This document shows, piece by piece, positions 1 through 63,365 of a DNA stretch of 63,365 nucleotides (the stretch's first letter is position 1; every line of letters begins with the position of its first letter). A program made the position numbers and the translations under genes. Source of the stretch: an uncultured Pseudomonadales bacterium (GTDB lineage Bacteria > Patescibacteriota > Microgenomatia > UBA1400 > MFAQ01). The stretch spans positions 1-63,365 of the forward strand of contig CAYTOI010000005.1 in the NCBI GenBank assembly GCA_964439805.1, read 5' to 3'. The notes under the pieces are model-generated. The model worked only from the letters and a program-made list of their open reading frames with translations. It was not told the DNA's origin and ran no database searches.

Positions 1-239
1 CGGAAAATATTTTTGGAGACGCACAAGCATTGGGGCTTCGGTACTTTGTCCAAAGGGATTCCAAGATCAAACCACAAGGTGTAGAGGGATATGGCTGGCT
101 CAATACACTATATATAGTGTCACCAAGCTTAGAAAAAATTAAGAGTGACAATCGTTGGGAGTACTATGCGTCCGCACCCTGGAAAGAGCCAAAGATGACA
201 AGCTTTGGTGAGGTGTCTCTCTTTAAGTTTGAGAAATAG
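1..239 (+). CDS. 3' end of a window-truncated CDS; probable C-terminal extracytoplasmic domain of another family-A GT-C (ArnT/PMT_2-like) glycosyltransferase
   Basis: The frame of the listed 30..239 ORF stays open back to nt 3 (ENIFGDAQA...), so the TTG at 30 is probably internal. Stop is TAG at 237-239. The tail '...GEVSLFKFEK' resembles the C-terminal tails of paralogues here (...VFEIYEI, ...PLFYEFKY, ...YRITKTNLK). Confidence 0.45.
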   Translation, partial: ENIFGDAQALGLRYFVQRDSKIKPQGVEGYGWLNTLYIVSPSLEKIKSDNRWEYYASAPWKEPKMTSFGEVSLFKFEK

Positions 240-242
240 CCG

Positions 243-2009
243 CTACTTACACTTCTCGGTTTTGAGAGGTTCAATATCTTTTCCGTTTTTTGTATCTCTA
301 GTAATGAGATAAAATGCTACTTCGTTATTTGGATATTTGATAACATCGATTACTTTTAACCCTTGAGGAACCTTGTCTTTGTCTGGAGATCTGAAGTCCA
401 TGGGCAAGTTTTTATCTGAAACCAGATAAAGAGTGTTGGACTTTAGAGAGCTTATCCCCTTGGGATCACAAAAGGTAAAAGGAAAACTTTTTGGTTTTAC
501 CTTATCTAAAGAACTTCCTCTTTGGACCACTTCACTAAAATCAGTTCCATAATTTTGAATATCACTAGATTTTACATTTGCCCAAAAAAGATAATAAGGT
601 ATAGGCGGATCATTGGTATCTGTCAGCTCAATGTGCTGATAGTCTTTTTCTAGCTTGTTAATTTTTTGCATTGCCTGTTTGAAGCCATATCCGTATTCTC
701 TGGCATTTTCTATAGGAAAATGAAAGAAGTAATTATTTGTATACTGCAAAAAGTTAAAAAACCAAATTAATACTAATAAAGTAAAGGTGATTTTGGTGAA
801 TATATTTTTTTGCAAAACCAAAAATATTTGATAGTAACCCAACGAAACCAATACAAGCAACGGTCCTGCGAAACTAATTAAGCGGGAGGCATGCGTACCA
901 CCATCTAATGTTAAATTTGAAGGAATTGATCCTAAAAATAATAACAAAACTAGGAATAAAACTTTTTTATTATTTTTATTTAAGTAGATAAAGATAACTG
1001 ATCCAATTAGGGCAAAAATATCTACTACCAATAACTCACCTGTTTTTTTGGCTGAATGTCGACCGTTGGGATCTCCACTTACAAACAAAAAATCACTAGA
1101 AAAATTACTGAAAAAATTATTCTTATACCGATCTATTACACTAATCCCCTTGTTGTGAAATACTTTTGACCAAAAAGTTGGTTGCTGACCCAAAGCAGTA
1201 TTTTGGTAATTACCAGATACCAATTCCCTACCTCTTAGCACCTCTATGGGTATCATGGGGTCTGAGAAGATAGAAATCTGACTTATTCTAGTTTTATCTT
1301 TTGAGCCAATGGTTGTAGCATACAAAAAAGGCATCATTATGACAGATCCAACAATAAACCATGTAAGTGTTTTTTTGAACCCTAACTTAAAAAAATCTTT
1401 AGAGAAAAAGATCGGCGTTACAAGCATAAGAACTGGTGCCAAAAAGCTCATGGTGCGATACGTATAAATGGACAAACCGAGTACTATAGCGGACATGTAG
1501 ATATATTTATCTTTTTTGGATTTTAGCCACTGGTAAAAAAGTATTAAATAAGAAAACACAAACAACAATACATATTCTGCCTCAAAAGCTACTCTACTAA
1601 ATTGAATTAACCAGGGTGAAAAAGCAAATACAAAACCAGAAATAATTGTAGCTACTGAGGATCGGGTAATCTGAAAAGTAATCACCATTGCCAGCATGAC
1701 AACCAATACCCCAACAAAAGCAGTTCCAGCTCTAACTTGAAACTCTTCAGAGCTAAAAAACTTTGAGGGAATTATTGAAAGTAAAATGGGGACAGGAGTT
1801 TTATCTGTATTAAATGAACGAAAATAAAAAGGTGACACTTCTCCCCTGTAATCTTTACCTGTTTGTTGAAGGGACCTTACCTGTAAAGACAAATCAATTT
1901 CGTCGTAATAAAGTGAAGATGGTACCTGGTCTAGCCTTACAAAGCGAATAAAAATTGCGAGAACTATAACAATAAGATGAGGTAAATATTTAAATTTCAT
2001 ATATTTCAA
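243..2009 (-). CDS. Family-A GT-C membrane glycosyltransferase (ArnT/PMT_2-like, lipid-carrier dependent)
   Basis: 588 aa with many hydrophobic segments. The first loop 'RLDQVPSSLYYDEIDLSLQVRSLQQTGKDYRG' carries a DE motif. Central loop is 'FSSDFLFVSGDPNGRHS'. The C-terminal soluble domain contains 'YGYGFKQAMQKI'. Overlaps the upstream gene end by 20 nt. Confidence 0.8.
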   Translation of the reverse strand: MKYMKFKYLPHLIVIVLAIFIRFVRLDQVPSSLYYDEIDLSLQVRSLQQTGKDYRGEVSPFYFRSFNTDKTPVPILLSIIPSKFFSSEEFQVRAGTAFVGVLVVMLAMVITFQITRSSVATIISGFVFAFSPWLIQFSRVAFEAEYVLLFVFSYLILFYQWLKSKKDKYIYMSAIVLGLSIYTYRTMSFLAPVLMLVTPIFFSKDFFKLGFKKTLTWFIVGSVIMMPFLYATTIGSKDKTRISQISIFSDPMIPIEVLRGRELVSGNYQNTALGQQPTFWSKVFHNKGISVIDRYKNNFFSNFSSDFLFVSGDPNGRHSAKKTGELLVVDIFALIGSVIFIYLNKNNKKVLFLVLLLFLGSIPSNLTLDGGTHASRLISFAGPLLVLVSLGYYQIFLVLQKNIFTKITFTLLVLIWFFNFLQYTNNYFFHFPIENAREYGYGFKQAMQKINKLEKDYQHIELTDTNDPPIPYYLFWANVKSSDIQNYGTDFSEVVQRGSSLDKVKPKSFPFTFCDPKGISSLKSNTLYLVSDKNLPMDFRSPDKDKVPQGLKVIDVIKYPNNEVAFYLITRDTKNGKDIEPLKTEKCK

Positions 2010-3651
2010 AGACTGTAGACAGATCTGGATTTTTTACTGTTTCAACTAGTTTGTAATTTTTGGGCAATGGTAGAAAATTCTTTTTGTATTTAGTAGGCAA
2101 GGCAATATATTTGGGAGCAGAACCTCTGACAACTAACTCCAGATCGGTAGGTGAACTAGGTAGAGAAAAGATTACTTTGGGGAGGGCGAGGTCTAGTCTA
2201 GACGATCCTATCTCTACTCTTGTATTTGTATCTTCAAATTTGCAATCATCAAAGGGCAAATTCTGCCAAAAACAAAACAAACTAAAGGGATATTTGTCAT
2301 CCCAAATTACTAACATTTTGCCAGGCCTTTTGGTTTGGAACTGAGCAAGCTCCTTGAAGCCATACTCAAAACTATCTGCCGCTAAGGCAGGGTAAACATG
2401 GAAGTAACCATAAAAATAATAGAAAGCTGAATAAAGAGAAATGATAGAAAGTATCAATAGATACGATATTTTTGTAAACTTGCCTTTCAACAATTCGTAA
2501 AACTCGACTATCCCCAGGGCTGCAAAATAGGTAATAAAAGGCATGAGAGTAATAACTCTAAGCAAATACGTGGCACCGTCTTTGGTAATGGCAGCAGCTA
2601 GAGGTGAGGCGAGTATCCAAAGGGTAATTAGTAATGAGTGTGTGGTGTGAAGTGTGTAGAACTTGTAAGTGCCAAAGATTATGAATGGCAAAAGAAAAAG
2701 GTAGAAGTTTCCCACCATTCCAGTAGAGTGACGTAAAACCTGGTCCCCTTTGAGAAACAAAAAGTCTGGAGAAAAAAATGATAAGTAATTACTAGTAAAC
2801 TCAGAAGCTACAGAGATTGGAAAGTTAAAAACTAATTTATTTGCCAGTCTCTCTGGATCCATTCCAAAAGAAAAAATAGTTGGAGTACTGAGGCGCGCTA
2901 GCCCTCTATATAAGTTACTATCAGCGGTTACGTTTACATCACGCCAAATGGCAAGATCTACGCCTCTACTTTGGCGATTAAAAATCTGGTTCTTTACCAA
3001 TAGAGCGTATAACAAAATAAGGATAAAGACTGTAATTGCTGAAAATAAATATTTTTTGTTTATAGATTTGTCTTTTATTATGTCAACAGCAGGAACTATC
3101 AAAACAAACGGAGACATAACTATTAAGGAAGGATAAAAGTATCCACCAATGGCGTATGGGATAAGAGACACAAGTTTTCCTTGCCAGTTTTTGGCATTTA
3201 GGTATAGACCCAAATGTAAAAGTGTCATTATAACCACAATAGGTATGTGAGTGTGTCCAATACGGCTAATGGCATAGTTCCAAGGCAAAATGGCAATGAG
3301 AATAGCAAACACCAGAGCTACTCGAAGATAAAGTTTGCTGTCAGACAACTTAGTTAATGTTTTGGCAAAGAAGAATCCAACAACTACAGCTAACGATCCG
3401 TAAATAGCTGAAAACAGCCTAGCTCCAAGCGGGTTCACCCCCACTATCCAGGTAGCTGAAAAAGTTCTATACAGTATCTGCCTGGAAATGCTTATATGCT
3501 CCTCAAGTAAATAGTTTCTCATGAAGTAGTGACCTGCCTCGTCTGCATAAATTGTAGGATTATCGACTCCTAGTCGATAGACCCGCAAAAAAAGAGCTAA
3601 GAAAAAAATAATAGCTAATAGAAAATAAGTGTACTTGGTTTTGGCAGTCAT
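1990..3651 (-). CDS. Family-A GT-C membrane glycosyltransferase, divergent N-terminal loop
   Basis: 553 aa polytopic protein. Motifs: 'YRLGVDNPTIYADEAGHYF' (DE motif), central 'FFSPDFLFLKGDQVLRHS', C-terminal 'FEYGFKELAQF'. It lacks the TGxDE segment present in most paralogues. Confidence 0.75.
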   Translation of the reverse strand: MTAKTKYTYFLLAIIFFLALFLRVYRLGVDNPTIYADEAGHYFMRNYLLEEHISISRQILYRTFSATWIVGVNPLGARLFSAIYGSLAVVVGFFFAKTLTKLSDSKLYLRVALVFAILIAILPWNYAISRIGHTHIPIVVIMTLLHLGLYLNAKNWQGKLVSLIPYAIGGYFYPSLIVMSPFVLIVPAVDIIKDKSINKKYLFSAITVFILILLYALLVKNQIFNRQSRGVDLAIWRDVNVTADSNLYRGLARLSTPTIFSFGMDPERLANKLVFNFPISVASEFTSNYLSFFSPDFLFLKGDQVLRHSTGMVGNFYLFLLPFIIFGTYKFYTLHTTHSLLITLWILASPLAAAITKDGATYLLRVITLMPFITYFAALGIVEFYELLKGKFTKISYLLILSIISLYSAFYYFYGYFHVYPALAADSFEYGFKELAQFQTKRPGKMLVIWDDKYPFSLFCFWQNLPFDDCKFEDTNTRVEIGSSRLDLALPKVIFSLPSSPTDLELVVRGSAPKYIALPTKYKKNFLPLPKNYKLVETVKNPDLSTVFEIYEI

Positions 3652-3652
3652 A

Positions 3653-5071
3653 TTAATTATTCAAAAACATGGCCGTGCTAAGTGGCAGTTCTTTTTTGTT
3701 TCCTGGTATATTGTTTTTGTTATCCTCATAAAAAACTTCTGCAGTTTTATTTCTGTAATACACCTTAAAAAACTCAGAGCCAGAGAGGGATTGGGAAATT
3801 TGCTTGGACTGACCCCAGACCTCACCATTATTTTTGTAGTCGTTTTTAAACTGGAAGAAGAAATTTTCCGGATACTTAGCAGAACGGGCATTAAAATACT
3901 CATAAACTTTTTTTGCTATCTCTCCCCTGCTCACGGAATAATGGCGAGTGTAGGTTAAGTAGTTCATGGAAAGGTTTAAGAAAATGAAAAATACAAAAAA
4001 ACAAAAACTCAAAATATTGAATTTCTTGGGCAATAGCCAGGCAATGATAAGAGAAAATCCGACCAAAGGGAGACCCAGCTCCAAAGTAAATTTGTGAGAC
4101 GGAAGAAAGAGAACCGGCAAAAGAGTAATTAGAAAAAAGGCTTTAAACTTAAGTAAATTAATCAGCGAAGGCACAAAATTTTTCTCTTGGTAGTGATACA
4201 AAAGCTTTTGAAATCCCAAAACCAAAGCAGAAAGTATCGTGATAATTAAAGGAAAAATAATTATTCTCCACCAGTAAACGTAGTCAGTAAAAAATCTGGG
4301 GACAATCTTAAGCCCGCTGCCAATATAGTCCACAAGTAGCTCAGGAGCTCCAAAGCTCCAGAGAATGTACCACAATAGAGTGTTTACAGTTTTGGCTGGT
4401 GAAAAATTCCAGACATAACTATCGCCTGCAGCGAGGCCAAAGTGAAAGAGGCGAAAATATAAGTAAACCATAGAAATACAGACAAGAGATATTAGATTGA
4501 CAGAGTTTTTCTTAAGATCTTTGTAGTTAAACATAAATATCAGAAGAGGCAAGACGATAGCGGTCTCCTTGCTAAGCAGAGCCAAGATAAAAAAGAGGAC
4601 AGAGAGCAAGGGCTTTTTGGCAAAGTTTATTAAAGTAAGCAAAGAAAATACGACAAGAAACAACTCCTGGTAGGCAGAGAGAAAGTAGATTCGAGTGAAA
4701 TTGCTGACCGATAAGCCATAGATTAATGTAGTGACTAGTGCAGAGTGCCTGGTGTTTAGCACAGAGAGGGCATATTTGTAGACAAGATGTAGAGAGTAGG
4801 TAAAGAGTGCAAGGCCAAAAAGATAATAAGGCCAAGCAGTGAGCCCAAAGAGCTTTTGGAATACAAAAAAGAATACCTGGGTTGAAAGGGGTCGATAGAA
4901 ACTTGCTGTTTGCGCGTTGGCTGTAAAAGAAAAAAAGTTAAAAAACTCTTGCAAGCTAGATATTTGGGAAATGCGTAGGTGGAACCAGTCGTCACCGGAA
5001 AAAAAGTTTCCCAGAGCAGGCAAATAAAGAAGGACAGGGAAAAAGTAAAAATATTTTTTTAACCAGTTCAC
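3653..5071 (-). CDS. Polytopic membrane protein, possible GT-C-type transferase (unassigned family)
   Basis: 472 aa with at least 10 hydrophobic segments. The acidic first loop 'FFSGDDWFHLRI' is reminiscent of GT-C first-loop DD/DE motifs. Starts with GTG. It has no family-A central motif, so the call rests on topology and context only. Confidence 0.45.
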   Translation of the reverse strand: MNWLKKYFYFFPVLLYLPALGNFFSGDDWFHLRISQISSLQEFFNFFSFTANAQTASFYRPLSTQVFFFVFQKLFGLTAWPYYLFGLALFTYSLHLVYKYALSVLNTRHSALVTTLIYGLSVSNFTRIYFLSAYQELFLVVFSLLTLINFAKKPLLSVLFFILALLSKETAIVLPLLIFMFNYKDLKKNSVNLISLVCISMVYLYFRLFHFGLAAGDSYVWNFSPAKTVNTLLWYILWSFGAPELLVDYIGSGLKIVPRFFTDYVYWWRIIIFPLIITILSALVLGFQKLLYHYQEKNFVPSLINLLKFKAFFLITLLPVLFLPSHKFTLELGLPLVGFSLIIAWLLPKKFNILSFCFFVFFIFLNLSMNYLTYTRHYSVSRGEIAKKVYEYFNARSAKYPENFFFQFKNDYKNNGEVWGQSKQISQSLSGSEFFKVYYRNKTAEVFYEDNKNNIPGNKKELPLSTAMFLNN

Positions 5072-5089
5072 AATTTTATTTTACACTGA

Positions 5090-6688
5090 TTAATTCTTGC
5101 CAAAATTGTACTGGAAAGGTAAACAGTTTGTATTACCTTTAGAAAGTGTCTGAACACAGACCGGTCCGGACTTGGTAACTGTGGGGTTAGTACGAACAAT
5201 AATTTTCTTGTCACTCCAGTGGATAATATAATCGCCTTGCTCAACACCAGCAATTAGGACTTTACCGACAAAAGGTAGACTTTGGAGGTTTGTCCCGTTA
5301 ATAGTAATATCAACCCAAGCTTCGGATGTTATTGATGGTGAGATACTAAATATTTTTGGATCATTTTGAAACTTGGTAAATCTGCCCACTAGAGAGACCG
5401 ACAAAACCTGAAAGACAAAAAGTAAAACAATAATAAGCGGCTTGTTTCTCCAAAGAATATGGCGTTTAAAGTAGACAATGGCCAAAAATATAGCGACTAA
5501 AGAAAAAATCAAAATACAAAACATGGTTAAGTTTGGAGGTGTTTTGTATTCGGGGTAATAAGACCAAAAAAGTAGATATGATTTGTAAATATTTTCTAGG
5601 CTGCTCCAAAATTTTTTTGTAACAATAATACCAATTAATATTGTAATGATTTGTAAAAATGTTTTTAAACCATTATTGGCATTATTTAAACTTACCTTAG
5701 AAAGCGCTGGTAATAATTTTTCTAGTGGGAATGTTTTCTGATTCTTTTTGTTAAAATTGTAAAATTTTTGAATTACGGCAACGCACAAAAAGAGATAAGC
5801 CCATACTCCAGATTTTTGAGCAAAGCTATGCAGCTCAAAAATTCTAAATATTGGTGTGATTGCTAAAAATAAAATACCTAAAGAGGCTGATATTTGATGT
5901 CCAAATTTGTGACGGTAAATGGTAAGGACCCAAAAAAAGATAATGGAAAATGTCAAAACATAACTATTTAAGTGTAAGTAGAAAATATCTAAAACAATTG
6001 GTATAAGTGTTGCACTTAGCAAAAAATGAAAGCTAGACCCAAGCGTAATTAAAAAAATAATATACAAAGTAAGTGGTAAAAAGTAGATTAGAACACTGGT
6101 TAAATTTTCCTTATCATTTACTACATTTAGCAGTTTTTGCAATACAAAATCGATGGCTTTTTTTCTATCGCTGGTAACTTCTCCTCTGTTAAAAAAAGAG
6201 ACTACCGTGAATACGGGCTCTGTTCTGTCCAAAAATATCCCCCTCCCCTTAATACCTTTTACAGACTCCAATTCAAAAATATAATTCTTCCCTGATGAGT
6301 CTGTGACACCTGGGAAACCAAAAGGGAATAGTTTTCCTGGGAGGAACTGGTCTGTTTTGTATACAGCTTCGTAGTACCATTTTCTTCCACCTTCCTCTTT
6401 AAGGCGGAAAATTATTTCATCGTCACTATCTCTATTACCATTGTTAAATCTGACAGAGACGATTCCCATGTTAGGGTACGTAGCGGTAAACCTACCGAAC
6501 ACCTTATCTCCTGCAAGCAGTTCTCCGGAGCGTGTAGAGATTAGATCAACATTGGTTCCATAGGTAAGAAAGTTGAAAAAACCAAAGCCATTATCAAAAA
6601 GGTACTTGTAAAACATCACCGAGCCAAGCAAAAAAAGCAACAAAGGAACCAAAAAATAAGCAAATATATTTTTAATTTTTTGTTTCAT
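5090..6688 (-). CDS. Membrane protein of unknown function with a C-terminal IPT/TIG-like Ig-fold domain
   Basis: 532 aa. Layout: N-terminal TM, about 150 aa extracytoplasmic segment, multi-TM core, then a C-terminal stretch 'ISPSITSEAWVDITINGTNLQSLPFVGKVLIAGVEQGDYIIHWSDKKIIVRTNP' that fits the IPT/TIG pattern by eye. Confidence 0.4.
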   Translation of the reverse strand: MKQKIKNIFAYFLVPLLLFLLGSVMFYKYLFDNGFGFFNFLTYGTNVDLISTRSGELLAGDKVFGRFTATYPNMGIVSVRFNNGNRDSDDEIIFRLKEEGGRKWYYEAVYKTDQFLPGKLFPFGFPGVTDSSGKNYIFELESVKGIKGRGIFLDRTEPVFTVVSFFNRGEVTSDRKKAIDFVLQKLLNVVNDKENLTSVLIYFLPLTLYIIFLITLGSSFHFLLSATLIPIVLDIFYLHLNSYVLTFSIIFFWVLTIYRHKFGHQISASLGILFLAITPIFRIFELHSFAQKSGVWAYLFLCVAVIQKFYNFNKKNQKTFPLEKLLPALSKVSLNNANNGLKTFLQIITILIGIIVTKKFWSSLENIYKSYLLFWSYYPEYKTPPNLTMFCILIFSLVAIFLAIVYFKRHILWRNKPLIIVLLFVFQVLSVSLVGRFTKFQNDPKIFSISPSITSEAWVDITINGTNLQSLPFVGKVLIAGVEQGDYIIHWSDKKIIVRTNPTVTKSGPVCVQTLSKGNTNCLPFQYNFGKN

Positions 6689-9107
6689 TATTTTCTGCTT
6701 TTGTTATTTTATGTTTTTTTACATCAATAAATATAGAATATCCTGCTAAGGCAAGCAAAGTAGCTCCGGAGATTAATATCCCTATGTAAAATAACCGTTG
6801 GGGCCAAAATTCAATAATAATTTCAAAATTGTAGCTACCATCTTGACTCTGATAACACATACTAGCCTGTTGGCATATTTGCTGCGGATCTATATACCAG
6901 GAGTTTGCATAGCGATTTACGACTTTGTGGGTATTAGAGTCAATAGGTTTCTTCAACCAGGTTTCATAAAAAATCCCGTTTGTTAAATTGTCATTTTGAA
7001 TAGTTCCCTGAAAATTTTTTGAAATAAAATCAATGAAGTAGGTTTCTACATAATCAATTTTTTCGGCACCACTTTCCCATTTTTTGTGTACAGACTTCTT
7101 GTTTTTTCCATCACCTAGATTTGTAATGTAACCTTTATTAATAAAGCCCTCTACTTCTGCCAGAGTTGCTTGATTTTCGCCATTACCATCTAAAATTTTA
7201 TACTTATCTAGGCTTAACAACTTACTAATTTTAGGTGTCTGGCTGTATATTACCCAACCTTTATTAAAAGACTCGGAAAACACTAAGGGAAAGTAATTTT
7301 TTGCACCATGTATTATTACTCTATATTTGGTAGGATTGATTTTTTTATATTCCAAAATAGGAACATCATTAATCACTCTGGGGCCATCTAAGTCATCAGA
7401 TGCATAAATTGCTGATCTAATATTGCCACTAACAGTGCTTGTTTGAACAAATAGTGGAACGTAGACATGTGGAAGAAAGTTAACACTAGAGGCTTTGTAA
7501 AGCTTCACGTACCCCTCTCCAAACGAGTAGTCGTTAGTTGGAGCCTTGGGATTACCCACTTTACCTATTATTGATTCGTCTACAAAAGTTAGTCCTACAT
7601 TGTGATATGCCTGATTAAGCAAAACTGTTTTTTCAAAAATGGGGTTTGATTTGTATGTAAATGAGTAAAATGGTGGACCGAAATATCCCCATTTTGTATA
7701 TATATAAGAAGAATCTGAACCTAGATAGTAGATTTTTGAATCTAGCTTCTGATTATTAATTATTGATGCTACAGAAAAGTACTCTGACGGAACTGTAAAA
7801 CCATACTTTTTATTATCTTTTGCAAACTGGTTAATTTTGGTACTGTTTTTGTAAAAATCACCAAACAAGATAGGAGAACCTGTTATTAAAGTAGCTATCA
7901 ATAATAAAATTTGTAATTTTCTTGAGTATTTTTCCCGTTCTTGAATAAGGATAAATAAATATAATGAGTAAAGTGCAGATAAAACAAATACTGCTCCAGC
8001 GGTAGTTCTTAAAAAAGCGAGTGGATGAAATTTGTTTACAAAATAAATATATATAAATCCAAAAGGAGGATTCGGTCCTACAGATAAAGCTAAAAAAATA
8101 ATTATGAGGACTAAAAGCATCAATTTGTGACCGTCCAATTCATGGTTATGATATTTTTTCATAAATAATATATCCATAAAAAACAAAAATATATATAAAT
8201 AGCTCAAGATAATCATTATTGGGTTTTTCAGATAACGTAGACCTTCCTCTGTGTTAATGCTTATTCCGTTGTGGTGTAAGTTGACCATTTTGTCAACTGT
8301 TGCTGTACCAGAGTCCATCAGTTTGCTGGGGTTATCGTCATCTGGATTTACAGATACTCCGTAACTAGTGGGGCTATAGTTTAAGGCAAAACCAGCTAGT
8401 GGCAATATTAGATAAGATGAAATAAAAATCGACACGACAAACGCGCCAGCGGTTTTTACCAGAAAGGAAAAATTTATTAACTTTAATAAAAAACTAGTTA
8501 CAACCAATACCGCAGAAATTATCAATAAATAAAATATATATTTAGGATTTGGTAGATCCAGTGAGGAAAAATAAATGACAATATTAAGCCAAACGAGATT
8601 TATAATTTTTATTTCCTTTTTCTTTATAAATCCCAAAATTAAGAATATAAACCATGGAATAAATGTATATATATACAAATAATGCCAGGAATTTAGCAAT
8701 GCTGGTGAAAGCAAATAAAAAGTGATTGGAATTGTGAAAGAATAATAATCTTTGCCATTAAAATATAGTTTTGCTAACTTATAAATTCCAAGTCCTGCTA
8801 CAAAATTTAATATAAATAAGATAAGCAATGAAATACTGTAATAACTAAATCCAAAAAACTCAAATATTTTGTAAAAAATGTAAAGTGGATAATAATTGAC
8901 CGAAAAATACAATCCGTTTTGCACTTCTATCCACTGATACAAATACTTAATGACTGCACTACTGTTAAAGGGAATTATTGTATCTCCTCCGATCATTACT
9001 CTCCCCCAAGAAAAGATTGATGGTAAAGCAGAAAGAATAACAATTAATATTAATGGGAAAATTCTAGACGAATCAGATAGTTTATATTGACTTGTTTTTA
9101 TGTTCAT
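6672..9107 (-). CDS. Large polytopic membrane protein, YfhO/AftD(DUF3367)-like GT-C candidate
   Basis: 811 aa. N-terminal loop 'GRVMIGGDTIIPFN', about 12 TM segments, a large extracytoplasmic domain, 'PLVFSESFNKGWVIY' near the C-terminus and a final TM anchor. Similarity is by eye only. Confidence 0.45.
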   Translation of the reverse strand: MNIKTSQYKLSDSSRIFPLILIVILSALPSIFSWGRVMIGGDTIIPFNSSAVIKYLYQWIEVQNGLYFSVNYYPLYIFYKIFEFFGFSYYSISLLILFILNFVAGLGIYKLAKLYFNGKDYYSFTIPITFYLLSPALLNSWHYLYIYTFIPWFIFLILGFIKKKEIKIINLVWLNIVIYFSSLDLPNPKYIFYLLIISAVLVVTSFLLKLINFSFLVKTAGAFVVSIFISSYLILPLAGFALNYSPTSYGVSVNPDDDNPSKLMDSGTATVDKMVNLHHNGISINTEEGLRYLKNPIMIILSYLYIFLFFMDILFMKKYHNHELDGHKLMLLVLIIIFLALSVGPNPPFGFIYIYFVNKFHPLAFLRTTAGAVFVLSALYSLYLFILIQEREKYSRKLQILLLIATLITGSPILFGDFYKNSTKINQFAKDNKKYGFTVPSEYFSVASIINNQKLDSKIYYLGSDSSYIYTKWGYFGPPFYSFTYKSNPIFEKTVLLNQAYHNVGLTFVDESIIGKVGNPKAPTNDYSFGEGYVKLYKASSVNFLPHVYVPLFVQTSTVSGNIRSAIYASDDLDGPRVINDVPILEYKKINPTKYRVIIHGAKNYFPLVFSESFNKGWVIYSQTPKISKLLSLDKYKILDGNGENQATLAEVEGFINKGYITNLGDGKNKKSVHKKWESGAEKIDYVETYFIDFISKNFQGTIQNDNLTNGIFYETWLKKPIDSNTHKVVNRYANSWYIDPQQICQQASMCYQSQDGSYNFEIIIEFWPQRLFYIGILISGATLLALAGYSIFIDVKKHKITKAENNETKN

Positions 9108-9108
9108 C

Positions 9109-9972
9109 TTAGGGGAAATGGCTGAGAATTAGGATTTTTTTACCTTTCAGGCGACCGAACTTTTTTAGTATTGCAAGCACGATTGAATATGCTTGTCCAT
9201 TTTTGTTTAGGATAAAATCAGTTGGTTTTGCGTTTTTGATCTTATGTGTTGAACTTAGTCTAATGTCTTGCATGGGGATGTCTTTAAATTGTAAAAAATA
9301 TATTTTTATAGTTTTTAAAATAAATGCAGGCATTTTTGAGTAAAAATAGCTTACCAGGTTTCTGAATATGACATTAGTTGCAATTTTATTGTGCTTTATT
9401 GGGAAAGTAAAATTTTGGCCATATAACTTATTTATTTTGAATTTTTTACTAATAGCTTTTGTAAACTCAGGCAATGTCCACTCTTTAAAGTGAAATTGAT
9501 TGAGTGGTTTTTGTAGACCCGGAGAGGTTATGTTTTTATTTGGCATGGAAATAACTGCTATGCCACCAGGCTTTAAAACTCTATAACACTCGTTTAGGAA
9601 ATCTTTATATCTCGGCAAATGTTCAAATGTTTCGAATGAGACAATAACGTCGAAATATTTATCTGGAAAGGTCATTTTCTGGGCATCCATATTTAAAAAG
9701 TGGTTGTTAAAGCTACCATAACGCAAATTGCCATACGCCACCAATTGTTCTGAGATGTCAATATTAAAAACTTCTGATGCATTTTTTAGAAGCACTTCGG
9801 AGCCGTACCCAGCACCACAAGCTACATTTAAAACCTTTTTATCTTTGCAAAGATCTTGGACAAAGATGTATCTTGTATAGTGTTCTGAAAGAACTAGTTC
9901 GGAGACAGAACCTGGAATAATTCTTTCGCCTGTTTTATATAAAAAGCTGTTACTAAACTTGAGTTTATCCAT
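9109..9972 (-). CDS. Class I SAM-dependent methyltransferase
   Basis: 287 aa. Motif I 'VLNVACGAGYGSEVL' and post-I/II region 'LKPGGIAVISMPN'. Soluble. Confidence 0.8.
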   Translation of the reverse strand: MDKLKFSNSFLYKTGERIIPGSVSELVLSEHYTRYIFVQDLCKDKKVLNVACGAGYGSEVLLKNASEVFNIDISEQLVAYGNLRYGSFNNHFLNMDAQKMTFPDKYFDVIVSFETFEHLPRYKDFLNECYRVLKPGGIAVISMPNKNITSPGLQKPLNQFHFKEWTLPEFTKAISKKFKINKLYGQNFTFPIKHNKIATNVIFRNLVSYFYSKMPAFILKTIKIYFLQFKDIPMQDIRLSSTHKIKNAKPTDFILNKNGQAYSIVLAILKKFGRLKGKKILILSHFP

Positions 9973-9989
9973 TTTATTAATACAAAATA

Positions 9990-11129
9990 TTATTGAAAGA
10001 GTTTAAACTCTTTTTTTGCAATAGTATTCCAGCTATATTTATTAATTAGTTTGAGTCCTGAGTAATTTACAAAATTTTCGCCATTTAATATTTCAACCAC
10101 TTTTTTTGCAACAGAATTATAATCCCCTTGATTAAATAAATTTAGTTCTTTGTTTTTGTACATATTGTATGCGTCTAGTTTATAAACTAACGTAATTTTG
10201 CCTGAGCAAATTGCCTCCATGGGGGCTACTGGAACGCTTTCTGTCTGACTTAAAAATAAAAAAACCTTGCAAGATTTTATTATGTCATATTTCACCTGAC
10301 CTGTTTTAAAACCCAGCAATATAATATTTTTTTGTAAATTTAGCATCTTGATCTTCTTCGTGAAATTATCTTCTGTATTATCATCACCTCGCCCCATAAG
10401 AGCCAGTTTAAATTTTGGCAATTTCTTTTTTACTATGCTAGCAACCTTTAACAAATCATATATTCCTTTTGCTTCATTAATTCTGCCTATAAATAGGGCG
10501 TCATAGCTATGCTTTTTACTTTTTTTTGCTTTTAAAATTAGGTCCTTTTCTATACCGTTACCTGTAATGATAATTTTATGAGCGGCAAATCCTTTGCTTA
10601 TCAAATAATCCTTTAATTCTGGTTTTACGACAAAAATTGTGTCGGCCGATCTTAACAAAAGAAGACTAATCTTAAAAAAAATCCAAGCCAAAATTCTTAC
10701 CATTAGATTTCCCGAAATTATCTTGCCATTAGCAAATAAAGGCACTGTGTTATCAAATACTGTCAGCCACTTACTTGCTTTTTTGATTTTCTTTAATATA
10801 TAAGGAAGAAGAATTAAATCTAATACAGACGAAACAGAATACACGATACTCACTCTGGGTATTATTTTTATATTTTGCAAAGCTTTTATATTTCTGGAAA
10901 GAGCACTAGTTAAAAAGAAAAGGCCTCCCCTTAAAGGTTTTGTATTTGTCAAACATATTGAATTTAGGTTAGCTATACTGTTTTGCAGTCTTAAAACAAG
11001 ATCCTTACTTCCATACACTATAATTTTGGTTTTTTTTGATTGCCAGTAGATGATTTTATTGATAAGAGGCGTGAGGTTGGCATCGTCTAGAGTGATCCCA
11101 TTGATTAAGACCTTTATTTTTTTTGACAT
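9990..11129 (-). CDS. GT4-type (GT-B fold, group 1) glycosyltransferase
   Basis: 379 aa. 'ALFIGRINEAKGIYDLL' and an E-x7-E-like region 'SQTESVPVAPMEAICSGKITLVY'. Confidence 0.75.
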   Translation of the reverse strand: MSKKIKVLINGITLDDANLTPLINKIIYWQSKKTKIIVYGSKDLVLRLQNSIANLNSICLTNTKPLRGGLFFLTSALSRNIKALQNIKIIPRVSIVYSVSSVLDLILLPYILKKIKKASKWLTVFDNTVPLFANGKIISGNLMVRILAWIFFKISLLLLRSADTIFVVKPELKDYLISKGFAAHKIIITGNGIEKDLILKAKKSKKHSYDALFIGRINEAKGIYDLLKVASIVKKKLPKFKLALMGRGDDNTEDNFTKKIKMLNLQKNIILLGFKTGQVKYDIIKSCKVFLFLSQTESVPVAPMEAICSGKITLVYKLDAYNMYKNKELNLFNQGDYNSVAKKVVEILNGENFVNYSGLKLINKYSWNTIAKKEFKLFQ

Positions 11130-11737
11130 AAGTATATCAAGTTGTATCCAAGTAGAGTTCCAAGGAAGGGAAATATTTTTATTAAGAATCCAAAATGATT
11201 TGAACTATATCTTTCGGACAATATTTTTAAGCCGGAATTTTGCAATAATTTTTTGGCTGTTTCTGAAGTATACAAATGTAAGTGTGTTTTATCCAAAATA
11301 CCAGACTTTGTGTATACAAAACTACCAAAAAGTAAATTAATTCTAATGACGAAGTTGGCAACATTAGGCAGGCTTACAATGATTCTGCCATTTTTCTTTA
11401 GGTTATTATCTACAAAGTAAGTCAAAACTTTTTTAGGAAAAAGAAGATGCTCCAGAATGTCACCAAAAACGATTATGTTATATCTATGATTTAATTTTAT
11501 TTTTTTAAAATTGTTAAGATCTCCAACCCTTACATCTATAAACCCATTTTTTAAAGCTAGTTTGGCTGAGTGGGGCGAGTATTCAATGCCGCTAAATACA
11601 CCATCTGGAAATACTTTTTTTAAATATCCGTCATTACATCCAATGTCTAAAATAGTTTCTCTTGGCTTAAGAAAAGAGGCTATTATACGATGGGTTCCAT
11701 GAACTGAAAGATTGAGCTGATAACTATTTGTCTTCAT
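11114..11737 (-). CDS. Class I SAM-dependent methyltransferase
   Basis: 207 aa. 'ILDIGCNDGYL' (motif I) and 'KKNGRIIVSLPN'. Its 3' end overlaps the next gene's start by 16 nt. Confidence 0.75.
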   Translation of the reverse strand: MKTNSYQLNLSVHGTHRIIASFLKPRETILDIGCNDGYLKKVFPDGVFSGIEYSPHSAKLALKNGFIDVRVGDLNNFKKIKLNHRYNIIVFGDILEHLLFPKKVLTYFVDNNLKKNGRIIVSLPNVANFVIRINLLFGSFVYTKSGILDKTHLHLYTSETAKKLLQNSGLKILSERYSSNHFGFLIKIFPFLGTLLGYNLIYLCQKK

Positions 11738-12711
11738 ATTTTTATTTTGGGGATTCCAATTAACTTTAGTACTTCAAACTTAGTGATTTTTTTGGCCAAC
11801 AATGGCCAAATACTTGGTTTTATTTTTTTTACTTGTATCATTTTCCTTTCGACTATTGTTTCAGATATGTGGCTAAAATTCCAGCCAATGGCCATATATA
11901 AATTTCTTGCAGCTGTAAATTGACCAGTACAAATGTATAGGAATGACTCACCAACTATTAAGAAAAACATTAAGGGAATGGCTATGGCTAAATGGGCAAC
12001 AGTAGCGTTCTTCAGCATCATCCTAATAGTATTTTTCTCTGTCTCATATCTTCTAAAAAGAGGCACTATATGCTTTTCGTCACCTGCATTGGTTGGGAGT
12101 GATGATCCACCTCCAAAATGATTAATTGAGGCTGTGTTAATCATTTTAATTTTATATCCGTAAAGCCAAGCTCGCCAGCACAAATCTAAGTCTTCACTAT
12201 ACATAAAAAAGCTTGAATCAAATCCCCCTAGTGTCTCAAAAACCTTTTTTTTAATTATTAATCCGCAACCCTCAATCATAGTAGTTTTTTTACCCCAAGA
12301 CAGAGACCCCACAATATCCAAGGTTAACTTTCTACCTTGATAAAAATCAACGTTTGAGAAATTCAGTAACTTTGGACTGGCAAGGTCTAGATTGTTTAAG
12401 CGTACTTGCCTTTCAACCTCTCTAAGACAGTTAGGTTGAAGCAAAGTGTCGTTATTTAGAAAAAAAAGAAGTTCATTAGTTGCTTTTTTGGCTCCCAAAT
12501 TATTTCCTCGTCCGAATCCAAGATTTGTCTTACTTTTAATGACTTTCGCTTCTGGGTACTCTCTAGCAACTATTTTCACTGAATCATCAGTGCTGTTGTT
12601 GTCTACTAAAATAACTTCTAAATTTTTTATTTTTTGATTTCTAATTGACCTAAGACAATCCCCTAGCCATTTTTGTCCGTTAAAATTTACAATAACAATA
12701 CTGATTGCCAT
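11734..12711 (-). CDS. GT2 glycosyltransferase (WbbL/rhamnosyltransferase-like subgroup)
   Basis: 325 aa. Motifs: 'ISIVIVNFNGQKWLGDCLRSI', 'ILVDNNSTDDS', 'FLNNDT', 'MYSEDLDLCWRAWLYGYK'. It heads a minus-strand block. Confidence 0.85.
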   Translation of the reverse strand: MAISIVIVNFNGQKWLGDCLRSIRNQKIKNLEVILVDNNSTDDSVKIVAREYPEAKVIKSKTNLGFGRGNNLGAKKATNELLFFLNNDTLLQPNCLREVERQVRLNNLDLASPKLLNFSNVDFYQGRKLTLDIVGSLSWGKKTTMIEGCGLIIKKKVFETLGGFDSSFFMYSEDLDLCWRAWLYGYKIKMINTASINHFGGGSSLPTNAGDEKHIVPLFRRYETEKNTIRMMLKNATVAHLAIAIPLMFFLIVGESFLYICTGQFTAARNLYMAIGWNFSHISETIVERKMIQVKKIKPSIWPLLAKKITKFEVLKLIGIPKIKI

Positions 12712-12751
12712 ATACTTTTCTGTTTTATGACTAAATATATCACGCTTGGGG

Positions 12752-12757
12752 TAGAAT
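12752..12757 (+). promoter_or_regulatory. -10-like hexamer TAGAAT abutting the start of the plus-strand block
   Basis: TAGAAT lies 1 nt before the GTG at 12759 and 10 nt before the ATG at 12768. I saw no SD-like purine run and no convincing -35. Confidence 0.3.
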
Positions 12758-12758
12758 A

Positions 12759-13940
12759 GTGGAAGCTATGAACAAGTTTGACACTGTATTTGTTGTAACC
12801 CATATTGCTTACCGAAAAGATCTGCCGATTATGCCCATAGAGGGTCCGTACAGTTCAATAATTAAATCCTTAGGAAAAATTGTAAAAAATGTTGTTCTGT
12901 TTGGTATACCGCTAAATGGTTTTGAAAATGAAGTTATATGGGGAGAGCTAGGAAAGACAAAGAACATTTACCTGCCAAAAATTCTAGGAAAAATTAACCC
13001 CATAAAGTTTCTAGTTGACATCATTTTAATAGTCTTTGCACTTCTGGCGTGGATATTTAAAACAAGGAGTCAAAAAAGACTGGTTATAGGCATAGACCCT
13101 CTTTCCTGTCTTCCACTTTTGCTTTTTAAAAATATTTTTGGATATACTCTGGTTTTTCATTGCGTTGACTTTAACAAAAATAGATTTAGCAACAAAATAC
13201 TCCAACAGTTATATGAATTAGCAGACGAATTCGCTTCGAAATATTCTGATCAAACGTGGGTTATCTGTGATGCGCTTAAAAAATATAAAAAAAATAAATA
13301 TGGACTTATAGCGCAATACCTACCCAATTCGGTGGTTTTTGACCCAAATATTTTTAAGAATGGCAAAGATTACAGAACAGGTAACAAGATGGTTTGGACT
13401 GGTAGTCTGATGACCGCTAGACAGTTTGATATCTTATTTGGAGTATTCTCATTAATTCAACATGAAATAAGGGGTATAAATTTTGTTATTGCCCCCACGC
13501 GTGAACACGGCAAATTTGACGAATATGTTAAAAAATATAAAATTAAAAACGCAAAAGTAATTCGATTAAATGGGCGATATGAATTTCAAAAAATTGCCGC
13601 GAAGTGCGATGTAGGAATTGCGCTTTACGATGAACAATTTGGATCTACAGAATTTATTGAACCAATGAAGATATGGGATTTTTTACTTTGTGGATTGCCA
13701 TTTATTGTGTCTTGCGAGCCGTCTGTTTCTAGACCAGTTATTAAGAGTGGAGTTGCCTACTTTATGGATCCTAAAAACACTGTCTTCGATATTGAAAAAC
13801 TAAGATCATTTTTGGACAAAAAGAACTTGGCCAGGAAAAACCAAAAATGTTTAGACTTGGCAAAACGGTTTGATATTGATAGGCAGATAAAAATAAGACT
13901 ACAAATGTTATTATCAGATATTAATAAGGCAACAAAATGA
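12759..13940 (+). CDS. Probable GT-B fold (GT4-like) glycosyltransferase
   Basis: 393 aa. Two Rossmann-like halves, 'KMVWTGSLMTARQFDIL' and the C-terminal region 'STEFIEPMKIWDFLLCGLPFIVS', which resembles the E-x7-E region of GT4 enzymes. The alternative ATG start at 12768 is possibly the true one. Confidence 0.5.
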   Translation: MEAMNKFDTVFVVTHIAYRKDLPIMPIEGPYSSIIKSLGKIVKNVVLFGIPLNGFENEVIWGELGKTKNIYLPKILGKINPIKFLVDIILIVFALLAWIFKTRSQKRLVIGIDPLSCLPLLLFKNIFGYTLVFHCVDFNKNRFSNKILQQLYELADEFASKYSDQTWVICDALKKYKKNKYGLIAQYLPNSVVFDPNIFKNGKDYRTGNKMVWTGSLMTARQFDILFGVFSLIQHEIRGINFVIAPTREHGKFDEYVKKYKIKNAKVIRLNGRYEFQKIAAKCDVGIALYDEQFGSTEFIEPMKIWDFLLCGLPFIVSCEPSVSRPVIKSGVAYFMDPKNTVFDIEKLRSFLDKKNLARKNQKCLDLAKRFDIDRQIKIRLQMLLSDINKATK

Positions 13941-14686
13941 AAACAAAATTTTCCAAAAAACAGGCTATTTATTGGGATAGTTACACAAAAAATATTGAAA
14001 GATTGGATTTAACCGATTTACCTTTGGCAGAAAAATTGGAGTTTTCTTTTTTTGAGAATTTATTGGGAAATTTTAAGGGCAAAAATATACTTGATTTAGG
14101 TTGTGGAACGGGAAAGCTTGGTCTAAAACTGGCTAAAAATGCAAAATCTGTTGTTGGGATTGATATCTCTAAACACTCTATTGAGATAGCTAACAAGACA
14201 GCAAGAGAATATAAAATAAAAAACTTTAAAGGTGTTGTAGGAGATTTCAAGAAGAAGGGCTACAAAGAATGTTTCGATTTTGTCTTAGCGGTTAATTTAA
14301 TTCACCATACCGATAATTTGGATGAGATTTTGAAGCACGTCAGAGCATCACTAAAAAAAGATGGAAAGTTAGTAATTTTTGAAATGAATCCACTAAATTT
14401 ACTTTTTATACCCTTTTTAACATTAATTGGCCAAATTAAAAGTCATTTAACTTACGAATATCTACGTAGTAATATTTTTTCGCTAAAGATGATTTTGAAT
14501 AGAAATGGTTACCGTTTGGATAGGCAAAAAAGATGGGGATGGCTTCCGACGGCTCTATATAACAAGTCGCTTTTCTTTAAAAGCTTAAATGAGATCCTAA
14601 ACAAAGTACCACTAGTAAACCAATTTACCGCATTTAACGTTTTGATCTATTCTAAGATTAATTTAAAGAAGACACGTCGCTTATAG
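13937..14686 (+). CDS. Class I SAM-dependent methyltransferase
   Basis: 249 aa. 'ILDLGCGTGKLGLKLA' and 'LKKDGKLVIFEMN'. ATGA overlap with the upstream gene. Its 3' end overlaps the convergent gene by 29 nt. Confidence 0.8.
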   Translation: MKTKFSKKQAIYWDSYTKNIERLDLTDLPLAEKLEFSFFENLLGNFKGKNILDLGCGTGKLGLKLAKNAKSVVGIDISKHSIEIANKTAREYKIKNFKGVVGDFKKKGYKECFDFVLAVNLIHHTDNLDEILKHVRASLKKDGKLVIFEMNPLNLLFIPFLTLIGQIKSHLTYEYLRSNIFSLKMILNRNGYRLDRQKRWGWLPTALYNKSLFFKSLNEILNKVPLVNQFTAFNVLIYSKINLKKTRRL

Positions 14687-16838
14687 TAACAGGCGAAACA
14701 TACAAAGTATCAAATTTACTTGTATTTGAAATATTTAAAGTTGAGTTTTTGGGCTGGTAATATAAGTCTCCAGCACATCTACTGCTATTGACACCAGGAT
14801 CAACACTAAACAGGAGATATTCGTCTTCAAATTCAAGTCTAAGTGGTTTTTTTTGGTCATAGTTACATCCAATAATTAACCACACTCCTTGATTTAAACT
14901 TAGTTGATTATTTCTATCGAGGAAGATTTTTTTAAAATTGATGCTTGCTGATATATTTTTTAATTTAAGAGCATCGTACAGGTTCTTACCTTTATAAATA
15001 GTGTATCTGGAGGTAATATGCTCGCCTTTGGTGTTTGATTGTTCAAAAATTTTATACCAAACATCAAAACCATTTTTGGTACCGTGACCTTTTGAAACTA
15101 TAAAGTTTAGTTGTTGATGGCTGGCAAAAAACTCATCAATTTTTTGCAGCTTTTCTTGCTGAAGGTGGAATATTTCAGTTGGACTGGTACCGTATTTTTG
15201 ATAGATAAAGAGATTGTTAACGCTTTTTGCATAGAGTTCTTGCTCTACTAATCCCATTCCTGAAATGTAGCCACTTGAGTCGAAAAGGCGAGGAGAAAAT
15301 AATGGTTGAAAACCATATGAAGGAATTAGAAAGACCCAATCTTCGTTGCTGATTGCTGCAAGATTGGTTACCGGTTTCCTTCTGAGATTTGTTAACATTT
15401 CAGAGCTTTGCCAGTCTATTACTCCCCTATCAATTAACCTAAAGTGGACCTCGTAAAAAAAACCAGCCATAGAAGGAATAAGACTTAGTAGCAGTAAAAC
15501 AAAAACTGACCTTTTCCAAATGGATACTGTGAAATTGCTAAGGGAATAGGCCATCAAAAATGGTAAGGCCATTTGTGAAGGCAGAATTGACCTCATTGAG
15601 TAATCGTTGAAACCTGCGGACTTAACAAACAAGCCAATTATTATGGGTAGCAATATCGCCAATGCTATGTAAATTGCTTTTTTATGATTGGATTTTGGTT
15701 GAACAGCTATAAAAATTGGGATTGCTGCGATAATCAATCCGTACTCAGTAAAAAAAGTTAAGCAAATATTTATCCATTTTGGAGCAAAAGGTAAATATAA
15801 AAACGGTGTCATGTAAAAGCCAAAGGATAACAGCGAACCTCTTCCGGATAGCTCAATGAGATATGGATACAATAGACAAACCACAAAAATTCCGCTTATT
15901 AGTAAAGAAAGACGATTTTTTTTAAAGAAAATAAAGGCTAAACCCAACCAAATAACTAGTGCTATAGATACAAATGTACTAGAGATAAAACAAAACCAAA
16001 CAGCAAAAGTTAACCAAAAAAAGGAAACCTTTTTGTCTTTAATAATAATCAGACCTGTAACAAGTGCGACAATTCCTGGTAGAGTATGCTGAGGAACCCA
16101 GAGCAGTGCTGTGTAAAGATTATTCACAAGGAAGTTGGATAAGTTTAGTACCTGAGACCAAAACTCAATATGGTTGGCTGTCAAAGCACCTGTTTTGGCC
16201 TGGATTAAGGTAGGGACAATATCTAGACCCGTACCAAATACAAAAAGTACAAAGCTAAGCAATCTCTGATACCAAGTAGTAAATAAACCCATGGCAATTT
16301 GAATTACTACATAAAGAACAATAAAGGTAGTTGTAAGTATATAAAAGAAAAAAACTCTGGCGAGATTTAAATTAAAGGCGTTTGAAATTGCAGCTGGGAT
16401 CAAATAATAGCCGTAGTAGTAAGAAAGATTTGCTGAGGGGAAAAAAGGGTGATGGGCTGGCAAGCCACCGGTTTTTATTGCAGACAAAACATAAAGGTGT
16501 TTGTAATAGTCTCCAAGCGCTGTCAATCCAAATACAGTATGTCCGTCGACCGCAACTTGTTTAATAAGTGGTGACAACACAAACCCGAAGACAAAGATTA
16601 TAAAAATTGCAGGGACAACTAGGCAAATACTTTTCCAGTCAAATAAAATAGCAAATATTTTTTTGTAGCTTAGTCTTTCACAGTAAATAACTATTGATGT
16701 AGAAAAAAGTCCCAAAAGCATTGAAATTTCGTATGCTAGCCTTATTGGAGTAATTAAGTAGAGACACGCGTAAATAACGAATGTAAAAATTAAAAATGGA
16801 AATAGTACTAGACGAATTAATTTTAAATTATCAGCCAT
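14658..16838 (-). CDS. Large polytopic membrane protein with a C-terminal extracytoplasmic domain (polymerase or GT-C candidate, unassigned)
   Basis: 726 aa. About 450 aa of densely packed hydrophobic segments are followed by roughly 260 aa of soluble sequence. I recognised no family motif. Confidence 0.4.
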   Translation of the reverse strand: MADNLKLIRLVLFPFLIFTFVIYACLYLITPIRLAYEISMLLGLFSTSIVIYCERLSYKKIFAILFDWKSICLVVPAIFIIFVFGFVLSPLIKQVAVDGHTVFGLTALGDYYKHLYVLSAIKTGGLPAHHPFFPSANLSYYYGYYLIPAAISNAFNLNLARVFFFYILTTTFIVLYVVIQIAMGLFTTWYQRLLSFVLFVFGTGLDIVPTLIQAKTGALTANHIEFWSQVLNLSNFLVNNLYTALLWVPQHTLPGIVALVTGLIIIKDKKVSFFWLTFAVWFCFISSTFVSIALVIWLGLAFIFFKKNRLSLLISGIFVVCLLYPYLIELSGRGSLLSFGFYMTPFLYLPFAPKWINICLTFFTEYGLIIAAIPIFIAVQPKSNHKKAIYIALAILLPIIIGLFVKSAGFNDYSMRSILPSQMALPFLMAYSLSNFTVSIWKRSVFVLLLLSLIPSMAGFFYEVHFRLIDRGVIDWQSSEMLTNLRRKPVTNLAAISNEDWVFLIPSYGFQPLFSPRLFDSSGYISGMGLVEQELYAKSVNNLFIYQKYGTSPTEIFHLQQEKLQKIDEFFASHQQLNFIVSKGHGTKNGFDVWYKIFEQSNTKGEHITSRYTIYKGKNLYDALKLKNISASINFKKIFLDRNNQLSLNQGVWLIIGCNYDQKKPLRLEFEDEYLLFSVDPGVNSSRCAGDLYYQPKNSTLNISNTSKFDTLYVSPVTISDVSSLN

Positions 16839-17768
16839 TTACTTATCTTTGTAATTTTTTTTGTACCAGTTAATTGTTTTTTGCAGACCGGACTCTAGCT
16901 CTACCAATGGAAAATTAACAAGACTGTCTTGGACAGAAGTATCCAATACACGATTTTGGACGCCAATTGCTTTGGATAGGCTTAAAACTATTTTTGATTG
17001 ACTACTGAGCATGCGATTGATTTGCTTTACCAAATCGAGAATAGAAGCTGAGTTGTGAGTGGCCAAGTTTAAAGGACCTGTGTATTTTTTTTCAACAGAC
17101 GTTAAGATGATCCTTACTACATCTTCAACATATATAAATTGCCTGGTTTGGGATCCATCACCCCATATTTCAATATCTTCGTTGTTTATTAATTTTTTTA
17201 TGAAACTAGGAATGGCACGGCTAGAAGTCTCGTCAAAATGATCTTGAGGACCATAGATGTTGGTGGGTCTTGGTAAGTAAATTCTTAAATTAAATTCCTT
17301 TGCAAAGAGGTTAGCCAAAATTTCTCCAAATCTTTTTGATAAAACATAGCCATTTGTGCTATGGCTGCTGTACTTTTGATAATCGTCGTCTTCTTTGGTT
17401 GGACTGGGAGCTAAGGCAGAATAGATTTCAGCTGTACTTACCAACACAACATCTTTGACGTCATTCTTTTTTGCAGCGTTTAGAATATTGGAGATTATTC
17501 TAATGTTTGCATCCATAATTTTGGCTGCATTACGAATTTTGTATTCTGTGTTACCGTCTAAAGCTGCACAATTTATAACAATATTTGCCTTTTTTAAAGC
17601 CCTAATCGCCTGTATTGGCTTAAGCAAATTGTATTTGTTTTTAGTAACAGATCTGACCAATGCCCCTCTTTTTTTTAACTCTGAAACAAAATGTTTACCC
17701 AAAAACCCATTTGCACCAGTTACTGCTACTATTTTTCCAGTCCAAAATGTTTTATTTTTTAATTTCAT
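16839..17768 (-). CDS. NAD(P)-dependent sugar epimerase/dehydratase/reductase (extended SDR)
   Basis: 309 aa. Glycine-rich 'VAVTGANGFLGKH' and catalytic 'YVLSKRFGE' (YxxxK). Abuts neighbours on both sides. Confidence 0.85.
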   Translation of the reverse strand: MKLKNKTFWTGKIVAVTGANGFLGKHFVSELKKRGALVRSVTKNKYNLLKPIQAIRALKKANIVINCAALDGNTEYKIRNAAKIMDANIRIISNILNAAKKNDVKDVVLVSTAEIYSALAPSPTKEDDDYQKYSSHSTNGYVLSKRFGEILANLFAKEFNLRIYLPRPTNIYGPQDHFDETSSRAIPSFIKKLINNEDIEIWGDGSQTRQFIYVEDVVRIILTSVEKKYTGPLNLATHNSASILDLVKQINRMLSSQSKIVLSLSKAIGVQNRVLDTSVQDSLVNFPLVELESGLQKTINWYKKNYKDK

Positions 17769-18784
17769 TATTGTTTCCAGTGTCGTCTACTAGATTCAGA
17801 TGGGGCAATTTTACCTCTAACCCAGCCATAAATATATATAAATAAAGTAGAGTAGCAAATAATAGGATGAAAAAGCCAGGCAGAATCGGGTTTTCTAATG
17901 TAGCCTATGATGGTTTGGTAAATTATCGGAATTATTAAAACACAAGAAAAAACAAATTTAATTATTTGAGGAAGGAAAGAACCCTCCCAATCAACGTCCC
18001 TATTTTTATTGGCTTTATGGAAAGACATGTCGTTTATTCGTCGAAGCTGTTTTTTGAAAAATTTGTTTAAATCATTTTCTACAAAAGTGTGGACAATACT
18101 AGTCTTTACTTTTGCTATTTTTACTGACCCTTGGGATCTAATTAGCTTTAAGACGATGTCAATATCAAAGAGATAATCTGAGTTTTTTATTGCTTCTTTT
18201 AAATATTTTGAGCGAAAAATGGTTCCATTTGCGCCAATTGTGGGAACTGGTTCTTGGTTTAAATTGATTTTTAAATACCTTTCTTTATCTTCTGTAGGGA
18301 AGTTTAGGTCGGTCCAGCGATTTGTAATATATGAGTATCTGTCGTAGTTGCCGATAAAAAGACAGAGTGGGTCGTTCATCCCTAGCAGAGCGAAATATCT
18401 AGATAGTGCAGGATCTGATTTTCTGTATGTGTACCTTATTGGTTCCGAGAGAATCATCCCTTTGTCTATAAAAGGTTCTACCATGTCAGAGAGCCAATGT
18501 TTATTGGGAAGAATATTGTCTGAGTCCACAAGAGCAATGAGCTCTCCCGCAGCGACTTTTACTCCACAAGCTTTCCCCGACTCGCCTGTTTTTAATTTGT
18601 TAATTACTACTTTTGTTTTGTATTTTTTGCTTATGGAAATGGTTTTGTCAATTGAGCCACCATCGGCAATAATAATCTCAATTTTTGACTTTGGGTATTT
18701 TTGAATTGAGATTGATTTGAGACATTTTTCCAGGACAGACTCCGAGTTTAAAGTTGGGATAACTATAGAGATACTGGGCACCAT
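17768..18784 (-). CDS. GT2 glycosyltransferase with two C-terminal TM helices (GtrB/ArnC/DPM1-like architecture; candidate polyprenyl-phosphate sugar synthase)
   Basis: 338 aa. 'SISIVIPTLNSESVLEKCL', 'IIIADGGSIDKT', 'LVDSDN'. The C-terminal hydrophobic pair is 'IIKFVFSCVLIIPIIYQTIIGYI' / 'LFHPIICYSTLFIYIYGWV'. Confidence 0.75.
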   Translation of the reverse strand: MVPSISIVIPTLNSESVLEKCLKSISIQKYPKSKIEIIIADGGSIDKTISISKKYKTKVVINKLKTGESGKACGVKVAAGELIALVDSDNILPNKHWLSDMVEPFIDKGMILSEPIRYTYRKSDPALSRYFALLGMNDPLCLFIGNYDRYSYITNRWTDLNFPTEDKERYLKINLNQEPVPTIGANGTIFRSKYLKEAIKNSDYLFDIDIVLKLIRSQGSVKIAKVKTSIVHTFVENDLNKFFKKQLRRINDMSFHKANKNRDVDWEGSFLPQIIKFVFSCVLIIPIIYQTIIGYIRKPDSAWLFHPIICYSTLFIYIYGWVRGKIAPSESSRRHWKQ

Positions 18785-18790
18785 GGCTAT

Positions 18791-18799
18791 AGTTTACCA
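18791..18799 (-). promoter_or_regulatory. Extended -10-like box TGGTAAACT, 6 nt upstream of the ATG at 18784
   Basis: The minus strand reads CTGGTAAACTATAGCC-ATG. The TGn+hexamer sits immediately downstream of the terminator at 18803..18831. No SD is present. Confidence 0.35.
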
Positions 18800-18802
18800 G
18801 GT

Positions 18803-18831
18803 AATAAAAAAGAGCCCGCTATTGCGGGCTC
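18803..18831 (-). terminator. Rho-independent terminator downstream of the 154-aa gene
   Basis: The minus strand reads GAGCCCGC-AATA-GCGGGCTC followed by TTTTTTATTAC. This is a perfect 8-bp GC-rich stem (18812..18819 / 18824..18831), a 4-nt loop and a T6 tract (18806..18811). Confidence 0.8.
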
Positions 18832-18886
18832 CTGGTTTGAGTTTTTATAAAGGAGAGTTAATTTGGCTTGTATTCGTAAAAGTCTT

Positions 18887-19351
18887 TCATAGACATTGGG
18901 CGTCTTCTTGAACTGCTACTTGGGCAGCTTTTTTGTTCAGGAAATAGCGAGAGATCTCTTCAGGGGCTAGTTGGATCAGGAGGTCTAAGGTATTAAAGAG
19001 ACAGAACGCCTCTTTGTTGCCTTCTGTCCAAAAAATCTTTACATATTTAAGCCCTTCATTTTCAAGCTTTTCACCTTCAGGCTCTTTGTCTTCGTGAGTA
19101 ATGATGATGGGTTTAATTCTGGCTGGAATTTCTACTTTTTTGACCCGGACAATGTAGTTAAGAATTTCAATTGTTTCCAATGGTGAAAGACAAAGAATTC
19201 CTCTGCCGCCATTGGTGTGGTGGCGGTTGGAGCCGTCGGGAAATGGGATTTGAGAAAAAAGAGAGATCTTGGGACCCATCTCGGTATACTCAATTTTTAC
19301 ATGGCCTAAATAATCTGTAGTCGGGATGTTCAAATAAGCTAAATTGTTCAA
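18887..19351 (-). CDS. Hypothetical soluble acidic protein (orphan, monocistronic)
   Basis: 154 aa with no TM segments. The TTG start is preceded by GGAGG (19357..19361) at a 5-nt spacing, the clearest SD I saw in the window. It has its own terminator downstream. Confidence 0.6.
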   Translation of the reverse strand: MNNLAYLNIPTTDYLGHVKIEYTEMGPKISLFSQIPFPDGSNRHHTNGGRGILCLSPLETIEILNYIVRVKKVEIPARIKPIIITHEDKEPEGEKLENEGLKYVKIFWTEGNKEAFCLFNTLDLLIQLAPEEISRYFLNKKAAQVAVQEDAQCL

Positions 19352-19390
19352 AATTGCCTCCGTTAAATTTTTAATCGTGCTATGGGGTAT

Positions 19391-19399
19391 ATTTTAGCA
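19391..19399 (-). promoter_or_regulatory. Extended -10-like box TGCTAAAAT upstream of the 154-aa gene
   Basis: The minus strand reads GTGCTAAAAT, about 39 nt upstream of the TTG start. No clear -35. Confidence 0.35.
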
Positions 19400-19413
19400 C
19401 AGAAAAGGCAAGT

Positions 19414-21009
19414 CTAGGCGTTTTCGCCGTGCTGGCCTAGCTGTTTGGGAGAGAAGTCCATCATGTGGCCAAGGAATCTCCAACCTGCCATAAAGAGGAA
19501 TTTGATGTCGTCTATACTCCTTATCTCCTTTATCTTCCTAATTATGAATTTTGGACCCAGAAAGGATTTGTACAAGTCTTGAGTGAGCTCTAGGACCTGC
19601 TTTTCTGTCAACGAGCTTTTCATGACTGGTTTGCGCATGTCGTAGTCATCGTAATCCTCTGAGAGTAGCCAGCCTTTTTCTTTGCATTCTTTCCAGAGTG
19701 GAGTTCCTGGGTAAGGAATAACCACTGTGGCCTGGAGAGTGTCAACATAACCTTTTTTAAAGCAGTTTTTTGCGAGGTTTACTGTATTTCTGGCATCTTC
19801 GTAGGTTTCCCATGGGTAGCCCATCATAATAGTAAGGTGAGGATCAAGGCCTCCTTTTTTAGCCATTCTGACACCTTCTTCAATTTGTTCTACCTTTAAG
19901 CCTTTATCTAGGTGATCCAAGGTGTATTGATTGGCTGACTCCATGCCGTAGAGAATAAAGCGGAAGTTGGCTTTGCCCATGAGATTATATTGATCTTGCT
20001 TGAGAGCATTAAGACGCATGTTGCAACCAAAGACGACTTTTTTACTGTACCCTGATTCAATCATCATGTTACAAAAATCAGTAAGAGGTTTGCCGATCAT
20101 AAAAGTACCCGCATCATCGAAGATTTCTTTGACATGATACTTGTCTACAACGTGTTTTACTTCATCAAATAATCTCTGTGGTGAAAATCTTCTGTATGAA
20201 CCTATAGGGTTAATGGTATGGTCCCAAACGCAGAAAGTGCATCTGTTCCACCAGCAGTCTCTACCAGAATACATATATGTTGCTGGAGTGTATTTGTAGT
20301 TGCCGTTGTAGACGCTGTAGAGTTCCCACCTTGTAAGTTCTCTATCGACAAAAGGAAGATCGTTAAGGTTGTGAGCTATACTGGGCTTGCCTGAATTGCA
20401 AAGTTTTAATTTATTTTTGACTGTTACTGTTTCTGCGGGCTTGTCTGCAATTCTTTTGTCGCCTTGTTTCCACCAGATGCCGCCTTCGAGTTTTTCGCCT
20501 TTGGTTAAATGATTCAAAAGATTTACTATGACAAAGTCATAATCCCCTCCGGTAATGAGAAAATCTACTTTTGAGTTCTCAAACATTTCTGAGGGCATAA
20601 AAGTGACATGGTCTCCTACCCAAACAGTGATTAATTTAGGAAGTTCTTTTTTTAGTTTGTTTATTAGTTTCCAGTGTTTTTTTACTATTGGAGACTTGGT
20701 CTCTACCATTAGAACGTCTGGCTTGAACTTTTTGAACTCTGCTAGCCACTCATCAAAAGTTTGCTCCTCTGCTATTCCGTCCATCCACTTTACTGAGTAG
20801 CCATTTGCTTGGGCGTTTGAGGCTGCATAAGCAGGGACCATGGGGTAGATGTAGGTTTTGGCGTTGAAGTATTGGAACTGTCTGTTTTGGGAAAGGAGCA
20901 TGACGCCTTTATCAGAAGGCATTGGGGGGTAGCCGACAACTAGGCGGAGGGCATTAGATTTCAGATCTCGGTTAACAGATCTCAGTTTTTTCTTTTTGTT
21001 TTTAATCAT
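19414..21009 (-). CDS. B12-binding-domain radical SAM enzyme (class B-like)
   Basis: 531 aa. The N-terminal flavodoxin-like segment 'DVLMVETKSPIVKKHWKLINKLKK..VWVGDHVTFMP' resembles a cobalamin-binding domain. The cluster motif 'GRDCWWNRCTFCVW' has CX4CX2C spacing as read. Downstream lies a TIM-barrel-like region 'RFILYGMESANQ'. Confidence 0.8.
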   Translation of the reverse strand: MIKNKKKKLRSVNRDLKSNALRLVVGYPPMPSDKGVMLLSQNRQFQYFNAKTYIYPMVPAYAASNAQANGYSVKWMDGIAEEQTFDEWLAEFKKFKPDVLMVETKSPIVKKHWKLINKLKKELPKLITVWVGDHVTFMPSEMFENSKVDFLITGGDYDFVIVNLLNHLTKGEKLEGGIWWKQGDKRIADKPAETVTVKNKLKLCNSGKPSIAHNLNDLPFVDRELTRWELYSVYNGNYKYTPATYMYSGRDCWWNRCTFCVWDHTINPIGSYRRFSPQRLFDEVKHVVDKYHVKEIFDDAGTFMIGKPLTDFCNMMIESGYSKKVVFGCNMRLNALKQDQYNLMGKANFRFILYGMESANQYTLDHLDKGLKVEQIEEGVRMAKKGGLDPHLTIMMGYPWETYEDARNTVNLAKNCFKKGYVDTLQATVVIPYPGTPLWKECKEKGWLLSEDYDDYDMRKPVMKSSLTEKQVLELTQDLYKSFLGPKFIIRKIKEIRSIDDIKFLFMAGWRFLGHMMDFSPKQLGQHGENA

Positions 21010-21029
21010 TTAAGGTATTTATTTGATGG

Positions 21030-21049
21030 ATTCCTGCCTTCGCAGGAAT
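21030..21049. repeat. Perfect 8-bp hairpin (ATTCCTGC-CTTC-GCAGGAAT) of a GC-rich palindromic element between the ferredoxin and radical SAM genes
   Basis: Read directly: 21030..21037 pairs with 21042..21049. The flanks are GG...GACGGG. No T-tract follows on the transcribed (minus) strand. Confidence 0.6.
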
Positions 21050-21072
21050 GACGGGAAATGTATTAATAAAAA

Positions 21073-21342
21073 TTATGGAAAGATTTGATCGCCTGCTTGG
21101 TTTTTGATAGCTATAGCAAGTATTGGGCAACAGCGGGCTGCTTCGAGAACCATATCTAAGGTATCACCATCCGGATTGCTTATTATCGCTTTACCATCTT
21201 CGGCGCGGATTTCAAAAACTCCTGGGGCAGCTATGGCACAAGGTCCGGCTGCAATACATTTATTTAGATCCACAATTATGGTGTGGCCGTCGGATCTTTT
21301 GCCGGTGGAAAAGTTTTCGTCGGTAGTTACATTTTGGTTCAT
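21073..21342 (-). CDS. Small single-cluster ferredoxin, [3Fe-4S]-type ligand pattern
   Basis: 89 aa. 'DLNKCIAAGPCAIAAPGVFEI' is a CxxAxxC pattern, with Ala where a 4Fe ferredoxin has its second Cys. The distal ligand region is 'ARCCPILAIAI'. ATGA-type overlap with the upstream GT2. Confidence 0.8.
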   Translation of the reverse strand: MNQNVTTDENFSTGKRSDGHTIIVDLNKCIAAGPCAIAAPGVFEIRAEDGKAIISNPDGDTLDMVLEAARCCPILAIAIKNQAGDQIFP

Positions 21343-22373
21343 TGTTTTAGTTTATCAGTAAATAATAATCCTTGTAAAAAGCGAACTCCATACCAGAGAT
21401 GTGTAACAAAGATGACGGGAACAGACAAAAGAGATTGAGTCATTTTTTTTGAAAAGGTAAGAATCCAGATGGAGTTGAGGAAGAGGAGAATAAAATAAAC
21501 AGCTAGAGGGCTGAAAATTACAATCTTAATGGCGGGGATTGCTTCAGTTCCACTAATGCGGAAATTCGCAATGACGAGCGAAACCAACAAAGCCATATAT
21601 ATCAAGAAAAATGATGGGAGAAAGTAGATAAGTCTGTGAGAGGTTTTTGGTAGGACTTTTGCAAAAAAACCTCTGTGTAACCCAAAGTTTCCGTTTTGCC
21701 GCAGATGTGGCCTGAGGACTGGACGTCGGTGGTGGTAGACCAACACTTTGGGATCATAAATTATTTTTTGGTTTGTTTTGCTTACCAAATCCAAACAGAG
21801 TTTGGTGTCTTCCCCAGGCCAATAATTTGAGTCATACCCACCTACTTCCAAAAACTCTTTTCTTCGTACAGCCAAATTCATTGAAGGATAATCTTCAACA
21901 AATCTTTTTTTTCTAGGTAAAAATCTATAAAGATATGTCCCCGAACCAAAAGGGGAAGCTGAAGCCCAACCACTTGCTTCTTCTATTATTGAAACATTTG
22001 GAGGGGTGACTCCTGGACCACCAACTCCCACAATATTTTTACCTTCAAAATTTTTAACTATGTTTTTCAGCCAATCTTTGTGAGGATAGGCATCATCATC
22101 GATAAACGCAAGGACCTCCCCTTTTGCCATTTTGGCACCATCGTCTCTTTTTTCGGCTGGGCCAACATACTTTCCGTAGTGTTTTTTGCTGAGCTTAGGG
22201 TAACTTAAATTATTTTTGTAATCAGTTATCAAAATTATTTCGTAGTTTTTGAAACTTTGCTTTTGAATTGCATCGAGACACTCTACCAAATATGGGTTAT
22301 TTTCTTTGTAGTCGATGATGATGATGGAGACTGTGGGGTGTGATTGGCGTTTGGTGCGAGGTTCTAAGTTCAT
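21339..22373 (-). CDS. GT2 glycosyltransferase with a C-terminal multi-TM region
   Basis: 344 aa. 'VSIIIIDYKENNPYLVECLDAIQKQ' and 'FIDDDAY', with 3-4 hydrophobic segments after about residue 235. Confidence 0.8.
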   Translation of the reverse strand: MNLEPRTKRQSHPTVSIIIIDYKENNPYLVECLDAIQKQSFKNYEIILITDYKNNLSYPKLSKKHYGKYVGPAEKRDDGAKMAKGEVLAFIDDDAYPHKDWLKNIVKNFEGKNIVGVGGPGVTPPNVSIIEEASGWASASPFGSGTYLYRFLPRKKRFVEDYPSMNLAVRRKEFLEVGGYDSNYWPGEDTKLCLDLVSKTNQKIIYDPKVLVYHHRRPVLRPHLRQNGNFGLHRGFFAKVLPKTSHRLIYFLPSFFLIYMALLVSLVIANFRISGTEAIPAIKIVIFSPLAVYFILLFLNSIWILTFSKKMTQSLLSVPVIFVTHLWYGVRFLQGLLFTDKLKQ

Positions 22374-22378
22374 GGAAG

Positions 22379-23173
22379 TTATTTATAGCGTGGTTTGAGA
22401 TTAGGGTCACCCTGCCAGCGGTCTTTGTAGTCATTGTCGTAGTAATGGAGAACGTAAATGCGATAAAGAATGGCGAGGTAGTCTTTGGCGAAATTTTCTA
22501 CCGCTTTTACCCCTACATTACTAGAGAAGTTGTGAACTATCTCTACTGGTGACTCATAAATTCTGGTGTACCCAAGCCTGTTAGCAACAGCCAACATCTC
22601 CAAGTCAAAAGCCCAGCGCTTCACCATAAGCCGCGGTAATATTTTTACAAGAACTTCTCGTCGAAAAACCTTAAGCCCTGTCTGAGTATCAGAAACGTTT
22701 AGACCAAAAAAGAATCTAGTCATTCTTTGTACTATATATGAGAGAATTTTTCGCTGCCAGGGATAGTCTACCCTGCTAGCATGATGTCTTTTGCTTCCCA
22801 CAATAATATCTGCCTTGTACCACTTCATGTGCTCCAAGGCGAGCCCGAGTCCACTAGCATGCAAATCTCCACCTGCGTCGATAAAAGCAATTATTCCGCC
22901 CTTTGCTCTGGCCATGCCGTAACGTATAGCGTAACCCTTGCCTTTGTTGTGTTTATAAAAACAGATTTTTATATTGTTTGCCTTGGTTTTTTTGGCCCTA
23001 AAATAAGTTTTGTCCTTTTTGTCTATCAGCCCATCCACTACACAAATCACTTCCCAAGGTCTATTGAGAGCGTTTAAATAATTTACCAAGACACTTATAT
23101 CGCTATGAATAGATTTGCAGTTGAAAGCAGGAACAATGACCGAAAGCAGTCTTTGGTCGTGTTTAGGTCTCAT
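22379..23173 (-). CDS. GT2, DPM1/ALG5-like polyprenyl-phosphate glycosyltransferase
   Basis: 264 aa. Motifs: 'LSVIVPAFN', 'ICVVDG', 'KGKGYAIRYG', 'FIDAGGDL', 'VSDTQTGLKVF' (compare the DTQCGFK-type motif of Dol-P-sugar synthases). Confidence 0.7.
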   Translation of the reverse strand: MRPKHDQRLLSVIVPAFNCKSIHSDISVLVNYLNALNRPWEVICVVDGLIDKKDKTYFRAKKTKANNIKICFYKHNKGKGYAIRYGMARAKGGIIAFIDAGGDLHASGLGLALEHMKWYKADIIVGSKRHHASRVDYPWQRKILSYIVQRMTRFFFGLNVSDTQTGLKVFRREVLVKILPRLMVKRWAFDLEMLAVANRLGYTRIYESPVEIVHNFSSNVGVKAVENFAKDYLAILYRIYVLHYYDNDYKDRWQGDPNLKPRYK

Positions 23174-24434
23174 GGGTGAATTTTAACCTACTCTTAAAGG
23201 GATACAAGAGGAAAACCACCAATGAGAGGAATAAGCCTAAATAGATGAATAGATTTATGGTCACTAAAGTTGCAATCGTGTTACCAAATTTATACAAGAC
23301 AAATGGCTGAACCACTGCTGCCGCCAAAAGCAAGTAATTGGCATTTTCTCTATTTGTAGCCATTAAGAATGATAATAGATACTGAGAAAGTGCAAACAAA
23401 ACCATAGAGTAAGCAAACAAAGGTAATAAGGGACTAATTTCCAAATACTGAGATCCTGAAAGAAGAGAAATAATTGTTTTTGGAATAAGAGTAAAGACTA
23501 GTGAGCCCAAAAATCCAAGAACAGTTATTCCCATGCCAAGCTTAAAAAATATTGAACGAGAACTGATTTTTTTGGCGAAGCGTATAGAAACGGTGGGAAG
23601 AACTAAACTAATAATTGGGGTGAGACCAAAGAGAATCATACGGCCTAAGATGGACAATGAGGAATACAGACCCGAAATGTGAGTGTCAAAAACAATTCTT
23701 ACCACCAGAATGTCGACAGACATAAGTGTCATTGTGCCAAGACTATATATAAAGGAGAAAAACGTAAAATTTTTGAGAGAGAACTTTTCCTTACCTGTAG
23801 GAATTTCCTTTGGATATATAGAGTCTTTGATGTAGTAAAGCGTAATAATTGTAATGGCTAAACCTGTGATTATTTGGCCGAGCACCGCTCCGGAAGCACC
23901 CAGCCCCATCTTTATGAAGATTACTGAAATCCCAATGGTAAAAACAACACTGACAAAACCAAGAACGGTTTGCACCAAAAACTTTTGAAAGCCAGCCAAG
24001 AAAGAACTAACTATAGTTTGGAACAGAGAAATAAAGGTGCTAATGCCTAGAACAATAAAGGCCAAAGGGTGCGCCTTGAAGAGCGAGGCTAGCGGCGTGC
24101 TAAAAATAATCAGTATCATTCCAACAATTAAGCCGAGCGGTGCAGTCTTATTTAATAAATAGTAAAAAAAGATGTTAATTGAACGCTCGTCTCCCTTACC
24201 CTTAAAATCAGCAATAAACTTGGTAACTAAACTACCAATGGTTCCCGTAGGGATGGCCAAAATATACATTAGAGAAAGATAAGAGAGAAACTCGCCATAC
24301 TCTGGAGGAGTAAGCAAGCGGAGAAGAACAAGGTGAAACAGATAACGAAAGAAATTAAGGGTAAAGTTGCCTATATAATACAAAAGACTTTCTCTAAACT
24401 TGGCCGTGTTAAGCTTTTGAAGTTTTTTGTACAT
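23163..24434 (-). CDS. MOP-superfamily oligosaccharide flippase (Wzx-like)
   Basis: 423 aa with about 12 TM segments. The N-terminus 'FRESLLYYIGNFTLNFFRYLFHLVLLRLLTPPEYGEF' is typical of the polysaccharide-biosynthesis-protein family. Confidence 0.75.
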   Translation of the reverse strand: MYKKLQKLNTAKFRESLLYYIGNFTLNFFRYLFHLVLLRLLTPPEYGEFLSYLSLMYILAIPTGTIGSLVTKFIADFKGKGDERSINIFFYYLLNKTAPLGLIVGMILIIFSTPLASLFKAHPLAFIVLGISTFISLFQTIVSSFLAGFQKFLVQTVLGFVSVVFTIGISVIFIKMGLGASGAVLGQIITGLAITIITLYYIKDSIYPKEIPTGKEKFSLKNFTFFSFIYSLGTMTLMSVDILVVRIVFDTHISGLYSSLSILGRMILFGLTPIISLVLPTVSIRFAKKISSRSIFFKLGMGITVLGFLGSLVFTLIPKTIISLLSGSQYLEISPLLPLFAYSMVLFALSQYLLSFLMATNRENANYLLLAAAVVQPFVLYKFGNTIATLVTINLFIYLGLFLSLVVFLLYPFKSRLKFTHET

Positions 24435-24435
24435 G

Positions 24436-25503
24436 TTAGCCGACGAAGATGCCGCGAACGAAGAAGCTTAAGTTTATAAAAAGCAAGAAGTAAGAAGTGA
24501 GGTAATATAGCTTTTGGAAATAGGGATGCTGGCGCTCTAGCCAATCACCCAAGAAAAAGAAGATGGGGAAAACTACCAATAAGTATCTGGGCATACTGAC
24601 AAAGTCACCTGAAAGAGTGGGGACAAAAAAGGCGAGAAAGAAATAGACCCAATATGAAGGGCGAAGTTTTTTGTAGGTAATAAACAAGAGATAAATGGCA
24701 AATAAACTAATAATGCTTTCGGTCAAAACTATCATAAAAAGAGCCGTGTCGTGATCCATAAGAAGTAACATTTTCAGATAGCGGAAGATTACTTGATGTA
24801 GAAAAATAAATTTGTTTGGTAAAGAGTCATAAAATCTTTGAAGATTACTATCATTTATCTGCAAAAAATTTAAATAATAAAATGCGCCAACAGGTGGAAG
24901 CAAAAGGTAAAGGGTGTTGAGACTAAAGAAGTTTTTTAGATTTTCTTTGTTTTCTTGGTAGAACTCTACTAGCAATACTACCCAGAGAATTAAACCTGCT
25001 AGCCGAGTATAACTAGCGAGTGCAGCAGCCAAACCAGAGAATAAATATTGTTTTTTGCGAGACAGAAAAACTGAAGTAAGACAGAGAAATAGAAATAGGG
25101 ACTCTGAATAAGACGACACCAGATAAAAGGAGGCAGGAAAACAGAGAAGTAAAACCACAGCTCTTTTGACTGAGTCTTTTGGATAGTCTAACAAAGCTAG
25201 TTTTTGGAAGAGATACAAGCTAGCAAAAGCAAAAAGGTGGGATAGAAAAAGGCTAGAACCTAAGTAACCAATAGCTGGCGCAAAGAATTTTATGAGCGTA
25301 GGGTAAAGAGGAAAAAGTAGGTAACTGTAATATGTATTGGGAGTTCCGTAGCCCTCCTTGGCGATATCTATAAACTTGATTCCATCAAAATTACTAAAGA
25401 CACTGAAGCTCTTGGCCAAAGGTACTGAAAACAAAACAACTAAAAGTAGCAACACTCTCCAATTAATAAAACTAATTAAGAGAGAATTAAGAGTTTTTTT
25501 CAT
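24436..25503 (-). CDS. PIG-V/GT76-like GT-C mannosyltransferase-type membrane protein
   Basis: 355 aa polytopic protein. 'SNFDGIKFIDIAKEGYG...YSYLLFPLYPTLIKF' matches by eye the (W/F)D..Y..IA..GY ... FPLYP signature of the PIG-V family. Confidence 0.6.
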   Translation of the reverse strand: MKKTLNSLLISFINWRVLLLLVVLFSVPLAKSFSVFSNFDGIKFIDIAKEGYGTPNTYYSYLLFPLYPTLIKFFAPAIGYLGSSLFLSHLFAFASLYLFQKLALLDYPKDSVKRAVVLLLCFPASFYLVSSYSESLFLFLCLTSVFLSRKKQYLFSGLAAALASYTRLAGLILWVVLLVEFYQENKENLKNFFSLNTLYLLLPPVGAFYYLNFLQINDSNLQRFYDSLPNKFIFLHQVIFRYLKMLLLMDHDTALFMIVLTESIISLFAIYLLFITYKKLRPSYWVYFFLAFFVPTLSGDFVSMPRYLLVVFPIFFFLGDWLERQHPYFQKLYYLTSYFLLFINLSFFVRGIFVG

Positions 25504-26509
25504 TAATTTTTTTGTAAACCTCGTAAGTCAACTCAGCGGTTTTTTTCCAGGTAAAGAATTTACTTCTTTGCTTATTTATTTCAATATATTTTTCTTTGGC
25601 TGATCCTTTTAGAGCTATCACTTTTTTAATTGCCTTCTCCATAGACTTTAAACTTCGAGGGTTAAAAACAATAGTTTCTGGATGGTAAACTTCTGGAAGA
25701 CTAGATGTTTTTGAACTGGCAATGGGGCAGCCTGTGGTCATAGCTTCTAGAAGAGGTATACCAAAGCCCTCGTAGAATGAAGCCTGAACATAGGCGGTGG
25801 CTAGCCTGAGCATAATATTTAAATCTTCATTGGGAACTTTAGGTCGCAGGATGTGCTGATAGACCTCTAGCCTCACCATGTCTATTAGCTCTGGTGGCAC
25901 CGGCTTAATTATTTGCTGGTTCATTCCCCCACCAACAATAACCAAGGGGATATTCAATCTTTCGGTAACTTCTGCCAAACTAGGAAGATTTTTATTTGGA
26001 TTTGGTCCTCCAGCGACAGTTAAGATAAACTTGTCTGGTAAATTGTATTTTTTCTTGATGTCAGACTTTTGCTTTTCTGTGACATTTGATTTGTATAGCT
26101 CATTGACCGCCAACGGAGTGACAAAAATTTTCTCTTCTGGAAACCAAAGATATTTTTGGATGTCTTTTTTGGAATTTTCGGAATCGGTAATAACTGCCGA
26201 AACTTTTTTGAGACTGAGCCATTGTCGAAGTAAACCAAAACTAGTGAGAATTCCCTTTGGGTACCTATCGGCCATTACCAGTGGAGTGACGTCGTGAATG
26301 GTAACTATGGTTTTGCTATTTGGAACTACCTTGAGAGTAGGGTAAAAAAGATCGAAGTAGGGATAGTGGACTATATCTGCATTTTTTGAAACTAGAGAAA
26401 GTCCTTTGATTTTTTTGAGACTAGAAATCAGGTTTTCGGCATACACACCAATTCCCCTTCCGGTGGAGTGATTGTCTTGAATAAACTGAACTTTGAGAGG
26501 GTTTGCCAT
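25487..26509 (-). CDS. GT4 (group 1) glycosyltransferase
   Basis: 340 aa. 'YVQASFYEGFGIPLLEAMTTGCPIASS' is a canonical E-x7-E region. Confidence 0.85.
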   Translation of the reverse strand: MANPLKVQFIQDNHSTGRGIGVYAENLISSLKKIKGLSLVSKNADIVHYPYFDLFYPTLKVVPNSKTIVTIHDVTPLVMADRYPKGILTSFGLLRQWLSLKKVSAVITDSENSKKDIQKYLWFPEEKIFVTPLAVNELYKSNVTEKQKSDIKKKYNLPDKFILTVAGGPNPNKNLPSLAEVTERLNIPLVIVGGGMNQQIIKPVPPELIDMVRLEVYQHILRPKVPNEDLNIMLRLATAYVQASFYEGFGIPLLEAMTTGCPIASSKTSSLPEVYHPETIVFNPRSLKSMEKAIKKVIALKGSAKEKYIEINKQRSKFFTWKKTAELTYEVYKKINEKNS

Positions 26510-26533
26510 TCTTTGAAATTATATCTCTTTTTA

Positions 26534-27415
26534 CTACTTGAGAGCGAGGTCTTCCTTTTTGAGATTTTCCCAGAGTTTCATATAGGCAAAGGCGAAATGA
26601 AGACCTGAGTACAGAGAAAAGACAAAACCTGCGAATCCGTCCAGAAAGCCACGATAGCGGAAATATAATCGACAAAAAGTGGAGAGGGGCAAAAAGACCA
26701 GATACTTAAAAGAATTTAGAAAATTTATATTTACTCTATTGTATTGTAACTCTTTGGCGGTAAGGCTGGAGTAACGATCTTCTCTTAGCAAGTACCTGGC
26801 AAAATTGGGTGAGGCGAAGTGCTCTAGGTCTTCTCTTAACCAACCAGTGACTCCCTTTACTTCCATTTGCTCGTGAACACTAATGCAAGGCAGAAAAGCT
26901 TTGCCGTTTTTGAAAAGTCTTATTACTGGGTCTGGGTACTGACCAGTGTGCTTGAGGTATCTACCTAGGAAATAATTTTTTCTGGGTAGCCAATAGGCTT
27001 CGGCGGAACTGCTAAGTTTTTTTGGTTCGGGAAATATTTTTATTATTTTATTTATAGAGAGTTTAAGCGGTGAGATCCAGCTGGTGTAGCCGAAATATTT
27101 TCCCTCCAACAAACTAACTATTTCGTCTTTTTGTTCTGGACTTACTCTTTCGTCAGCATCTAACTGCAAAATCCAGTCGCTTTTGGCTGCGTCGTTTCCT
27201 ATTTGCTTTTGAACGTGGAAGATAGGGTTATTTTCTCTGAGGAGGACTTTGGCTCCGAATTTTTTGGCAATTTCTACAGTTTTGTCTATAGAATGGCCGT
27301 CAACTATAATTATTTCGTCTACCCAGCCTGATACTGATTCTAGGCAGTCTACCAAAACAGACTCTTCGTTGAAGGTGGCTAAGGTGACGGAAATTGTTTG
27401 GCGCTTATTTTGCAT
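26534..27415 (-). CDS. GT2 glycosyltransferase (WaaE/KdtX-like subgroup)
   Basis: 293 aa. Motifs: 'ISVTLATFNEESVLVDCLESV', 'IIIVDGHSIDKT', 'QLDADE', and the C-terminal amphipathic 'RGFLDGFAGFVFSLYSGLH'. Confidence 0.8.
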   Translation of the reverse strand: MQNKRQTISVTLATFNEESVLVDCLESVSGWVDEIIIVDGHSIDKTVEIAKKFGAKVLLRENNPIFHVQKQIGNDAAKSDWILQLDADERVSPEQKDEIVSLLEGKYFGYTSWISPLKLSINKIIKIFPEPKKLSSSAEAYWLPRKNYFLGRYLKHTGQYPDPVIRLFKNGKAFLPCISVHEQMEVKGVTGWLREDLEHFASPNFARYLLREDRYSSLTAKELQYNRVNINFLNSFKYLVFLPLSTFCRLYFRYRGFLDGFAGFVFSLYSGLHFAFAYMKLWENLKKEDLALK

Positions 27416-29036
27416 TTGTAGAAATGAATTTGTACATAATGTTTCCTGAAGGATCTTTGATGTTGTAGATTAACACATTATCGTCAACAGATTCGTCAGT
27501 AGAAACAATTAGAGTGTTGGGTGACTTTTTGTCTTCGCTGTAGTTAACTGATCTGAACTCATATTTTCCCATTTTTCTTACTGTACTAAAGCCAAACTTA
27601 TCTCTTGGAGTCATGACAAGTTCTTTTTGAAGTACCTCTGGAGGATATTGGAGGAAGAAGGCCATGAGGATATATGGCTGGTCGTAGCGATCTGAAATAA
27701 TTATTTTATCGTACTTATTGTAGTTTTCCTTTGTGTAGGCAGCAATTTGATCAAATCCGTATTGCCAGGCATAAGGCAGCTCTTTGGGGTAGTGAATGTA
27801 GTATTGATGTAGATACTGAAGCAAGGAAAAAGAACTCAAGAAAACTAGAACGCAAGACAGTAGGAGTTTAATAATTTTGTTAGTTTTAAGGTTTAGGAGT
27901 TCGGAGATGCCGAGAGCAGTAATTATACTAAGTGGAATGACCATGTTTTGGGCTCTGAGAGCGTGAGGGGACTGAAATGTCATCGCTGCCGCTACAGGAG
28001 AAACTAAAAACCAAAACAGGATAAACTTTTTCCATTTAAAGTCTAGCTTTAATAAATTGAATAGACCCAAGAAATAGAATGGAATCAAAAACAATAAGCT
28101 CTGGCCCATGCCCGGCACCTTACTACGTGCAATTTCATCACCACCTATAAATAAAAATCTTGGAGAAAAGTGCGATAAATAATTTCTTGTAAAGCGAAGT
28201 CCGTAGGAAAGATATTGATTGTGAATTAATCTCGTATAAAGACCGGCTGGGTGTTCGCGCCTTGCCTCTAGAGCTTGCCACAGTGGTCCAGAATCAGAAA
28301 ATACCGACACACCAGTAAAGCGGGACTGCCCTTCTTTGGAGAGCATTTGATAAGCGAGAGGAAGAGACGCAGCTACACCTATAAAAACAGCAGCCGCAAT
28401 TAGTGTGAAGTGCTTAGTTATTTGTGAGGATAAAGACTTCCAATAAAAAATTACTAGAGACAGGGAAACAAGTGGAGCGATAAGCCTAGATGAGTGATAA
28501 GTATAAAGACTTAATACCATACTAATGACAAAAAGGAAGAAGTACTTAGAATTTTCCAAACCTTTTAAAAATCCGTAAACTCCGAGAAGTATAAAAAATG
28601 TAGACACATTCACTTCCCAGCCACCGCGAGAAAATTGGAGATGCCAAGGTGAAGTGGCGAGTATGAAGGCAGAGATAATCGCGAGGTTGCTGTCAGATTT
28701 GGATTTTAACAACTTGTTAACAATTAAATAAACCAAATAGACGGAAATGGTGCCCAAGATAGCTGATGGAAGACGAACAGACCAGATGTTTAAACCGAGG
28801 AGCTTAACAAAAGGTAACACAATATAAAAGTAGACTGCTGGCTTGTAGTCGTCAAAACTTCTAAAGACCATGGGCCACCTTGTACCATGTTCATCCATAC
28901 CAGTTTTTATTAGAGACCAGGCGTTGTATCCTATGGCGGCCTCATCGGCATTTAAACCTGCTGGGTACCTGTCCAAGCTGACAATTCTAAGAACTGCTGC
29001 CAAAAAAATAATTAAAAAGATTAGGTATTTTCTCAT
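27405..29036 (-). CDS. Family-A GT-C membrane glycosyltransferase (ArnT/PMT_2-like)
   Basis: 543 aa. Motifs: 'LRIVSLDRYPAGLNADEAAIGYNAWSLIKTGMDEHG', central 'HFSPRFLFIGGDEIARS', C-terminal 'WQYGFDQIAAY'. Confidence 0.85.
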   Translation of the reverse strand: MRKYLIFLIIFLAAVLRIVSLDRYPAGLNADEAAIGYNAWSLIKTGMDEHGTRWPMVFRSFDDYKPAVYFYIVLPFVKLLGLNIWSVRLPSAILGTISVYLVYLIVNKLLKSKSDSNLAIISAFILATSPWHLQFSRGGWEVNVSTFFILLGVYGFLKGLENSKYFFLFVISMVLSLYTYHSSRLIAPLVSLSLVIFYWKSLSSQITKHFTLIAAAVFIGVAASLPLAYQMLSKEGQSRFTGVSVFSDSGPLWQALEARREHPAGLYTRLIHNQYLSYGLRFTRNYLSHFSPRFLFIGGDEIARSKVPGMGQSLLFLIPFYFLGLFNLLKLDFKWKKFILFWFLVSPVAAAMTFQSPHALRAQNMVIPLSIITALGISELLNLKTNKIIKLLLSCVLVFLSSFSLLQYLHQYYIHYPKELPYAWQYGFDQIAAYTKENYNKYDKIIISDRYDQPYILMAFFLQYPPEVLQKELVMTPRDKFGFSTVRKMGKYEFRSVNYSEDKKSPNTLIVSTDESVDDNVLIYNIKDPSGNIMYKFISTNAK

Positions 29037-30646
29037 TAAGGTTTGGTTTTGATGACTCTAAAAATAATTTTATGGTCTGGTGTTTCAATCTGTCTAAACA
29101 TGCTGACATTGTCTCCTGTAATGTCGTATTGATTATCAATATTACCTTCAGAGCCGACAAACATTGTGTCTTTCATTCTATTTAACTCGCTGACACCAAA
29201 TTGATGAAATTGAACATTCCCCACCAATCCCACCTTACCAACATCTAACCCGCCATCAATAAAGCTATTATTTTTTTGATAAGTAATTGGATCGTATTGG
29301 GTGTAAAAAAGATAGTAGATATAAGGTTGGCCTAAAACATCAGTAAACAAAACAGTTTCGGTTGGATTATCCTTGATGAGCTGAACTGCCTGCTTATAGC
29401 CATAATTAAATTCCTTGGCAAAAATAGTTTGAGAGTGATAAATATACAAATCAAAAATATAAATGGTACACAGTGTGTAAAGGATGGCGAATGGAACAAA
29501 AAATATCTTTGGAGCCCTAAGCAAGTAATATATGCCCAAGGCCGAGATAATTGCCCAAGGAAATGCCATAAAAAGCGATCTTAGTGGTGAGTATTCTGCC
29601 AACGTAAGAGAGGCAGGAATGGGTGAAATTAAGAGCATGCCTAAGACAAGAGTTTTTTGTTTTAAAGTCGCCTCTTTGGCCAAATACACAAGCCCAGCAA
29701 AAATGAATACAATCTCTATTGGATTTAATAAACCTAAACCTGGAAGATGTGCCCTTTCTGACACTGCAACACCTTCGTAAAACAAAACCTCGGGAGAAAA
29801 ATAATAACTATAGCGAGAAATAACTAATTGTGTTGTTAAAAGTTTTTGATTATGAAAGATTACGTTGTCAGCTACTATTTTTGGTTTGTAGTTGAAAATA
29901 CTAAGAGTTGAAAGTCTGTTCCCTGCTGAGCCAAACAAAGCCCCAATATATATCCAACAGCCAAAAAGTATAAAGGGCAATAAAAATATAATTCTTTTTG
30001 GATTTAAATATTGAACAAACTGGCTTAAAAAGTCTTTAAAATAAATAGCAAGTAAAAGCAAATAAACTAGAGGCACTAATAGCTTTGCACCTTGGTACAT
30101 TGCCAAAGAAACACAAGCCAAGAAAAGTGTTGGATATGCAGTGGACTTGCCTTTTACAAATCTGACGAAAAAATAGACACCAAAGAGCAAACAGCTTACA
30201 AAGACGTTTGTTTCCCAAGCACCATGACTGAAGTGAACCAACCAAGGAGAGACGGCAGTCATTAATGCAGCAATTTGTGCTAGAAGTTCAGGCTGGTCTG
30301 TTGTTTTTCTGGGAAAAAGCTCTTTAACTAGAAGATAAACTCCAAAAATGCTAAAGATTCCAAATAGCGCAGCGGGAAACCTGACTGCAAACTCATTTAA
30401 TCCAAATATTGCCACAGAAGGAACAGTTAAGTATATATACGCACCTGGTTTGTAATCCCCAAAGCTTTTAAAAATAACAGGTAAAAAAGCGCCATGCTCA
30501 TCTCTGCCTGTTTTGAGAATTGAGTAAGCGTTATAGCCTATGGCCGCTTCATCCCATGTTAAACCGTTTGGAACTGTTGAAAGTTGATAAAGCCTAAGAA
30601 AAGTGCCGATCGCTAAAGCCAAGATTAATAAAAAATATTTTTTCAT
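29036..30646 (-). CDS. Family-A GT-C membrane glycosyltransferase
   Basis: 536 aa. Motifs: 'LRLYQLSTVPNGLTWDEAAIGYNAYSILKTGRDEHG', central 'YFSPEVLFYEG', C-terminal 'FNYGYKQAVQL'. Its TAA shares 1 nt (TAATG) with the next gene's ATG. Confidence 0.85.
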   Translation of the reverse strand: MKKYFLLILALAIGTFLRLYQLSTVPNGLTWDEAAIGYNAYSILKTGRDEHGAFLPVIFKSFGDYKPGAYIYLTVPSVAIFGLNEFAVRFPAALFGIFSIFGVYLLVKELFPRKTTDQPELLAQIAALMTAVSPWLVHFSHGAWETNVFVSCLLFGVYFFVRFVKGKSTAYPTLFLACVSLAMYQGAKLLVPLVYLLLLAIYFKDFLSQFVQYLNPKRIIFLLPFILFGCWIYIGALFGSAGNRLSTLSIFNYKPKIVADNVIFHNQKLLTTQLVISRYSYYFSPEVLFYEGVAVSERAHLPGLGLLNPIEIVFIFAGLVYLAKEATLKQKTLVLGMLLISPIPASLTLAEYSPLRSLFMAFPWAIISALGIYYLLRAPKIFFVPFAILYTLCTIYIFDLYIYHSQTIFAKEFNYGYKQAVQLIKDNPTETVLFTDVLGQPYIYYLFYTQYDPITYQKNNSFIDGGLDVGKVGLVGNVQFHQFGVSELNRMKDTMFVGSEGNIDNQYDITGDNVSMFRQIETPDHKIIFRVIKTKP

Positions 30647-32418
30647 CTTATGGAAGTAATTATAAGGGCTGGAGATCCATCTAGATTACTTATTATTTTT
30701 TCAACCTTTGCGTTAGTGGGAATATGATCGGGTGAAGTTATCAACAGACTGTTTGCAGAAGGAATAATTGTTCCACTCTCTAGTTTGAAACTGCCAACCA
30801 AATCTCTAGAGATATTCCAATCATTTATAAAATAGACGTTATCAATTTTATCCGTCCAGAACCAGTCTGATTTTTTGAAACGAATGTTGCTAAGGTTAGG
30901 CTGCATCAGTTTTGGATCGAGTTTGGTGAAGAATGCGTAAAACATGTGCGGTTCAGCTAGCCTTTTGGTAACAAAAACATTTTGATAGTTTTGTCTGTTA
31001 TTTTTTATATATTCAACAGCCTCTTGATATCCAAACTGCCAAGATTGAGAGTATCCAGTAACATATGAGTTGAAATACATTCCAGAATAGCTTGCAAAAC
31101 ATATTCCAATTATTATTAGTATTGTTGGAATAAAAAATTTAAATTTTTGTATCTCTGATAATTTTAATATTGGTAAGGTGGCAAAGATAATAAGCACTGG
31201 TATCATGGGGTTTGGTCTAAGTGCCTGGGGCGGGTCAGCGGTAAGTGAGGCTGCTACAGGAGACAATAGTAGCCACAGAAAAACAAATTGGTAGTTTTTA
31301 TTTGAGATGTTTAGTAAAACAAAAACCAACCCGATAATCGCCAAAATGGTGACAGGAAGAGTCAGCATGTTTTGGCCAGGAATAGCAAACTGAGTCTGTG
31401 ACCCTGTTGATTGCCATAAAAATTGTGGAGAAAAATATTTTAAGTAATTACTTGCAACAGTTTTTGCAAAAAAAATCGGTCTGTTGTAAACAAATTTTGC
31501 GATTATAGGAGAAAGAGAACTTGCTGTTCTCATCTCCCCTATTTGGAAGACTGTGTTTTCTGTAAGAATTTGAAGTTTTCCATATCGGGCAGTGGCCTCT
31601 CCGGAAAAGATTTGGGAGGTGACTATGGTGATGGAAAGGATAAAAAAGATGAAGGAAAATATTGATATTATTCTGGATTGCCACAGCACTTTGTGCTTCG
31701 CAATGACAAACTTATTTTTTATTTCTTTTCTAAAAATTAATAGTGTGGCGAGGAGCATTAAAGGAACGAAAACTCTTGCTGTATTGTAAGTATGGAGAGA
31801 CAGACTGAGGAGAAGGGAGGAATATAGTAGTGCAGAGTGCGAGGTTTTTGGTGCTGAGTTTAAGTATTTAATAAGAAAGTAGAAGCCAAAAATAATAAAG
31901 GTAAGAGCGAGGTTGGCCTCTAAAGCGGGACGAGATACAAAAAAGTGCCAGGGGGAGATGGCGAGGAGAAAGGCTGCGAGTAACCCGAATTCGTCATTGC
32001 GAGGAGTAGTCGATGAAGCAATCCCCGACGCGGAGATCGCTTCAGCACTTTGTGATTCGTGATGACGACCGAATAACTTATTTGTTAGTAAATAAATACC
32101 TGGAATGGCTAATGTACCAGCCAAGGCAGAAATGAATCTAACGGCAAAAGCATTTAAACCAAAAATCCAAACTGGAATAGTTGTGAGGTAAATGTAAACA
32201 GGTAGCTTGTAATCCCCAAAAGCCTTAAAAATAAGTGGGAATCGAGCCCCCCATTCGTCCATTCCTGTCTTTAAAATTGCATAAGCATTGTAACCGTGAC
32301 TTACTTCATCCCAATTTAATGACGGCGGGAAAGTACCAAGTTGCCAGAATCTCAATACTCCTCCAAAAAAAACAATTAGAAATAGCAAAATATTTTTTTG
32401 TCTAGTATTTAAATTCAT
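30643..32418 (-). CDS. Family-A GT-C membrane glycosyltransferase carrying an in-frame insertion
   Basis: 591 aa. Motifs: 'LRFWQLGTFPPSLNWDEVSHGYNAYAILKTGMDEWG', central 'YFSPQFLWQS', C-terminal 'WQFGYQEAVEY'. An extra segment 'GRHHESQSAEAISASGIASSTTPRNDEFG' is absent from the paralogues. Confidence 0.85.
   Translation of the reverse strand: MNLNTRQKNILLFLIVFFGGVLRFWQLGTFPPSLNWDEVSHGYNAYAILKTGMDEWGARFPLIFKAFGDYKLPVYIYLTTIPVWIFGLNAFAVRFISALAGTLAIPGIYLLTNKLFGRHHESQSAEAISASGIASSTTPRNDEFGLLAAFLLAISPWHFFVSRPALEANLALTFIIFGFYFLIKYLNSAPKTSHSALLYSSLLLSLSLHTYNTARVFVPLMLLATLLIFRKEIKNKFVIAKHKVLWQSRIISIFSFIFFILSITIVTSQIFSGEATARYGKLQILTENTVFQIGEMRTASSLSPIIAKFVYNRPIFFAKTVASNYLKYFSPQFLWQSTGSQTQFAIPGQNMLTLPVTILAIIGLVFVLLNISNKNYQFVFLWLLLSPVAASLTADPPQALRPNPMIPVLIIFATLPILKLSEIQKFKFFIPTILIIIGICFASYSGMYFNSYVTGYSQSWQFGYQEAVEYIKNNRQNYQNVFVTKRLAEPHMFYAFFTKLDPKLMQPNLSNIRFKKSDWFWTDKIDNVYFINDWNISRDLVGSFKLESGTIIPSANSLLITSPDHIPTNAKVEKIISNLDGSPALIITSIR
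31991..32068. repeat. 78-nt GC-rich palindromic element embedded in frame in the GT-C gene
   Basis: 7-bp terminal inverted repeats: TCGTCAT (31991..31997) and ATGACGA (32062..32068). There is an internal imperfect hairpin GAAGCAATC...GATCGCTTC (about 32015..32041) and an ATTGC...GCAAT pair. The stretch is visibly more GC-rich than its flanks. Confidence 0.55.
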
Positions 32419-34099
32419 AAAAAAGTGGCTCGCCTGAATGTAGTTTTATTATGTCACTATTTTTGGCAACCGACTTGAACTCTGTATTGAGATACTCAAG
32501 CATGGTTAAATAGTAAACTGCATTTTCTAGCTGATCTGGTCTTTTGTTTCTGTAATCTATTAATGATGCTATGTATAAATTTGTATCTCCAAAACGAATT
32601 CCATCTAAATCATTTTTTCCATCTGTGTTACTAAAAGCTGTTCCAGACTTTACAAAAGACTGAAATTTTTTTGGATCGAATTTGTTGTAATATGCATAGA
32701 AAATTAATGGATATTCATTTTTTGGAGATATTACCACTGGCTGACCACTATACGTGCCGGCCTTTAGAGCTAATTCTTTCATCCCTGAGCTCCATGATTT
32801 TTCTGAATCGTATCTATAGTGAAAAATGTAGTCATGTCCAAAAAACAAAGATTCAATGATTAGTGAAAATAAGAATATATAGAATATCAATCTATAGTTT
32901 TTGAATATATAAGAGAAGCCTACTGAAGAAGTCAATATTAATGGAAGTAAAAACATAAATGACCTACTTGCGTGAGCAAACCCCTCTCTCGTTATTGCAG
33001 AAGTTGATATTGATACAACTGAAAATATAATCAACAAAAACAAAAACTTATCTTTTTTGTTCCTGATCAAATAGTAAATACCAAAGAATAATAATGGTAA
33101 GAAATTTCTATAGATCATCCCCCAGTTTTGAACCGAGTGTCGAAGATTTGGATCCCCATTTGTAAAAAGGAAATCTGTAGAAATCAGACCAAAGAAGTTA
33201 TCTAATAATTTTTTAAAGTAAAATACTGGCTTATTGTGAAATATTTTTGAATAAATGGAGGTTGTAGCGCCGACAACTAAATTTGGCCCCAAGTCTTGTA
33301 CTCTTTGGTAGTTAACCTCAGACCCGGCAACCGGATCAGTGAAAATTGAGATGTAGTTGAACCTTGAAGCAGTGCCTCCATTGATAAACATTAAAATTAC
33401 AGGGATAAACAAAAATATAGAAAACAATTTCGCATATGAATTTTGAATTAAATGCTTAAATGAGTTCGGGAAAAATAACAAAAGAATTGGGTAAAAAATA
33501 ATAGCCATCTTGGCGGTGTTGTAAACCATGGGAGTTAACCCCAAAACAATAAAGGAGGTTAAAAGATAAAAGTTTTTTTCTTTGATTAAATATTCTGTAA
33601 ATAAATAAAGCCCTGAGACCACAAAAAAGTAAAGTAAGGCTAGTGAAAAACCAATTCTAGAATATGTTAAGTGCCAAGGAACAATAGCTACTAGAAAGGC
33701 AGATATATAACCCAAATAAGGCAAATCTAAGTCAAAGATTTTTCTTGATTTTAAATTTTCTACAAAAAGATAAGTCATTAAAATTCCAAGCGTGCCAAAA
33801 ACTGCTGGTACAAGGCGAATGGCAAGATCTAGATTTATTCCTAAAAAACTGGCCAAGGCTATCAGATAAATAGGTATTGGGGGTTGGACATCACTAAATG
33901 AGTGGAACTGTATTGGAAAGCAAATTCCAGAGTAATCACAGCCAGTTTTGAGAAGTGAGTATGCTTGATAACCCATATCTACCTCGTCAGAAAAAAGACT
34001 TATGGGCAGCTTTAATAAACCTACCAATCGGAGACTGCCCCCTAAAATTAAAATTACTAGCAATGGCCAGTATTTTTTTAATGCAACTTTGATGTCCAT
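32402..34099 (-). CDS. Family-A GT-C membrane glycosyltransferase
   Basis: 565 aa. Motifs: 'LRLVGLLKLPISLFSDEVDMGYQAYSLLKTGCDYSG', central 'ISTDFLFTNGDPNLRHS', C-terminal 'WSSGMKELALK'. Confidence 0.8.
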   Translation of the reverse strand: MDIKVALKKYWPLLVILILGGSLRLVGLLKLPISLFSDEVDMGYQAYSLLKTGCDYSGICFPIQFHSFSDVQPPIPIYLIALASFLGINLDLAIRLVPAVFGTLGILMTYLFVENLKSRKIFDLDLPYLGYISAFLVAIVPWHLTYSRIGFSLALLYFFVVSGLYLFTEYLIKEKNFYLLTSFIVLGLTPMVYNTAKMAIIFYPILLLFFPNSFKHLIQNSYAKLFSIFLFIPVILMFINGGTASRFNYISIFTDPVAGSEVNYQRVQDLGPNLVVGATTSIYSKIFHNKPVFYFKKLLDNFFGLISTDFLFTNGDPNLRHSVQNWGMIYRNFLPLLFFGIYYLIRNKKDKFLFLLIIFSVVSISTSAITREGFAHASRSFMFLLPLILTSSVGFSYIFKNYRLIFYIFLFSLIIESLFFGHDYIFHYRYDSEKSWSSGMKELALKAGTYSGQPVVISPKNEYPLIFYAYYNKFDPKKFQSFVKSGTAFSNTDGKNDLDGIRFGDTNLYIASLIDYRNKRPDQLENAVYYLTMLEYLNTEFKSVAKNSDIIKLHSGEPLFYEFKY

Positions 34100-34117
34100 A
34101 TATAAATTATATTCTAA

Positions 34118-35707
34118 CTATTTAAGGTTAGTTTTTGTTATTCGATATGCTGGAGATCCATCTGGATAATTAATTTGTTTTATTAAGGTCAAGTTATTGT
34201 CTTTAATTTGCTGGAGAGATATCGCAAGGCTGTCTCCTATTAGGTATTGTTCAATTTTTTTATCTTCTGTCCAGTTAATCCCCCTTGTTGTTAGCCTGCC
34301 AATAATCTTGGTAGTATTTCTTCCCATGTAAGTATAGTAATTTTCATTACTAACTTCAAAATTATTTTTTTGATATTGAACAGGATCAGCATTTAAATAC
34401 ACCAATAGCTGGCTGTATGGTTCAGCTCTGGCATTGTCCACGACGATTGGTAACTGAGGGTTAAATTCATTTTTAATTACATCGGCCACTTGTTGCCAGC
34501 CATAATCCCAGTAAGGAGCTCTGTAGTACTCATTTAATAAATAGCCAGAACTATACAGTTTAAGAATAGAATATGTGAGCAACAATACAATTACGACAGT
34601 TTGAATTTTGAAAGAAATTTTTTTTAGTAACACTATAGCTGAAAGTGCACATATGATTACGTAGGGAATAACTAAAGGTAGTGAGCGAATAGTAGAGAAT
34701 GGATCTCTGGTTAAGGATGCTGGGATAGGGGCAATGATCAAAAACAATATAATAAATTGCTTTAAGTTGGATGAAATTTTTTTGGTAAACAATAAGTACA
34801 ATCCATGAATGTAAAGGGGAAGTTGCCATAAGTAAAAAACAGACAAACCAGGAAAAGAACTTCTTGGACCTGCATCGCCTAGCCAAAATAATTGTCGAGG
34901 TGAAAAATAAGACAGGTAAAGCGATGGCCATTCTTTTACCCCCCAGCTGTTAACCCCCGAAAAAATTCCTAAAGTGGAAACTCTGGCTAAAAATCCTGGA
35001 GTATTAATTATTCTTAGTGTTGGCAGGGTAATAATAAAACCAATTAGAACACTTAATACTGAGTAGAAGAGATATTTTGAAGAAAAAAGGATTTTGAAAT
35101 ATTTAACTAATAAATACAACAAAATAAGTGGAACCAAAATTCTCTCAGAGTGATAAGCGGGTAAGGCTATGGCAAAGAAAATGCCAGAAAAGATCAGCAC
35201 TGCGGGCTTTTGCAAGGAAACCTGGAAAAGATATATCCCTAAAAGTAGAAGGAACAGAGCCACGTTACATTCGAAATTTGTTCTTCCAAATAATATGTGC
35301 CATGGTGAAATTGACAGGAACAGTGTCGAAAGTAAGGCTAAATTTTTTGAATCCTTTGAGTTATCAGATAATTTTAAAATTAAAAAGTACAAAAGTGGTA
35401 ATGTCAAAATACTAAAGAAAAATGAGGGGAAACGAATTGTAAAAGTATTTAAGCCAAATATTGGAATGATGGGAGCAATTAGGTAAACATATATTGGTGT
35501 CTTAAAGTCGTTAAATGATCGAAATGCGGCTGGAAAAGGCATGCCGAACTCATCCTTGCCTGTTTTGAGTATGGAATAGGCGCTAAACCCTTGTCCTGCT
35601 TCATCCAAATACAAACCTGCTGGAGCCAATCCTAACTTATAAAATCTAACAACAAACCCAAGGATTACTACTAGCAACAAACTTACCGCATAAAAGTATT
35701 TATTCAT
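34118..35707 (-). CDS. Family-A GT-C membrane glycosyltransferase
   Basis: 529 aa. Motifs: 'VRFYKLGLAPAGLYLDEAGQGFSAYSILKTGKDEFG', central 'YFSPRQLFWLGDAGPRS', C-terminal 'WDYGWQQVADV'. Its closest paralogue is 36283..37953. Confidence 0.85.
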   Translation of the reverse strand: MNKYFYAVSLLLVVILGFVVRFYKLGLAPAGLYLDEAGQGFSAYSILKTGKDEFGMPFPAAFRSFNDFKTPIYVYLIAPIIPIFGLNTFTIRFPSFFFSILTLPLLYFLILKLSDNSKDSKNLALLSTLFLSISPWHILFGRTNFECNVALFLLLLGIYLFQVSLQKPAVLIFSGIFFAIALPAYHSERILVPLILLYLLVKYFKILFSSKYLFYSVLSVLIGFIITLPTLRIINTPGFLARVSTLGIFSGVNSWGVKEWPSLYLSYFSPRQLFWLGDAGPRSSFPGLSVFYLWQLPLYIHGLYLLFTKKISSNLKQFIILFLIIAPIPASLTRDPFSTIRSLPLVIPYVIICALSAIVLLKKISFKIQTVVIVLLLTYSILKLYSSGYLLNEYYRAPYWDYGWQQVADVIKNEFNPQLPIVVDNARAEPYSQLLVYLNADPVQYQKNNFEVSNENYYTYMGRNTTKIIGRLTTRGINWTEDKKIEQYLIGDSLAISLQQIKDNNLTLIKQINYPDGSPAYRITKTNLK

Positions 35708-36286
35708 TTAAAAAAATAATCTTAGTTCGTAAAAAATCTCAAATAAAATAAGTAAAAAAAACAGAATTGTAAGTTTTTTTTGAGAGTTGAACATTTCTAT
35801 TAATCCTAAATATATTGCGACAAAAAAGAATGGCCATAATAAAAAATCTAGCATATGATGGTTGGCAAAAAACGAAAGCATGACAATGGCTAACAAAAAT
35901 AGATAAGCAATAATATTTTTGTATTTTCCTTTAAACTTAAAAATAAAAAACAACAGTGGAAGTATGACAAGCAAAGGTAACCTGATGTAATTTTGGCCAT
36001 TTACCACTTCCCTGGGATGAGAACCAAAAAAGTAATAGTTTGGGTCTAGAAAATCAAAAAGATTATCAAAATACTTATTTGAGATTATTACAAGCTTGTT
36101 TTGAAAAAATCTTGCTAAAGGAATATTGGGGTAAATGTTAATGTTTCGAAGTACCAGCTGCCTCGCTTGGTAATCTGATTCAAATATACTTTTTATGTCT
36201 GTAGCTGAACCTATATTTTGTGCACCAAAGTTTGATATCCAAATAGACAAAGACAAAATGGTTACAACCATGATTAATTTCTTCAT
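35708..36286 (-). CDS. Small membrane protein resembling the central loop plus following helices of family-A GT-C proteins
   Basis: 192 aa. Layout: N-terminal anchor, loop 'LARFFQNKLVIISNKYFDNLFDFLDPNYYFFGSHPREVVNGQNY', then 3-4 TM segments. It is paralogous to 39274..40089. It abuts both neighbours (0-nt gap and 4-nt overlap). Confidence 0.5.
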   Translation of the reverse strand: MKKLIMVVTILSLSIWISNFGAQNIGSATDIKSIFESDYQARQLVLRNINIYPNIPLARFFQNKLVIISNKYFDNLFDFLDPNYYFFGSHPREVVNGQNYIRLPLLVILPLLFFIFKFKGKYKNIIAYLFLLAIVMLSFFANHHMLDFLLWPFFFVAIYLGLIEMFNSQKKLTILFFLLILFEIFYELRLFF

Positions 36287-37953
36287 TGGCTAGGATTTGT
36301 TTTGAGGATTCTTAATGCTATTTCTTTGTTTGGATATAGAATATCGATAATTTTTGTAATGTTATGTTCCAATATCTGCTGATCTGAGATAGCCCTTGAA
36401 TCTACAATTAAATATTTTTCAACTCTATCTGTGTCGACCCCCCAGACAAAATTTTTGACAGTAACTCTTCCAATTTTTTTGGTTTCATTTCTTGAAATAT
36501 TACTGTAGTAATCAGAACTGGATACCTCAAAGTTTTCATTTTGGTATTTTTCTGGATCGAATTTTGAGAAAAAAAGCAATTCTATATATGGATGTCCCCT
36601 GACACTATCTACCAGTATAGGTATGTTAGGATTTAGCTTGTCTATTTCCTCAACCGCATCTTGCCAACCGTAACTCCAAAACTCTGAACGATAATAGTCG
36701 TGATGATAAAAAATTGAGACATACATTTTGCCTAGTGAGTAAAATACTATTAGAGTTAAAACCAATAACTTTACGTAAGACGAAATTGATACCAAATCCC
36801 ACGACTTTATTATTCCGTAGGAAACAATGATTGTAAACGGAATTACCATTGGAAGGGACCTAAGAGTGGAATACGGGTCTCTAGTTAAGCTCGCAGGTAT
36901 GGGAGAGGCCAAAAGCAGAGTAAGAATTAAGGGCTTTAGTTTTTTTTGATCTGAGCTTTTTAAGAGGAAATAAAGACCGACAAGATAAAACGGAAATTGC
37001 CAAACAAATAAGGACCCTAGGTCTGGAAATGGTTTTCTCGGGCCTGCGTCACCAAGTGAAAAAATGAATCTTGGTGAAAAGTAAGATGAGTAAAGTGACG
37101 AGAATTCTCTGATGGTAAGAATTGTGCGATTGTTTGAAATGCTCGCCAATGGACTGTTGCCATTTACTTTGCCCCATGGAAATTCATGAACGTTAGATAA
37201 AATGCTTAATGCTGATGTTCTAGCCTTAAATCCTGGAGTTTGAATTATTTTTAGAGTTGGAAAAATAATTATGATTCCTATAACAAAACTTAAGATAGCA
37301 GGTAAGAAAAATTGTTTTTTATATTCTAAAAACTTTTTAAAATTTAAGACAATAAACATTGTTAACAATACAGGGACCAAAAATAATTCAGCACGATACG
37401 CCAAGGCAGAAAGGGATAGAGTAACGGCTGACAATAGCAAGAACCAAGCCTTTTTGAGGGAACTATAGAGCAAAAGTAAGCCTAAAAGGAGAAGAAAAAG
37501 GGCGATATTTGCCTCGTATGCAGTTCTGCTATAGAGAATATGCCAAGGAGAAATGGCAAGGAGTGTGGCAGAAAATGGGGCTAGGTATTTATTGTTAGGC
37601 TCGGGGGAAAGGTTTTTGACCAAGAAAAACAAGAGTGGAATTGTTAACATTCCAAAAATAGCAGATGGAAGACGAACAGAAAAAGGTGTTATGCCTAAAA
37701 AGTATACAAATGGAACCGTAATGTATGTATAGACAGGACTTTGAAAAGTGGAAAAAGATCTGAACATAACTGGAAAACTTTTTCCGAATTCATCCTTGCC
37801 TGTTTTGAGTATGGAATAGGCGTTATAACCAATTGAAGCTTCGTCTATATAGAACCCCTTAGGTACTTCTCCAAGCTTGTAAAATCTTATAAAAATTCCA
37901 ACAGCAATAATTGCAATTAAGATGATGCCGGCAATTTTTTTATAATTGATCAT
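36283..37953 (-). CDS. Family-A GT-C membrane glycosyltransferase
   Basis: 556 aa. Motifs: 'IRFYKLGEVPKGFYIDEASIGYNAYSILKTGKDEFG', central 'YFSPRFIFSLGDAGPRK', C-terminal 'WSYGWQDAVEE'. Confidence 0.85.
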   Translation of the reverse strand: MINYKKIAGIILIAIIAVGIFIRFYKLGEVPKGFYIDEASIGYNAYSILKTGKDEFGKSFPVMFRSFSTFQSPVYTYITVPFVYFLGITPFSVRLPSAIFGMLTIPLLFFLVKNLSPEPNNKYLAPFSATLLAISPWHILYSRTAYEANIALFLLLLGLLLLYSSLKKAWFLLLSAVTLSLSALAYRAELFLVPVLLTMFIVLNFKKFLEYKKQFFLPAILSFVIGIIIIFPTLKIIQTPGFKARTSALSILSNVHEFPWGKVNGNSPLASISNNRTILTIREFSSLYSSYFSPRFIFSLGDAGPRKPFPDLGSLFVWQFPFYLVGLYFLLKSSDQKKLKPLILTLLLASPIPASLTRDPYSTLRSLPMVIPFTIIVSYGIIKSWDLVSISSYVKLLVLTLIVFYSLGKMYVSIFYHHDYYRSEFWSYGWQDAVEEIDKLNPNIPILVDSVRGHPYIELLFFSKFDPEKYQNENFEVSSSDYYSNISRNETKKIGRVTVKNFVWGVDTDRVEKYLIVDSRAISDQQILEHNITKIIDILYPNKEIALRILKTNPSQ

Positions 37954-39266
37954 TATCGTCTAATAACTCCTAAAGGACCTGATGTGTATACAAATTTTTC
38001 ATTTGCTTTTGATGTCAAGGAAATACTGAATAGGTGCCCTTCTGGTCCGGAGAAAGGCTCGTGCTTAAAATACTTAAAAATATATTGATACCCTGTATTT
38101 TCGCCTAGAGGAAGATCATAAGAAACATTGAACACTGGAAACTCTTTTTGGTTTACTATGTAACTAACTACATTAAGTTTGTCTCTTAACCGGACAAATG
38201 GTTTATCGTTAAGTACAATAATGAACTGTGAATATACCAACAATCCTATAACCGGAATAATAATCCATATAGTAAGTTTGTCGACAAATAATTTTGCTAA
38301 AAATAACGGTATTAAAGCATTTGCCATACCATAGTAATACTCAGGAATATTACCCTTGTACTGAGAAAGCGCCAACATGGGTAATAGTATCCAAAGTGAA
38401 GTAAGAATTTTTGATTGAAAATCTTTTTGCTTATAGATTGCGTAACAAAAGGCTATAAGAATAATAATTTTTTCCTGCACATAACCACTCAGAACAAGTG
38501 ATCTCCAAAAAGTTTGCATAAAATACCAAGTTGGGTATGTTCTATCTGCAGACTGACCACCTATAAATATTAATAATTTGTTGAGATTTAAAAATTGATG
38601 TCTAAGATCAAAAATCGCTATTGGAGTAAAGAACAGAGCCAAGACAATTAAACCCCAAAGCAATTGCCTGACTGTTGCTTTCTTTTTTGTAAGTAATTGA
38701 GTTAGGGCGACATAGCCCATGATTGGAGCGGTAACCAGATGGAATGAAGCAGCAAAGCCTGCAAAGGCCGACGCATGTATAAAAAGTTTATTTGATTTTA
38801 GTAGCTGATGGCACAAATAATAACCAATTAGACTAAAAGGAGTAATAAACATGGCATTCCAAGAAACAATAGAAACTGAACTGGCCGTAATAATTGCAGC
38901 GAGAATGGCAACCCTTTTATCGTATAATTTCTCACCTATAAAATATGTGAGCAAAGGAACAATTCCACCTATCAAAACCGAAGCAATGGCTCCTGCAGCT
39001 GGGTGACCACCCACGGCAAGAAAAAGAGGTAGTAAAAAATAATAGAAGTAAGGACCTGTAAAAAAACCATTATCGTTTGCAACTCTTGGACCAATTAGCA
39101 CAGGCTTCTTGTCCCAAACCATGCTCATAACATTCATAGCATCATTAGACTGATCCCATTCGAAAGTATACCTATCATTGATTCTGATCGCTTTAATGCA
39201 GATAGAAAAAGCTACTATAAAAGTGAGCAGAATTATTTTTGTCCAATTTGGACGAAGTTTGGCCAT
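37953..39266 (-). CDS. Family-B polytopic GT-C-like membrane protein
   Basis: 437 aa. First loop: 'FEWDQSNDAMNVMSMVWDKKPVLIGPRVANDNGFFTGPYFYYF'. It shares a D(Q/E)xxD ... (I/L)(V/I)GP ... G(P)xxYY pattern with 43282..44826 and 50375..51919. TAATG overlap with the next gene. Confidence 0.6.
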   Translation of the reverse strand: MAKLRPNWTKIILLTFIVAFSICIKAIRINDRYTFEWDQSNDAMNVMSMVWDKKPVLIGPRVANDNGFFTGPYFYYFLLPLFLAVGGHPAAGAIASVLIGGIVPLLTYFIGEKLYDKRVAILAAIITASSVSIVSWNAMFITPFSLIGYYLCHQLLKSNKLFIHASAFAGFAASFHLVTAPIMGYVALTQLLTKKKATVRQLLWGLIVLALFFTPIAIFDLRHQFLNLNKLLIFIGGQSADRTYPTWYFMQTFWRSLVLSGYVQEKIIILIAFCYAIYKQKDFQSKILTSLWILLPMLALSQYKGNIPEYYYGMANALIPLFLAKLFVDKLTIWIIIPVIGLLVYSQFIIVLNDKPFVRLRDKLNVVSYIVNQKEFPVFNVSYDLPLGENTGYQYIFKYFKHEPFSGPEGHLFSISLTSKANEKFVYTSGPLGVIRR

Positions 39267-39273
39267 ATATTAA

Positions 39274-40089
39274 CTATATTATAGTCACCCTGATTAACTC
39301 TGTAAGACTAATTAAGATATAAATTACCATAAAAATATTAGATAAATAGTTATTGTTTGTACTTATCCTTTTGAGACCATAAAAGCAGACAAGTGAAACG
39401 GGAACGAAAAGTAGTGACTCATATTTATCTTGATTGTTTATTAAGGCTAGAGAAAGCATTGAAGAAAGAATAGTGGATAATAACCATTTTCTGTGGATGT
39501 TTTTATTTAAGTAATAAATTCCAAAAATAAATAACATTATTGTTAAGTAGGAAAACTTAATTAAGTTTTGACCTGAACCCAACTCTTGTGGATGAAAGGC
39601 AAAAAAATAATTATTTAAATCCAAAGATTCAAAGATATTTGACTTGAATTTTTCCAATGGAACTGTAAATCGATTTTCATAAACTCTTGCTAGATTCCTG
39701 TTTGGTATTAAGGATATTTTTTTTATTAAGGTGTCCTTTGCAAGTGGGTCTGGAGTAAAAATTGAATAAGCATAGAATGACTTAAATGTAAACAAGAATA
39801 ACAGCGTTAAAATTCCCGCATAAGCAACTAAGGCTTTGATAGGGACCTCTTTGATATAAAAAATAATTAAAATAACCGGGACAAACAAAAAAACAGGATG
39901 GAAGAGAGGCAAAATCAAATAAAGAAAATAATGATACTGAATTTTTTTGGTATACAAAACCCAGTTCAATACTATTACGAGAGTAGAAGTAATAAAAAGT
40001 AACCAAACTTGGCGATTTGCTAAATAAAACGAGATCGGCCAAAAAACAAAAATTAAAAATGCTGATACTCCAAATAATAATTTATTCAT
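39274..40089 (-). CDS. Small polytopic membrane protein, paralogue of 35708..36286
   Basis: 271 aa. The loop 'LARVYENRFTVPLEKFKSNIFESLDLNNYFFAFHPQELGSGQNL' aligns by eye with the 192-aa protein and with the family-A central loop. It is the first gene of the long minus-strand block. Confidence 0.5.
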   Translation of the reverse strand: MNKLLFGVSAFLIFVFWPISFYLANRQVWLLFITSTLVIVLNWVLYTKKIQYHYFLYLILPLFHPVFLFVPVILIIFYIKEVPIKALVAYAGILTLLFLFTFKSFYAYSIFTPDPLAKDTLIKKISLIPNRNLARVYENRFTVPLEKFKSNIFESLDLNNYFFAFHPQELGSGQNLIKFSYLTIMLFIFGIYYLNKNIHRKWLLSTILSSMLSLALINNQDKYESLLFVPVSLVCFYGLKRISTNNNYLSNIFMVIYILISLTELIRVTII

Positions 40090-40133
40090 ACTTAATATCT
40101 TAAATTATATGCCTATTCTTATACTATTTGCAG

Positions 40134-40139
40134 TAGAAT
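40134..40139 (+). promoter_or_regulatory. -10-like hexamer TAGAAT, 6 nt upstream of the GTG at 40146
   Basis: CAGTAGAATTAAGAT-GTG in the 56-nt divergent intergenic region. No SD. Confidence 0.3.
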
Positions 40140-40145
40140 TAAGAT

Positions 40146-41678
40146 GTGAAACGAACTTTGTCTGTTGTTTTAATTTTTTTGGCTTTTGTTTTTTTTAGAT
40201 TGTGGCTGGTAAAAAGCATTGAATTCACTAATATTGAGCATTTGTTGGTTTATAGATCTTGGACATTAGCAAAGTTTGGTACTGATGAGTTCGGTAGGCA
40301 TTTACCTTTTTTGTTTGGTTCTTCTGACGGCATGGAACTACCTGGATTGTCTTATTTGTCCTCTGGAATTACTTATTTTTTTGGATCTAATTTACTGTCT
40401 GAGCAAATTTTGGACTTTGTCTATTTTGTCTTGCCAGGCTTGGTCGCCATATGTTTTGGTTATGGCTATCTGTTCTCTTCTCTTTTGCTAGCAAGTCCAA
40501 TATTTTTTTGGCCGGGAAATTGGGAGGCAAAACTTCTGACCTCTTGCTTGCTTATAATCTGGAAACTATTGACTGAAAACAAAAATATAATCTATCTTAT
40601 TCTTGCTGGCATTGTGTCCATAATGATTTCATTTAGTGCTTGGTTTATTTGTCCATTAATTTTACTAATTGGATATTTTAAAAATAACCTTAATTACAAA
40701 ACCCTCATTGTTATGGCATCGACGATAGTCTTATCCTTAATGATTATAAAATCTGACCGAAACGTTTTAAGCCACATTAAATCCAACTATTTTAACTTTA
40801 ATCAAAATGTAAGCATTTTGAATTCAATTAATAGTTTTCGAGGTCAAGATCTTAAAACTGAAAATAGTGCGATTGGCAGAGTTTTTCACAATAAACTTCA
40901 ATACATTCCCGTATTACTTGGGCAGTCCTTAATGTATATCAGTCCATCCTTTTTGTTTGCCGTGGGTGACAAAAACACCCTATCGAATAGTATGTGGGTG
41001 CCTCCATATTTGAGTATTTACTTTTTCTTACTGATTTTGTCTCTATATTTGAAGAAAGACAAAGAAAATAATTTTTATTATTTTTGGATATTGGCGGTTT
41101 CGGTTTTTATTGGTCTTACCAAATTTCCTCAAACTGAACAACACATATATTTGATAAGCCTCCCTCTTCTATTGATTATTTCAAAAGCTTTATCACAAAC
41201 TAATAAGTATATGGTTTTTATCTTTATTCTGGGATTAGTCAATTTATTCGCACTAGGCATGGTATCTGGAACGGTTAGCTCGACTTACAAAGAAACGTGT
41301 TCTTTGAATTTACTGACAGAAATTGTGAAAGTAACTAAAAATGCGGGAATTAATACAGCCTTTATCACTGATGATGTTTGCAGTGATTTGGGCCCTGGAA
41401 TCGCAATGTTACAAGGCCAACAACCCATTAAAACAAATGATGACCATTTTAATAAAATTATTAGACACTCTGGAAACGTTAAGATTATTTCACCTTCCGG
41501 AATTAGCGAGAGCATGATATCTGAGAATAAGGTATTGATACTTTCAGATAATCTGGCTGAAAAATTTGTGAAAAATTTACCAAAAAAGAAGATTGTAAGT
41601 AAACAACTAATTTTTAAAGGAAGAAATGTAAATAACAACATGTATTTAATAAAACAGGAACCAAGTGAAAATATCTAA
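40146..41678 (+). CDS. Family-A GT-C paralogue with a degenerate first-loop acidic motif
   Basis: 510 aa. 'NIEHLLVYRSWTLAKFGTDEFG' aligns position for position with 'YIDEASIGYNAYSILKTGKDEFG', so the conserved Asp is Ile here. The central 'YISPSFLFAVGDKNT' is retained. Confidence 0.65.
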   Translation: MKRTLSVVLIFLAFVFFRLWLVKSIEFTNIEHLLVYRSWTLAKFGTDEFGRHLPFLFGSSDGMELPGLSYLSSGITYFFGSNLLSEQILDFVYFVLPGLVAICFGYGYLFSSLLLASPIFFWPGNWEAKLLTSCLLIIWKLLTENKNIIYLILAGIVSIMISFSAWFICPLILLIGYFKNNLNYKTLIVMASTIVLSLMIIKSDRNVLSHIKSNYFNFNQNVSILNSINSFRGQDLKTENSAIGRVFHNKLQYIPVLLGQSLMYISPSFLFAVGDKNTLSNSMWVPPYLSIYFFLLILSLYLKKDKENNFYYFWILAVSVFIGLTKFPQTEQHIYLISLPLLLIISKALSQTNKYMVFIFILGLVNLFALGMVSGTVSSTYKETCSLNLLTEIVKVTKNAGINTAFITDDVCSDLGPGIAMLQGQQPIKTNDDHFNKIIRHSGNVKIISPSGISESMISENKVLILSDNLAEKFVKNLPKKKIVSKQLIFKGRNVNNNMYLIKQEPSENI

Positions 41679-43281
41679 ATTTAGCTTTCCATTAATATTC
41701 GTAATTATTTTGGCATCGGTTCTTAGACTCGGATTTTTGTCCAAACATCCAGTAGCGCTAAACGTCGACGAAGTAGCAATAGGATATGATGCTTATTCAA
41801 TTCTAAATACCGGAAAAGATATGCATCAAAAAACTTTTCCTTTGGTATTTGAGTCCCTTGGTGACAACAAGCCCGGGCTTTATATATATAGTGTGGTTTT
41901 GTCTGAAGCTATTTTTGGTTTAAATGAATTTTCTGTTCGCTTACCTGCGGCTCTTGCAGGGATAATTACCATATTTGTTTTGTATTTAACACTAAAACTA
42001 ATTAGTCAAAACAATAACTTGGCTCTATTTTCGGCATTGGTACTTTCTCTTTCACCTTGGCATATAAAACTATCTCGCGGAGCTTTTGAAGCAAATTTAG
42101 CCTTGTGCCTGTTGCTTTTGGGTTTTTATTTGACCATAAAAGCAGTTAAAGAAGGTAGAAAAATGAACTGGGGACTTGTGTTTTTTGCGCTATCCATGCA
42201 CGCTTATCACTCTGAAAAAGTCTTAGCGCCACTACTTATAGTTTCAATGATGTTTGTTTTCAGAGATCAGTTGGTTAACAAAAAACTTTTGGGCTGGTGG
42301 TTATTGACACTGGTGATTATTATTTCACCTTTTTTGATGACTTTGGGTGGAAATAATCAATCTAGACTAAAAGCAAAACTTCTAGACAAAGATCCTGAGA
42401 TGTCAATTTTTCTTTCCAGAGCAACTGACTTTCAGGATTTTGACAAAATAGTGGTAATGGGGAGTACTGTCTTTAAGAGGTATCTAGGATTTTTAGACTT
42501 TGGTTATTTAAATAACAAGGGCTTAGATTTAACTAACTCTAGTAGCTTTGATATAGGCTGGATTTACTGGTTAGAATTTCCTTTGCTGATTATTGGTGTA
42601 TTTGTTCTTTTTAAAAAAGATATTTTTGTTGATAAAAAATATTTTTATTGTTTTCTACTCTGGCTGTTAATTTCGCCTATTCCGGCCAGTATAACCATGG
42701 ATGATTATCATTCCTACCGGCTTTTAACTTTAACCATACCCTTTTCGATAATAATTGCTATAGGAATTAATTACTTTTTTGAAATTGCTAAAAATAAAAA
42801 ACTTATAAATATATTTTTTGTGTTTCTGACTGCAATTTATATTATAAATATTTCTTATTTTTTTGATTATTATTTGTTGCACTACCCAATGGATAAGTCT
42901 GACTGGCTTTTTGACCCATCTAAAGAGGTAGCTATGACAGTTTTGGAAAACATGGATAAATTTGACAAAATTATTGTTGATCCTGTTTTTGGGAAAAATG
43001 GTCCATACATATATGGAGTACCTGACTTGTACATATTATTTTATGGAAAAATTAAACCACAAATATTTTGGACTCAGACCACAGAAAATGGTTTTAAAAA
43101 TATTGAGTTTAGAAATATTGATTGGAACAAAGAAATTCAGACTCCTAACAACTTGGTAATAGGTTCTGCCTGGAGTCTTTCAAAAACTGATTTAAAAAAT
43201 TCGCTTGTAAAAGAAATTAATTATTTTAATGGTGAAACAGCATATTTGGTAGCAGAAACTAATATTTTGAAAAGTCACTAA
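41665..43281 (+). CDS. Family-A GT-C membrane glycosyltransferase
   Basis: 538 aa. 'LRLGFLSKHPVALNVDEVAIGYDAYSILNTGKDMHQ'. The central loop is divergent ('YLGFLDFGYLNNKG'). Confidence 0.8.
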   Translation: MKISKFSFPLIFVIILASVLRLGFLSKHPVALNVDEVAIGYDAYSILNTGKDMHQKTFPLVFESLGDNKPGLYIYSVVLSEAIFGLNEFSVRLPAALAGIITIFVLYLTLKLISQNNNLALFSALVLSLSPWHIKLSRGAFEANLALCLLLLGFYLTIKAVKEGRKMNWGLVFFALSMHAYHSEKVLAPLLIVSMMFVFRDQLVNKKLLGWWLLTLVIIISPFLMTLGGNNQSRLKAKLLDKDPEMSIFLSRATDFQDFDKIVVMGSTVFKRYLGFLDFGYLNNKGLDLTNSSSFDIGWIYWLEFPLLIIGVFVLFKKDIFVDKKYFYCFLLWLLISPIPASITMDDYHSYRLLTLTIPFSIIIAIGINYFFEIAKNKKLINIFFVFLTAIYIINISYFFDYYLLHYPMDKSDWLFDPSKEVAMTVLENMDKFDKIIVDPVFGKNGPYIYGVPDLYILFYGKIKPQIFWTQTTENGFKNIEFRNIDWNKEIQTPNNLVIGSAWSLSKTDLKNSLVKEINYFNGETAYLVAETNILKSH

Positions 43282-44826
43282 GTGAAAAATAACATCCTCC
43301 TTTATATAATTTTTGCACTTGCCTTACTTGTTAGATTTTATGATTTTTCAAAAAGTGTATATTTTGGCTACGATGAGGCTAGAGATGCAATTGTGTCGCA
43401 AGCAATTTACAAGCAAGCAGACTTTAAGATTGTTGGTCCAGCAGCTAACGGTGTAACAGGATTAAATCATGGTGTCTTACATTGGTATCTTATTGGAGTA
43501 ATTTATTTGGTTGGCTTTGGCAACCCCTTCTTTGCTTCAGGCATTTTTAGAATTATAAATGCCATCGCAGTGTTTCCCGTTTTTTGGATATCAAATAAAT
43601 TGTTTAATCGAAGAGTCGCCTATCTTGCATCGCTGTTTTTTGCCGTATCTTTTGAGGCTACTCAATACGCTTTATACTTTGGTAATCCTAGCTTAGCTAT
43701 CTTTTCTTGGATTATTATTTTTATCGGAGCATCACTCATTTATAAGTCTAAGAACAAATTTTGGGGATTGCCTCTCATGGCGATCGGTGTTTCAACCGGA
43801 GTTCAATTTGAGCTATTTTTGGTGACCCTATTCCCACTTAGCTTAATAATCTTGTTTATTTTAAGAAGATATCTAAATAAAATTACATTTAAATCATGGG
43901 CTATAGCAATTATTTTAGGACTTAGCATAGTCTCAACATATATTATTGGTGAGCTAAAAAATAATTTTCGAAGTATAAATATATTGCTAAATTTTGACTC
44001 TTTATCTACCATTGCAAACAATAATCTCAAATGGAGCATTTATGTAAACAGATGGATGTTAATGCTGCATGATAATTTTGCTCCTTTGGATACAAAACTA
44101 CTATACATACTCGCACTTGGAGTTTTATTTTTACTAATTACCAAGTCTTTTCAAAAAAAGGTTGAGTACCAACTGATACTACTCTGGATTCTAGGCGGAT
44201 TAATTTTAACTTTTATAGGATCTTATAATTCATACTACGTAAATGTAGGTATTGGAACTGGTTTGATTATTAGTATTGCAATATTTATAAATAAAGTTTT
44301 TGAGTTGAACAAGTACCTAGCAATATTCTTAGTTATTATTTCTCTTTTTGGCAATCTTTATCGAATTAAAAACCAAAATAAAAATGGATTAATTGAAGAT
44401 ATTAAAACTCAACAATTTATGTCTCTTAAAGACGAAATTGACGTGATTAATAAAATATATTCTTTGGCAAACAATAGACCTTTTACATTAAGAATCACAT
44501 CCATGCCTTATAGAGTTCAAACTGTTTGGGCATATTTATTCAATCAATTTGGACTGCCAGTTTATGGCTATCTGCCTTACCTAGAAACCGGAAATGTATT
44601 AGGATTTGAAGGTTATTTACCACAACCCAAGAGTGGAACTACCTGCTCCAGATTTTTATTAAAAGAACCAAATGGAGGAATTCCAAAAGTATTATTTATT
44701 GAAGATGAAGTTGAAGAAGAATCATTTTCTTCAATAATTGAAACTTACAAAATAGGCCATTTTGTTATCCAAAATAGATTATCGAAAGACAAAAAATGTT
44801 TATCTAATAATTTTCCTAGTCTCTGA
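43282..44826 (+). CDS. Family-B polytopic GT-C-like membrane protein
   Basis: 514 aa. 'FGYDEARDAIVSQAIYKQADFKIVGPAANGVTGLNHGVLHWY'. Starts with GTG directly after the upstream stop. The TGA stop overlaps the convergent gene by 11 nt. Confidence 0.6.
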   Translation: MKNNILLYIIFALALLVRFYDFSKSVYFGYDEARDAIVSQAIYKQADFKIVGPAANGVTGLNHGVLHWYLIGVIYLVGFGNPFFASGIFRIINAIAVFPVFWISNKLFNRRVAYLASLFFAVSFEATQYALYFGNPSLAIFSWIIIFIGASLIYKSKNKFWGLPLMAIGVSTGVQFELFLVTLFPLSLIILFILRRYLNKITFKSWAIAIILGLSIVSTYIIGELKNNFRSINILLNFDSLSTIANNNLKWSIYVNRWMLMLHDNFAPLDTKLLYILALGVLFLLITKSFQKKVEYQLILLWILGGLILTFIGSYNSYYVNVGIGTGLIISIAIFINKVFELNKYLAIFLVIISLFGNLYRIKNQNKNGLIEDIKTQQFMSLKDEIDVINKIYSLANNRPFTLRITSMPYRVQTVWAYLFNQFGLPVYGYLPYLETGNVLGFEGYLPQPKSGTTCSRFLLKEPNGGIPKVLFIEDEVEEESFSSIIETYKIGHFVIQNRLSKDKKCLSNNFPSL

Positions 44827-45634
44827 ACTTTTTACCTCTGAGCAATACTTGCCATTTATGGCCTATCCAAAGTATGGAGTTTAGAATAGCAAAATAGAAC
44901 GGCCCGTAATAGATCTTTGCAGAGGCAAGTAATGGGCTTTGGGCGTGAACTGTGAAGTTTCCGCTCGCACCATGGGCATGTTGAACCTTGGCTTTTGGGA
45001 AGTAATACACTGGCAAGCCAAACTTGTGCAATCTTCGGCAAAATTCTATATCTTCGTAATAGAGAAAAAATCTTTCATCCAGTCCACCTACGTACTCGAA
45101 GGTAGACTTTGGAACCAGCATGGCTGCCATAACCGCAATATCGACTTGTGCAGTATTGTCACCTGGAATGTATTTTTTGTAGGCGTTTTTGTATCCCAGA
45201 AAGTTTTGCTTTATGGCATTGGTGATATTGGGAAAGTGAAAACAACTAGCCTGGACTTTGCCATCGTAGTTTAGTAGTCTAGGGGCGACAGCGCCTAGAA
45301 CTGTTTTTGTTTCTGCAAAATCGAATAGCGACTTGAGAGCATTTCCCACCACTCTGGTGTCTGGGTTAAAAATGAAGAAATATTTTCCTTGAGCTTTTTT
45401 TGCTCCCCAGTTGATGGCTTTGGAAAAACCGACATTTTCGGTGTTCCTAAGAACCAATGGCTTAAGGGAATGTTTTTCGGCCAAGTCTGCACATTTATCC
45501 GCAGGATAGTTGTCGACAATAATGACTTCCTTTTTTAATCCATCTTTACTTTTTTTGATGGAGTCCAAGAAAGGCAAAATGGTATCTTCAGATCGATATC
45601 CAACAGCAATTATCGAAATATCAATTTTGCTCAT
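44816..45634 (-). CDS. GT2 glycosyltransferase (WbbL-like subgroup)
   Basis: Motifs: 'IDISIIAVGYRSEDTILPFLDSI', 'IIVDNYPADK', 'FNPDT', 'FLYYEDIEFCRRLHKFGL'. The ORF track starts at a TTG (45685) with a 65-nt overlap. I prefer the ATG at about 45634 (MSKIDISII...), computed from the track coordinates. Confidence 0.8.
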   Translation of the reverse strand: MSKIDISIIAVGYRSEDTILPFLDSIKKSKDGLKKEVIIVDNYPADKCADLAEKHSLKPLVLRNTENVGFSKAINWGAKKAQGKYFFIFNPDTRVVGNALKSLFDFAETKTVLGAVAPRLLNYDGKVQASCFHFPNITNAIKQNFLGYKNAYKKYIPGDNTAQVDIAVMAAMLVPKSTFEYVGGLDERFFLYYEDIEFCRRLHKFGLPVYYFPKAKVQHAHGASGNFTVHAQSPLLASAKIYYGPFYFAILNSILWIGHKWQVLLRGKKFRD

Positions 45635-46508
45635 ATTTTTTATTGACGAGGGATAAGACCTCTTTGTCGGTTCTGGTAAAGACAATGTTTTGGACGGGGT
45701 TATATGTTATGAATCTGAAAAGTGCTGAAAGAATTACTTTTAAATAGCCTGGATGCTTGAGTGTATGGCTTAATAAATATTTTTTGTGAGCAACTGCCAA
45801 ATCTTTATCAGTTATGTTTATCCAGTTGAAGAGTAACTCGTTTCTTTGTTTGGTTAGACTCACGTAGCTTGGCTTAAGCTTTTTGCTGGTGGATTCGTGT
45901 TCGTGGTGGACAATGGACTTGTTGTCCCAGATAGTTTTGTACCCCATTTTCCAAGCGCGGTAACAGATATCGATATCTTCCCAGTAGAAAGGGGCATAGA
46001 TCTCGTTAAAGCCTCCTATACTATCCCAAATGCTACGTCGAAAAATGGCACTACCGCCCGATGCCCACGCTGAGTAATAAGGCTCACTTTTATCCTCTCC
46101 CCTGGTGAACTGAATTTTTCCCTGACTCCAAGTAAGGTTTGGCCAAGAGGAAGTTGATTCGTTGAATGAAACAGCAAAAACTTTTTCGTCTTTGAAATAT
46201 TTGAGGATATCTCTGAGATACCCTTTTTCTGGTCTGACGTCGTTATTTAGTAGTACCAAAAAATCTGCCTTAGAAACTGCTACTCCCTGGTTAACTGGCT
46301 TGGTAAAAATTAGATTGGTTTCGTTTTCTACGACCACTACATCTTTGTAGTTTTGTTTGAGCCACTCAACTGTACCGTCGGTACTGCCATTGTCGACAAT
46401 AATGACTTTGTTTAAAAAATCGGTGTTTTTTATTATTTCTGGTAAGTGTTTTTCTAGCAAATATTTACCATTGAAGCTGGGGATTATGACGTCTACTGTA
46501 AAGTTCAT
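45621..46508 (-). CDS. GT2 glycosyltransferase (WbbL-like subgroup)
   Basis: 295 aa. Motifs: 'FTVDVIIPSFNGKYLLEKHLP', 'IIVDNGSTDGT', 'LLNNDV', 'FYWEDIDICYRAWKMGYK'. Confidence 0.85.
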   Translation of the reverse strand: MNFTVDVIIPSFNGKYLLEKHLPEIIKNTDFLNKVIIVDNGSTDGTVEWLKQNYKDVVVVENETNLIFTKPVNQGVAVSKADFLVLLNNDVRPEKGYLRDILKYFKDEKVFAVSFNESTSSWPNLTWSQGKIQFTRGEDKSEPYYSAWASGGSAIFRRSIWDSIGGFNEIYAPFYWEDIDICYRAWKMGYKTIWDNKSIVHHEHESTSKKLKPSYVSLTKQRNELLFNWINITDKDLAVAHKKYLLSHTLKHPGYLKVILSALFRFITYNPVQNIVFTRTDKEVLSLVNKKYEQN

Positions 46509-46545
46509 CGTAGTGTAATTTTACCTTATTTAAAGTAATCTGAGA

Positions 46546-46551
46546 TAAAAT
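46546..46551 (+). promoter_or_regulatory. -10-like hexamer TAAAAT (or TGAGATAAA extended form), 5 nt upstream of the ATG at 46557
   Basis: CTGAGATAAAATAAGAT-ATG in the 48-nt divergent intergenic region. No SD. Confidence 0.3.
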
Positions 46552-46556
46552 AAGAT

Positions 46557-48104
46557 ATGTTTGGAATCATTTTGATAATTTGTTTACCTGTAGTTTGGAG
46601 CCTGTTTAAGAGCGGTTTCTATTACTCCCATGACGGAGCCTTTCACCTGGTTCGCTTGGGTCATTTTTTCAATGAACTAATGGCCGGTCAGTTCCCTGTA
46701 AGGTACTCGCAAGATTTGTTTTTTCGACATGGTTACCCTGTGTTTAACTACTTTTATCCTCTCCCATATTACTTTGGTTCTTTAATCCACTTTTTGGGTT
46801 TTGATCTGGGTAGCTCCATTAAGATATTAATGGGTATATCAACTATTGGATCAATTTGGTTTTTTTATCTTTTTCTGGAAAAACTTTTTGGGAAGTGGCC
46901 AGCAGTGATTGCTAGTGTTTTGTGGGCATATTTCCCTTATAGACTCCTTGCCATGTATGTAACCGGATCAATTGGAGTGATAATGGCTTTGTTTTGGGTA
47001 GCTCTTGCTTTGTTTGCAGTAAGCAGGCACAGGAGTACACTTTTATCTTTTTCAGTTGCTGGTCTGATACTTTCGCACAATGTCTCCGCACTTATGTTTT
47101 TGCCAATAATCTTATTAATTTCAATAATATTAAATTTTGGTGATAAAAGAAAAATAATTACAGAATCTCTTGCCATGTTTTTGGGGGTAGCTTTGTCTAG
47201 TTTTTTTATTGTGCCAGCTCTTTTGGAAAAATATATGGTACATCTTGATCCCCCTGTTGTTAACTATTTGGATCACTTCCCCACCTTTAAGCAGCTTTTA
47301 TACTCTCCATGGGGTTACTGGTATTCTGAAAAAGGACCAAAGGATGGGCAATCACTTCAAGCTGGTTTTGCAATCTGGATGGCACTTGGGTTAAGCGTAT
47401 TGGGACTTTTTAAAAATAAAAAAAGTAAGCTACCTTTGTTTTTGATTATTATTTTTGGGGTAACGATTTTTTTGATGCTTGAGAACTCTAACTTTATTTG
47501 GAAATTAATTCCAATTTTGCCTCAAATACAGTTTCCCTGGAGACTGTTAGCTGTGACAGGACTACTGGGGTCAATTCTTTCTGCTTTTGCAACCAAAAGC
47601 TGGCGATGGCTTGGACTACCTTTGATAGCACTAGCTTTGTTTAATAGTAGAAATTATCTGAGACCAATGGAATCTGTTCGATACCCAGACAAATTCTATC
47701 AAGACCAAACATCACTTTGGTTTGGAACAACGGATATTGCCAGCGAAAGTACTCCTCGATGGGTGACCCAATCTCCTAACTGGTTTGATAATAACGTTGT
47801 CGCAACAACTTCGGGAGACATAAAGGTTTTAAAAGCTACCAAAAATAACATCGGCTGGATATTTGAAACAAACGCAAAAAAAGGAATAATTGAAACAAAC
47901 TTAATTTATTATCCAATGTGGACCACAAATACAAAAAATGTTAATTTGAATAAAAATCCAATTGGATATACTCAATTGAAAGTTACTGAGGGAGTAGATA
48001 AGGTTGATTTGAATTTGAGCCAAACTCCAATTGAAAGGACGGGAAATATAGTTTCCGTGCTGGCTTTGCTTGCAATTATTTTTGTTTGGTTCCTGAAGCT
48101 GTGA
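46557..48104 (+). CDS. PTPS-related-domain type polytopic membrane protein (GT-C-like)
   Basis: 515 aa. 'SHDGAFHLVRLGHFFNELMAGQFPVRYSQDLFFRHGYPVFNYFYPLPYYF' matches the HD..FHL.R...... P.W....... GYP.F.FY.PL.YY signature I associate with the membrane family named '6-pyruvoyl-tetrahydropterin synthase related'. Confidence 0.7.
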   Translation: MFGIILIICLPVVWSLFKSGFYYSHDGAFHLVRLGHFFNELMAGQFPVRYSQDLFFRHGYPVFNYFYPLPYYFGSLIHFLGFDLGSSIKILMGISTIGSIWFFYLFLEKLFGKWPAVIASVLWAYFPYRLLAMYVTGSIGVIMALFWVALALFAVSRHRSTLLSFSVAGLILSHNVSALMFLPIILLISIILNFGDKRKIITESLAMFLGVALSSFFIVPALLEKYMVHLDPPVVNYLDHFPTFKQLLYSPWGYWYSEKGPKDGQSLQAGFAIWMALGLSVLGLFKNKKSKLPLFLIIIFGVTIFLMLENSNFIWKLIPILPQIQFPWRLLAVTGLLGSILSAFATKSWRWLGLPLIALALFNSRNYLRPMESVRYPDKFYQDQTSLWFGTTDIASESTPRWVTQSPNWFDNNVVATTSGDIKVLKATKNNIGWIFETNAKKGIIETNLIYYPMWTTNTKNVNLNKNPIGYTQLKVTEGVDKVDLNLSQTPIERTGNIVSVLALLAIIFVWFLKL

Positions 48105-48123
48105 TGCTAGAATTAGTTTAATA

Positions 48124-50382
48124 ATGAAAAAAAATATTTTCAGTTGGCAATTGCCCCTAATAGTTCTTGCCACGATTTCCCTGATTTATTACTGGAGAAT
48201 TCTGGCTGGTAAAGTACCCTTTCCGGGAGACTTGTTGATAGGAGCGTATCTACCTTGGCTGGAATATAAATGGGGAAATGTTGTAGGTGTGGCTATAAAA
48301 AATACTCTGATTTCGGACATATTTTCTCAGTTTTTTCTCTGGAAAAATGAAATTGGGAGAAACTATGCGATGGGACAGTGGCCACTGTGGAACCCCTACT
48401 CTTATTCTGGATACCCTCTACTTGCAAATTTTAACTCCGGCGCACTTAACCCTCTTAACATATTGTTTGTAATTTTTGGATCTATAAATGGCTGGTCTAT
48501 GTTTGTATATGTTCAGACCTTGGGAAGCGCTCTTGCAATGTATTATTTTTTGAGAACATGCAAAAGAGAGACTTTGTCTGCCTATTTGGGCGCGGTTGTT
48601 TATGCTTTTGGTGGCTTTTCGATTCTTTGGTCACAATTTGTAAACGTGGGGGTAACAATGATCTGGATTCCTCTCATTTTGAATTCCATTGAACTAACTT
48701 ATTTAAAAAAAGACAATAAATATCTTTTGCCCATAGCACCACTTTTGTTTTTGATAGTTTTGGCTGGCCACTTACAAGCACTTGTATACACAGCTGTAAT
48801 TACGGTGTGTTATTTTGTTTATAGACTTGGTATTAGAAATATTTCTTACAACATTTCTTTTTTTATTCTTGGAATGCTAGCTATAGGGATGAGTATGATT
48901 CAGCTTCTTCCTACTATTGAACTTATGGGACTATCTATAAGATTCGCTGATAAATTTGTAGATGGTATCAACAACGGTCTTCTTCCATTAAGGAACTTAA
49001 TCACCTTGGTTGCACCCGATTTTTTTGGCAACCCTTCTACTGGTAACCATTGGGGGTTTTTTGACTATCACGAGACGATGACCTATGTAAGCATGCTTGG
49101 ACTAGTAGGACTGTCCTACGCAATTTTTAATTTTAAAAAATTAGCGCAAGGGAAGTTCTTTGCAATCGTTGCCTTAGTAGCTCTACTAATGCAGTTTGAT
49201 ACACCCTTAGGACAAGCAATATACACTTACAAGTTCCCATTTTTATACACCAGTGTTGCAGGCAGAATTAACATGATCTTGCTACTTTCGGCATCAATAC
49301 TTGTTGCTGAGTTCGCAGATAATGTTAAAAACCTTAACTTTAAGAGTAAACTGCTCACATTTATACCAATTTTTGGTGCTATTTTTGCCTTTGGGATAAT
49401 AAGTTATGGATACCTAAAGCTAAATTGGGACATTTCTTGGCTAGGGAGGGTAAGCGCTAAAAATATAAATACAGGAATGAGAAACCTTGCGATTCCTGGA
49501 TTACTATCGGGAGCAATTTTTATGATTGTATTGCTCTCAAATAAATTTAAGCATTGGAAAGTCTTATTACTTCTTGTTTTAATGGCGGATGTTTTTAGGT
49601 TTGGATGGAAATATATTCCTTTTGTCCCCAAAAACTACATTTATCCAGAAACTGAGGTTACAAAATTTCTAAAAGGTGATAAAGGAGTTTACCGTATTGA
49701 AAAAGAGCTCGGTGAAATAATGCCACAGAACACTTGGACAGCATATCAATTTATGAGCCCTTCTGGATATGACCCAATGGCTCTAACTAGCTACACAAAA
49801 GCTTTTAGTAAGGATATAAACTTTGTACAAAATCCTGGCGTAACTAGATTTAGCGAAATAAATACTTATAACGCAGGAGCTCTAGGGAAATACAATGTTA
49901 AATATCTACTAGCAATAAAACGAGATAAAGAGGCTAAACTTGGTGGTGACTATCTGAACCACAACATCAATATAAAGGAGTGGAAAAAAGTGTTTGAAAC
50001 TAAGATGGTAGCAGTTTTGGAGAACACTAAATATCAGGAAAGAGCCAGAGTTGTTTTTGCGAATGGTAAACAGGCTAGCGGATCTGCAAAAATATCTAGC
50101 TATACTAACAATAGAATTGTTGTTGACTTTGAAAATAATAATGGAGACGAGCTTTTACTTGCTGACACATTTTACCCTGGATGGATAGCAAAAATTGATG
50201 GGGCAAAAGCAAATATTAGTGACAAGACTGTGCCTTTTAGGACTGTAGATATTAAAGGTAAAAAGTCAGGTCAAGTAGTTTTTGAATACAAACCTAAGTC
50301 TTTTTATAACGGACTACTGATCTCAATTATTAGCTTATTTTCCTGGACTGTCTGGCTAATAATTTCAAGAAAATCTACTTAA
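48124..50382 (+). CDS. YfhO-family GT-C membrane glycosyltransferase
   Basis: 752 aa. Motifs: 'FPGDLLIGAYLPWLEYKWG', 'GQWPLWNPYSYSGYPLLANFNSGALNPLN', C-terminal 'FYPGWIAKIDGAKANI', plus a final TM segment. Confidence 0.75.
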   Translation: MKKNIFSWQLPLIVLATISLIYYWRILAGKVPFPGDLLIGAYLPWLEYKWGNVVGVAIKNTLISDIFSQFFLWKNEIGRNYAMGQWPLWNPYSYSGYPLLANFNSGALNPLNILFVIFGSINGWSMFVYVQTLGSALAMYYFLRTCKRETLSAYLGAVVYAFGGFSILWSQFVNVGVTMIWIPLILNSIELTYLKKDNKYLLPIAPLLFLIVLAGHLQALVYTAVITVCYFVYRLGIRNISYNISFFILGMLAIGMSMIQLLPTIELMGLSIRFADKFVDGINNGLLPLRNLITLVAPDFFGNPSTGNHWGFFDYHETMTYVSMLGLVGLSYAIFNFKKLAQGKFFAIVALVALLMQFDTPLGQAIYTYKFPFLYTSVAGRINMILLLSASILVAEFADNVKNLNFKSKLLTFIPIFGAIFAFGIISYGYLKLNWDISWLGRVSAKNINTGMRNLAIPGLLSGAIFMIVLLSNKFKHWKVLLLLVLMADVFRFGWKYIPFVPKNYIYPETEVTKFLKGDKGVYRIEKELGEIMPQNTWTAYQFMSPSGYDPMALTSYTKAFSKDINFVQNPGVTRFSEINTYNAGALGKYNVKYLLAIKRDKEAKLGGDYLNHNINIKEWKKVFETKMVAVLENTKYQERARVVFANGKQASGSAKISSYTNNRIVVDFENNNGDELLLADTFYPGWIAKIDGAKANISDKTVPFRTVDIKGKKSGQVVFEYKPKSFYNGLLISIISLFSWTVWLIISRKST

Positions 50383-51919
50383 TTCTTAGTACAAACAGCT
50401 TGGGACTGATGTTGTAAGTGGTTGCTGACTTTAGATTGTATTTTCCGAAGCTATTTAGCCAGTTTAAGTATAGCTTTTCGTTTTCTCCTTTTTCGACAAT
50501 CATAAAGACAGGGTCTGCTGAACTCTTTTCTCTTTGAGGAGTATGGAATAACTTCATATCCTCTATATAATCTGGCTGGTCTGGAAGATAAGTAAGGTCT
50601 GATGGCATGTAACCATAAGTTTTTTTACCGTACCACCAAAACAGGTATTGATATGTATAGTCGATAACAGATGGAAGATAGACATAGACCTTAAAGTTTT
50701 TTCCGTTTGCTTCTTTATAGACGTATTCCATGGCCTTTATCTGGTTTGAGAGACTACTGGGGTCATCAGAGGGGTTCACTTTGATAGTTTTGAGATACTT
50801 GCTGTAGTTTGTAGAGACTGCATAAAAGCTAAACACAATAACCAAGGCGGATAATGTTTTTCCCCACTTTGAACCGATTGCTATCTGGTAAAGAAATGTA
50901 GCAGTAAGAAAAATAAAAAATACTGGTAAGCCCAGGGTGTACCAGGACTTTAAGTTTTGAGAAAAAATAAGATAAAAGACAAAAGAGGTTGCCAGGAATC
51001 CGAGAGATAGGAATAAACTTTGAACAACTAAATTGGAAACTTTTTTCTTTATAATCAGAAGTAGCAAAACTAGTAAAGAAATTACAAAGAGATAAAGCAG
51101 GAAATTGTTTTGAATATGATTTGTCTCGCGAATTGCCCCAGCATAAACCTGTCCTCTTTGGATAAATTTTTGGGCAAAGAGGAGTTTTTTGCCCAAGATG
51201 TCTGAAGAGCCAGAGAGCCCGGCAAAAAGTGTTTTACTCATCACAAAACTGTGTCTGAATTCAAATAGAATTTGAGGGACAATGGTCAGAAGAAATGAAA
51301 AGAGTAAGGCTAATAAATTTTTTAGAGTCTTTCTGTTTAGTAGTAAAAAGATTACAGAAAATGGAACAAAAATAACTCCAAAAGCAGCTTCTACTTGTAG
51401 TGAAAAACCTATTAGTAAGCCTAATAAAATTAGCCATATTTGCTTAGTAGACCAGATTGATTTGAGTAAAAGGGCTACAAAGAGAATGACAAAGATTGGC
51501 ATGGCGTTGGCATTCCAGAAATACCTAGCAGTATAAAAACCCATGGGAGAAAGCAACAGGAGTGTGCTCGTGATATCGGCGAGGAGTTTGCTTTTTTGCT
51601 TTAAAACTAGCCACAAAACTATGACTGATAGCTGAAACCAAAATATTTGCCAGTAAACAATAGCAGCTGGACTGCCGCCAAAGAGGATGAAAGGGATGGT
51701 GATGAAGTAATAATAAAATGGCCCCAACAAGACGCCGTTAATACTAGTTGTTGGCCCTACCAAACGAGGAGACTGAAAGACCACCATGTGCCGAACATCG
51801 ACCAGATCTCTACCTTGGTCAATAGTAAAGGCAAAATTGTTGCCAGCTACAGAAGAAATTTTTATGTAGGAACTAAGCAGAATGGAAACAAAAAATAACG
51901 CTGTAAAAAGCTTATTCAT
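50375..51919 (-). CDS. Family-B polytopic GT-C-like membrane protein
   Basis: 514 aa. 'FTIDQGRDLVDVRHMVVFQSPRLVGPTTSINGVLLGPFYYYF'. Its 3' end overlaps the convergent YfhO gene by 8 nt. Confidence 0.6.
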   Translation of the reverse strand: MNKLFTALFFVSILLSSYIKISSVAGNNFAFTIDQGRDLVDVRHMVVFQSPRLVGPTTSINGVLLGPFYYYFITIPFILFGGSPAAIVYWQIFWFQLSVIVLWLVLKQKSKLLADITSTLLLLSPMGFYTARYFWNANAMPIFVILFVALLLKSIWSTKQIWLILLGLLIGFSLQVEAAFGVIFVPFSVIFLLLNRKTLKNLLALLFSFLLTIVPQILFEFRHSFVMSKTLFAGLSGSSDILGKKLLFAQKFIQRGQVYAGAIRETNHIQNNFLLYLFVISLLVLLLLIIKKKVSNLVVQSLFLSLGFLATSFVFYLIFSQNLKSWYTLGLPVFFIFLTATFLYQIAIGSKWGKTLSALVIVFSFYAVSTNYSKYLKTIKVNPSDDPSSLSNQIKAMEYVYKEANGKNFKVYVYLPSVIDYTYQYLFWWYGKKTYGYMPSDLTYLPDQPDYIEDMKLFHTPQREKSSADPVFMIVEKGENEKLYLNWLNSFGKYNLKSATTYNISPKLFVLRIK

Positions 51920-51928
51920 TTGAGGTTT

Positions 51929-52996
51929 TCATTTTAATAGCGAGGTAATTTTGTCATTGAAGACTGACTGAGAAAATTGCTTGGAAGTTGCAATAAGTTT
52001 TTCGGTAAGGACTGCCTGAGCCGCATGATCTCTAGCCAGATCGGCTGTTTTGTTTGCTATTTGGGTACTGGTACTGCAGAGAAGTTCTGGGAAGCTTGCA
52101 AGGATTTCTTTTTGGCCACCTTTGGCAATAACCAACGGGATTGCTCCTGAAGCCATGGCTTCTACTGTGGTCATACCAAAATGCTCCACTTTTTCTGGCT
52201 CTTTTTCTTCATCGATATCAAAACCAGCAGCGTGCCAAAAAAATTGAGCTTTGCTATACAAATTCTTTAAAACATTAAAGTCTGGACTAGTAATGATTTC
52301 TACATTTAGATTTCCGGCTTGTTCTCTGAGAGAATCTACTAATATGCTATCCCCTACTACACCACCCGCTAAAACTAATTTGTAACCATCTACTTGCTCG
52401 GAAAGTTGCCTGAAGGCTTCTATCAAGACATCTTGTCTCTTTGAGTGACTAGGAGAGCCAAAGCGCGCAACTGAGAGAATTAGTTTTTCTTTTTGACTGA
52501 CGACTAGTTTATCTACATCAATTGGTGGATACAAAACAACGCCTTTGTTTTTGGCTAGACTTTTTTCGATTACTTTTTGAGTAAACTCAGAGTTGTAGAC
52601 AAATTTATTGATGAAAAAGCTTTTTACAAAATTAGTAATTGGATTTCCACCTAGAACAGTAAAGGGAACTTGAAAATGGACGAGGTTGTTTTTGCTGAAC
52701 AAAAATGGCAAGCTGCCGTCACTGACCCAAAAAATTAGATCGTAATTTTTGAAATAATTGTATTTATTTTTTAGAGAAGTTTTTTCGGTACAAATTTTAT
52801 AGGCAGATTCGCTGATGTGGAGACTCTCAAAGCTTATTCCAAACCTACTCTCGGCCTCCATAAGTGTCCCGACATGATTCCAAGCGATATCGACAGAATA
52901 ACCTTGGTTTGCTAGGCAAGAAGCAAAAGACAAGGTGTAGCGTTCTCCACCGCCAAGAGTGTTGAGATATGGATCGAAGATTAGTGCTTTTTTCAT
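51929..52996 (-). CDS. GT4 (group 1) glycosyltransferase
   Basis: 355 aa. 'KVEHFGMTTVEAMASGAIPLVIAKGGQKE' (E-x7-E region) and 'ILSVARFGSPSHSKRQDVLIEAF'. Confidence 0.8.
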   Translation of the reverse strand: MKKALIFDPYLNTLGGGERYTLSFASCLANQGYSVDIAWNHVGTLMEAESRFGISFESLHISESAYKICTEKTSLKNKYNYFKNYDLIFWVSDGSLPFLFSKNNLVHFQVPFTVLGGNPITNFVKSFFINKFVYNSEFTQKVIEKSLAKNKGVVLYPPIDVDKLVVSQKEKLILSVARFGSPSHSKRQDVLIEAFRQLSEQVDGYKLVLAGGVVGDSILVDSLREQAGNLNVEIITSPDFNVLKNLYSKAQFFWHAAGFDIDEEKEPEKVEHFGMTTVEAMASGAIPLVIAKGGQKEILASFPELLCSTSTQIANKTADLARDHAAQAVLTEKLIATSKQFSQSVFNDKITSLLK

Positions 52997-53799
52997 TTTT
53001 TATCACTCCACTCTTTGATAACATCTTTGTCGATTTGTGAATAGCTTTCTTTGAGAGATGGATTTCTTTGCATTTCCCACAGTCTTTCGTAAGTCATAAA
53101 TTTACTAAACATTTGGTAGATTATTTCTATCCAACCTTCTGTACCATCTCGCCATAAGCCTTGCTTAACGCACCTATCCCAAAACTCGGTAAGCATGATA
53201 CGAATAAATCTCCAGCCTGCCATGGGTGGATGATTTGCTTTGAGCAGCATTTCAGCTTCCAATTGTGACCAGACTAGAGTGCTATGAATTTTTTCGTCAA
53301 TATTTTTGTGAGACAAATGAATCATTTGCTCTCTTAGGTTTCCTATAGTGCCGTTTATTTTTGGTTGTTCGTGGAGCTTGCCTTCCCATTTTACTAGCGC
53401 TTTTTTTTCTATCAACCTAAGAACTCTAGGGTCTCCCCAATGATTTAGGTGCTTGCCCAAAAATACTTCGAAGCGAGAAATGGTGTAGGCATTGTGTTTG
53501 GGTTCGGTGATTTCTTTTTGAATTTCTCTCGCCAATTTTACCGGTATTCTTTCGTCTGAGTCTATGTACAGCAACCAGTCCCCTTTTGCTTCTTTGGCAC
53601 CATCATTGCGCCATTTGGAAAAACTAGTGCCAGACGAATGAACAATTTTTAGCTTGTATTTGCGGCAGATTTCTAAAGTTTTGTCTGTGGAGCCAGTGTC
53701 TACAATTATTATTTCGTCTGCAAACTGACTAGAGACAATAGCGGGAATGATTTCGTTTTCTACGTTTCTTGTTAGGATAATGACTGATATTTTTGGCAT
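52993..53799 (-). CDS. GT2 glycosyltransferase (WaaE/KdtX-like subgroup)
   Basis: Motifs: 'ISVIILTRNVENEI', 'IIIVDTGSTDKT', 'YIDSDE', C-terminal 'GLWRDGTEGWIEIIYQ'. The track's start at 53946 gives a 49-aa leader overlapping the upstream gene. The ATG at 53799 (MPKISVIIL) lies 1 nt past the upstream stop. Confidence 0.8.
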   Translation of the reverse strand: MPKISVIILTRNVENEIIPAIVSSQFADEIIIVDTGSTDKTLEICRKYKLKIVHSSGTSFSKWRNDGAKEAKGDWLLYIDSDERIPVKLAREIQKEITEPKHNAYTISRFEVFLGKHLNHWGDPRVLRLIEKKALVKWEGKLHEQPKINGTIGNLREQMIHLSHKNIDEKIHSTLVWSQLEAEMLLKANHPPMAGWRFIRIMLTEFWDRCVKQGLWRDGTEGWIEIIYQMFSKFMTYERLWEMQRNPSLKESYSQIDKDVIKEWSDKK

Positions 53800-53800
53800 A

Positions 53801-54706
53801 TTATTTTTTGAAACTTCCCCAACCAAAGTTTCCGGTATAGAAGTCTTTGATGGCTTGTTTTTGAGTATTTGTACCTGTAAAAAGCATACGGAAACTTTCT
53901 CTAAATAATGCGAACTTGGCACGAAATGAAGCATAAGTAAAGCCAAATAATAGTCTGTTGCGGGTTAAGAAATAATCATTTAGAGGAGAACCTATACCAG
54001 AACTTTGGGCAACTTTGTGCCACATTTTTATGTTTGGGTCCATCATCAGCCTGTACCCGGCTCTTTTTATTCTTAAACCTAGGTCTGAGTCTTCGTTGTA
54101 CAAACAATATCTTTCGTCAAATAAGCCAACTTGCTTCAGGACTTCCAGCTTTGTAATAAAGAGACAGCCTGTTACAAAATCTGTATTAAGTACCTCGGAA
54201 TATTGACCATGGTCTACCTCATTAACTCCAATATGCGACCCCAGGACATTATTCCAATCATATTTTCCTCCAGCATACCAAATAACTTTTCCCAGTTCGG
54301 AAACCTTGTATTTTTTTTCAAACTCAAAACCTTTGGCGAAGTATATTAAACCGCCCACCACACCTACATTGTCGTCTGTAATTGGAGAGCTGAGGATACT
54401 TAATAAAAAGTCTTTCTCTACAATAGTGTCGTTATTTACTGTACCAATAATGTCAATTTCTTCGTCTATGCACTTTTGAAAACCAATATTGTTACCCGCT
54501 GCAAAACCAACGTTACCTGGACTAGAAAGATAAGTAGCATTTGGAAATTTGGTTAACTTGTTTTTTAAATCTTCTGAGCGAGAGTTGTCGACGACAAAAA
54601 TTTTGAACTCTATTCCTTGCGGAACGGTGCAGCTACTCAAATCTTCCACGATATTTAGCGTGTCGCTGTCACTATGGTAGTTTACGGTAACAATACCTAT
54701 TTTCAT
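53801..54706 (-). CDS. GT2 glycosyltransferase (WbbL-like subgroup)
   Basis: Motifs: 'KIGIVTVNYHSDSDT', 'FVVDNSRSED', 'VNNDT', 'LYNEDSDLGLRIKRAGYR'. The ATG at 54706 directly abuts the upstream stop (54703..54705). The track's start at 54832 is a 42-aa overlapping extension. Confidence 0.85.
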   Translation of the reverse strand: MKIGIVTVNYHSDSDTLNIVEDLSSCTVPQGIEFKIFVVDNSRSEDLKNKLTKFPNATYLSSPGNVGFAAGNNIGFQKCIDEEIDIIGTVNNDTIVEKDFLLSILSSPITDDNVGVVGGLIYFAKGFEFEKKYKVSELGKVIWYAGGKYDWNNVLGSHIGVNEVDHGQYSEVLNTDFVTGCLFITKLEVLKQVGLFDERYCLYNEDSDLGLRIKRAGYRLMMDPNIKMWHKVAQSSGIGSPLNDYFLTRNRLLFGFTYASFRAKFALFRESFRMLFTGTNTQKQAIKDFYTGNFGWGSFKK

Positions 54707-55629
54707 TTGGAGGAAAATTTTCGCACCAATTTGTGATAAATGGATTCGGATTTGGTTTTGCTGGAGTTGATTTTGAAAGTGAGGAACCAGTAGCGAAGTT
54801 CTTTGAACTTGTTTAGGAACACCTCTGTCCAAATACTCGCGAACTGATTTTCGGAAACTTTTTTGTTTCCTTGAGTTTGCCAGATTTTTAGATAGACAAG
54901 CAGAATGGCAAAAAATTGCAAAACAGAAACGATAAAACCATGAAGTCCATCTTTGTAGCCTTCTCCGGCAAAGAAGCGAGATAAAAATTCACCAATGGGT
55001 TTGCTGATTAAATCTTTTGTTTCAAATTGGTAGCCTGCATCCATGAGCTCTTTGGCCTGAAGATCGGCATATCGCATAGAGCGAAGAATAAATTCTTCCA
55101 CGGAGTTGTAATGGAAGTGCTCTATGGCGAGGTCTTCTGATTCTTTTAGATTTGTTCCCGTACCTTCGGTAATTGGGACGGAGTGAATCTCATCTTGCCA
55201 AGTGACTACCCCTCGTTTAAAAAAGCGAACATTGTAATCTGGCCACCAACGAGAGTGTTGCATCCATTGACCAAAAATAATGTTTTTGCGAGGAACTCTG
55301 ACAAAGTCTGTTTCGTCTGCTTCGGCTACTTTTACCAGTTCCTTGGCTAAGGTTTTTGGAATTACTTCGTCGGCATCTACTATGAGTATCCAATCGCCAA
55401 GTGCCTTACTGATGGCCATGTTGCGAGCTGGCTCCACGTAGCCTACGTTTTTGTGAGAATAAATTTTGTGAGTGTATTTTTTGGCTAGAGCTACAGTTTC
55501 ATCCTCTGACTCCATATCAACGACGATTATTTCGTCACAAAACTCTAAGCCTTTTAAGCAACGCTCAATGTTTTTTTCTTCGTTACGTGTATTTACGACG
55601 GCAGAGATTTTTATTTTTGAAGTGGCCAT
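54703..55629 (-). CDS. GT2 glycosyltransferase (WaaE/KdtX-like subgroup)
   Basis: 308 aa. Motifs: 'ISAVVNTRNEEKNIERCL', 'IIVVDMESEDET', 'IVDADE', C-terminal 'EGYKDGLHGFIVSVLQ'. Confidence 0.8.
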   Translation of the reverse strand: MATSKIKISAVVNTRNEEKNIERCLKGLEFCDEIIVVDMESEDETVALAKKYTHKIYSHKNVGYVEPARNMAISKALGDWILIVDADEVIPKTLAKELVKVAEADETDFVRVPRKNIIFGQWMQHSRWWPDYNVRFFKRGVVTWQDEIHSVPITEGTGTNLKESEDLAIEHFHYNSVEEFILRSMRYADLQAKELMDAGYQFETKDLISKPIGEFLSRFFAGEGYKDGLHGFIVSVLQFFAILLVYLKIWQTQGNKKVSENQFASIWTEVFLNKFKELRYWFLTFKINSSKTKSESIYHKLVRKFSSK

Positions 55630-55637
55630 GTGAGTTA

Positions 55638-55643
55638 ATTATA
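55638..55643 (-). promoter_or_regulatory. Consensus -10 hexamer TATAAT, 8 nt upstream of the ATG at 55629
   Basis: The minus strand reads GTCATATAATTAACTCAC-ATG within the 30-nt gap after the 55660 stop. No SD. Confidence 0.3.
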
Positions 55644-55659
55644 TGACAATTGGCACATA

Positions 55660-58617
55660 CTAATAATTTAGTTTGTAGATGCTAACTTCGCCAGAGGAGA
55701 ATATCTTAGTTAGAGGAATATTGGCAGGGTCAAAGGTCATTTTTTGGATTGGAGTTTCGACGATGTATGTGATGTTGTTTTTACTTAGGAACTCTTTAGC
55801 CCAGACCGTGTCCAGGGTATTATAAAAACGGTTGACACTATTAGCTTTTGTTTTGTAGTCGATACCGGTAATATCCAGATTAATAGTGTCTGAGAGAAAT
55901 TCTTTTTGGCCACTCAGTGCTGAAATGTATGATGAAGAAACATAATCGTAAAGTGGCTGTGGTGCAGCAAGGAAGGACCAATTTGGATGGATGGGAGAAA
56001 GTACAATTCCCCAGGGTTGTCTGGAGAGCTGCTCCAAAGCACTTAGCTCCACGTAGGTGACTCTGGCAGTAGAGTTTGTAGTTGCATAGTCTGCCAAAGT
56101 ACCGACGCTGCCAAAAGTGCCCATGAGAATGAGAATAAAAGTAAGCAAGGATTTTTTGCTAAAGAAACTGGCGGTATAAAAACTTAAGAAAAATAAGCCG
56201 TAGTACAAAAACTGAATACTGTTCCAAGGATTTACTCTTTGGACAAATAAGAGAGGTAAAACTAGTGAGCAAAAAATTATGGACTTGAGCAATCCATCCA
56301 GGCCACCTTGAACTTTTTCTTTAATTACCTGATACAAACCAAATACTCTAACCCCTAGATTGCCAATTATAAAAACAAGCAAGGCAAAACTGTTTAGAAC
56401 AAATAGTTTTGCAAAAGCTCCCGTGGCCTCGTAAACCTGCCAAGCCTCTGCTGCCTTTTGCCAATAGGCTCTATCAGAGGACTCGAACATGGATTTTAAA
56501 AACCAAAGTGGTTGAAAAATAAATGGTGAAGCGCCAACCTTGGTAAAGGGAATACTAAGTAACAACCCACCTACTCCTACAAGAGCAACCAGAACAAGAT
56601 CTACTCTGAGAGCTAAGCCAAGGCAGAGAAGGATAAAAGCGTAAACTTTTGTTTGGGCCAGGAGAGAACCAAATAGAACTAGCCAGATATAGTCTTTTAT
56701 CACTTTGTTTTCTTTGGCGTAGATATTTAAGAAAGCCAGTAAAAAAACCAAAGACAAAACAAAAGGAGGATTGAGAAACATTGAAACAGATTGATTTGCC
56801 CAAAAAGCAGACTCACCGCCAAAAACAGAGCCACTTTGGAAAAACCTGAGAATGTACCCAAACGAACTTCCAAGAAACATAAAAACAAGCGCTATCCCTT
56901 TTTGGAACTCATTCAGCTTCATTTGTTTAAAAAGCTGAAGTGATAACTTAAGAATGAAGATTCCGGCAATGATGGGAAAAACAACAAAGTAATAAAAAAT
57001 TAAGGGTGTGTGGGTGAGCTTGATAACTGTGGCACTTAAGTAAGCAAAAACGAAATGATAGTTACTGAGAACTTCTGAACTAATTTGGGGATGTGATAGA
57101 TTGAATGGCTCTAGAAGAAACTTATTGATTATCGACAAATGGAAGATGGCATCGTGACCATTTGGGCCCCAGAAACCCATCCCAAAAGAATATAGAAGTC
57201 CGCTGCGGAAGGTGGTAATACCGGCAACAGCAACCAAGAATAATCCTAAGATCGTCGGGTTATCTTTTTTTTTAAACAACAAATAGAGCAAGACTACAAT
57301 TAATACAAACCAGAAGAGAATGTTTAACTTGGAGGTGTTTTGGAAGGGAGAAAAATCTTGTGGGGTCCAAGTGACTGAGTTGTCTGTGTTTGCTACTTTT
57401 ATAAGGGAGTTATTTATACTAGGAGCTGACAAACCCTCAAAAATTAAACTATCTGGATTGAGAGTAATTTTTTCAGAATTATTTTGGAATTTTATGGACC
57501 AAAAATCGAAGTTCTTGAGGTAGTTGCTGAGTAGTGTGCCGCCTTTTTTGGCTATGCTGAGGTCGGTTTTTCCTTGTAAAACATTTTCCACTTTGTGGTA
57601 CACATCGTTCATCAAACTCGGTGTCGCAACGCTTGGTTCGTAGGAGTTGTGATTGTAGACATTAAGACTTACAAGCTCAACTGATTTTTCTGAGTCCGTA
57701 AAGACTAACTTATACCAAGGGCTTTGGTAAAGATAAGTAGTGGTGTTATCAGCATTAACTTTTTTGTAGAGGGACGCAGGTGAGCTTTCTGGATAGCGAG
57801 CCTTGAACCTGTCTGAAAAAGTGGAGTAGGTTACGAAATGTAAATTGTACTTGCCTTCTTCATTTGCCAAGCCCTTGAGAAAAGCTCTGTAGGTTTTTCT
57901 ATTTAGAGTTTTGGAACTGTTGTCGGTTTTTAAGTTTAATAGAGTAAATTCGTTAAGATATTTTTGACCGTAGTAGCCTAGGTCTTTGGCAACATTGAAG
58001 TTCTCTAAATCTACAGTTTCGGAAAAGGCTAAATTGATTCTTTCGTTGTAACTTTTGGCAGGTAAGTAATGATCTTTGCTGCTTGGGAAAAATGGCGCTA
58101 CAGAGTAAGCGCCATTTACGGATGGAGTTTCTTCGGCGTTCCTAGGTAGTGAGATTACACCTAAGACAGAGTATTTACTTTGGAGATATTGCAGAGAGTG
58201 AGCGTCGAAATTGTTGGCTGCAACTGTCTTTGGGTAACTTCCAAAAACTGAAAAAAAACTATTCATTGCCTCGTCCAAGATGACCTCTCGCTCTTTGGGC
58301 TGGAGGGACTGGAGTTCTACTCCCCCATAATTTTTGAGGAAAAGTCCAATTTCTTGGCGAGGGTCGCCTTTGCTTATTTTTTGGAAGTAGGCGGAGACAC
58401 TAGCGTTTTTGACAGCTGCTGAGGTAAGGACCCAAGTATTAAAAACACCAGAACGAGTAGACTCTTCGTAAACAATTTTGGGGACATCTAGAGGGTTTCC
58501 AGTTTGTTCTATGATATGAATTAAAGGAGTAAAGGTGTCTGCTTTAAAGGCTTCTACTTGAGAAACTCCAAAAAATAAACTAAACAAAATAACAATGGTA
58601 GTTAAAAACTTATACAT
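55660..58617 (-). CDS. Large bipartite envelope protein: signal peptide, about 430-aa extracytoplasmic domain, then about 12-TM domain with a C-terminal soluble tail (function unknown)
   Basis: My preferred start is the ATG at 58617 (MYKFLTTIVILFSLFFGVSQVEA...), which overlaps the upstream stop by 8 nt. The track's start at 58710 adds 31 aa inside the upstream gene. The TM block begins around 'LNILFWFVLIVVLLYLLF'. Confidence 0.45.
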   Translation of the reverse strand: MYKFLTTIVILFSLFFGVSQVEAFKADTFTPLIHIIEQTGNPLDVPKIVYEESTRSGVFNTWVLTSAAVKNASVSAYFQKISKGDPRQEIGLFLKNYGGVELQSLQPKEREVILDEAMNSFFSVFGSYPKTVAANNFDAHSLQYLQSKYSVLGVISLPRNAEETPSVNGAYSVAPFFPSSKDHYLPAKSYNERINLAFSETVDLENFNVAKDLGYYGQKYLNEFTLLNLKTDNSSKTLNRKTYRAFLKGLANEEGKYNLHFVTYSTFSDRFKARYPESSPASLYKKVNADNTTTYLYQSPWYKLVFTDSEKSVELVSLNVYNHNSYEPSVATPSLMNDVYHKVENVLQGKTDLSIAKKGGTLLSNYLKNFDFWSIKFQNNSEKITLNPDSLIFEGLSAPSINNSLIKVANTDNSVTWTPQDFSPFQNTSKLNILFWFVLIVVLLYLLFKKKDNPTILGLFLVAVAGITTFRSGLLYSFGMGFWGPNGHDAIFHLSIINKFLLEPFNLSHPQISSEVLSNYHFVFAYLSATVIKLTHTPLIFYYFVVFPIIAGIFILKLSLQLFKQMKLNEFQKGIALVFMFLGSSFGYILRFFQSGSVFGGESAFWANQSVSMFLNPPFVLSLVFLLAFLNIYAKENKVIKDYIWLVLFGSLLAQTKVYAFILLCLGLALRVDLVLVALVGVGGLLLSIPFTKVGASPFIFQPLWFLKSMFESSDRAYWQKAAEAWQVYEATGAFAKLFVLNSFALLVFIIGNLGVRVFGLYQVIKEKVQGGLDGLLKSIIFCSLVLPLLFVQRVNPWNSIQFLYYGLFFLSFYTASFFSKKSLLTFILILMGTFGSVGTLADYATTNSTARVTYVELSALEQLSRQPWGIVLSPIHPNWSFLAAPQPLYDYVSSSYISALSGQKEFLSDTINLDITGIDYKTKANSVNRFYNTLDTVWAKEFLSKNNITYIVETPIQKMTFDPANIPLTKIFSSGEVSIYKLNY

Positions 58618-60073
58618 GTTTGAGAGAAAAATAGTTTTTGGTAGTAATAAAAAATTGTTTGCCTTCGATAAACAAAACCGAGATTCCATAAATAGCAAAG
58701 GAGATAGCAAACAGAGCCAGAATAAAATAAGGGTTTTGGCCAGCTAGCCTTAAACTGGGATAAAGAAAAGCAGACATAACTAAACTGGAAATTACTGAAG
58801 TTTTTAAAATTTTTACAAAATTTAATTTAACGATCTTATTGGTTAAGAAAATTGTAACGTAAGAAGAAGTAGCAATAATTGCAGTTGCGTAAGCAGCCCC
58901 CATAAAGCCATACCTGGTAGCAAGTATTGGCATGGTCAGCCAGGTCAGTGATGTCCACATTAACATTAGTTTGAAGGTGACCTTGATATTGCCAGTGGCA
59001 TTTAGAAGATTGGTAAGGCTGGTAGAGATACTAGCCCAGCCGGAGTTATACAAATAAAAATACAAAGGAATAATGGCTGGTAACCATTTTTGGTATCTGG
59101 GGATAGCCATGGCTAAGGGTTGCGCTATAAAACCCATGCCGATAAGGATAGGGAAAATTACTAGTGTTAAATATTTAAGACTTACTTCCACAGCTTTGGT
59201 TAGCTGTTCTTTATCGTTTTGAAGTCTGGCAAAAGCAGGGAAAGAAACTTTTGAAAGATTGTCCATGACAATTCGTAGTGGCAAGCCAGACCATTTACTT
59301 GCCCAGCCGATGTAGCCTAAGCCAGAAGTACCGATGATTTTGGTAAGAAGAATGGTGATACCATCATCTTTGAGAATGGCGAGAATAGTATTTGTTTGGT
59401 ATGGAATACCAAACTTAAGGAGAGAGCTAAGTGACTCTCTGTAGATTCCAATCTGAGGCACCCATGGATAAACTATGTATACAGCAATGAGACCTACGAT
59501 ACCTCTAGCTAGAACTGCGTAAGAAAATGAATTAACGCCCATGCCATTTAGCGCGCAGTAAACAGCGACGATGTTGAAGACTAGGGTTTCTAAGACCTGA
59601 GGAATAATTAGCTTATTAAATTTAATTTCTCTCTCCAACATTATTGAAGGAATGGTTTTGAGAGAACTTAAAAGGAAAGAAGTTCCCATGGCAAAAAGCA
59701 AAAAGACACCATCACCATCCAAACTGTAGGTGCGTTTTAAAAATGGTGTCAAGAAATACAAAACAGTAAGAGAGGTTAAAACTAGAATTTGCTGAAGACT
59801 AAAAGTGGTGGCTAGATCTCTCCTGCTTAGCTGTCCTGACTTTTGCACCAACGCCGCAGCCAGACCAATGTCAGAGAAATAAGAGAGGAAGTTAACTACT
59901 GAAGAGACAAGATAAAAAATGCCGTAAGTTTGAGGATCTAAGTAGAGTGTAAGTACAAGAGTGGCTACAAAAGAGATGATTTGAACAATAAAGGTTCTGG
60001 ATATCAGAGCCAAGACACCAGAGACAGAACGAGTTTTTACTTCCGAGACTGTGAGAGTGTCGTTATTTTCCAT
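58610..60073 (-). CDS. MOP-superfamily polysaccharide/oligosaccharide flippase (Wzx-like)
   Basis: 487 aa with 12-14 TM segments. 'SGVLALISRTFIVQIISFVATLVLTLYLDPQTYGIFYLV...FSDIGLAAALVQK' is typical of the family. Confidence 0.8.
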   Translation of the reverse strand: MENNDTLTVSEVKTRSVSGVLALISRTFIVQIISFVATLVLTLYLDPQTYGIFYLVSSVVNFLSYFSDIGLAAALVQKSGQLSRRDLATTFSLQQILVLTSLTVLYFLTPFLKRTYSLDGDGVFLLFAMGTSFLLSSLKTIPSIMLEREIKFNKLIIPQVLETLVFNIVAVYCALNGMGVNSFSYAVLARGIVGLIAVYIVYPWVPQIGIYRESLSSLLKFGIPYQTNTILAILKDDGITILLTKIIGTSGLGYIGWASKWSGLPLRIVMDNLSKVSFPAFARLQNDKEQLTKAVEVSLKYLTLVIFPILIGMGFIAQPLAMAIPRYQKWLPAIIPLYFYLYNSGWASISTSLTNLLNATGNIKVTFKLMLMWTSLTWLTMPILATRYGFMGAAYATAIIATSSYVTIFLTNKIVKLNFVKILKTSVISSLVMSAFLYPSLRLAGQNPYFILALFAISFAIYGISVLFIEGKQFFITTKNYFSLKHV

Positions 60074-61760
60074 TTTGTTTGCGGAAGAAGTAAATGAGAT
60101 AGCCGAAAGAGACTAAGCTTAAAATGTCTGACAATAAGCGGACTGGTGTGAGCCAGATTTTTGCTTCTACAAAACTGTCTGGAGTGTTTAGATTCACAAT
60201 TACTCTACCCAAGTCAGCATCCATTTCGGTTTTTACCTTTTTCCCATTTACGTAAACATCTAAACCCTGATAGGTATAAAGCGGAAGCATGACTTTGGCT
60301 GTGGGAGTAGAAAGTTTGAAATTAAATTTTTGCCAGTTGGAACCAGAAGTAAAATTCATTACAGAACCGTTTCCTTCCAAAACTCTTGGAATTGTAAAAG
60401 CTGGGTCTCCTGGAGGTCTGCTAGCAGTACGAGGTAAGTAGTCAAAAATACCACCGGTAACCTGATTTTCCCAAGACAAACCTGAGAGTTTTTCCTCTAT
60501 AGTGACTCTAAGGTGCCGATCGACTCGGAAGAAAGTAACGTTGTAAGAAATTATGGCGAGAGAAAGTGAGGCCAGTAAAACGGTTTTTTGTTTTGGGGTT
60601 AAGGCGACCGTAAAAAGAAAACCTGCAGAAAAAGAAAAATAGAAAACAATAAGAGCTACAAGCCTCCATGGGAACTGAGAAAACTGTAAAAGCTTTATGT
60701 GATCCCAAAGAAAGACGGATCTGCTGTGAGTAAGAAAGGCATATCCCAAACCAGCAAAAATCATAAAGAGGACGGAAAGAGAAAGTGCTTTGTTTTTCTT
60801 GAAACTAAACAGAGCTAGACCACCTGCAAGGAAAGCAAAAACCCACTGCATAATGCCGACAGAAAAAGACATACCGTCTTTTGGACCCCAAGTGGAACCA
60901 CCGTAACCCCAAAACTGGGAAATGAAAAGTTGCTTGAGATCGGCAAAGTGGGCTAGATAGTTGAAGTAGCCGACCATCATAGAGTCGACGTGAACAAATT
61001 TTTGTTCAAACACTACAGGAATAAAGAAAAAGGCTGAAAGAGATACACCGAGAATTCCTGAGTACAATAGAGCCGTGATTGATTTGTAATTTTTGGTAGA
61101 AATTATCCAGTAGAGTGCCCAGATAGCGGCAGTGGGAGCAAAGACCATAGTCATGACGTTGTGAGAAGTTAGCTGGAGAGCCAAATATATTCCAAGGAAA
61201 ACAAAGTTTTTCTTTTCTTTGGTGTTTTTTATCAGTTTGTAAATGTAAAGCAAAACAAATGGAAACCATGCCATGCCCCACGCTTCGTTTAGAGCACCTC
61301 TAACGTAAATATCTACAGAGTGATATGGCGCGTAAATGTAGAGAATAGCTGAGAAAAAGCCTCCCCAGATGCCAAACATTTCTTTGGCAAGTAGATACAT
61401 GCCAATTCCAGAAACAACAAAAGCTAGGGCAAACATGATTTTTACCGACCAAAAAAGACCAGCTCCGAGGAGATTGAGGAGCTCCATGGGGTAATAAGGC
61501 ATCGGAGGATAAAACTGCATTAGAGGGTAGCCGTAGCCAAAACCGGCATCTGGCACCCAACGACAAGGGAACTGGAGGTCTTTGACGCATTTATCGAGCT
61601 CAAAGAGACGGAAAAACTGGAGATCATCGTGCATAGGAAAGAACCCAGGCTTAAGGAGGTCAGAAAAGGCTGGGATGCTAAGGATAAAGATCGCTATAAT
61701 TGGCCAGTAGAGGCGTAAACTGAGCCTGATTTTCTTAAAAATTGCCAAAACAAGTTCCAT
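60063..61760 (-). CDS. PTPS-related-domain type polytopic membrane protein (GT-C-like), paralogue of 46557..48104
   Basis: 565 aa. 'MHDDLQFFRLFELDKCVKDLQFPCRWVPDAGFGYGYPLMQFYPPMPYYP' and the C-terminal beta-rich domain 'LPLYTYQGLDVYVNGKKV'. Confidence 0.7.
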   Translation of the reverse strand: MELVLAIFKKIRLSLRLYWPIIAIFILSIPAFSDLLKPGFFPMHDDLQFFRLFELDKCVKDLQFPCRWVPDAGFGYGYPLMQFYPPMPYYPMELLNLLGAGLFWSVKIMFALAFVVSGIGMYLLAKEMFGIWGGFFSAILYIYAPYHSVDIYVRGALNEAWGMAWFPFVLLYIYKLIKNTKEKKNFVFLGIYLALQLTSHNVMTMVFAPTAAIWALYWIISTKNYKSITALLYSGILGVSLSAFFFIPVVFEQKFVHVDSMMVGYFNYLAHFADLKQLFISQFWGYGGSTWGPKDGMSFSVGIMQWVFAFLAGGLALFSFKKNKALSLSVLFMIFAGLGYAFLTHSRSVFLWDHIKLLQFSQFPWRLVALIVFYFSFSAGFLFTVALTPKQKTVLLASLSLAIISYNVTFFRVDRHLRVTIEEKLSGLSWENQVTGGIFDYLPRTASRPPGDPAFTIPRVLEGNGSVMNFTSGSNWQKFNFKLSTPTAKVMLPLYTYQGLDVYVNGKKVKTEMDADLGRVIVNLNTPDSFVEAKIWLTPVRLLSDILSLVSFGYLIYFFRKQNGK

Positions 61761-61767
61761 TAAGATG

Positions 61768-61773
61768 ATTATA
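61768..61773 (-). promoter_or_regulatory. Consensus -10 hexamer TATAAT, 7 nt upstream of the ATG at 61760
   Basis: The minus strand reads CTCCTATATAATCATCTTA-ATG in the 48-nt intergenic gap. No SD and no clear -35. Confidence 0.35.
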
Positions 61774-61808
61774 TAGGAGTAACAAATTTAATGCTTGCCT
61801 AGCGGTAA

Positions 61809-63281
61809 TTACTTGAGCTTGAAGAACTGGAGGGAGTCGAAGGTGCCGTCATCGTTTTTGAACTTGGGGTACTCCTTGATGAGCTCCAACTTGGCTAGAT
61901 CTACTGGCTCTAGCTTGTTCCGGCTGCTGTTGATGACGAAGAATCTTTCGTTGGATTTTGCGGTGCTCAGGAGGCCTTCTGGGAGCCTTTTGGCTATGGG
62001 GTCTGAGCCTACAACAGTGATATTCGGATAGCTTTGGGTATAAATCTGGAGACCGTCTGGAAGTGTACCGAAGAAACCTTCGGTAAAGACTACGGATTTT
62101 TTACCTTGGTTATGAAGATCTATTAAGTAACTTGCGATTTCTTTTTGACCCCAGCCTGAAGTCCAACCTCTGTAGTAGCCTGAGGACATGTCGTATGGAA
62201 GCGGAGCGTTTGAAGGTGAATATAGATTCCACAAAGAAAGAGTTAAAGGAATAGCAAGCAAAAGATAGAGAAGAACTGGTTTAAGCTTGGAAAGTCCAAG
62301 AGCGGCAAGAGGAATGAGGGGGTAAACTGCAAAGAGGATGTAACGGCTGGTAAAGACTTTGGCGACAGATGAAAGTCCCAAAAGTGGAAGTATGGAACAA
62401 AGAAGTAATAGATAAAAATATTTTTTGTTGTCAGCTATTTTGTAACTTAAAAATACTCCTATTAAAGCTGTGGGGGTCAACAATATCCAGAGCCAACTCC
62501 AAACAGTTTTGAGGTTCCCTACTATGGGAGTTTGAGGATGAGACAAAACTTCTTTGAAAGTGTAAACATAATCCAAGTTCCTACTACCTGCCATAGCTGA
62601 GTTTGGACCTAGTTTGAGAATGGCGTTTAAACCTTGAGAAATTACTAGAATATAAAAAGCACCGATAACTAGAGGAACCAAAGTTTTTAGATTTTCTTTT
62701 TTGAAATTAAGATTAAAAAAGGCTAACAAGAAAATCCAAAGATAATAAATAATGGCTGGAGACTTGGTAAGGAGCCCTGCGCCAATGGCTATACCTGTCA
62801 GCATGGCCCAGTCTAAGCTTCTCCTGTCCAAAAAATTTTTGAAAAAGACTAGAGACCATACCCCAAACATAGCAAGCAAGCTGTCTACTAGAGCCATGCG
62901 ATCGAAAAACACGGTAAAGGGTAAAACTGAATAGAGGGCGGCTGTGAGCAGGGAAACAAAAGTGTTACCGAAAAATAGCTGAGACAAAATGGCAAGACCG
63001 ACTGCTGAACCAAGACCACTAAGAGCTGATAAAGTTCTGGCAGCAACTAATGGATCTGAGATTACTTTGAAGAAAGGAATAGTGGCCCACATAAAAAGAG
63101 GTTGTTTACCGTCGCTCATAGGGAGAAAGCGAAGGGAGGCTTCGGCTCGCATGATTTGTGACCAGCGGACATAGATAGCTTCGTCGACAAAGACCGGGAC
63201 GGAGTAGATTTTTGAAAATCTTAAAAATACAAAAACGCAAAAAATCAAAATAAGGTAAATGGAAATTTTAGTTTTTGTCAT
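61809..63281 (-). CDS. ArnT/PMT_2-like GT-C glycosyltransferase (distinct from family A)
   Basis: 'VPVFVDEAIYVRWSQIMRAEASLRFLPMSDGKQPLFMW' with a first-loop DE. Polytopic, and lacks the family-A central FSPxFLF motif. The ATG at 63281 (MTKTKISIY...) is preferred over the TTG at 63293. Confidence 0.75.
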   Translation of the reverse strand: MTKTKISIYLILIFCVFVFLRFSKIYSVPVFVDEAIYVRWSQIMRAEASLRFLPMSDGKQPLFMWATIPFFKVISDPLVAARTLSALSGLGSAVGLAILSQLFFGNTFVSLLTAALYSVLPFTVFFDRMALVDSLLAMFGVWSLVFFKNFLDRRSLDWAMLTGIAIGAGLLTKSPAIIYYLWIFLLAFFNLNFKKENLKTLVPLVIGAFYILVISQGLNAILKLGPNSAMAGSRNLDYVYTFKEVLSHPQTPIVGNLKTVWSWLWILLTPTALIGVFLSYKIADNKKYFYLLLLCSILPLLGLSSVAKVFTSRYILFAVYPLIPLAALGLSKLKPVLLYLLLAIPLTLSLWNLYSPSNAPLPYDMSSGYYRGWTSGWGQKEIASYLIDLHNQGKKSVVFTEGFFGTLPDGLQIYTQSYPNITVVGSDPIAKRLPEGLLSTAKSNERFFVINSSRNKLEPVDLAKLELIKEYPKFKNDDGTFDSLQFFKLK

Positions 63282-63365
63282 ATTTACCTTCAAGGTCGTT
63301 AAGCTTAACTCTTAAAATTTGTTTTAACATATCCAAGGACTCGGTAATGAAATTTTTACCCTTAC
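63268..63365 (-). CDS. 3' end of a window-truncated CDS, function unknown
   Basis: The minus-strand frame is open from the window edge: ...KGKNFITESLDMLKQILRVKLNDLEGKYDKN, ending at TAA (63268..63270). It overlaps the ATG at 63281 by 14 nt. Only 32 codons are visible. Confidence 0.35.
   Translation of the reverse strand, partial: KGKNFITESLDMLKQILRVKLNDLEGKYDKN

Follow-up and report, generated by a model that had tools for sequence, protein, structure and literature searches.

A conserved Microgenomates locus with a battery of GT-C-type glycosyltransferase genes points to a large programme of cell-surface sugar building

GT-C-type enzymes are polytopic glycosyltransferases whose sugar donors are lipid-phosphate-linked. 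The question raised by the window analyzed here (the whole stretch of DNA, 63,365 nucleotides, from an ultra-small uncultured bacterium) is whether the many polytopic proteins that it encodes belong to this class and, if so, what they may build. Every ORF of the original prediction, which counted 18 complete genes of this kind, was found at its position, and all 18 are of the GT-C type, 11 of them by Pfam matches reaching the gathering score and 7 by paralogy or by the Pfam matches of their orthologues. PMT_2 (cut-off 26.1 bits) was reached by ORFs 27405, 29036, 30643, 32402, 34118, 41665, 50375, 60063 and 61809 (numbers are first coordinates), PTPS_related by 46557 and YfhO by 48124; ORFs 243, 36283, 37953 and 43282 gave sub-threshold PMT_2 matches (17.7–23.3 bits). 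Together the 18 genes occupy 29,019 bp, or 45.8% of the window, which agrees with the early estimate of about 29 kb and 46%. A profile-profile network (hhalign) joined all families, leaving only ORF 5090 outside, and the profile and structure searches placed the ORFs in GT-C families, not among transporters. With four of five additional giant proteins, the number of full-length GT-C genes rises to about 22, which take up 60% of the window; two "half" proteins, likewise conserved, come on top.

The ten complete family-A genes (PMT_2/ArnT-like) that had been predicted were all recovered. Eight lie on the minus strand: 243..2009 (588 aa, DE motif; PMT_2 23.3 bits; BLASTP 2e-58 to 32402; 59% orthologue in locus L085), the divergent 1990..3651 (553 aa, DE kept, K-P segment absent, no Pfam match; BLASTP 5e-31 to 27405; 43% orthologue in L085), the first three array positions 27405..29036 (PMT_2 41.0 bits), 29036..30646 (40.9 bits) and 30643..32418 (28.9 bits), followed by 32402..34099 (29.6 bits), 34118..35707 (37.7 bits; 46% BLASTP identity to 36283) and 36283..37953 (20.7 bits; BLASTP 6e-150 to 34118). 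ORFs 243 and 36283 are thus strong paralogues within the family (BLASTP E 2e-58 to 6e-150). On the plus strand are 41665..43281 (PMT_2 51.5 bits, PMT 28.4 bits) and the degenerate 40146..41678, in which N-I-E replaces D-E; the latter has no Pfam match and is a weak paralogue of 27405 (BLASTP 6e-6). Instead of the single truncated member expected, there are two, both on the minus strand (35708..36286 and 39274..40089). They are paralogues of each other (BLASTP) and match family-A residues of approx. 177–403 (hhalign 96.3%); the catalytic N-terminal DE loop is absent, 35708 consisting of the C-terminal TM half only, and 39274 is kept at 48–55% identity in Collierbacteria. Some members of the battery are probably not catalytic, namely these two proteins and possibly 40146, and 1990 is perhaps inactive too.

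Family B comprises 37953..39266 (minus strand; PMT_2 22.8 bits), 43282..44826 (plus strand; 17.7 bits) and 50375..51919 (minus strand; 28.8 bits). For ORFs 37953 and 43282, BLASTP gave only weak pairings, both between the two and to 50375 (E 4e-9 to 2e-5), and as a group the family aligns with family A (hhalign 96.8%). The remaining counted genes represent other GT-C families: PTPS_related-type 46557..48104 (plus strand; 47.5 bits; H-D-G..F-H-L motif), YfhO-family 48124..50382 (plus strand; 51.8 bits), PTPS_related/PMT_2-type 60063..61760 (minus strand; 31.5 and 31.1 bits, respectively) and the canonical ArnT/PMT-like 61809..63293 (minus strand; PMT 50.1 bits, PMT_2 50.3 bits; hhalign 97.3% to family A). 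The PIG-V/PMT_2-like protein encoded by 24436..25503 (minus strand; 355 aa, motif NFDG..Y..IA..GY) had no significant Pfam match itself and was assigned through its orthologues, which matched PMT_2 (15/38, best 1.7e-12), PIG-V Mannosyl_trans2 (14/38, best 3.2e-10), ALG10 (2/38) and GT87 (1/38); this family is present in 37 of 54 related loci.

The suggestion that five giant polytopic proteins, all encoded on the minus strand, might also be GT-C enzymes held for four of them. ORF 3653..5071 (472 aa) belongs to a GT-C family related to PMT_2, in which a DD motif (D27 D28) is invariant and which has 1406 representatives at E≤1e-3; PMT_2 was matched by 9 of 53 homologues (best 1.6e-11) and family A by hhalign (96.5%). 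ORF 6672..9107 (811 aa) has no Pfam family, and no Pfam domain was found in 67 homologues. Its AlphaFold model (pLDDT 89, pTM 0.89) is of an AftD-like fold with a large C-terminal β-rich ecto-domain, the top Foldseek matches being AftD (6w98, E 3.4e-8), DPY19, AglB/PglB/STT3, ALG12/ALG9 and AftA. ORF 14658..16838 (726 aa; invariant D110, K113 and H114, YYYG motif) can be assigned less firmly, as a DUF2298-related GT-C-type protein, from PF10060 matches in 2 of 19 homologues (best 1.9e-6) and from its hhalign links with the 3653 family (73%), family B (57.7%) and 55660 (85.4%). Also tentative is ORF 55660..58710, with a real start probably near 58617 (985 aa), in which a deacetylase-like (CE4/ArnD-like) ecto-domain appears fused to a GT-C-type TM domain: it has only 5 homologues, with an invariant loop G-P-N-G-H-D-A-x-F-H, and its low-confidence AlphaFold model (pLDDT 61) matched 3lm3 (E 9e-10), ArnD 8t0j (3e-4), STT3A 8pn9 (5.5e-3), AftA and ArnT by Foldseek. 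The fifth, 5090..6688, was rejected as a GT-C enzyme (hhalign ≤0.6% to every GT-C family). It encodes an ecto-domain, an uncharacterised TM module and a C-terminal IPT/TIG domain (a weak match), its homologues match no Pfam family apart from TIG, and it accompanies 6672 as a conserved partner: in many loci a gene of its type comes immediately downstream of one of the 6672 type.

The acidic motifs directly follow TM1, and the short N-terminus in front of it carries a net positive charge (1–3 K/R, 0–1 D/E), which suggests an N-in orientation with the motifs outside the membrane and not facing the cytoplasm. ArnT and PMT have this same orientation. The DE motif is kept in 9/10 aligned family-A genes, and in the remaining GT-C families DD, GD, D-K-H and H-D vary little or not at all.

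What could supply these enzymes is suggested by the cytoplasmic genes of the cluster, which include about 15 of the GT2/GT4 type. There is also a candidate polyprenyl-phosphate sugar synthase (22379..23173, minus strand; GtrB/ArnC/PpgS-like GT2), the only clear one against about 22 GT-C enzymes; its PDB matches were limited to GtrB 5ekp (2.2e-5) and ArnC (3.7e-5), its best NCBIfam match was PpgS (51.9 bits, below cut-off), and an orthologue of at least 40% identity occurs in 38/54 related loci. Two Wzx-type flippases are encoded on the minus strand, at 23163..24434 (Polysacc_synt 28.4 bits, cut-off 28.2; conserved position) and 58610..60073 (Polysacc_synt_3 158.4 bits). A Pfam-assigned module on the minus strand (9109..12711: methyltransferase 9109, GT4 9990, methyltransferase 11114, GT2 11734) is kept beside 6672-type genes (L085–L096, L158), and a weak GT4-like gene (12759) with a SAM methyltransferase gene (13937) follows on the plus strand (12759..14686; orthologues in L085). 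The minus strand further encodes an NAD-dependent sugar epimerase/dehydratase (16839) and a GT2 with C-terminal TM helices (17768; together 16839..18784, with PDB matches to GT2 enzymes); a stretch (18887..21342) of a 154-aa ORF without family, a B12-binding radical SAM enzyme (19414–21009) and a small ferredoxin-like ORF (21073–21342); and another GT2 with C-terminal TM helices (21339..22373; orthologue in 20/54 loci). GT2 17768 and the radical SAM enzyme recur in part of the related loci. Also on this strand are GT4 25487 and GT2 26534 (25487..27415; both in 54/54 related loci), two GT2 genes (44816..46508) and a block of GT4 51929 with GT2 52993, 53801 and 54703 (51929..55629), present in Collierbacteria L160 as well. 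In NCBIfam, no match of a GT2 gene reached its curated cut-off, and this includes the best ones of 21339 (MftF-like, AglG-like). The window showed no recognisable initiating phosphoglycosyltransferase, Wzy-type polymerase, LCP/WaaL-type ligase or oligosaccharyltransferase, so the first and last steps of the pathway are either missing or hidden among unassigned proteins.

These data lead us to favor, with moderate confidence, the view that the window covers the greater part of a conserved locus for envelope-glycan biosynthesis, whose GT-C battery builds or decorates a complex surface glycan outside the membrane, most likely a wall-associated heteropolysaccharide. As to which donors are used, in what order the enzymes act and what accepts the sugars, we infer the following course: (i) the cytoplasmic GT2/GT4 enzymes would build lipid-linked precursors, which the epimerase, the three methyltransferases and the B12-radical-SAM enzyme may help to tailor, (ii) the two flippases would carry these to the outer face of the membrane, (iii) 22379, and possibly other GT2s, would make polyprenyl-monophosphate sugar donors, and (iv) the approx. 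22 ordered GT-C enzymes would transfer sugars there, each with its own linkage or its own acceptor, and together assemble, branch or decorate the glycan.

Two kinds of system offer working precedents, the three-component systems of extracytoplasmic glycosylation and mycobacterial arabinan synthesis; the concept of the former, and the parallel between them and mycobacterial wall-glycan assembly, are described in PMC11127046. The conserved core of the locus resembles a three-component system (GtrA/GtrB/Gtr-type; GacI/GacK/GacL; CsbB/YfhO; C. youngae ORF15/14/12, GT136), as the candidate synthase 22379, flippase 23163 and GT-C gene 24436 stand side by side in a conserved arrangement, and a YfhO homologue is present, as in CsbB/YfhO. 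However, the flippase is of the Wzx/Polysacc_synt type, not GtrA- or MATE-type, the synthase lacks the TM helices that GtrB has, and one cassette would serve over 20 GT-C genes rather than a single one. In the arabinogalactan and lipoarabinomannan assembly of mycobacteria and corynebacteria (EmbA/B/C, AftA-D, MptA/B, PimE), as in the course proposed here, many GT-C enzymes act sequentially outside the membrane on one wall glycan, fed by one or two polyprenyl-phosphate sugars. AftD is the best structural match of 6672, and Collierbacteria carry a weak GT87/MptA_B-like gene at the corresponding place. The lineage is nevertheless unrelated, PMT_2-like families dominate instead of Emb/GT53-like ones, the genome is of approx. 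1 Mb, and no decaprenyl-phospho-arabinose pathway genes were seen in the window. The genes also appear far more densely packed than in mycobacteria, and they lie in one ordered array.

Likeness to ArnT (GT83) and the protein O-mannosyltransferases (GT39) extends to PMT_2/PMT Pfam matches, to the DE motif of the first outside loop and to a K-P motif that aligns with ArnT region 88–173; family A differs in having a C-terminal domain of its own. Two other explanations concern different acceptors. The paralogues might be protein O-glycosyltransferases, each PMT/PMT_2-like enzyme glycosylating its own group of proteins among those secreted or exposed at the surface (S-layer, pilins, sortase-anchored). 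Eukaryotic PMT, TMTC and TMEM260 paralogues and streptococcal PgtC2-type GT-C enzymes are precedents for paralogue-specific protein glycosylation. PMT_2 and PMT are the best Pfam families and the DE motifs agree with those of PMT; surface proteins and pili abound in Patescibacteria, with sortase near-ubiquitous in Microgenomates (PMC6744442, PMC11665869), and streptococcal GT-C enzymes are reported to O-glycosylate membrane proteins (PMC12041528). We nevertheless regard this explanation as rather unlikely: Pfam revealed no MIR or other protein-binding module in family A, unlike the MIR-containing protein O-mannosyltransferases, and the GT2/GT4, flippase, sugar-tailoring, AftD-like and YfhO-type genes that share the cluster are typical of polysaccharide or teichoic-acid-type pathways.

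The other explanation, modification of a membrane lipid or glycolipid by an ArnC–ArnD–ArnT logic, draws on ArnT (5ezm, E 0.012) as the one solved structure to which the family-A profile gave a match, and on the similarity of 22379 to ArnC and of the 55660 ecto-domain to deacetylases including ArnD. It appears highly improbable, since all these matches are weak, the deacetylase-like domain is predicted to be extracytoplasmic, in contrast to ArnD, and more than 20 distinct enzymes far exceed the needs of a lipid head group. Moreover, a lipid A acceptor is not expected in CPR bacteria, and an outer membrane is believed to be absent from them (PMC6744442).

Comparison with related genomes supports the envelope-glycan reading and bears on a further alternative. 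The nearest relatives of the window are Collierbacteria, within Patescibacteria/Microgenomates, and gene order and GT-C density recur in 54 related loci (median 7 GT-C ORFs per 21.6 kb), so the density is beyond chance; one collinear Collierbacteria contig has 14 GT-C genes in approx. 43.6 kb. The order PPGT – Wzx – (family B) – PIG-V-like GT-C – GT4 – GT2 – family A (three or more) is kept in Collier-, Woese-, Davies-, Shapiro- and Amesbacteria. ORF 27405 has an orthologue in 54/54 related loci, and the nearest neighbor of an array member in another genome was the gene at the same position in 58/60 (27405), 50/55 (29036), 45/50 (30643) and 25/29 cases, a strict positional orthology that suits sequential steps as well as it suits protein substrate classes. 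Paralogue identity is 25–46% (BLASTP) and no recent DNA duplications are present; the tandem paralogues diverged anciently and in a position-specific way. The term "island" used in the original prediction is therefore misleading: as judged from these comparisons, the locus is a core feature of Microgenomates, conserved by vertical descent, and not a foreign island.

Some parts do vary. Distal array members differ among close relatives (L001, L015 vs L006, L008, L048), few orthologues were found for 34118, 36283, 37953, 40146 and 43282, and L158 carries an inserted extra amino-sugar cassette. One lipid-linked donor might thus feed alternative "serotype" GT-C enzymes, the glycan varying by strain, as modeled by the Gtr clusters of Shigella and Salmonella, whose logic of one donor synthase and many GT-C enzymes would fit. 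Such a strain-specific glycan could serve phage escape or tuned host attachment. We consider this improbable, as the proximal genes keep their order and sequence across class-level lineages, the duplications are ancient, and the window contains no mobile-element or tRNA genes.

An elaborate extracytoplasmic glycosylation programme, as originally envisaged, is a reasonable view of a cluster that combines the battery with a candidate synthase, flippases and many GT2/GT4 genes, and the literature searched yielded no published description of such an arrangement, in line with the earlier belief that it was uncharacterised. For the Microgenomates, the sequence evidence points to a large and previously undescribed programme of building sugars at the cell surface.

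Coding sequence fills almost all of the 63,365-bp window: 47 ORFs reach 150 aa or more, and the gaps between them are very short. Each ORF, named here by its lower coordinate, was scanned against Pfam. Besides polytopic proteins, the scan identified about ten GT2 and four GT4 glycosyltransferases, three SAM methyltransferases, one NAD-dependent sugar epimerase/dehydratase and two Wzx-type (Polysacc_synt) flippases. No gene outside glycan synthesis was seen in the window, save a 154-aa ORF without a family. The latter is located at 18887–21342 (minus strand), together with a B12-binding radical SAM enzyme, which may perform an unusual sugar modification, and a small 4Fe-4S ferredoxin-like ORF (21073–21342). 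The radical SAM gene was found again beside the GT2 gene 17768 in 13 of 54 related loci.

A strong terminator-like hairpin (18810–18833, minus strand; 10-bp stem with 7 G-C pairs, followed by a T-run) separates the 154-aa ORF from 17768 and is likely to mark an operon boundary within the long minus-strand block. Scanning of the 12–22 kb region for promoters and terminators gave results at chance level, this hairpin (18833–18810) being the one exception. Three GT2 ORFs (52993–55629, minus strand) overlap by 130–146 nt if read from the first TTG or ATG; translation of 52993 and 53801 probably begins at codons further downstream, as the GT2 domains start near residues 54 and 46–73.

The original prediction counted 18 complete genes for GT-C enzymes (polytopic glycosyltransferases with lipid-phosphate sugar donors) in about 46% of the window, and our recomputed sum is 29,019 bp (45.8%). 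Eleven of the 18 reached the curated Pfam score: PMT_2 was above its cut-off in nine (27405, 29036, 30643, 32402, 34118, 41665, 50375, 60063 and 61809), while 46557 was assigned to PTPS_related and 48124 (48124–50382; 51.8 bits against a cut-off of 28.5) to YfhO. Sub-threshold PMT_2 matches were obtained for 243, 36283, 37953 and 43282. By all-against-all BLASTP the first two of these are strong paralogues within family A, which comprises ArnT/PMT_2-like genes; the other two belong with 50375 to family B, within which BLASTP pairings are weak.

Two further genes were placed by paralogy with family A: 1990, which has no Pfam match (BLASTP E 5e-31; DE motif kept, K-P segment absent), and the weak paralogue 40146 (E 6e-6), in which N-I-E replaces D-E and which may therefore be inactive. 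The PIG-V-like protein 24436 gave marginal Pfam matches of its own, and its 38 orthologues in related genomes matched PMT_2 (15), Mannosyl_trans2 (PIG-V; 14), ALG10 (2) and GT87 (1), which are GT-C families without exception. In profile–profile comparisons family A was linked to family B at 96.8%, to 61809 at 97.3% and to the PTPS pair at 73–76%.

The proposed check by profile and structure searches (Pfam, Foldseek and an hhalign profile network) was carried out, and it led us to reject transporter or other non-GT-C folds for all candidates but 5090. Similarity to established GT-C families, in profile or in structure, extends across the candidates, with 5090 excepted and 55660 weak. Between 7 and 12 transmembrane helices were predicted by hydropathy in all 22 candidates, set against the eight or more expected of the GT-C fold class. 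A conserved acidic motif recurs in the predicted first extracytoplasmic loop: DE is present in nine of ten family-A genes, G41 and D42 are conserved at 90% or more in the 6672 family, and the 24436 family has a conserved N-F-D-G. The short, positively charged N-termini, together with homology, would place these acidic motifs outside the membrane; whole-protein positive-inside counts were uninformative because the hydropathy-based helix calls are rough.

Five giant polytopic proteins had been put forward as possible additions to this set. Four of them can be retained (6672, 3653, 14658 with moderate support, and 55660 as a weak but probable case), while 5090, which aligned with every GT-C family profile at no more than 0.6%, cannot. 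Scanned directly against Pfam and NCBIfam at E≤10, the unassigned giants yielded nothing useful, and PDB sequences searched with the profiles of the 6672, 55660, 14658 and 3653 families gave no matches.

None of the 67 homologues of 6672 (6672–9107, minus strand) carries a Pfam domain. Its AlphaFold model (pLDDT 89, pTM 0.89) consists of a helical transmembrane bundle with an ecto-domain, and the 17 best PDB matches found by Foldseek are GT-C enzymes only, with mycobacterial AftD in first place (E 3.4e-8; query-normalised TM-score 0.43), followed by DPY19, AglB/PglB/STT3, ALG12/ALG9, AftA and ArnT. The GT-C_AftD profile (PF11847) was matched neither by 6672 nor by its homologues; the resemblance to AftD is one of modelled structure only, not of sequence profile. 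Three 6672-like paralogues were observed within about 11 kb of a Roizmanbacteria contig (L098:1468-12385), which indicates that the AftD-like family has undergone tandem expansion in other lineages too.

Beyond a C-terminal IPT/TIG domain, 5090 (5090–6688, minus strand) matched no Pfam family. Its membrane module (4–6 helices), covered by no Pfam family, includes the conserved stretch ...CPFLLI.K.E..AE..A.YAYYFLV..., and in many Patescibacteria loci a module of this type is encoded by the gene immediately downstream of a 6672-type gene. The genome scan revealed no close relatives of 5090, and relatives were recovered by searching the fetched loci iteratively; the module accompanies a 6672-type gene in L085, L097, L102, L121, L124, L129, L130, L131, L135 and L141, and is frequently fused to IPT/TIG or other ecto-domains. 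Because it shows no relation to GT-C proteins and recurs downstream of 6672-type genes, 5090 is, by present evidence, a conserved partner of the 6672-type enzyme and not a glycosyltransferase.

The 3653 family comprises 1406 representatives at E≤1e-3, and a DD pair (D27, D28) is invariant or nearly so in this family; PMT_2 was matched by nine of 53 members, and the family aligned with the family-A profile at 96.5%. For 14658, support for GT-C membership is moderate: its profile aligned with the 3653 family at 73% and with family B at 58%, and two of its 19 homologues matched DUF2298 (PF10060; best E 1.9e-6), presumably a member of the Pfam GT-C clan, although 14658 itself did not match this domain. 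Residues D110, K113 and H114 are invariant in its family.

Only five homologues of 55660 (55660–58710, minus strand) were found in a collection of 5.8 billion protein sequences. In its low-confidence model (pLDDT 61) similarity to polysaccharide deacetylases is seen in the ecto-domain (3lm3, E 9e-10; ArnD, 3e-4), and weak similarity to STT3A, AftA and ArnT in the membrane part. It aligned with the 14658 family profile at 85.4%, starting at the last residue of an invariant G-P-N-G-H-D-A-x-F-H loop, and H488 and D489 are invariant in its family. This protein is probably a fusion of an extracytoplasmic CE4/ArnD-like, deacetylase-like domain with a GT-C-type membrane domain.

Two small polytopic ORFs, 35708–36286 and 39274–40089 (both minus strand), align with family A over its C-terminal membrane half (hhalign 96.3%) and lack its catalytic loop. 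As 39274 has kept 48–55% identity in Collierbacteria, it is not simply a decayed fragment, and its conservation would fit a subunit or a regulator better than a pseudogene. In total, the window contains 22 full-length GT-C-type genes (38,106 bp, 60.1% of its length) and these two half proteins.

The nearest genomes are those of Candidatus Collierbacteria (61–68% identity for 27405), followed by Woesebacteria, Shapirobacteria, Daviesbacteria and Amesbacteria, all of which are Microgenomates in the Patescibacteria/CPR. An exact copy of one window protein, looked up in public assemblies, was not on record. Many public metagenome-assembled genome records with this locus (L009, L011, L016–L020, L024–L027, many others, and L088, L091–L094) are titled 'uncultured Gammaproteobacteria', 'Pseudomonadales' or 'Saccharibacteria', and these taxonomic labels appear to be wrong.

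Family-A stretches numbered at least 583 in a scan of one genome per species. GT-C density was calculated for the 54 fetched loci that measured 19 kb or more; its median was 7 ORFs per 21.6 kb (range 3–9), a figure conditional on the loci being centred on a family-A gene. Synteny was conserved, the genes following one another in this order: three or more family-A genes – GT2 (26534) – GT4 (25487) – PIG-V-like (24436) – (family B) – Wzx (23163) – GT2 (22379) – GT2 (21339) – (radical SAM – GT2). Genes 26534, 25487 and 27405 were each present in 54/54 loci, 30643 in 52, 29036 in 42, 22379 in 38 and 24436 in 37. For array positions 1–5, the closest relative in another genome occupied the same position in 58/60, 50/55, 45/50, 25/29 and 10/16 cases, and same-position identity was 37–43% (positions 1–3) and 31% (position 4) versus 30–32% across positions. 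Orthology among the tandem family-A paralogues follows array position.

Collinearity with L085 and L158, in which an SNase gene marks the edge of the cluster, covers the left third of the window, and collinearity with a single 87-kb Collierbacteria contig, carrying 14 GT-C genes in about 43.6 kb, covers the right two-thirds. Recent tandem amplification was ruled out, the paralogues being 25–46% identical; the only DNA repeat is a 56-nt motif-coding segment (64–79% identity). The term 'island' had to be abandoned: gene order extends across Microgenomates, and the absence of tRNA, Rfam elements and mobile-element genes from the window likewise rules out a foreign genomic island. Collinearity and positional orthology therefore indicate an old, vertically inherited core locus, not a recent expansion.

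The locus varies locally, as seen in L158, where an amino-sugar cassette (16948–20366; hexapeptide acetyltransferase, DegT aminotransferase, GFO oxidoreductase and GT2) has been inserted and separates the 1990-like GT-C gene from the 243-like one. The G+C content of the window is 31–42%, with values of 0.31–0.35 in less conserved parts (8000–18000 and 32000–44000) and 0.37–0.42 in the conserved core and right end (18000–32000 and 52000–63365). Beyond the counterpart of the window's right end, the Collierbacteria locus L160 (1–95 and 1728–6708) carries two more GT2 and PMT_2 pairs as well as a fusion of GT2 with a GtrA_DPMS_TM domain. The window thus probably ends before the locus does, and further donor synthases may be encoded in the remainder.

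Among solved structures, the conserved core protein 22379, a GtrB/ArnC-like GT2, matches GtrB and ArnC only, and its best NCBIfam match is PpgS, with scores under the curated cut-offs; all three are polyprenyl-phosphate sugar synthases. Its place in the conserved core is indirect evidence that the GT-C enzymes may draw on polyprenyl-phosphate-linked sugars. Its gene is adjacent to 23163 (Wzx-type flippase) and 24436 (GT-C), an arrangement conserved in related genomes, which follows the logic of the three-component extracytoplasmic glycosylation system defined by Kelly et al. (PMC11127046). Both have an adjacent flippase, GT-C enzyme and (here candidate) polyprenyl-phosphate sugar synthase; the flippase here differs in being Wzx-type, not GtrA-type or MATE-type. 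Gtr-like surface variation may account for the less conserved distal genes.

In the mechanism that we favour, an envelope glycan would be assembled or decorated stepwise outside the membrane, each conserved GT-C paralogue forming a distinct linkage. The presence of many cytoplasmic GT2 and GT4 enzymes, of tailoring enzymes and of a second flippase suggests synthesis of lipid-linked oligosaccharides inside the cell as well, followed by export. Weak points of this reading are that the window yielded a single donor synthase candidate, 22379, and no recognisable initiating transferase, polymerase, ligase or oligosaccharyltransferase. The main rival is protein O-glycosylation, in which the acceptors would be proteins. 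PMT_2 matches are numerous in the window, but the MIR domain found in the large lumenal loop of GT39 PMTs matched no window ORF at E≤0.01. Lipid modification of the ArnT kind is unlikely. In PDB searches the family-A profile matched the ArnT (GT83) structure 5ezm at E 0.012 over 87 positions, and 61809 alone had no match.

Among working systems, mycobacterial arabinogalactan/lipoarabinomannan synthesis comes closest to such stepwise extracytoplasmic assembly. We tentatively raise a stronger version, which we consider possible but rather doubtful: that the main Microgenomates envelope polymer is built almost wholly outside the membrane by a fixed-order line of at least 20 GT-C enzymes, a mycobacterium-like strategy of independent origin in genomes of about 1 Mb. 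This line would include GT-C families absent from Pfam (AftD-like 6672 with its membrane partner 5090), 'half' GT-C subunits and the deacetylase–GT-C fusion 55660, editing and transferring sugars in one protein.

All enzyme classes in the window are of known kinds; the novelty lies in the size of the GT-C battery and its fixed order, in organisms whose genomes measure about 1 Mb, and in several families that Pfam does not include. No published description of the locus was found among open-access papers and bioRxiv. Kadnikov 2020 listed 29 glycosyltransferase genes in one Microgenomates genome without further analysis (PMC7143001), a CPR protein-family survey found the membrane families enriched in Microgenomates to be mostly hypothetical (PMC6744442), and glycans are unmentioned in a 2024 perspective on the field (PMC11665869). 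The envelope chemistry of Microgenomates and Patescibacteria is essentially a gap in the literature.

The conserved core cassette and ordered paralogues offer a starting point for comparative biochemistry, and the several GT-C families outside current domain databases could add to the known glycosyltransferases that use lipid donors. In Patescibacteria, genomes are tiny and metabolism is very limited. The approximately 60 kb given to surface glycosylation amounts to about 6% of one near-complete relative (a 1.09-Mb contig), and such an outlay in a tiny genome suggests that the product is probably central to cell cohesion, host attachment or phage resistance.

Follow-up and report, generated by a model that had tools for sequence, protein, structure and literature searches.

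An HpnJ-like radical SAM protein linked to membrane glycosyltransferase genes in Patescibacteria

Of the more than 220,000 class-B radical SAM enzymes, only a handful have been characterised (PMC12931638), and understanding is poorest for the non-methylase branch, which includes HpnJ and BchE. HpnJ (TIGR03471) is a hopanoid-associated radical SAM protein with a B12 domain that is proposed to contract the ring of BHT-glucosamine into a cyclitol ether; its gene adjoins the GT2 gene hpnI, whose lipid-linked sugar product HpnJ is proposed to rearrange (PMC9204698, PMC13459092, PMC9092360); for the reaction of HpnJ itself, a knockout is the sole evidence (PMC13459092, PMC9092360). Two C-methylases, MoeK5 for sugars and Fom3 for phosphonates, share a cluster with HpnJ in a similarity network from the literature, so relatedness to HpnJ is compatible with methylation (PMC9204698). 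The cobalamin-dependent radical SAM enzyme OxsB, which catalyses a ring contraction, binds its cluster via a CX4CX2C motif, an example of the noncanonical spacings that the superfamily accepts (PMC9204698).

Here we analyse a 531-aa radical SAM protein (19,414–21,009, minus strand) encoded in a 63,365-nucleotide stretch of DNA, the whole of which we call the window. The open reading frame, Pfam, NCBIfam, an AF2 model, and Foldseek together describe an HpnJ-like protein of class-B architecture (B12 domain plus radical SAM domain). The coordinates of this gene and of the 89-aa ferredoxin gene upstream of it on the same strand are exactly those given by an earlier, sequence-only reading of this DNA.

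Family placement, domains, and cluster motif

The best NCBIfam match of the radical SAM protein is HpnJ, which aligns nearly end to end (residues 51–513, 165.3 bits, E = 2e-48), followed by BchE (TIGR02026; 117.1 bits against a cut-off of 481 bits), and the profiles of known methylase families score at most 66 bits. A true HpnJ aligns to the protein by BLASTP at 26% identity (E = 6e-33) with the Cys motifs superposed. Membership of HpnJ itself was rejected, given a score of 165.3 bits against the curated cut-off of 577.6 and flanking GT2s that are not HpnI-like. HpnJ is also the commonest and best family for 47 of 48 more distant representatives, among which no true HpnJ was found at the cut-off (best E = 5.9e-141), and a rough neighbor-joining tree sets the superclade of the query apart from true HpnJ. 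By sequence, then, the protein is a member of a large clade that is related to HpnJ and BchE, and is HpnJ-like but not HpnJ. At least 574 species genomes encode this family, most of them from Patescibacteria/CPR, with the closest relatives in Ca. Collierbacteria and with identity within the clade of about 65% between candidate phyla. It carries no name in databases, and our literature searches on HpnJ, CX4CX2C, radical SAM proteins of Patescibacteria/CPR, and polyprenyl in combination with B12-binding turned up no publication that deals with it.

The sequence-only reading had described an N-terminal cobalamin-binding-like domain, and the resulting two-domain architecture is seen by Pfam, in the AF2 model, and by Foldseek. 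Radical_SAM (PF04055) matches residues 250–412 with 56.8 bits (gathering threshold 29.5), and B12-binding (PF02310) matches residues 52–154 with 31.5 bits (E = 1.8e-7), slightly below its threshold of 32.1; a precomputed PF02310 match is absent from most homologues. The AF2 model (pLDDT 81.8, pTM 0.85) has a Rossmann N-terminal domain of five strands and five helices (residues ~22–170; 20,500–20,946, minus strand) followed by the radical SAM core barrel (residues ~243–445; 19,675–20,283, minus strand), the latter also delimited by the invariant columns and the HpnJ alignment and including E295-x-F-D-D as its "GGE-equivalent" strand. A Rossmann-type B12-binding domain fused N-terminally to a radical SAM core is what defines class B, and the best Foldseek matches are enzymes of that architecture (MgmA/QCMT, AprD4, TsrM, OxsB, CysS, and TokK). 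MgmA/QCMT comes first by E-value, and AprD4 has the highest TM-scores among solved structures (0.65–0.66 by query, 0.75–0.76 by target; E = 1.4e-18) at 13–14% identity. Searched by sequence, the PDB returns only two matches, 9ccb and 6fd2 (AprD4), both weak and C-terminal.

The domain itself is thus well founded, but the use of cobalamin that its name implies has to be qualified: the Pfam match is subthreshold, base-off/His-off cobalamin binding has no defining sequence motif, and AprD4 has the same N-terminal domain and binds no cobalamin (PMC12931638). ArsL, like AprD4, has the domain without cobalamin. The N-terminal domain of the family is extremely conserved in the alignments and carries, after strand 1, a clade-specific beta-hairpin insertion (residues 36–48; 20,866–20,904, minus strand) whose strands span residues 36–39 and 45–48 in the model and whose S-Q-N-R-Q-F-Q-Y-F motif is invariant in both of our alignments (A1 and A2). 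Both the HpnJ profile and the BLASTP alignments begin only beyond this hairpin segment.

The cluster motif, C252-WWNR-C257-TF-C260 (20,230–20,256, minus strand), lies at the start of the core barrel, and its three residues are the sole Cys triad of the protein and invariant in alignments A1 and A2. The CX4CX2C spacing is conserved in 120/120 closest homologues and in 78 of the 79 orthologues from species-representative genomes, the remaining one having CX7. That this triad is the site of the [4Fe-4S]/SAM cluster is borne out by the homologues, true HpnJ included, which align on it; it superposes column for column, with a one-residue gap, on the C-RSK-C-TF-C of a PGAP-named HpnJ. The spacing does differ from the CX3CX2C that is canonical for the superfamily, as the sequence-only reading observed, although it has a precedent in OxsB. 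Since the loop between the first and second Cys varies freely in the superclade of the query (X3, X4, X7, and X9–18), the spacing says little about function. Inteins in some homologues sit exactly at the cluster motif (CTF|C), and homologues that lack the Cys residues exist, their contexts being short.

Gene neighborhood and ferredoxin

Upstream of the radical SAM gene on the same strand lie, in order of increasing distance, the ferredoxin (21,073–21,342), a 344-aa membrane GT2 with a GT-A domain and C-terminal TM helices (21,339–22,373), a 264-aa GT2 that resembles the polyprenyl-phosphate sugar synthases PpgS, ArnC, GtrB, and AglJ (22,379–23,173), and a 423-aa flippase of MOP/Wzx type (Pfam Polysacc_synt; 23,163–24,434). 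The stop of the 344-aa GT2 and the start of the ferredoxin overlap by 4 nt and, as far as gene layout can tell, the ferredoxin is translationally coupled to that GT2. The 63-nt gap between ferredoxin and radical SAM gene contains a GC-rich hairpin of 8 bp (21,029–21,050, minus strand; dG −12.2 kcal/mol, z −2.2) with no T-tract after it. Directly 3' of the radical SAM gene is orf154 (154 aa; 18,887–19,351, minus strand), which has a GGAGG Shine-Dalgarno sequence and a TTG start and is specific to this window: tblastn found no homologue in 86 related loci, and no Pfam match was significant. The ferredoxin–radical SAM–orf154 unit ends at a hairpin that resembles an intrinsic terminator (18,810–18,833, minus strand; 10 bp, 7 of them GC, then a T-run). 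Promoter and terminator scans gave counts no higher than shuffled expectation, this terminator alone being convincing; as the first good one on the strand, it is, together with the gene spacing, consistent with the single transcription unit that had been proposed for ferredoxin and radical SAM gene. Further downstream are a second membrane GT2 (338 aa; 17,768–18,784, minus strand; Pfam, NCBIfam) and an SDR sugar epimerase/reductase of 309 aa that resembles GDP-fucose synthase (16,839–17,768, minus strand; Pfam Epimerase 161.7 bits, NCBIfam Fcl 123 bits against a cut-off of 500). In 17 other loci a membrane protein of about 163 aa, faintly YdjM-like (E = 0.11), lies 3' of the radical SAM gene, and hmmsearch gave no match between it and orf154. 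Neither a tRNA nor an Rfam family was found in the 63-kb window, whose sequence was found in DNA (metagenome contig) runs only.

The window as a whole agrees with the glycan-locus setting that the sequence-only reading had assigned to it: it encodes GT2, GT4, PMT_2/GT-C, and YfhO proteins, MOP flippases, methyltransferases (four of class I in the glycan island), and the one SDR epimerase. The AF2 model of the 344-aa GT2 (pLDDT 90.6) has as its first fold match PcManGT, a membrane GT2 that acts as a mannosyltransferase on lipid-linked glycans, followed by HAS and BcsA, and NCBIfam finds the protein MftF-like (93 bits) and AglG-like (70 bits). For the 264-aa GT2, all NCBIfam scores fall below the family cut-offs (PpgS 51.9 bits against 370; ArnC 35 bits), and its PDB sequence matches are GtrB sll0501 and ArnC (E = 2e-5 to 2e-4).

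Comparative synteny identifies the partner of the radical SAM gene. In 60/66 loci an orthologue of the 344-aa GT2 directly precedes the radical SAM gene in the same orientation, a linkage that extends from Collierbacteria to Chloroflexi, Nitrospinota, Brocadiaceae, and one archaeon, and sister clades with other Cys-loop lengths are likewise linked to GT2s. With a membrane GT2 as neighbor that often, the family is no housekeeping enzyme without a link to glycans. The ArnC/GtrB-like GT2 is found upstream of the radical SAM gene in 41 and the MOP flippase in 42 of 57 loci. Within 3 kb downstream, 22/60 loci have a full-length orthologue of the 338-aa GT2, whose cluster is represented in 30 loci; the cluster of the SDR is represented in 18 loci, at about +3.4 kb from the radical SAM gene, and the linkage of the SDR is far looser than that of the GT2.

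The ferredoxin (Pfam Fer4_13, 42.8 bits) does carry the CxxAxxC...CP pattern that had been reported for it, in the form C29-I-A-A32-G-P-C35...C71-C72-P73. In the PDB it comes closest to D. gigas ferredoxin II, a [3Fe-4S] protein (1fxd), to whose C8, C11, C14, and C50-P its C29, A32, C35, and C72-P73 align, so that A32 takes the position of the nonligand second Cys; Ala stands there in 29/29 ferredoxin orthologues that adjoin the radical SAM gene. With three ligands and a non-Cys second position (C-x2-X-x2-C...C-P), the single cluster is predicted from sequence to be of [3Fe-4S] type. The potential of [3Fe-4S] ferredoxins is often higher than a radical SAM cluster needs. The pairing proposed earlier holds for the pattern and for the position upstream of the radical SAM gene, but the ferredoxin is a lineage-specific accessory, present in 29/66 loci and only in a Microgenomates/WWE3 subclade, and does not define the pairing, in which the invariant companion of the radical SAM gene is the 344-aa GT2.

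Candidate chemistry of the cassette

We hypothesize that the radical SAM enzyme probably carries out a radical tailoring of a lipid-linked sugar made by the GT2. What it does to that sugar we can propose only tentatively, by analogy with HpnJ: a nonmethylating skeletal rearrangement, such as contraction of a pyranose ring or carbocyclisation to a cyclitol-like unit. Taken as a whole, our best explanation, an HpnJ-like tailoring enzyme of a conserved lipid-linked-glycan cassette with rearrangement as the favored chemistry, is put forward with somewhat less than even confidence. The analysis shows the open reading frames, the domains, the conserved cluster motif, the ranking by homology, the synteny, and the Cys pattern of the ferredoxin. 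In the pathway that we infer, including its substrate, order of steps, electron donor, any use of cobalamin, and chemistry, the 264-aa ArnC/GtrB-like GT2 would place a sugar on polyprenyl phosphate, and the 344-aa membrane GT2, often with the 338-aa one, would extend or use this sugar at the cytoplasmic face. The [4Fe-4S] cluster held by C252/C257/C260 would then be reduced, a task that in Microgenomates/WWE3 would fall to the neighboring [3Fe-4S] ferredoxin, and cleavage of SAM would yield a 5'-deoxyadenosyl radical that abstracts hydrogen from the lipid-anchored sugar. The MOP flippase would flip the modified unit for transfer by the island's numerous GT-C enzymes (PMT_2/YfhO). A more specific version is conceivable but rather doubtful: flippase, Pren-P-sugar GT2, membrane GT2, radical SAM enzyme, and, where present, ferredoxin would together build on polyprenyl phosphate either a carbocycle derived from a sugar (cyclitol or carbasugar) or a C-branched sugar, which the GT-C transferases would join to the envelope after export.

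The sequence-only reading had suggested C-methylation or another radical modification. The link to glycans stands on the GT2 neighbor, but C-methylation should not be the default, because the closest characterised families, HpnJ and then BchE, are nonmethylases. We nevertheless regard as a serious, if improbable, competitor a cobalamin-dependent C-methyltransferase of the MoeK5, GenK, GenD1, or Fms7 type that would methylate an unactivated carbon of the lipid-linked sugar, with methylcobalamin in the N-terminal domain and a ferredoxin supplying both the electron for the cluster and that for reducing Co(II) to Co(I). The class-B architecture, the first rank by Foldseek E-value of the Cbl-dependent methylase MgmA/QCMT, and the extreme conservation of the N-terminal domain, as expected of a domain that holds a cofactor, all suit this enzyme; methylases make up the majority of the class-B enzymes characterised so far (PMC9204698, PMC12931638), and MoeK5, which clusters with HpnJ, methylates a lipid-linked sugar (PMC9204698). 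A demand for two electrons per turnover would also explain a dedicated ferredoxin. However, the profiles of known methylases score far below HpnJ and BchE, the B12-binding match is subthreshold and missing from the precomputed annotation of most homologues, and the island already has its four class-I methyltransferases, although these would perform O- or N-methylation. Also counted against methylation is that, to our knowledge, Patescibacteria generally lack cobalamin synthesis. The HpnJ-type rearrangement, which we narrowly favor over C-methylation, has its own counterevidence in a score far under the equivalog cut-off, the separate placement in the neighbor-joining tree, GT2s whose similarity to HpnI is not specific (E = 0.01 and 1.3), and a 63-kb window in which no hopanoid genes, including an HpnK-like deacetylase, were found; the ferredoxin part of the cassette reading is opposed by the 37/66 loci without one and by the often higher potential of [3Fe-4S] ferredoxins noted above.

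Under another reading the enzyme would do without cobalamin, either as an AprD4-like protein or as a dehydrogenase or epimerase with radical chemistry, and would turn the lipid-linked sugar into a deoxy, keto, or epimerised form by 1,2-diol dehydration, oxidation, or epimerisation; its Rossmann domain would then have no role beyond substrate binding. AprD4 has the top TM-scores, is one of the only two PDB sequence matches, and acts on a sugar with the same domain and no cobalamin (PMC12931638), and the SDR that follows the cassette here and in 18 loci could complete a dehydration as AprD3 does; yet the likeness is at fold level only, the AprD4 family profile (NF033070) reaching 32.9 bits against a cut-off of 500, well under HpnJ, at the low identity given above, and the SDR is linked far more loosely than the GT2, so we consider this unlikely. 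Less likely still is a lipid rather than a sugar as the target, with the polyprenyl carrier or a membrane lipid cyclised, cross-linked, or methylated as by B12 radical SAM enzymes of the GrsA/B, Hgm, or ladderane type. Several class-B enzymes do act on lipid tails (PMC13459092; bioRxiv 10.1101/2023.10.20.563219), the lipid-biosynthesis B12 radical SAM profile TIGR04072 matches weakly (54.5 bits), and the sequence-only reading had allowed for the carrier, but the genes that invariably accompany it encode glycosyltransferases and a flippase instead of functions in prenyl or lipid synthesis, and no prenyltransferase or lipid gene occurs in the cassette or the window. JGI labels several close homologues BchE or YgiQ, and the BchE and ApyD profiles (117 and 66 bits) would be in keeping with a BchE (anaerobic Mg-protoporphyrin IX monomethyl ester cyclase), a YgiQ-type housekeeping enzyme, or a RiPP maturase in a coincidentally glycan-rich context. 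These annotations are ruled out by score, BchE lying far under its 481-bit cut-off, and by synteny: tetrapyrrole or peptide-precursor genes were found neither in the window nor in 86 related loci, and coincidence cannot account for a GT2 neighbor in 60/66 loci from several phyla, so that this explanation is effectively refuted and we give it hardly any weight.

The strong conservation of the clade and its fixed genetic partner, which very probably makes or uses the substrate of the radical SAM enzyme, make the four or five genes of the cassette a compact, testable system for HpnJ-like action on lipid-linked sugars. The chemistry of Patescibacteria cell envelopes is almost unknown, and a sugar tailored by a radical SAM enzyme and kept despite extreme genome reduction is likely important for the surface, perhaps for host attachment. 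If the carbocycle or C-branched-sugar product were real, it would be the first head-group chemistry of the HpnJ/Cds type outside hopanoids and archaeal tetraethers, and a new building block of the CPR cell surface common to some Chloroflexi, Nitrospinota, and anammox bacteria. The names that public annotation gives to the family ("BchE," "YgiQ," or "hypothetical") are incorrect or say nothing, and could give way to "HpnJ-like glycan-associated radical SAM protein."

Comparison with known systems

HpnJ, the best-scoring characterised family, shares with the query its two-domain architecture, the C-x-x-C-[LV]-W continuation of the Cys motif, and a gene that adjoins the GT2 making its lipid-linked sugar substrate. 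It differs in having CX3CX2C and no SQNRQFQ hairpin after strand 1, whereas the query is encoded by CPR bacteria, with no hopanoid pathway, HpnI-like GT2, or HpnK in the 63-kb window. OxsB (oxetanocin) is the only structurally characterised class-B enzyme that has the CX4CX2C motif of the query (PMC9204698), matches its fold (E = 1e-14, query TM-score ~0.6), and is a nonmethylase that acts on a sugar ring; however, identity is 13–15% with no sequence-level match, OxsB is larger (~730 aa, with extra domains), and it works on a soluble nucleotide with the partner OxsA and no GT2s. MoeK5, GenK, GenD1, and Fms7 have class-B architecture and act on assembled glycosides, lipid-linked in the case of MoeK5, but belong to actinomycete antibiotic pathways; the profiles of other methylases reach at most 66 bits on the query. 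AprD4 (PDB 6fd2), a 1,2-diol dehydratase of apramycin biosynthesis with a sugar substrate, combines a Rossmann-like N-domain with a radical SAM core and gives the best TM-score; it binds no cobalamin, has a profile that scores only 33 bits here, and is encoded in an antibiotic cluster that also supplies the reductase AprD3.

The query ferredoxin resembles D. gigas FdII and the CxxAxxC/CxxHxxC [3Fe-4S] ferredoxins of actinobacterial P450s in its single-cluster Fer4_13/15 fold, three Cys ligands (C...C...CP), and nonligating second-position residue, but has a 20-residue N-terminal extension and adjoins a radical SAM gene in place of a P450 or a sulfite-reduction chain. At the level of the pathway, ArnC-ArnD-ArnE/F-ArnT, GtrB/CsbB-GtcA-YfhO, and the archaeal AglJ-AglG-AglR follow the same logic, in which a GT2 loads Pren-P and lipid-linked tailoring, flipping, and GT-C transfer follow. 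These pathways differ from the query in having no radical SAM tailoring step, and the query flippase is of MOP type, but homologues of each class of the Arn, Gtr/Csb, and Agl pathways are present in the window.

Architecture and cluster motif of the radical SAM protein

The 531-aa radical SAM (rSAM) protein is encoded on the minus strand (19414–21009), and the plus-strand ORFs lying over it and over the ferredoxin gene are short shadows that match no family. Pfam recognizes a Radical_SAM domain (56.8 bits, residues 250–412) and, narrowly missing the gathering score of 32.1, a B12-binding domain (31.5 bits, residues 52–154). The AlphaFold2 model (68 homologues; mean pLDDT 81.8, pTM 0.85) consists of an N-terminal five-strand/five-helix Rossmann domain, an rSAM barrel and a helical C-terminal region, with low confidence limited to the termini and the Cys loop (253–268), as expected for a metal site predicted without its metal. 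Foldseek searches of the PDB return MgmA/QCMT (9ccb, E 1e-18) and AprD4 (6fd2; best TM-scores, 0.65/0.75), with further matches to TsrM, OxsB, CysS and TokK, and because these neighbours share the same two-domain layout, the "B12-binding radical SAM" architecture proposed in the sequence-only reading is real. The presence of a B12-binding-like domain does not imply that cobalamin is bound: class B enzymes hold cobalamin base-off and lack a diagnostic motif, so that sequence cannot tell, and the related domains of ArsL and AprD4 do not bind it (PMC12931638 for class B enzymes and AprD4). Alignments and the AlphaFold2 model both reveal a clade-specific 13-residue beta-hairpin after Rossmann strand 1, with an invariant S-Q-N-R-Q-F-Q-Y-F. 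This hairpin occupies the position of DxHxxG in His-on cobalamin proteins and, speculatively, could touch the cofactor or the substrate.

The sole suitable Cys triad of the protein is C252-W-W-N-R-C257-T-F-C260 (CX4CX2C). Pairwise alignment sets the segment YSGRDCWWNRCTFCVW against YTGRGCR-SKCTFCLW of a Paraburkholderia plasmid protein that PGAP names HpnJ, so that C252, C257 and C260 correspond to the canonical cluster site, lengthened by one residue. The spacing is kept in 120/120 of the closest database homologues (≥64% identity; motif identical in 116, a single substitution in the other 4) and in 78 of the 79 orthologues from species-representative genomes, the remaining one being CX7. The earlier assignment of this triad as the cluster site thus stands, as homologues including HpnJ align there and offer no alternative triad. 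Among 1.84 billion cluster representatives, 25,893 relatives were detected (E ≤ 0.001): those down to ~35–40% identity read C-W-[WY]-[GN]-[RK]-C-[TS]-F-C, the Cys1–Cys2 loops of sister groups are longer (CX7, e.g. CWYRHEGGC; CX9–10; CX17–18), and the canonical C-P-[FY]-x-C-x-[FY]-C is found in a few members and in every more distant relative (≤31% identity). The one-residue insertion is, on the sequence evidence, a clade feature, and the varied loop lengths identify the Cys1–Cys2 loop as a tolerant insertion point. OxsB, a cobalamin-dependent rSAM sugar-ring-contraction enzyme with CX4CX2C, supplies a structural precedent (PMC9204698); the motif is genuine and precedented, and probably not diagnostic as a functional marker.

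Homologues P0122–P0126 carry an intein (Intein_splicing/Hint) exactly at CTF|C, mostly with a LAGLIDADG endonuclease and in one case with an HTH domain; the site corresponds to window positions 20230–20232 (C260), and the +1 extein Cys is the third [4Fe-4S] ligand. Inteins usually occupy the most conserved functional sites, and this placement fits a triad that forms the active-site loop. Separately, five full-length homologues (P0139, P0144, P0145, P0150 and P0154; 472–512 aa, 34–38% identity) have lost all three cluster cysteines (with sequences there such as RDSDWGQSSLG and RGSLYNSYNSV) and may be catalytically dead paralogues.

A conserved GT2-linked cassette and its ferredoxin

Searching GTDB at one genome per species identified relatives of the rSAM protein in at least 574 species genomes. 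Among the matches listed, the closest belong to Ca. Collierbacteria (85–87% identity), other carriers include WWE3, Roizmanbacteria, Moranbacteria, Berkelbacteria and many unclassified Patescibacteria, and carriers at 50–56% identity comprise Chloroflexi, Dehalococcoidia, Nitrospinota, Brocadiaceae, FCPU426, Desulfofervidaceae and one archaeal MAG. Given the identity to Collierbacteria, a Collierbacteria-like Microgenomates genome is very probably the source of the window, and read matches to its sequence come from a wastewater metagenome. To characterize synteny, window neighbours were compared by tblastn with 80 loci of the species scan (L007–L086) and ORFs were clustered without bias; both approaches agree on one consistent cassette. 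A ~340-aa membrane GT2 lies immediately upstream of the rSAM gene on the same strand in 60/66 loci, with a MOP flippase (42/57 loci) and a ~265-aa GT2 (41/57) also upstream; a second ~340-aa membrane GT2 occurs within 3 kb downstream in 22/60 loci (anywhere in the locus in 30), and an SDR epimerase at about +3.4 kb in 18. In Roizmanbacteria the genes around the cassette have housekeeping functions (pyruvate kinase, amino-acid biosynthesis), so the cassette is a self-contained module and not just a piece of a large island. GT2 linkage extends to the sister clades that have different Cys loops: a CX7 member overlaps the stop codon of a GT2 gene, and the locus of a CX9 relative (L089; GCA_964353785.1, CAYGWK010000005.1) holds three further B12-domain rSAM genes (four paralogues in total) together with a SPASM rSAM gene, a methyltransferase, a GT4, a GT2 and YfhO in a row, which looks like a multi-radical-SAM glycan-tailoring cluster. 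This linkage bears out the glycan setting first proposed for the enzyme and argues that it is not a housekeeping enzyme unrelated to glycans.

The 89-aa ferredoxin ORF (21073–21342, minus strand), which lies between the GT2 and rSAM genes, matches Fer4_13 (42.8 bits) and Fer4_15 in Pfam. Among solved structures its best match is the classic [3Fe-4S] protein ferredoxin II of D. gigas, whose three ligands correspond to C29, C35 and C72-P73 of the window protein and whose non-ligating second Cys is replaced by A32; the pattern C-I-[SAG]-A-[GA]-x-C ... C-P recurs in 29/29 ferredoxin ORFs found between the GT2 and rSAM genes of other genomes, among which the extra C71 is not conserved. The [3Fe-4S]-type assignment made by the sequence-only reading is therefore well founded at the sequence level, and we infer that the cluster would indeed be [3Fe-4S] and that the ferredoxin would donate electrons to the rSAM enzyme. 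Only part of the family carries the ferredoxin: of the 66 loci that extend far enough upstream, 29 have it, and these all belong to the subclade in which the rSAM protein shares at least ~60% identity with the query (Collierbacteria, Roizmanbacteria, WWE3 and relatives); the versions in Chloroflexi, Nitrospinota, Brocadiaceae and elsewhere among these 66 loci lack it. The 63-nt ferredoxin–rSAM spacer contains a perfect 8-bp hairpin, CATTCCTGC-GAAG-GCAGGAATC (21029–21050, minus strand; dG -12.2, z -2.2), which occurs once in the window, has no T-tract and may act in mRNA processing or stability or be left over from a small palindromic repeat.

Several lineages place additional genes beside the rSAM gene. 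In the window, a 154-aa soluble ORF (18887–19351, minus strand; GGAGG Shine-Dalgarno, TTG start) lies between the rSAM gene and the downstream GT2, followed on its 3' side by a strong terminator-like hairpin (18810–18833, minus strand). It has no Pfam family and no homologue in 86 related loci, the GT2 directly follows the rSAM gene in a Collierbacteria locus (L007), and the ORF looks like a lineage-specific insertion. At 17 related loci (e.g. L017:8684–9193, L016:5510–6022, L021:8622–9125), a ~155–180-aa polytopic membrane protein that does not occur in the window directly follows the rSAM gene on the same strand; D-x-D-H-x-x-D-Y, H-x-W-E and H-x-x-x-D are conserved in it, its YdjM likeness is faint (E 0.11), and it may be a membrane metal-hydrolase of the same pathway. 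WWE3 loci (L001/L002/L003, e.g. L001:6957–7925) have a 322-aa protein without a family between the ferredoxin and rSAM genes (faint DUF4015 glycosyl-hydrolase-like match, E 0.0016), and their downstream genes include SIS (GmhA-like) and fused NTP-transferase/GHMP-kinase genes, suggesting a putative heptose-nucleotide supply. A distant relative (25% identity, E 3e-31) on a 27-kb Lawsonia intracellularis plasmid (L088, 5920–7383 and 8363–9493) neighbours GT2s, GalE, an SIS protein, at least six class-I methyltransferases and a second rSAM gene, and is another sugar-modification locus with a class-B-like rSAM enzyme.

The glycan-assembly island

The whole window (1–63365) is a single glycan-assembly island with nearly all genes on the minus strand, encoding at least ten PMT_2/PMT GT-C transferases, one YfhO, two PTPS_related membrane proteins, ~12 GT2s, three GT4s, two MOP flippases and four class-I methyltransferases; no tRNA or Rfam matches occur in these 63 kb. 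The 264-aa GT2 of the cassette weakly resembles polyprenyl-phosphate sugar synthases in its profile matches (PpgS 52 bits, ArnC 35 bits, AglJ 29 bits), and its PDB matches are GtrB and ArnC. The 344-aa GT2 is modelled as a GT-A domain with four long C-terminal helices (AF2 pLDDT 90.6), and its best structural match is PcManGT, a membrane mannosyltransferase that takes part in crenarchaeal N-glycan assembly, followed by hyaluronan and cellulose synthases; its nearest profiles are MftF (93 bits) and AglG (70 bits), the latter a glucosyl-dolichyl-phosphate glucuronosyltransferase. As predicted from its genes, the window encodes a pathway in which sugars are put on polyprenyl phosphate, tailored, flipped and transferred outside the membrane. 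Such load–tailor–flip–transfer logic operates in ArnC/ArnD/ArnT, CsbB/GtcA/YfhO and AglJ/AglG/AglR. Large window proteins without a family comprise 726 aa (14658–16838), 811 aa (6672–9107) and 1016 aa (55660–58710). Three consecutive minus-strand GT2 ORFs within 52993–55629 overlap, 52993–53946 and 53801–54832 by 146 nt and 53801–54832 and 54703–55629 by 130 nt, and translation probably does not begin at their upstream-most TTG codons.

Proposed chemistry and relation to HpnJ

HpnJ is the best NCBIfam match of the rSAM protein (165 bits; residues 51–513 on profile positions 29–464), followed by BchE (117 bits) and, at ≤66 bits, the remainder, including the methylases PhpK, HpnR, RiPP C-methylases and MgmA; since every score is far below its curated cut-off, the protein is a member of none of these equivalogs. 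HpnJ is also the best match of 47 of 48 more distant representatives, with its cut-off reached by 0/48. A rough neighbour-joining tree, indicative only because it is a distance tree, unites the query clade with its CX7 and CX9–17 sisters in one superclade; true HpnJ falls in a separate group, and BchE lies outside. Database names for the family are absent or wrong: one source calls close homologues [quoted passage not shown] or "YgiQ (UPF0313)", and others use "hypothetical" or a generic B12-binding radical SAM name. We reject the BchE and YgiQ names, which neither score nor context supports.

We hypothesize, with reasonable confidence in the general picture, that the rSAM enzyme modifies a lipid-carried sugar placed by the neighbouring GT2s and that the product is then exported. 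The enzyme would accept an electron (from the ferredoxin in the window lineage), cleave SAM and abstract a hydrogen atom from a sugar set on the membrane lipid carrier by these GT2s, after which the modified product would be flipped and used by GT-C transferases. As to the reaction itself, a non-methylating rearrangement is a tentative candidate, favoured by the ranking of HpnJ and BchE well above the methylases in homology and by the hpnI–hpnJ analogy. C-methylation strikes us as only slightly less likely; in its favour are the base rate among class-B enzymes, the top fold match to the methylase MgmA, a published network in which HpnJ clusters together with MoeK5 and Fom3 (PMC9204698), and a two-electron demand that a dedicated ferredoxin would meet.

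Dehydration or oxidation appears unlikely, even though the AprD4 fold match speaks for a cobalamin-free dehydratase-type reaction; chemistry on the lipid tail is less probable again, and a role unrelated to the glycan would be very surprising.

Literature searches found no publication on this rSAM family. More interesting than the motif is that a very conserved, widespread HpnJ-like enzyme is tied to one particular membrane GT2 within a compact cassette that spans Patescibacteria and several other phyla. The system is a good candidate for experimental work; on present evidence it is not a categorically new mechanism. On the strength of a B. cenocepacia knockout, HpnJ has been proposed to contract the glucosamine pyranose carried by a hopanoid into a cyclopentitol ether (PMC9204698, PMC13459092), and analogous chemistry on aglycone-bound hexoses has been proposed for calditol synthase and PtmC (PMC9092360). 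The window contains no HpnK-type deacetylase or hopanoid genes, its GT2s are not HpnI-like, and the S-Q-N-R-Q-F-Q-Y-F hairpin sets the query clade apart from HpnJ; nevertheless, in the two hpnJ loci retrieved, hpnI, the sugar-installing GT2 gene, adjoins or lies near hpnJ, and this hpnI–hpnJ pairing is mirrored by the GT2–rSAM pairing of the query family.

Follow-up and report, generated by a model that had tools for sequence, protein, structure and literature searches.

A conserved, operon-like series of six GT-C class A membrane glycosyltransferase paralogues in a candidate-phyla bacterium

Six paralogous genes on the minus strand of the 63,365-nt stretch of DNA analysed here (the window) encode, as we think rather probable, non-redundant, anciently duplicated membrane glycosyltransferases that would extend a surface glycan or glycoconjugate stepwise outside the membrane. 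The best reading, and in our view a fairly likely one, is that they are co-expressed transferases working outside the cytoplasm, each specific for its own acceptor or linkage. The host is a small-genome candidate-phyla (Microgenomates-type) bacterium in which an operon of six or more such enzymes is conserved, and the entire 63-kb window is a glycan-synthesis island. Below, the paralogues are called family A, genes are named by their first coordinate, and L numbers denote loci in other genomes.

An earlier note had described the six genes as an unbroken series. Its coordinates proved exact against the open reading frames, its junction sizes were correct (a 1-nt overlap TAATG, a 4-nt ATGA, a 17-nt overlap, an 18-nt gap and a 0-nt gap), and the mutual homology it claimed is evident in BLASTP comparisons (24-34% identity, E 1e-21 to 1e-71), 34118 and 36283 being the closest pair (46%). 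The series is nevertheless interrupted, since an overlooked 192-aa ORF separates 34118 from 36283; it is with this ORF that 34118 forms the '0-nt gap', and the ORF in turn overlaps 36283 by 4 nt. Nor does the family end at six, as the window holds nine intact copies and a degenerate one:

243-2009 and 1990-3651, minus strand: two more intact family-A paralogues at the far end of the window (BLASTP and alignment)
27405-29036, minus strand: family-A GT-C, 543 aa, transcribed after the other five, modelled with AF2
29036-30646, minus strand: family-A GT-C, 536 aa, orthologues 53-73% identical
30643-32418, minus strand: family-A GT-C, 591 aa; the loop that follows helix 3 has an insertion of 20-30 aa
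32402-34099, minus strand: family-A GT-C, 565 aa, most divergent of the six, orthologues 49-65% identical
34118-35707, minus strand: family-A GT-C, 529 aa, 46% identical to 36283
35708-36286, minus strand: 192-aa membrane protein
36283-37953, minus strand: family-A GT-C class A glycosyltransferase, 556 aa, transcribed before the other five, weak PMT_2 match
37953-39266, minus strand: GT-C-like protein of another family, 437 aa, PMT_2 match below cut-off
39274-40089, minus strand: 271-aa small membrane protein, 38% identical to the 192-aa ORF, first gene of the minus-strand run
40146-41678, plus strand: degenerate family-A paralogue, 510 aa (alignment, weak BLASTP matches, no Pfam match)
41665-43281, plus strand: intact family-A paralogue, 538 aa, 27-33% identical to the six, PMT_2 E 1.7e-13

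The six genes have 1:1 syntenic orthologues in Collierbacteria/Woesebacteria-type genomes at 49-78% identity, compared with ~30% between paralogues, and gene order is kept in eight other genomes, which argues for their non-redundancy. The sequences form six clean orthogroups with long stems. Duplication followed by specialisation, as the earlier note had suggested, is supported: each paralogue belongs to a separate clade, whose other members are syntenic orthologues in 4-9 further genomes. Orthologues of 27405 make up over 100 clusters (57-80% identity), those of 30643 (51-61%) include the Woesebacteria locus L002, and those of 36283 (54-68%) come from seven loci and form a clade sister to that of 34118.

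It had also been claimed that a conserved catalytic half is joined to strongly diverging tails. Between paralogues the tails are indeed more divergent, but the effect is moderate: mean identity is 23% in the C-terminal 133 aa versus 33% in the membrane core. The tails are by no means unrelated either: in profile-profile comparison, five of the six align over 116-135 columns with 95-100% probability, and only that of 32402 loses similarity, in its last ~80 residues. Positions fixed within but differing between orthogroups are enriched in the tail (17% versus 10%, odds ratio 1.8, p=0.04), and dividing C-terminal by membrane-core divergence gives 0.63-0.99 for comparisons inside an orthogroup but 1.37 for those across orthogroups (0.83 versus 1.30 for 51 orthologues of 27405). 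Thus, within orthogroups the C-terminal domain is conserved as much as the membrane core or more. In the youngest pair, 34118/36283, identity is 45.8% in tail and core alike. Against strain L012, which is 97% identical, dN/dS is 0.09-0.25 overall (36283, 0.25; 34118, 0.10; 41665, 0.13). Estimated separately, as the earlier note had proposed, it is 0.078 for the C-terminal domain and 0.159 for the membrane core.

These values bear on the idea that the genes are a pool of partly redundant copies with fast turnover, generating surface-glycan variation against phages or host recognition, as gtr loci do in O-antigen modification. We consider this very improbable, as it is at odds with the long-stemmed orthogroups in conserved order and with low dN/dS, tails included; moreover, the Pfam results for the minus-strand run gave no sign of repeats, mobile-element genes or phase-variation features. 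What speaks for such a pool is that the upstream part of the array varies among lineages, with one module duplicated or lost, that five non-orthologous members of the family are found in the distant locus L011, and that the window strain and L012 have the 437-aa GT-C-like gene as an insertion separating the 271-aa ORF from 36283 (it is missing at that position in L001, L004 and L006-L010).

The AF2 model of 27405 (pLDDT 91.8, pTM 0.91) matched ArnT, STT3, PglB, AglB and ALG9/12 in Foldseek at TM 0.45-0.53, with E down to 4e-7, and all top matches (these together with Pmt4, Emb and Aft) belong to GT-C class A. Family A, as judged from the model, has the GT-C class A fold, the nearest solved structures being only ~12% identical to it. 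D31 and E32, at the start of the first helix of outside loop 1, are invariant in 59 family members and coincide with the position of the catalytic base of GT-C class A enzymes (PMC13503287). The motifs singled out earlier fared differently: the N-terminal DE motif and 'TG.DE.G' are present, whereas 'FSP.FLF..GD' and 'W.YG...A' hold only approximately, GD being absent from 29036 and 30643 and G427 being the only universal residue of the latter motif. Eleven helices are predicted, arranged as a conserved seven-helix module, which bears the catalytic Asp-Glu on its first outside loop, a long outside loop 4, a variable four-helix module and an outside C-terminal domain of ~130 aa. Loops rich in and free of K/R alternate as expected for 7+4 helices if loop 1, loop 4 and the tail lie outside; the extracytoplasmic tail assumed in the earlier note is thus also predicted from the positive-inside pattern and GT-C class A architecture. 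A Foldseek comparison of the C-terminal domain with solved structures matched no carbohydrate-binding or other domain (best E 0.18).

Among known enzymes, the best structural match is ArnT, the undecaprenyl-phosphate-L-Ara4N:lipid A transferase (GT83; PDB 5EZM/5F15; E 4e-7, TM 0.51-0.53). It is also the sole PDB sequence-profile match of family A, and it shares the multi-helix GT-C class A core, the loop-1 catalytic acidic residue and a C-terminal extracytoplasmic domain; databases name family-A orthologues 'ArnT-like' or 'GT39'. However, identity is only 12%, the NCBIfam ArnT equivalog gives 16-18 bits where the cut-off is 567, and ArnT has 13 helices rather than the ~11 predicted for family A. 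The enzyme, encoded by a single gene and not known to occur in arrays of 6-10 paralogues, modifies lipid A, which Gram-positive-type candidate-phyla bacteria such as the host are not expected to make. The layout predicted for family A is shared by ALG9/12 (TM 0.50-0.55), in which a seven-helix conserved module is followed by four helices and a C-terminal lumenal domain (PMC13503287). Duplication-born ALG3/9/12 (GT58/GT22) act sequentially and differ in acceptor specificity, with acceptor contacts coming mostly from the variable module (PMC13503287). Unlike family A, whose genes are clustered in one operon, these are eukaryotic enzymes encoded by dispersed genes, and their donor and acceptor are known, whereas the substrates of family A are putative. 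The mycobacterial genes embC-embA-embB, like the window array, are head-to-tail tandem GT-C paralogues. Emb/Aft enzymes use polyprenyl-phosphate sugars outside the membrane, as family A may do, form homo- or heterodimers according to PDB titles, and bind the acceptor through C-terminal outside domains, which are CBMs (PMC11127046). By contrast, Emb proteins are twice as long and occur in three copies rather than six to ten, no CBM matches the family-A C-terminal domain, and an AcpM-type partner is not known here.

Downstream of the array lies a set of further glycan genes:

26534-27415, minus strand: GT2 Leloir-type glycosyltransferase, 293 aa (PF00535), overlapping 27405 by 11 nt
25487-26509, minus strand: GT4 (Pfam)
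24436-25503, minus strand: multi-TM protein, 355 aa
23163-24434, minus strand: MOP/Wzx-type flippase (Pfam)
22379-23173, minus strand: GT2 resembling polyprenyl-phosphate sugar synthases, 264 aa (Pfam, NCBIfam, PDB)
21339-22373, minus strand: GT2 (Pfam)

The gene order of 21339-26509 is conserved in L001, L002, L004, L007 and L008, and orthologues of 26534 (64-85% identity) keep a constant position. The only PDB sequence relatives of 22379 are GtrB and ArnC; its best NCBIfam matches, PpgS and ArnC, are both far below the curated cut-offs (52 bits versus 370), and no membrane helix is predicted in it. Neither a priming phosphoglycosyl transferase nor a GtrA-type flippase was found in the window. 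The three-component GtrA/GtrB/Gtr*, CsbB/GtcA/YfhO and GT136 systems of extracytoplasmic glycosylation follow a similar logic, combining a polyprenyl-phosphate sugar synthase with a flippase and a GT-C; the GT136 systems use MATE/MOP-type flippases (PMC11127046). Here, the candidate synthase, GtrB/ArnC/PpgS-like yet below family cut-offs, adjoins a MOP transporter in the same operon; however, the known systems have one GT-C each, decorating a glycan made elsewhere.

Under the stepwise extension that we prefer, the cytoplasmic GT2 and GT4 enzymes of the operon would assemble a lipid-linked primer, 22379 would put single sugars on polyprenyl phosphate, and the MOP-type protein would move lipid-linked material to the outer side of the membrane. 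There, with polyprenyl-phosphate sugars as donors, each family-A enzyme may extend the growing glycan or glycoconjugate at an acceptor position, or in a linkage, of its own, by analogy with the ER-lumenal ALG3/9/12 steps and the mycobacterial Emb/Aft enzymes. Acceptor choice would lie mainly with the variable module, loop 4 and the C-terminal domain, the last by analogy, since it matched no solved domain; all three parts vary from paralogue to paralogue yet stay constant among orthologues.

Alternatively, the paralogues might be PMT-like protein O-glycosyltransferases, each moving a polyprenyl-phosphate sugar directly to Ser/Thr residues in its own group of secreted or surface proteins (S-layer proteins, pilins and lipoproteins being possible targets), which is what the earlier note meant by acceptor specificity. 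We regard this as unlikely. PMTs (GT39, eukaryotic and actinobacterial; Pmt1-Pmt2, PDB 6P25) share the loop-1 DE motif with family A; all six proteins have PMT_2 Pfam matches, PF02366 (PMT) is above cut-off for 27405 and 41665, and Pmt4 and Pmt1/2 are among the structural matches. The outside domains are paralogue-specific, and the best solved relatives of the overlapping GT2 26534, over its N-terminal ~100 aa only, are the protein- or peptide-glycosylating GmaR and SunS. However, ArnT, STT3 and ALG9/12 match equally well or better, overlap with PMTs being confined to ~263-279 columns of the N-terminal part. The large outside loop, loop 4, is only ~80 aa long and lacks a MIR domain, so that family A cannot be regarded as true PMT and the eukaryotic analogy drawn earlier is weak; a PMT_4TMC match is also absent. 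In addition, glycan assembly loci typically combine a flippase with several Leloir transferases, as is conserved here, and if 5-7 enzymes keep strict 1:1 orthology in a fixed order, this is easier to understand as pathway steps.

The tight junctions had been taken as a mark of the array and a sign of stoichiometric co-expression. Yet of the 40 junctions between same-strand neighbours in the window, 35 are ≤25 nt (21 overlaps, median -1), whatever the kind of gene, and such spacing, being general, says little about stoichiometry. Throughout 21339-40089 gaps are ≤24 nt and Shine-Dalgarno sites nearly absent, making translational reinitiation at overlapping stop and start codons likely. Promoter and terminator scans scored at chance level, so it is the spacing that suggests one long operon. 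PMTs act as paralogue dimers, hence the earlier idea of hetero-oligomers. In a rival reading, neighbouring paralogues, coupled at fixed ratios, would form obligate hetero-oligomers like Pmt1-Pmt2 or EmbA-EmbB within one multi-subunit machine. Besides overlapping codons, this would accord with the 17-nt overlap of 32402 and 30643 kept in six loci, with the GT-C dimers among structural neighbours (Pmt1-Pmt2, the Pmt4 homodimer, EmbA-EmbB) and with the trio 30643-29036-27405, found together in every locus spanning that array end. Nevertheless, we doubt it, because individual members come and go with lineage: the 34118 module is missing from L001, L004, L008 and L010, and L002 has non-orthologous members in place of 32402 and 36283. 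The degenerate paralogue and an intact one lie, moreover, on the opposite strand.

Better candidates for a partner subunit are the small proteins. In hhalign, the 192-aa ORF aligns with residues 230-404 of family A (probability 95.6%, E 1.2e-8, 167 columns), which identifies it, at the sequence level, as a stand-alone homologue of loop 4 and the four-helix variable module, with neither the catalytic N-module nor the C-terminal domain. Its orthologues in L006, L007 and L009 are 53-61% identical, its dN/dS is 0.25, and its family comprises 502 clusters, small proteins throughout. With 34118 it constitutes a tandemly duplicated two-gene module, found only in the window, L006, L007, L009 and L012. 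The 271-aa ORF, a paralogue of the 192-aa one and likewise a stand-alone variable module, lies directly upstream of the 36283 orthologue in other genomes. A small ORF always immediately precedes a PMT_2 GT-C, distant loci included, and the pair is duplicated as a unit. The 192- and 271-aa proteins are probably partners, in the membrane, of whichever GT-C the next gene downstream encodes, the 192-aa 'half-GT-C' being the best candidate. GPI mannosyltransferase I (Gpi14-Pbn1/PIG-M-PIG-X), for example, is a GT-C needing a small membrane partner (PMC12653191). The likeness lies in a GT-C with a small co-encoded or co-assembled partner, here directly upstream; the difference is that the window's small protein is itself paralogous to the variable module of the enzyme, an arrangement of which we found no description in the literature searched. 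Finally, the degenerate copy 40146 lacks the catalytic Asp along with several more of the invariant positions, and its dN/dS of 0.21 indicates that it is still under purifying selection.

The six minus-strand reading frames that an earlier note had described as a head-to-tail array of family-A paralogues (GT-C class A proteins, named here by their first coordinate) are all present and mutually homologous over their full length, with 24-34% identity in all-against-all BLASTP; 34118 and 36283 share 46% (BLASTP). That the six genes form an unbroken series had to be rejected, since a membrane ORF of 192 aa separates the fifth from the sixth. The array and the gene that precedes it are as follows.

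37953-39266, GT-C-like gene of another family, 437 aa, between the 271-aa ORF (39274-40089) and 36283
36283-37953, minus strand, family A, 556 aa
35708-36286, minus strand, membrane ORF between the fifth and sixth family-A genes, 192 aa
34118-35707, minus strand, family A, 529 aa
32402-34099, minus strand, family A, 565 aa
30643-32418, minus strand, family A, 591 aa
29036-30646, minus strand, family A, 536 aa
27405-29036, minus strand, family A, 543 aa

On the coding strand, 36283 overlaps the 192-aa ORF by 4 nt, that ORF abuts 34118 (0 nt), and 34118 is followed by 32402 after a gap of 18 nt. Overlaps of 17 nt (32402/30643), 4 nt (30643/29036, ATGA) and 1 nt (29036/27405, TAATG) come next, and 27405 itself overlaps the following gene, encoding a GT2 glycosyltransferase, by 11 nt. 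The five junction sizes proposed earlier are thus numerically right, but the '0-nt gap' does not lie between two family-A genes.

All six genes lie inside an uninterrupted minus-strand run of 15 genes (40089-21339) with gaps of no more than 24 nt. Tight coupling, from which stoichiometric co-expression had been proposed, is not peculiar to the array: in the window as a whole, 35 of the 40 same-strand junctions are at most 25 nt and 21 are overlaps. Tight spacing is genome-wide, and we therefore rejected it as a sign of a special stoichiometric complex. An obligate hetero-oligomeric machine built from the array members, a reading to which the close junctions and the 17-nt overlap of 32402 and 30643, kept in six loci, might lend themselves, appears improbable to us against this background. 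Only 2 of the 15 genes of the run 21339-40089 are preceded by a Shine-Dalgarno-like sequence no more than 22 nt from the start. Initiation must be either Shine-Dalgarno-independent or coupled; coupling by reinitiation is plausible but would then be a genome-wide habit. Scans for sigma-70 promoters (61 found, 58.8 expected from shuffled sequence) and for intrinsic terminators (16 found, 14.1 expected) stayed at chance and are therefore uninformative on operon structure. Elsewhere in the window, at 44816-46508 and 52993-60073, several ORFs taken from their first possible start codon run into their neighbours by 65-146 nt (52993-53946, 53801-54832 and 54703-55629 are an example), and their true starts probably lie further downstream.

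For the 27405 protein, AlphaFold2 with 59 homologues as input gave a confident model (pLDDT 91.8, pTM 0.91). In a Foldseek search against the PDB, every one of its top 44 matches is a GT-C enzyme or a complex containing one (E from 4e-7 to 4e-2), with TM-scores of 0.50-0.55 for ALG9/ALG12, 0.51-0.53 for ArnT, about 0.5 for STT3/PglB/AglB and 0.45-0.48 for Pmt4; Emb/Aft enzymes are also among the matches, all of which have about 12% identity. Judged by this similarity to solved structures, the model combines a conserved N-terminal multi-helix module with a variable helical module, the arrangement that defines the GT-C class A fold. Enzymes of this class have their catalytic base in the first outside loop, on its first helix (PMC13503287). 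The candidate catalytic Asp/Glu of family A occupies the same extracytoplasmic loop: in the model, D31/E32 (27405 numbering) lie at the N-terminal end of helix 30-45, the first in that loop, and they are invariant in the 59-sequence alignment and in all six orthogroups. R17, R88, P130, W131, Y180, P188, R239, T353, R361 and P454 are likewise invariant in the 59 sequences. The alignment also confirmed the shared N-terminal motif reported earlier, but the central and C-terminal motifs turned out to be shared only approximately. Loops rich in and free of K/R alternate along the sequence in a pattern that fits an inside N-terminus, seven helices, the long outside loop 4 (233-313) containing the FSPxFLF motif, four further helices and, outside again, a C-terminal domain (411-543). 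Such an arrangement of seven helices, four helices and a lumenal domain has been reported for ALG9/ALG12 (PMC13503287).

Assignment to a known family proved less straightforward. Pfam PMT_2 matches to the array are weak (E 1e-6 to 1e-10), that of 36283 (20.7 bits) falling below the 26.1-bit cut-off. PF02366 (PMT) is just above its cut-off in 27405 (28.6 bits) and also exceeds it in 41665, a family-A gene outside the array, whereas the others match PMT_2 only; all six carry the DE motif. Known PMT/GT39 protein O-mannosyltransferases have MIR domains in a large lumenal loop as well as PMT_4TMC. In contrast, no family-A member matches either domain in Pfam at E<=0.01 and loop 4 is only about 80 aa long, so that a strict PMT/GT39 identity was rejected. 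Direct O-glycosylation of different protein targets by the different paralogues, which the PMT-type matches could bring to mind, is in our judgement unlikely with both domains missing. In public annotation, orthologues are named 'glycosyltransferase family 39 protein' or 'ArnT-like'. An ArnT/GT83 identity fared no better. The curated ArnT equivalog NF009784 (NCBIfam), whose cut-off is 567 bits, gives 16-18 bits, all other NCBIfam matches (Agl23, ArnT, LA_3751) are sub-threshold too, and the PDB sequence-profile search retrieved only ArnT (5EZM) with E 0.012 over 87 residues; such marginal matches lend no support to a family assignment. Genomic context also differs: ArnT uses lipid A as acceptor and belongs to the polymyxin-resistance arn operon, whereas the window has no arnA/B/D/E/F-type genes and family A is surrounded by GT2, GT4, MOP and other GT-C genes. 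Emb/Aft-type arabinosyltransferases, for their part, carry a C-terminal extracytoplasmic carbohydrate-binding module. The isolated C-terminal domain of family A, modelled with pLDDT 82.8, has no significant match in the PDB (best Foldseek E 0.18, TM 0.35), and the assignment of such a module was dropped. Judged by profiles and the structural model, family A is a distinct ArnT/PMT-related family of GT-C class A, not strict GT39 or GT83.

We compared eleven related loci (a scan of genome contigs gave 6 loci), and the orthogroup statistics rest on 4-9 genomes per orthogroup. For the 27405 protein there are more than 100 clusters of orthologues, 57-80% identical, the named ones coming from Candidatus Collierbacteria, Woesebacteria and other Microgenomates. 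Searches with each window paralogue give a single orthologue per genome (49-78% identity), the next-best match falling to about 30%. In the neighbour-joining tree, the paralogues form six clean clades with long stems, those of 34118 and 36283 being sisters. It follows that the paralogues arose by old duplications and that all copies have been kept, in agreement with the proposal of duplication followed by specialisation. The conserved gene order runs from a 41665-like GT-C gene through the 271-aa ORF, 36283, the 192-aa ORF with 34118, 32402, 30643, 29036 and 27405 to GT2, GT4, a 355-aa membrane protein, a MOP flippase, two GT2 genes, ferredoxin and radical SAM. The trio 30643-29036-27405 is the most widely kept and is also found in a Woesebacteria locus (L002). 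Upstream array members differ between lineages, and the 437-aa GT-C gene (37953-39266) has been inserted after the 271-aa ORF in this strain and in a 97%-identical strain (contig L012), but not in loci L001, L004 and L006-L010. A diversity pool with fast turnover might account for such differences; with the six old clades retained as they are, we consider it very unlikely. Three of the MAG records compared, CAZPFY010000034.1 (L006), CAZGSP010000039.1 (L008) and CAZDED010000002.1 (L011), are titled 'uncultured Pseudomonadales' or 'Gammaproteobacteria'. Since the first two contain this syntenic Microgenomates-type cluster, with proteins 50-78% identical, and the third has five non-orthologous family-A members, their recorded taxonomy is probably wrong.

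How divergence is distributed along the proteins depends on the level of comparison. Among the six paralogues, mean identity is 33% in the helical core, 28% in loop 4 and 23% in the C-terminal domain. The tail/core distance ratio is 0.63-0.99 within each of the six orthogroups and 0.83 for 51 orthologues of 27405, but 1.37 between orthogroups and 1.30 for the six window paralogues; the tail thus outpaces the core between paralogues but not inside an orthogroup. Columns fixed within but different between orthogroups make up 17% of the tail versus 10% of the core (odds ratio 1.8, p=0.04), and universally conserved columns concentrate in the first 90 residues. Nevertheless, homology between the tails of five orthogroups is still evident over 116-135 columns (probability 95-100%), the 32402 tail being recognisable only in its first 50 or so residues, and in the youngest pair, 34118/36283, core and tail are equally identical. 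The earlier picture of a conserved core and a strongly divergent tail therefore holds between paralogues, but only in a moderate form. Synonymous sites would be saturated at 50-78% protein identity, which is why we used amino acid distance ratios and dN/dS against the 97%-identical strain instead of orthologue dN/dS. All genes are under purifying selection in this comparison (0.09-0.25). Separate dN/dS estimates for core and tail, which the earlier note had proposed as a check, are low in both when pooled over four family members (tail 0.078, core 0.159), and the difference, based on small counts, is not significant (p=0.26). Separately, the four-helix variable module of 32402, 34118, 36283 and 41665 has a pooled dN/dS of 0.58 (12 non-synonymous, 6 synonymous) against 0.08-0.11 for the N-terminal core and tail of the same genes, counts too small to interpret. 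As far as these alignments go, the shift of divergence into the outside parts is real but moderate, dating to paralogue separation and followed by strong constraint, which is a signature of specialisation rather than of relaxed selection.

The ORFs of 192 and 271 aa are paralogues of each other (BLASTP). Profile-profile comparison aligns them to family-A residues 230-404, that is, to loop 4 and the four-helix variable module (probability 95.6%, E 1.2e-8, 167 columns); they have an N-terminal helix of their own and lack both the catalytic module and the C-terminal domain. An exhaustive HMM search recovered 502 clusters (about 500 at 50% identity), of which the best 150 range from 117 to 306 aa, and none of the family has a Pfam domain or a name beyond 'hypothetical protein'. 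Orthologues are 50-61% identical with dN/dS of 0.20-0.25; such conservation across so many clusters led us to reject the view that these ORFs are decaying gene fragments. In every locus examined, a small gene immediately precedes a gene for a PMT_2-type GT-C, including two more distant ones, in one of which the pair stands apart from any long array. Further copies are found at these positions.

L001, 2564-3286
L002, 426-1112 and 4462-5004
L014, 1385-2152
L015, 6001-6609

The 192-aa ORF with 34118 resembles a tandem duplicate of the 271-aa ORF with 36283, and it looks as if small gene and GT-C were duplicated together as a two-gene module.

By Pfam and NCBIfam scans, the window, 99% of which is coding, is essentially one glycan-biosynthesis island. 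It encodes at least 16 GT-C-like polytopic proteins (with PMT_2, YfhO or PTPS_related matches, and others without assignment), about 11 GT2 and 3 GT4 enzymes, an epimerase and four methyltransferases; a priming phosphoglycosyl transferase was not detected in the window. Additional members include the following, the family-A genes being identified by BLASTP and alignment.

243-2009, minus strand, intact family A
1990-3651, minus strand, intact family A
40146-41678, plus strand, degenerate family A, catalytic Asp lost
41665-43281, plus strand, intact family A
23163-24434 and 58610-60073, two MOP/Wzx-type transporters
46557-48104 and 60063-61760, PTPS_related-type GT-C-like proteins
48124-50382, YfhO-type GT-C-like protein

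In 40146-41678, 'NIE' replaces 'DE' and the SPW motif is lost. Because its ORF is nonetheless intact and under purifying selection (dN/dS 0.21 against L012), the product may be a pseudo-enzyme.

Taken together, the alignments and the model show family A to be transferases of GT-C class A whose catalytic residues are intact; the paralogues are non-redundant and evolve under purifying selection. Encoded alongside them are Leloir transferases, a MOP flippase and a GT2 related to GtrB/ArnC (22379-23173). For the latter, the best NCBIfam matches, PpgS (52 bits, cut-off 370) and ArnC, are far below cut-off; all six PDB sequence matches are GtrB or ArnC (E 2e-5 to 2e-4), and no membrane helix is predicted. 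Its gene is overlapped by 11 nt by that of the MOP-superfamily protein (PF01943, at cut-off). Known Gtr-type three-component systems combine a polyprenyl-phosphate sugar synthase of GT2 type and a small GtrA/SMR- or MATE-type flippase with a GT-C; Pfam and NCBIfam gave no GtrA match in the window. The GtrB/ArnC/PpgS-like GT2 and the MOP flippase in the same putative operon make a polyprenyl-phosphate-sugar donor on the outer face conceivable from context. Lipid-linked sugars would be made at the inner membrane face and then flipped, and each family-A enzyme would extend a glycan or glycoconjugate at the outer face by one residue, at a defined position or linkage. Loop 4, together with the variable module and the C-terminal domain, may determine specificity, by analogy with ALG3/9/12, in which acceptor contacts come mainly from the variable module (PMC13503287), and with GT-C enzymes bearing carbohydrate-binding modules, for which the same has been proposed (PMC11127046).

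The genome devotes this whole 63-kb stretch to glycan machinery whose core is kept in Collierbacteria/Woesebacteria-type genomes, an indication of a complex envelope glycoconjugate whose assembly takes place largely outside the membrane and which is under strong selection. Candidate-phyla bacteria live attached to or dependent on other cells, with genomes of about 1 Mb, and we know of no experimental work on the surface glycans of Microgenomates or of other candidate-phyla bacteria. Tandem GT-C paralogues are known from mycobacteria, and assembly outside the membrane is, to our knowledge, familiar in bacteria mainly from the mycobacterial cell wall. A far-reaching and rather doubtful extension is that in Microgenomates 6-10 specialised GT-C enzymes form an ALG-/Emb-like extracytoplasmic assembly line for glycans, and that some are split or hetero-dimeric, each with a copy of its own variable module supplied by a separate gene of the 192/271-aa family. 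Were this true, a split GT-C with a variable-module partner would be a subunit architecture new to GT-C glycosyltransferases, and the product would be a major envelope glycan of these organisms. In any case, the clean orthogroups with paralogue-specific outside domains offer a natural experiment on how acceptor specificity is written into the variable modules and C-terminal domains of GT-C enzymes, and the stand-alone variable-module proteins present a new kind of candidate GT-C partner that can be put to the test. Family A is already known in the sense of being generically annotated, but in literature on GT-C/GT39/COG1807 arrays of candidate-phyla bacteria/Patescibacteria we found no description of the array; the one related remark there is a count of 29 glycosyltransferase genes for a single Microgenomates genome (PMC7143001). 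Its size and conservation in these bacteria, the ALG9/12-like architecture with a C-terminal domain lacking a structural match, and the pairing of stand-alone variable-module proteins with GT-C genes were likewise not found in the searched literature.

Just downstream of the glycosyltransferase block lie two genes that are kept at this position in L001, L002 and L004.

21073-21342, ferredoxin-like ORF, 89 aa, in the only large 'gap' of the run
19414-21009, B12-binding radical-SAM enzyme

The pair suggests an unusual sugar modification.
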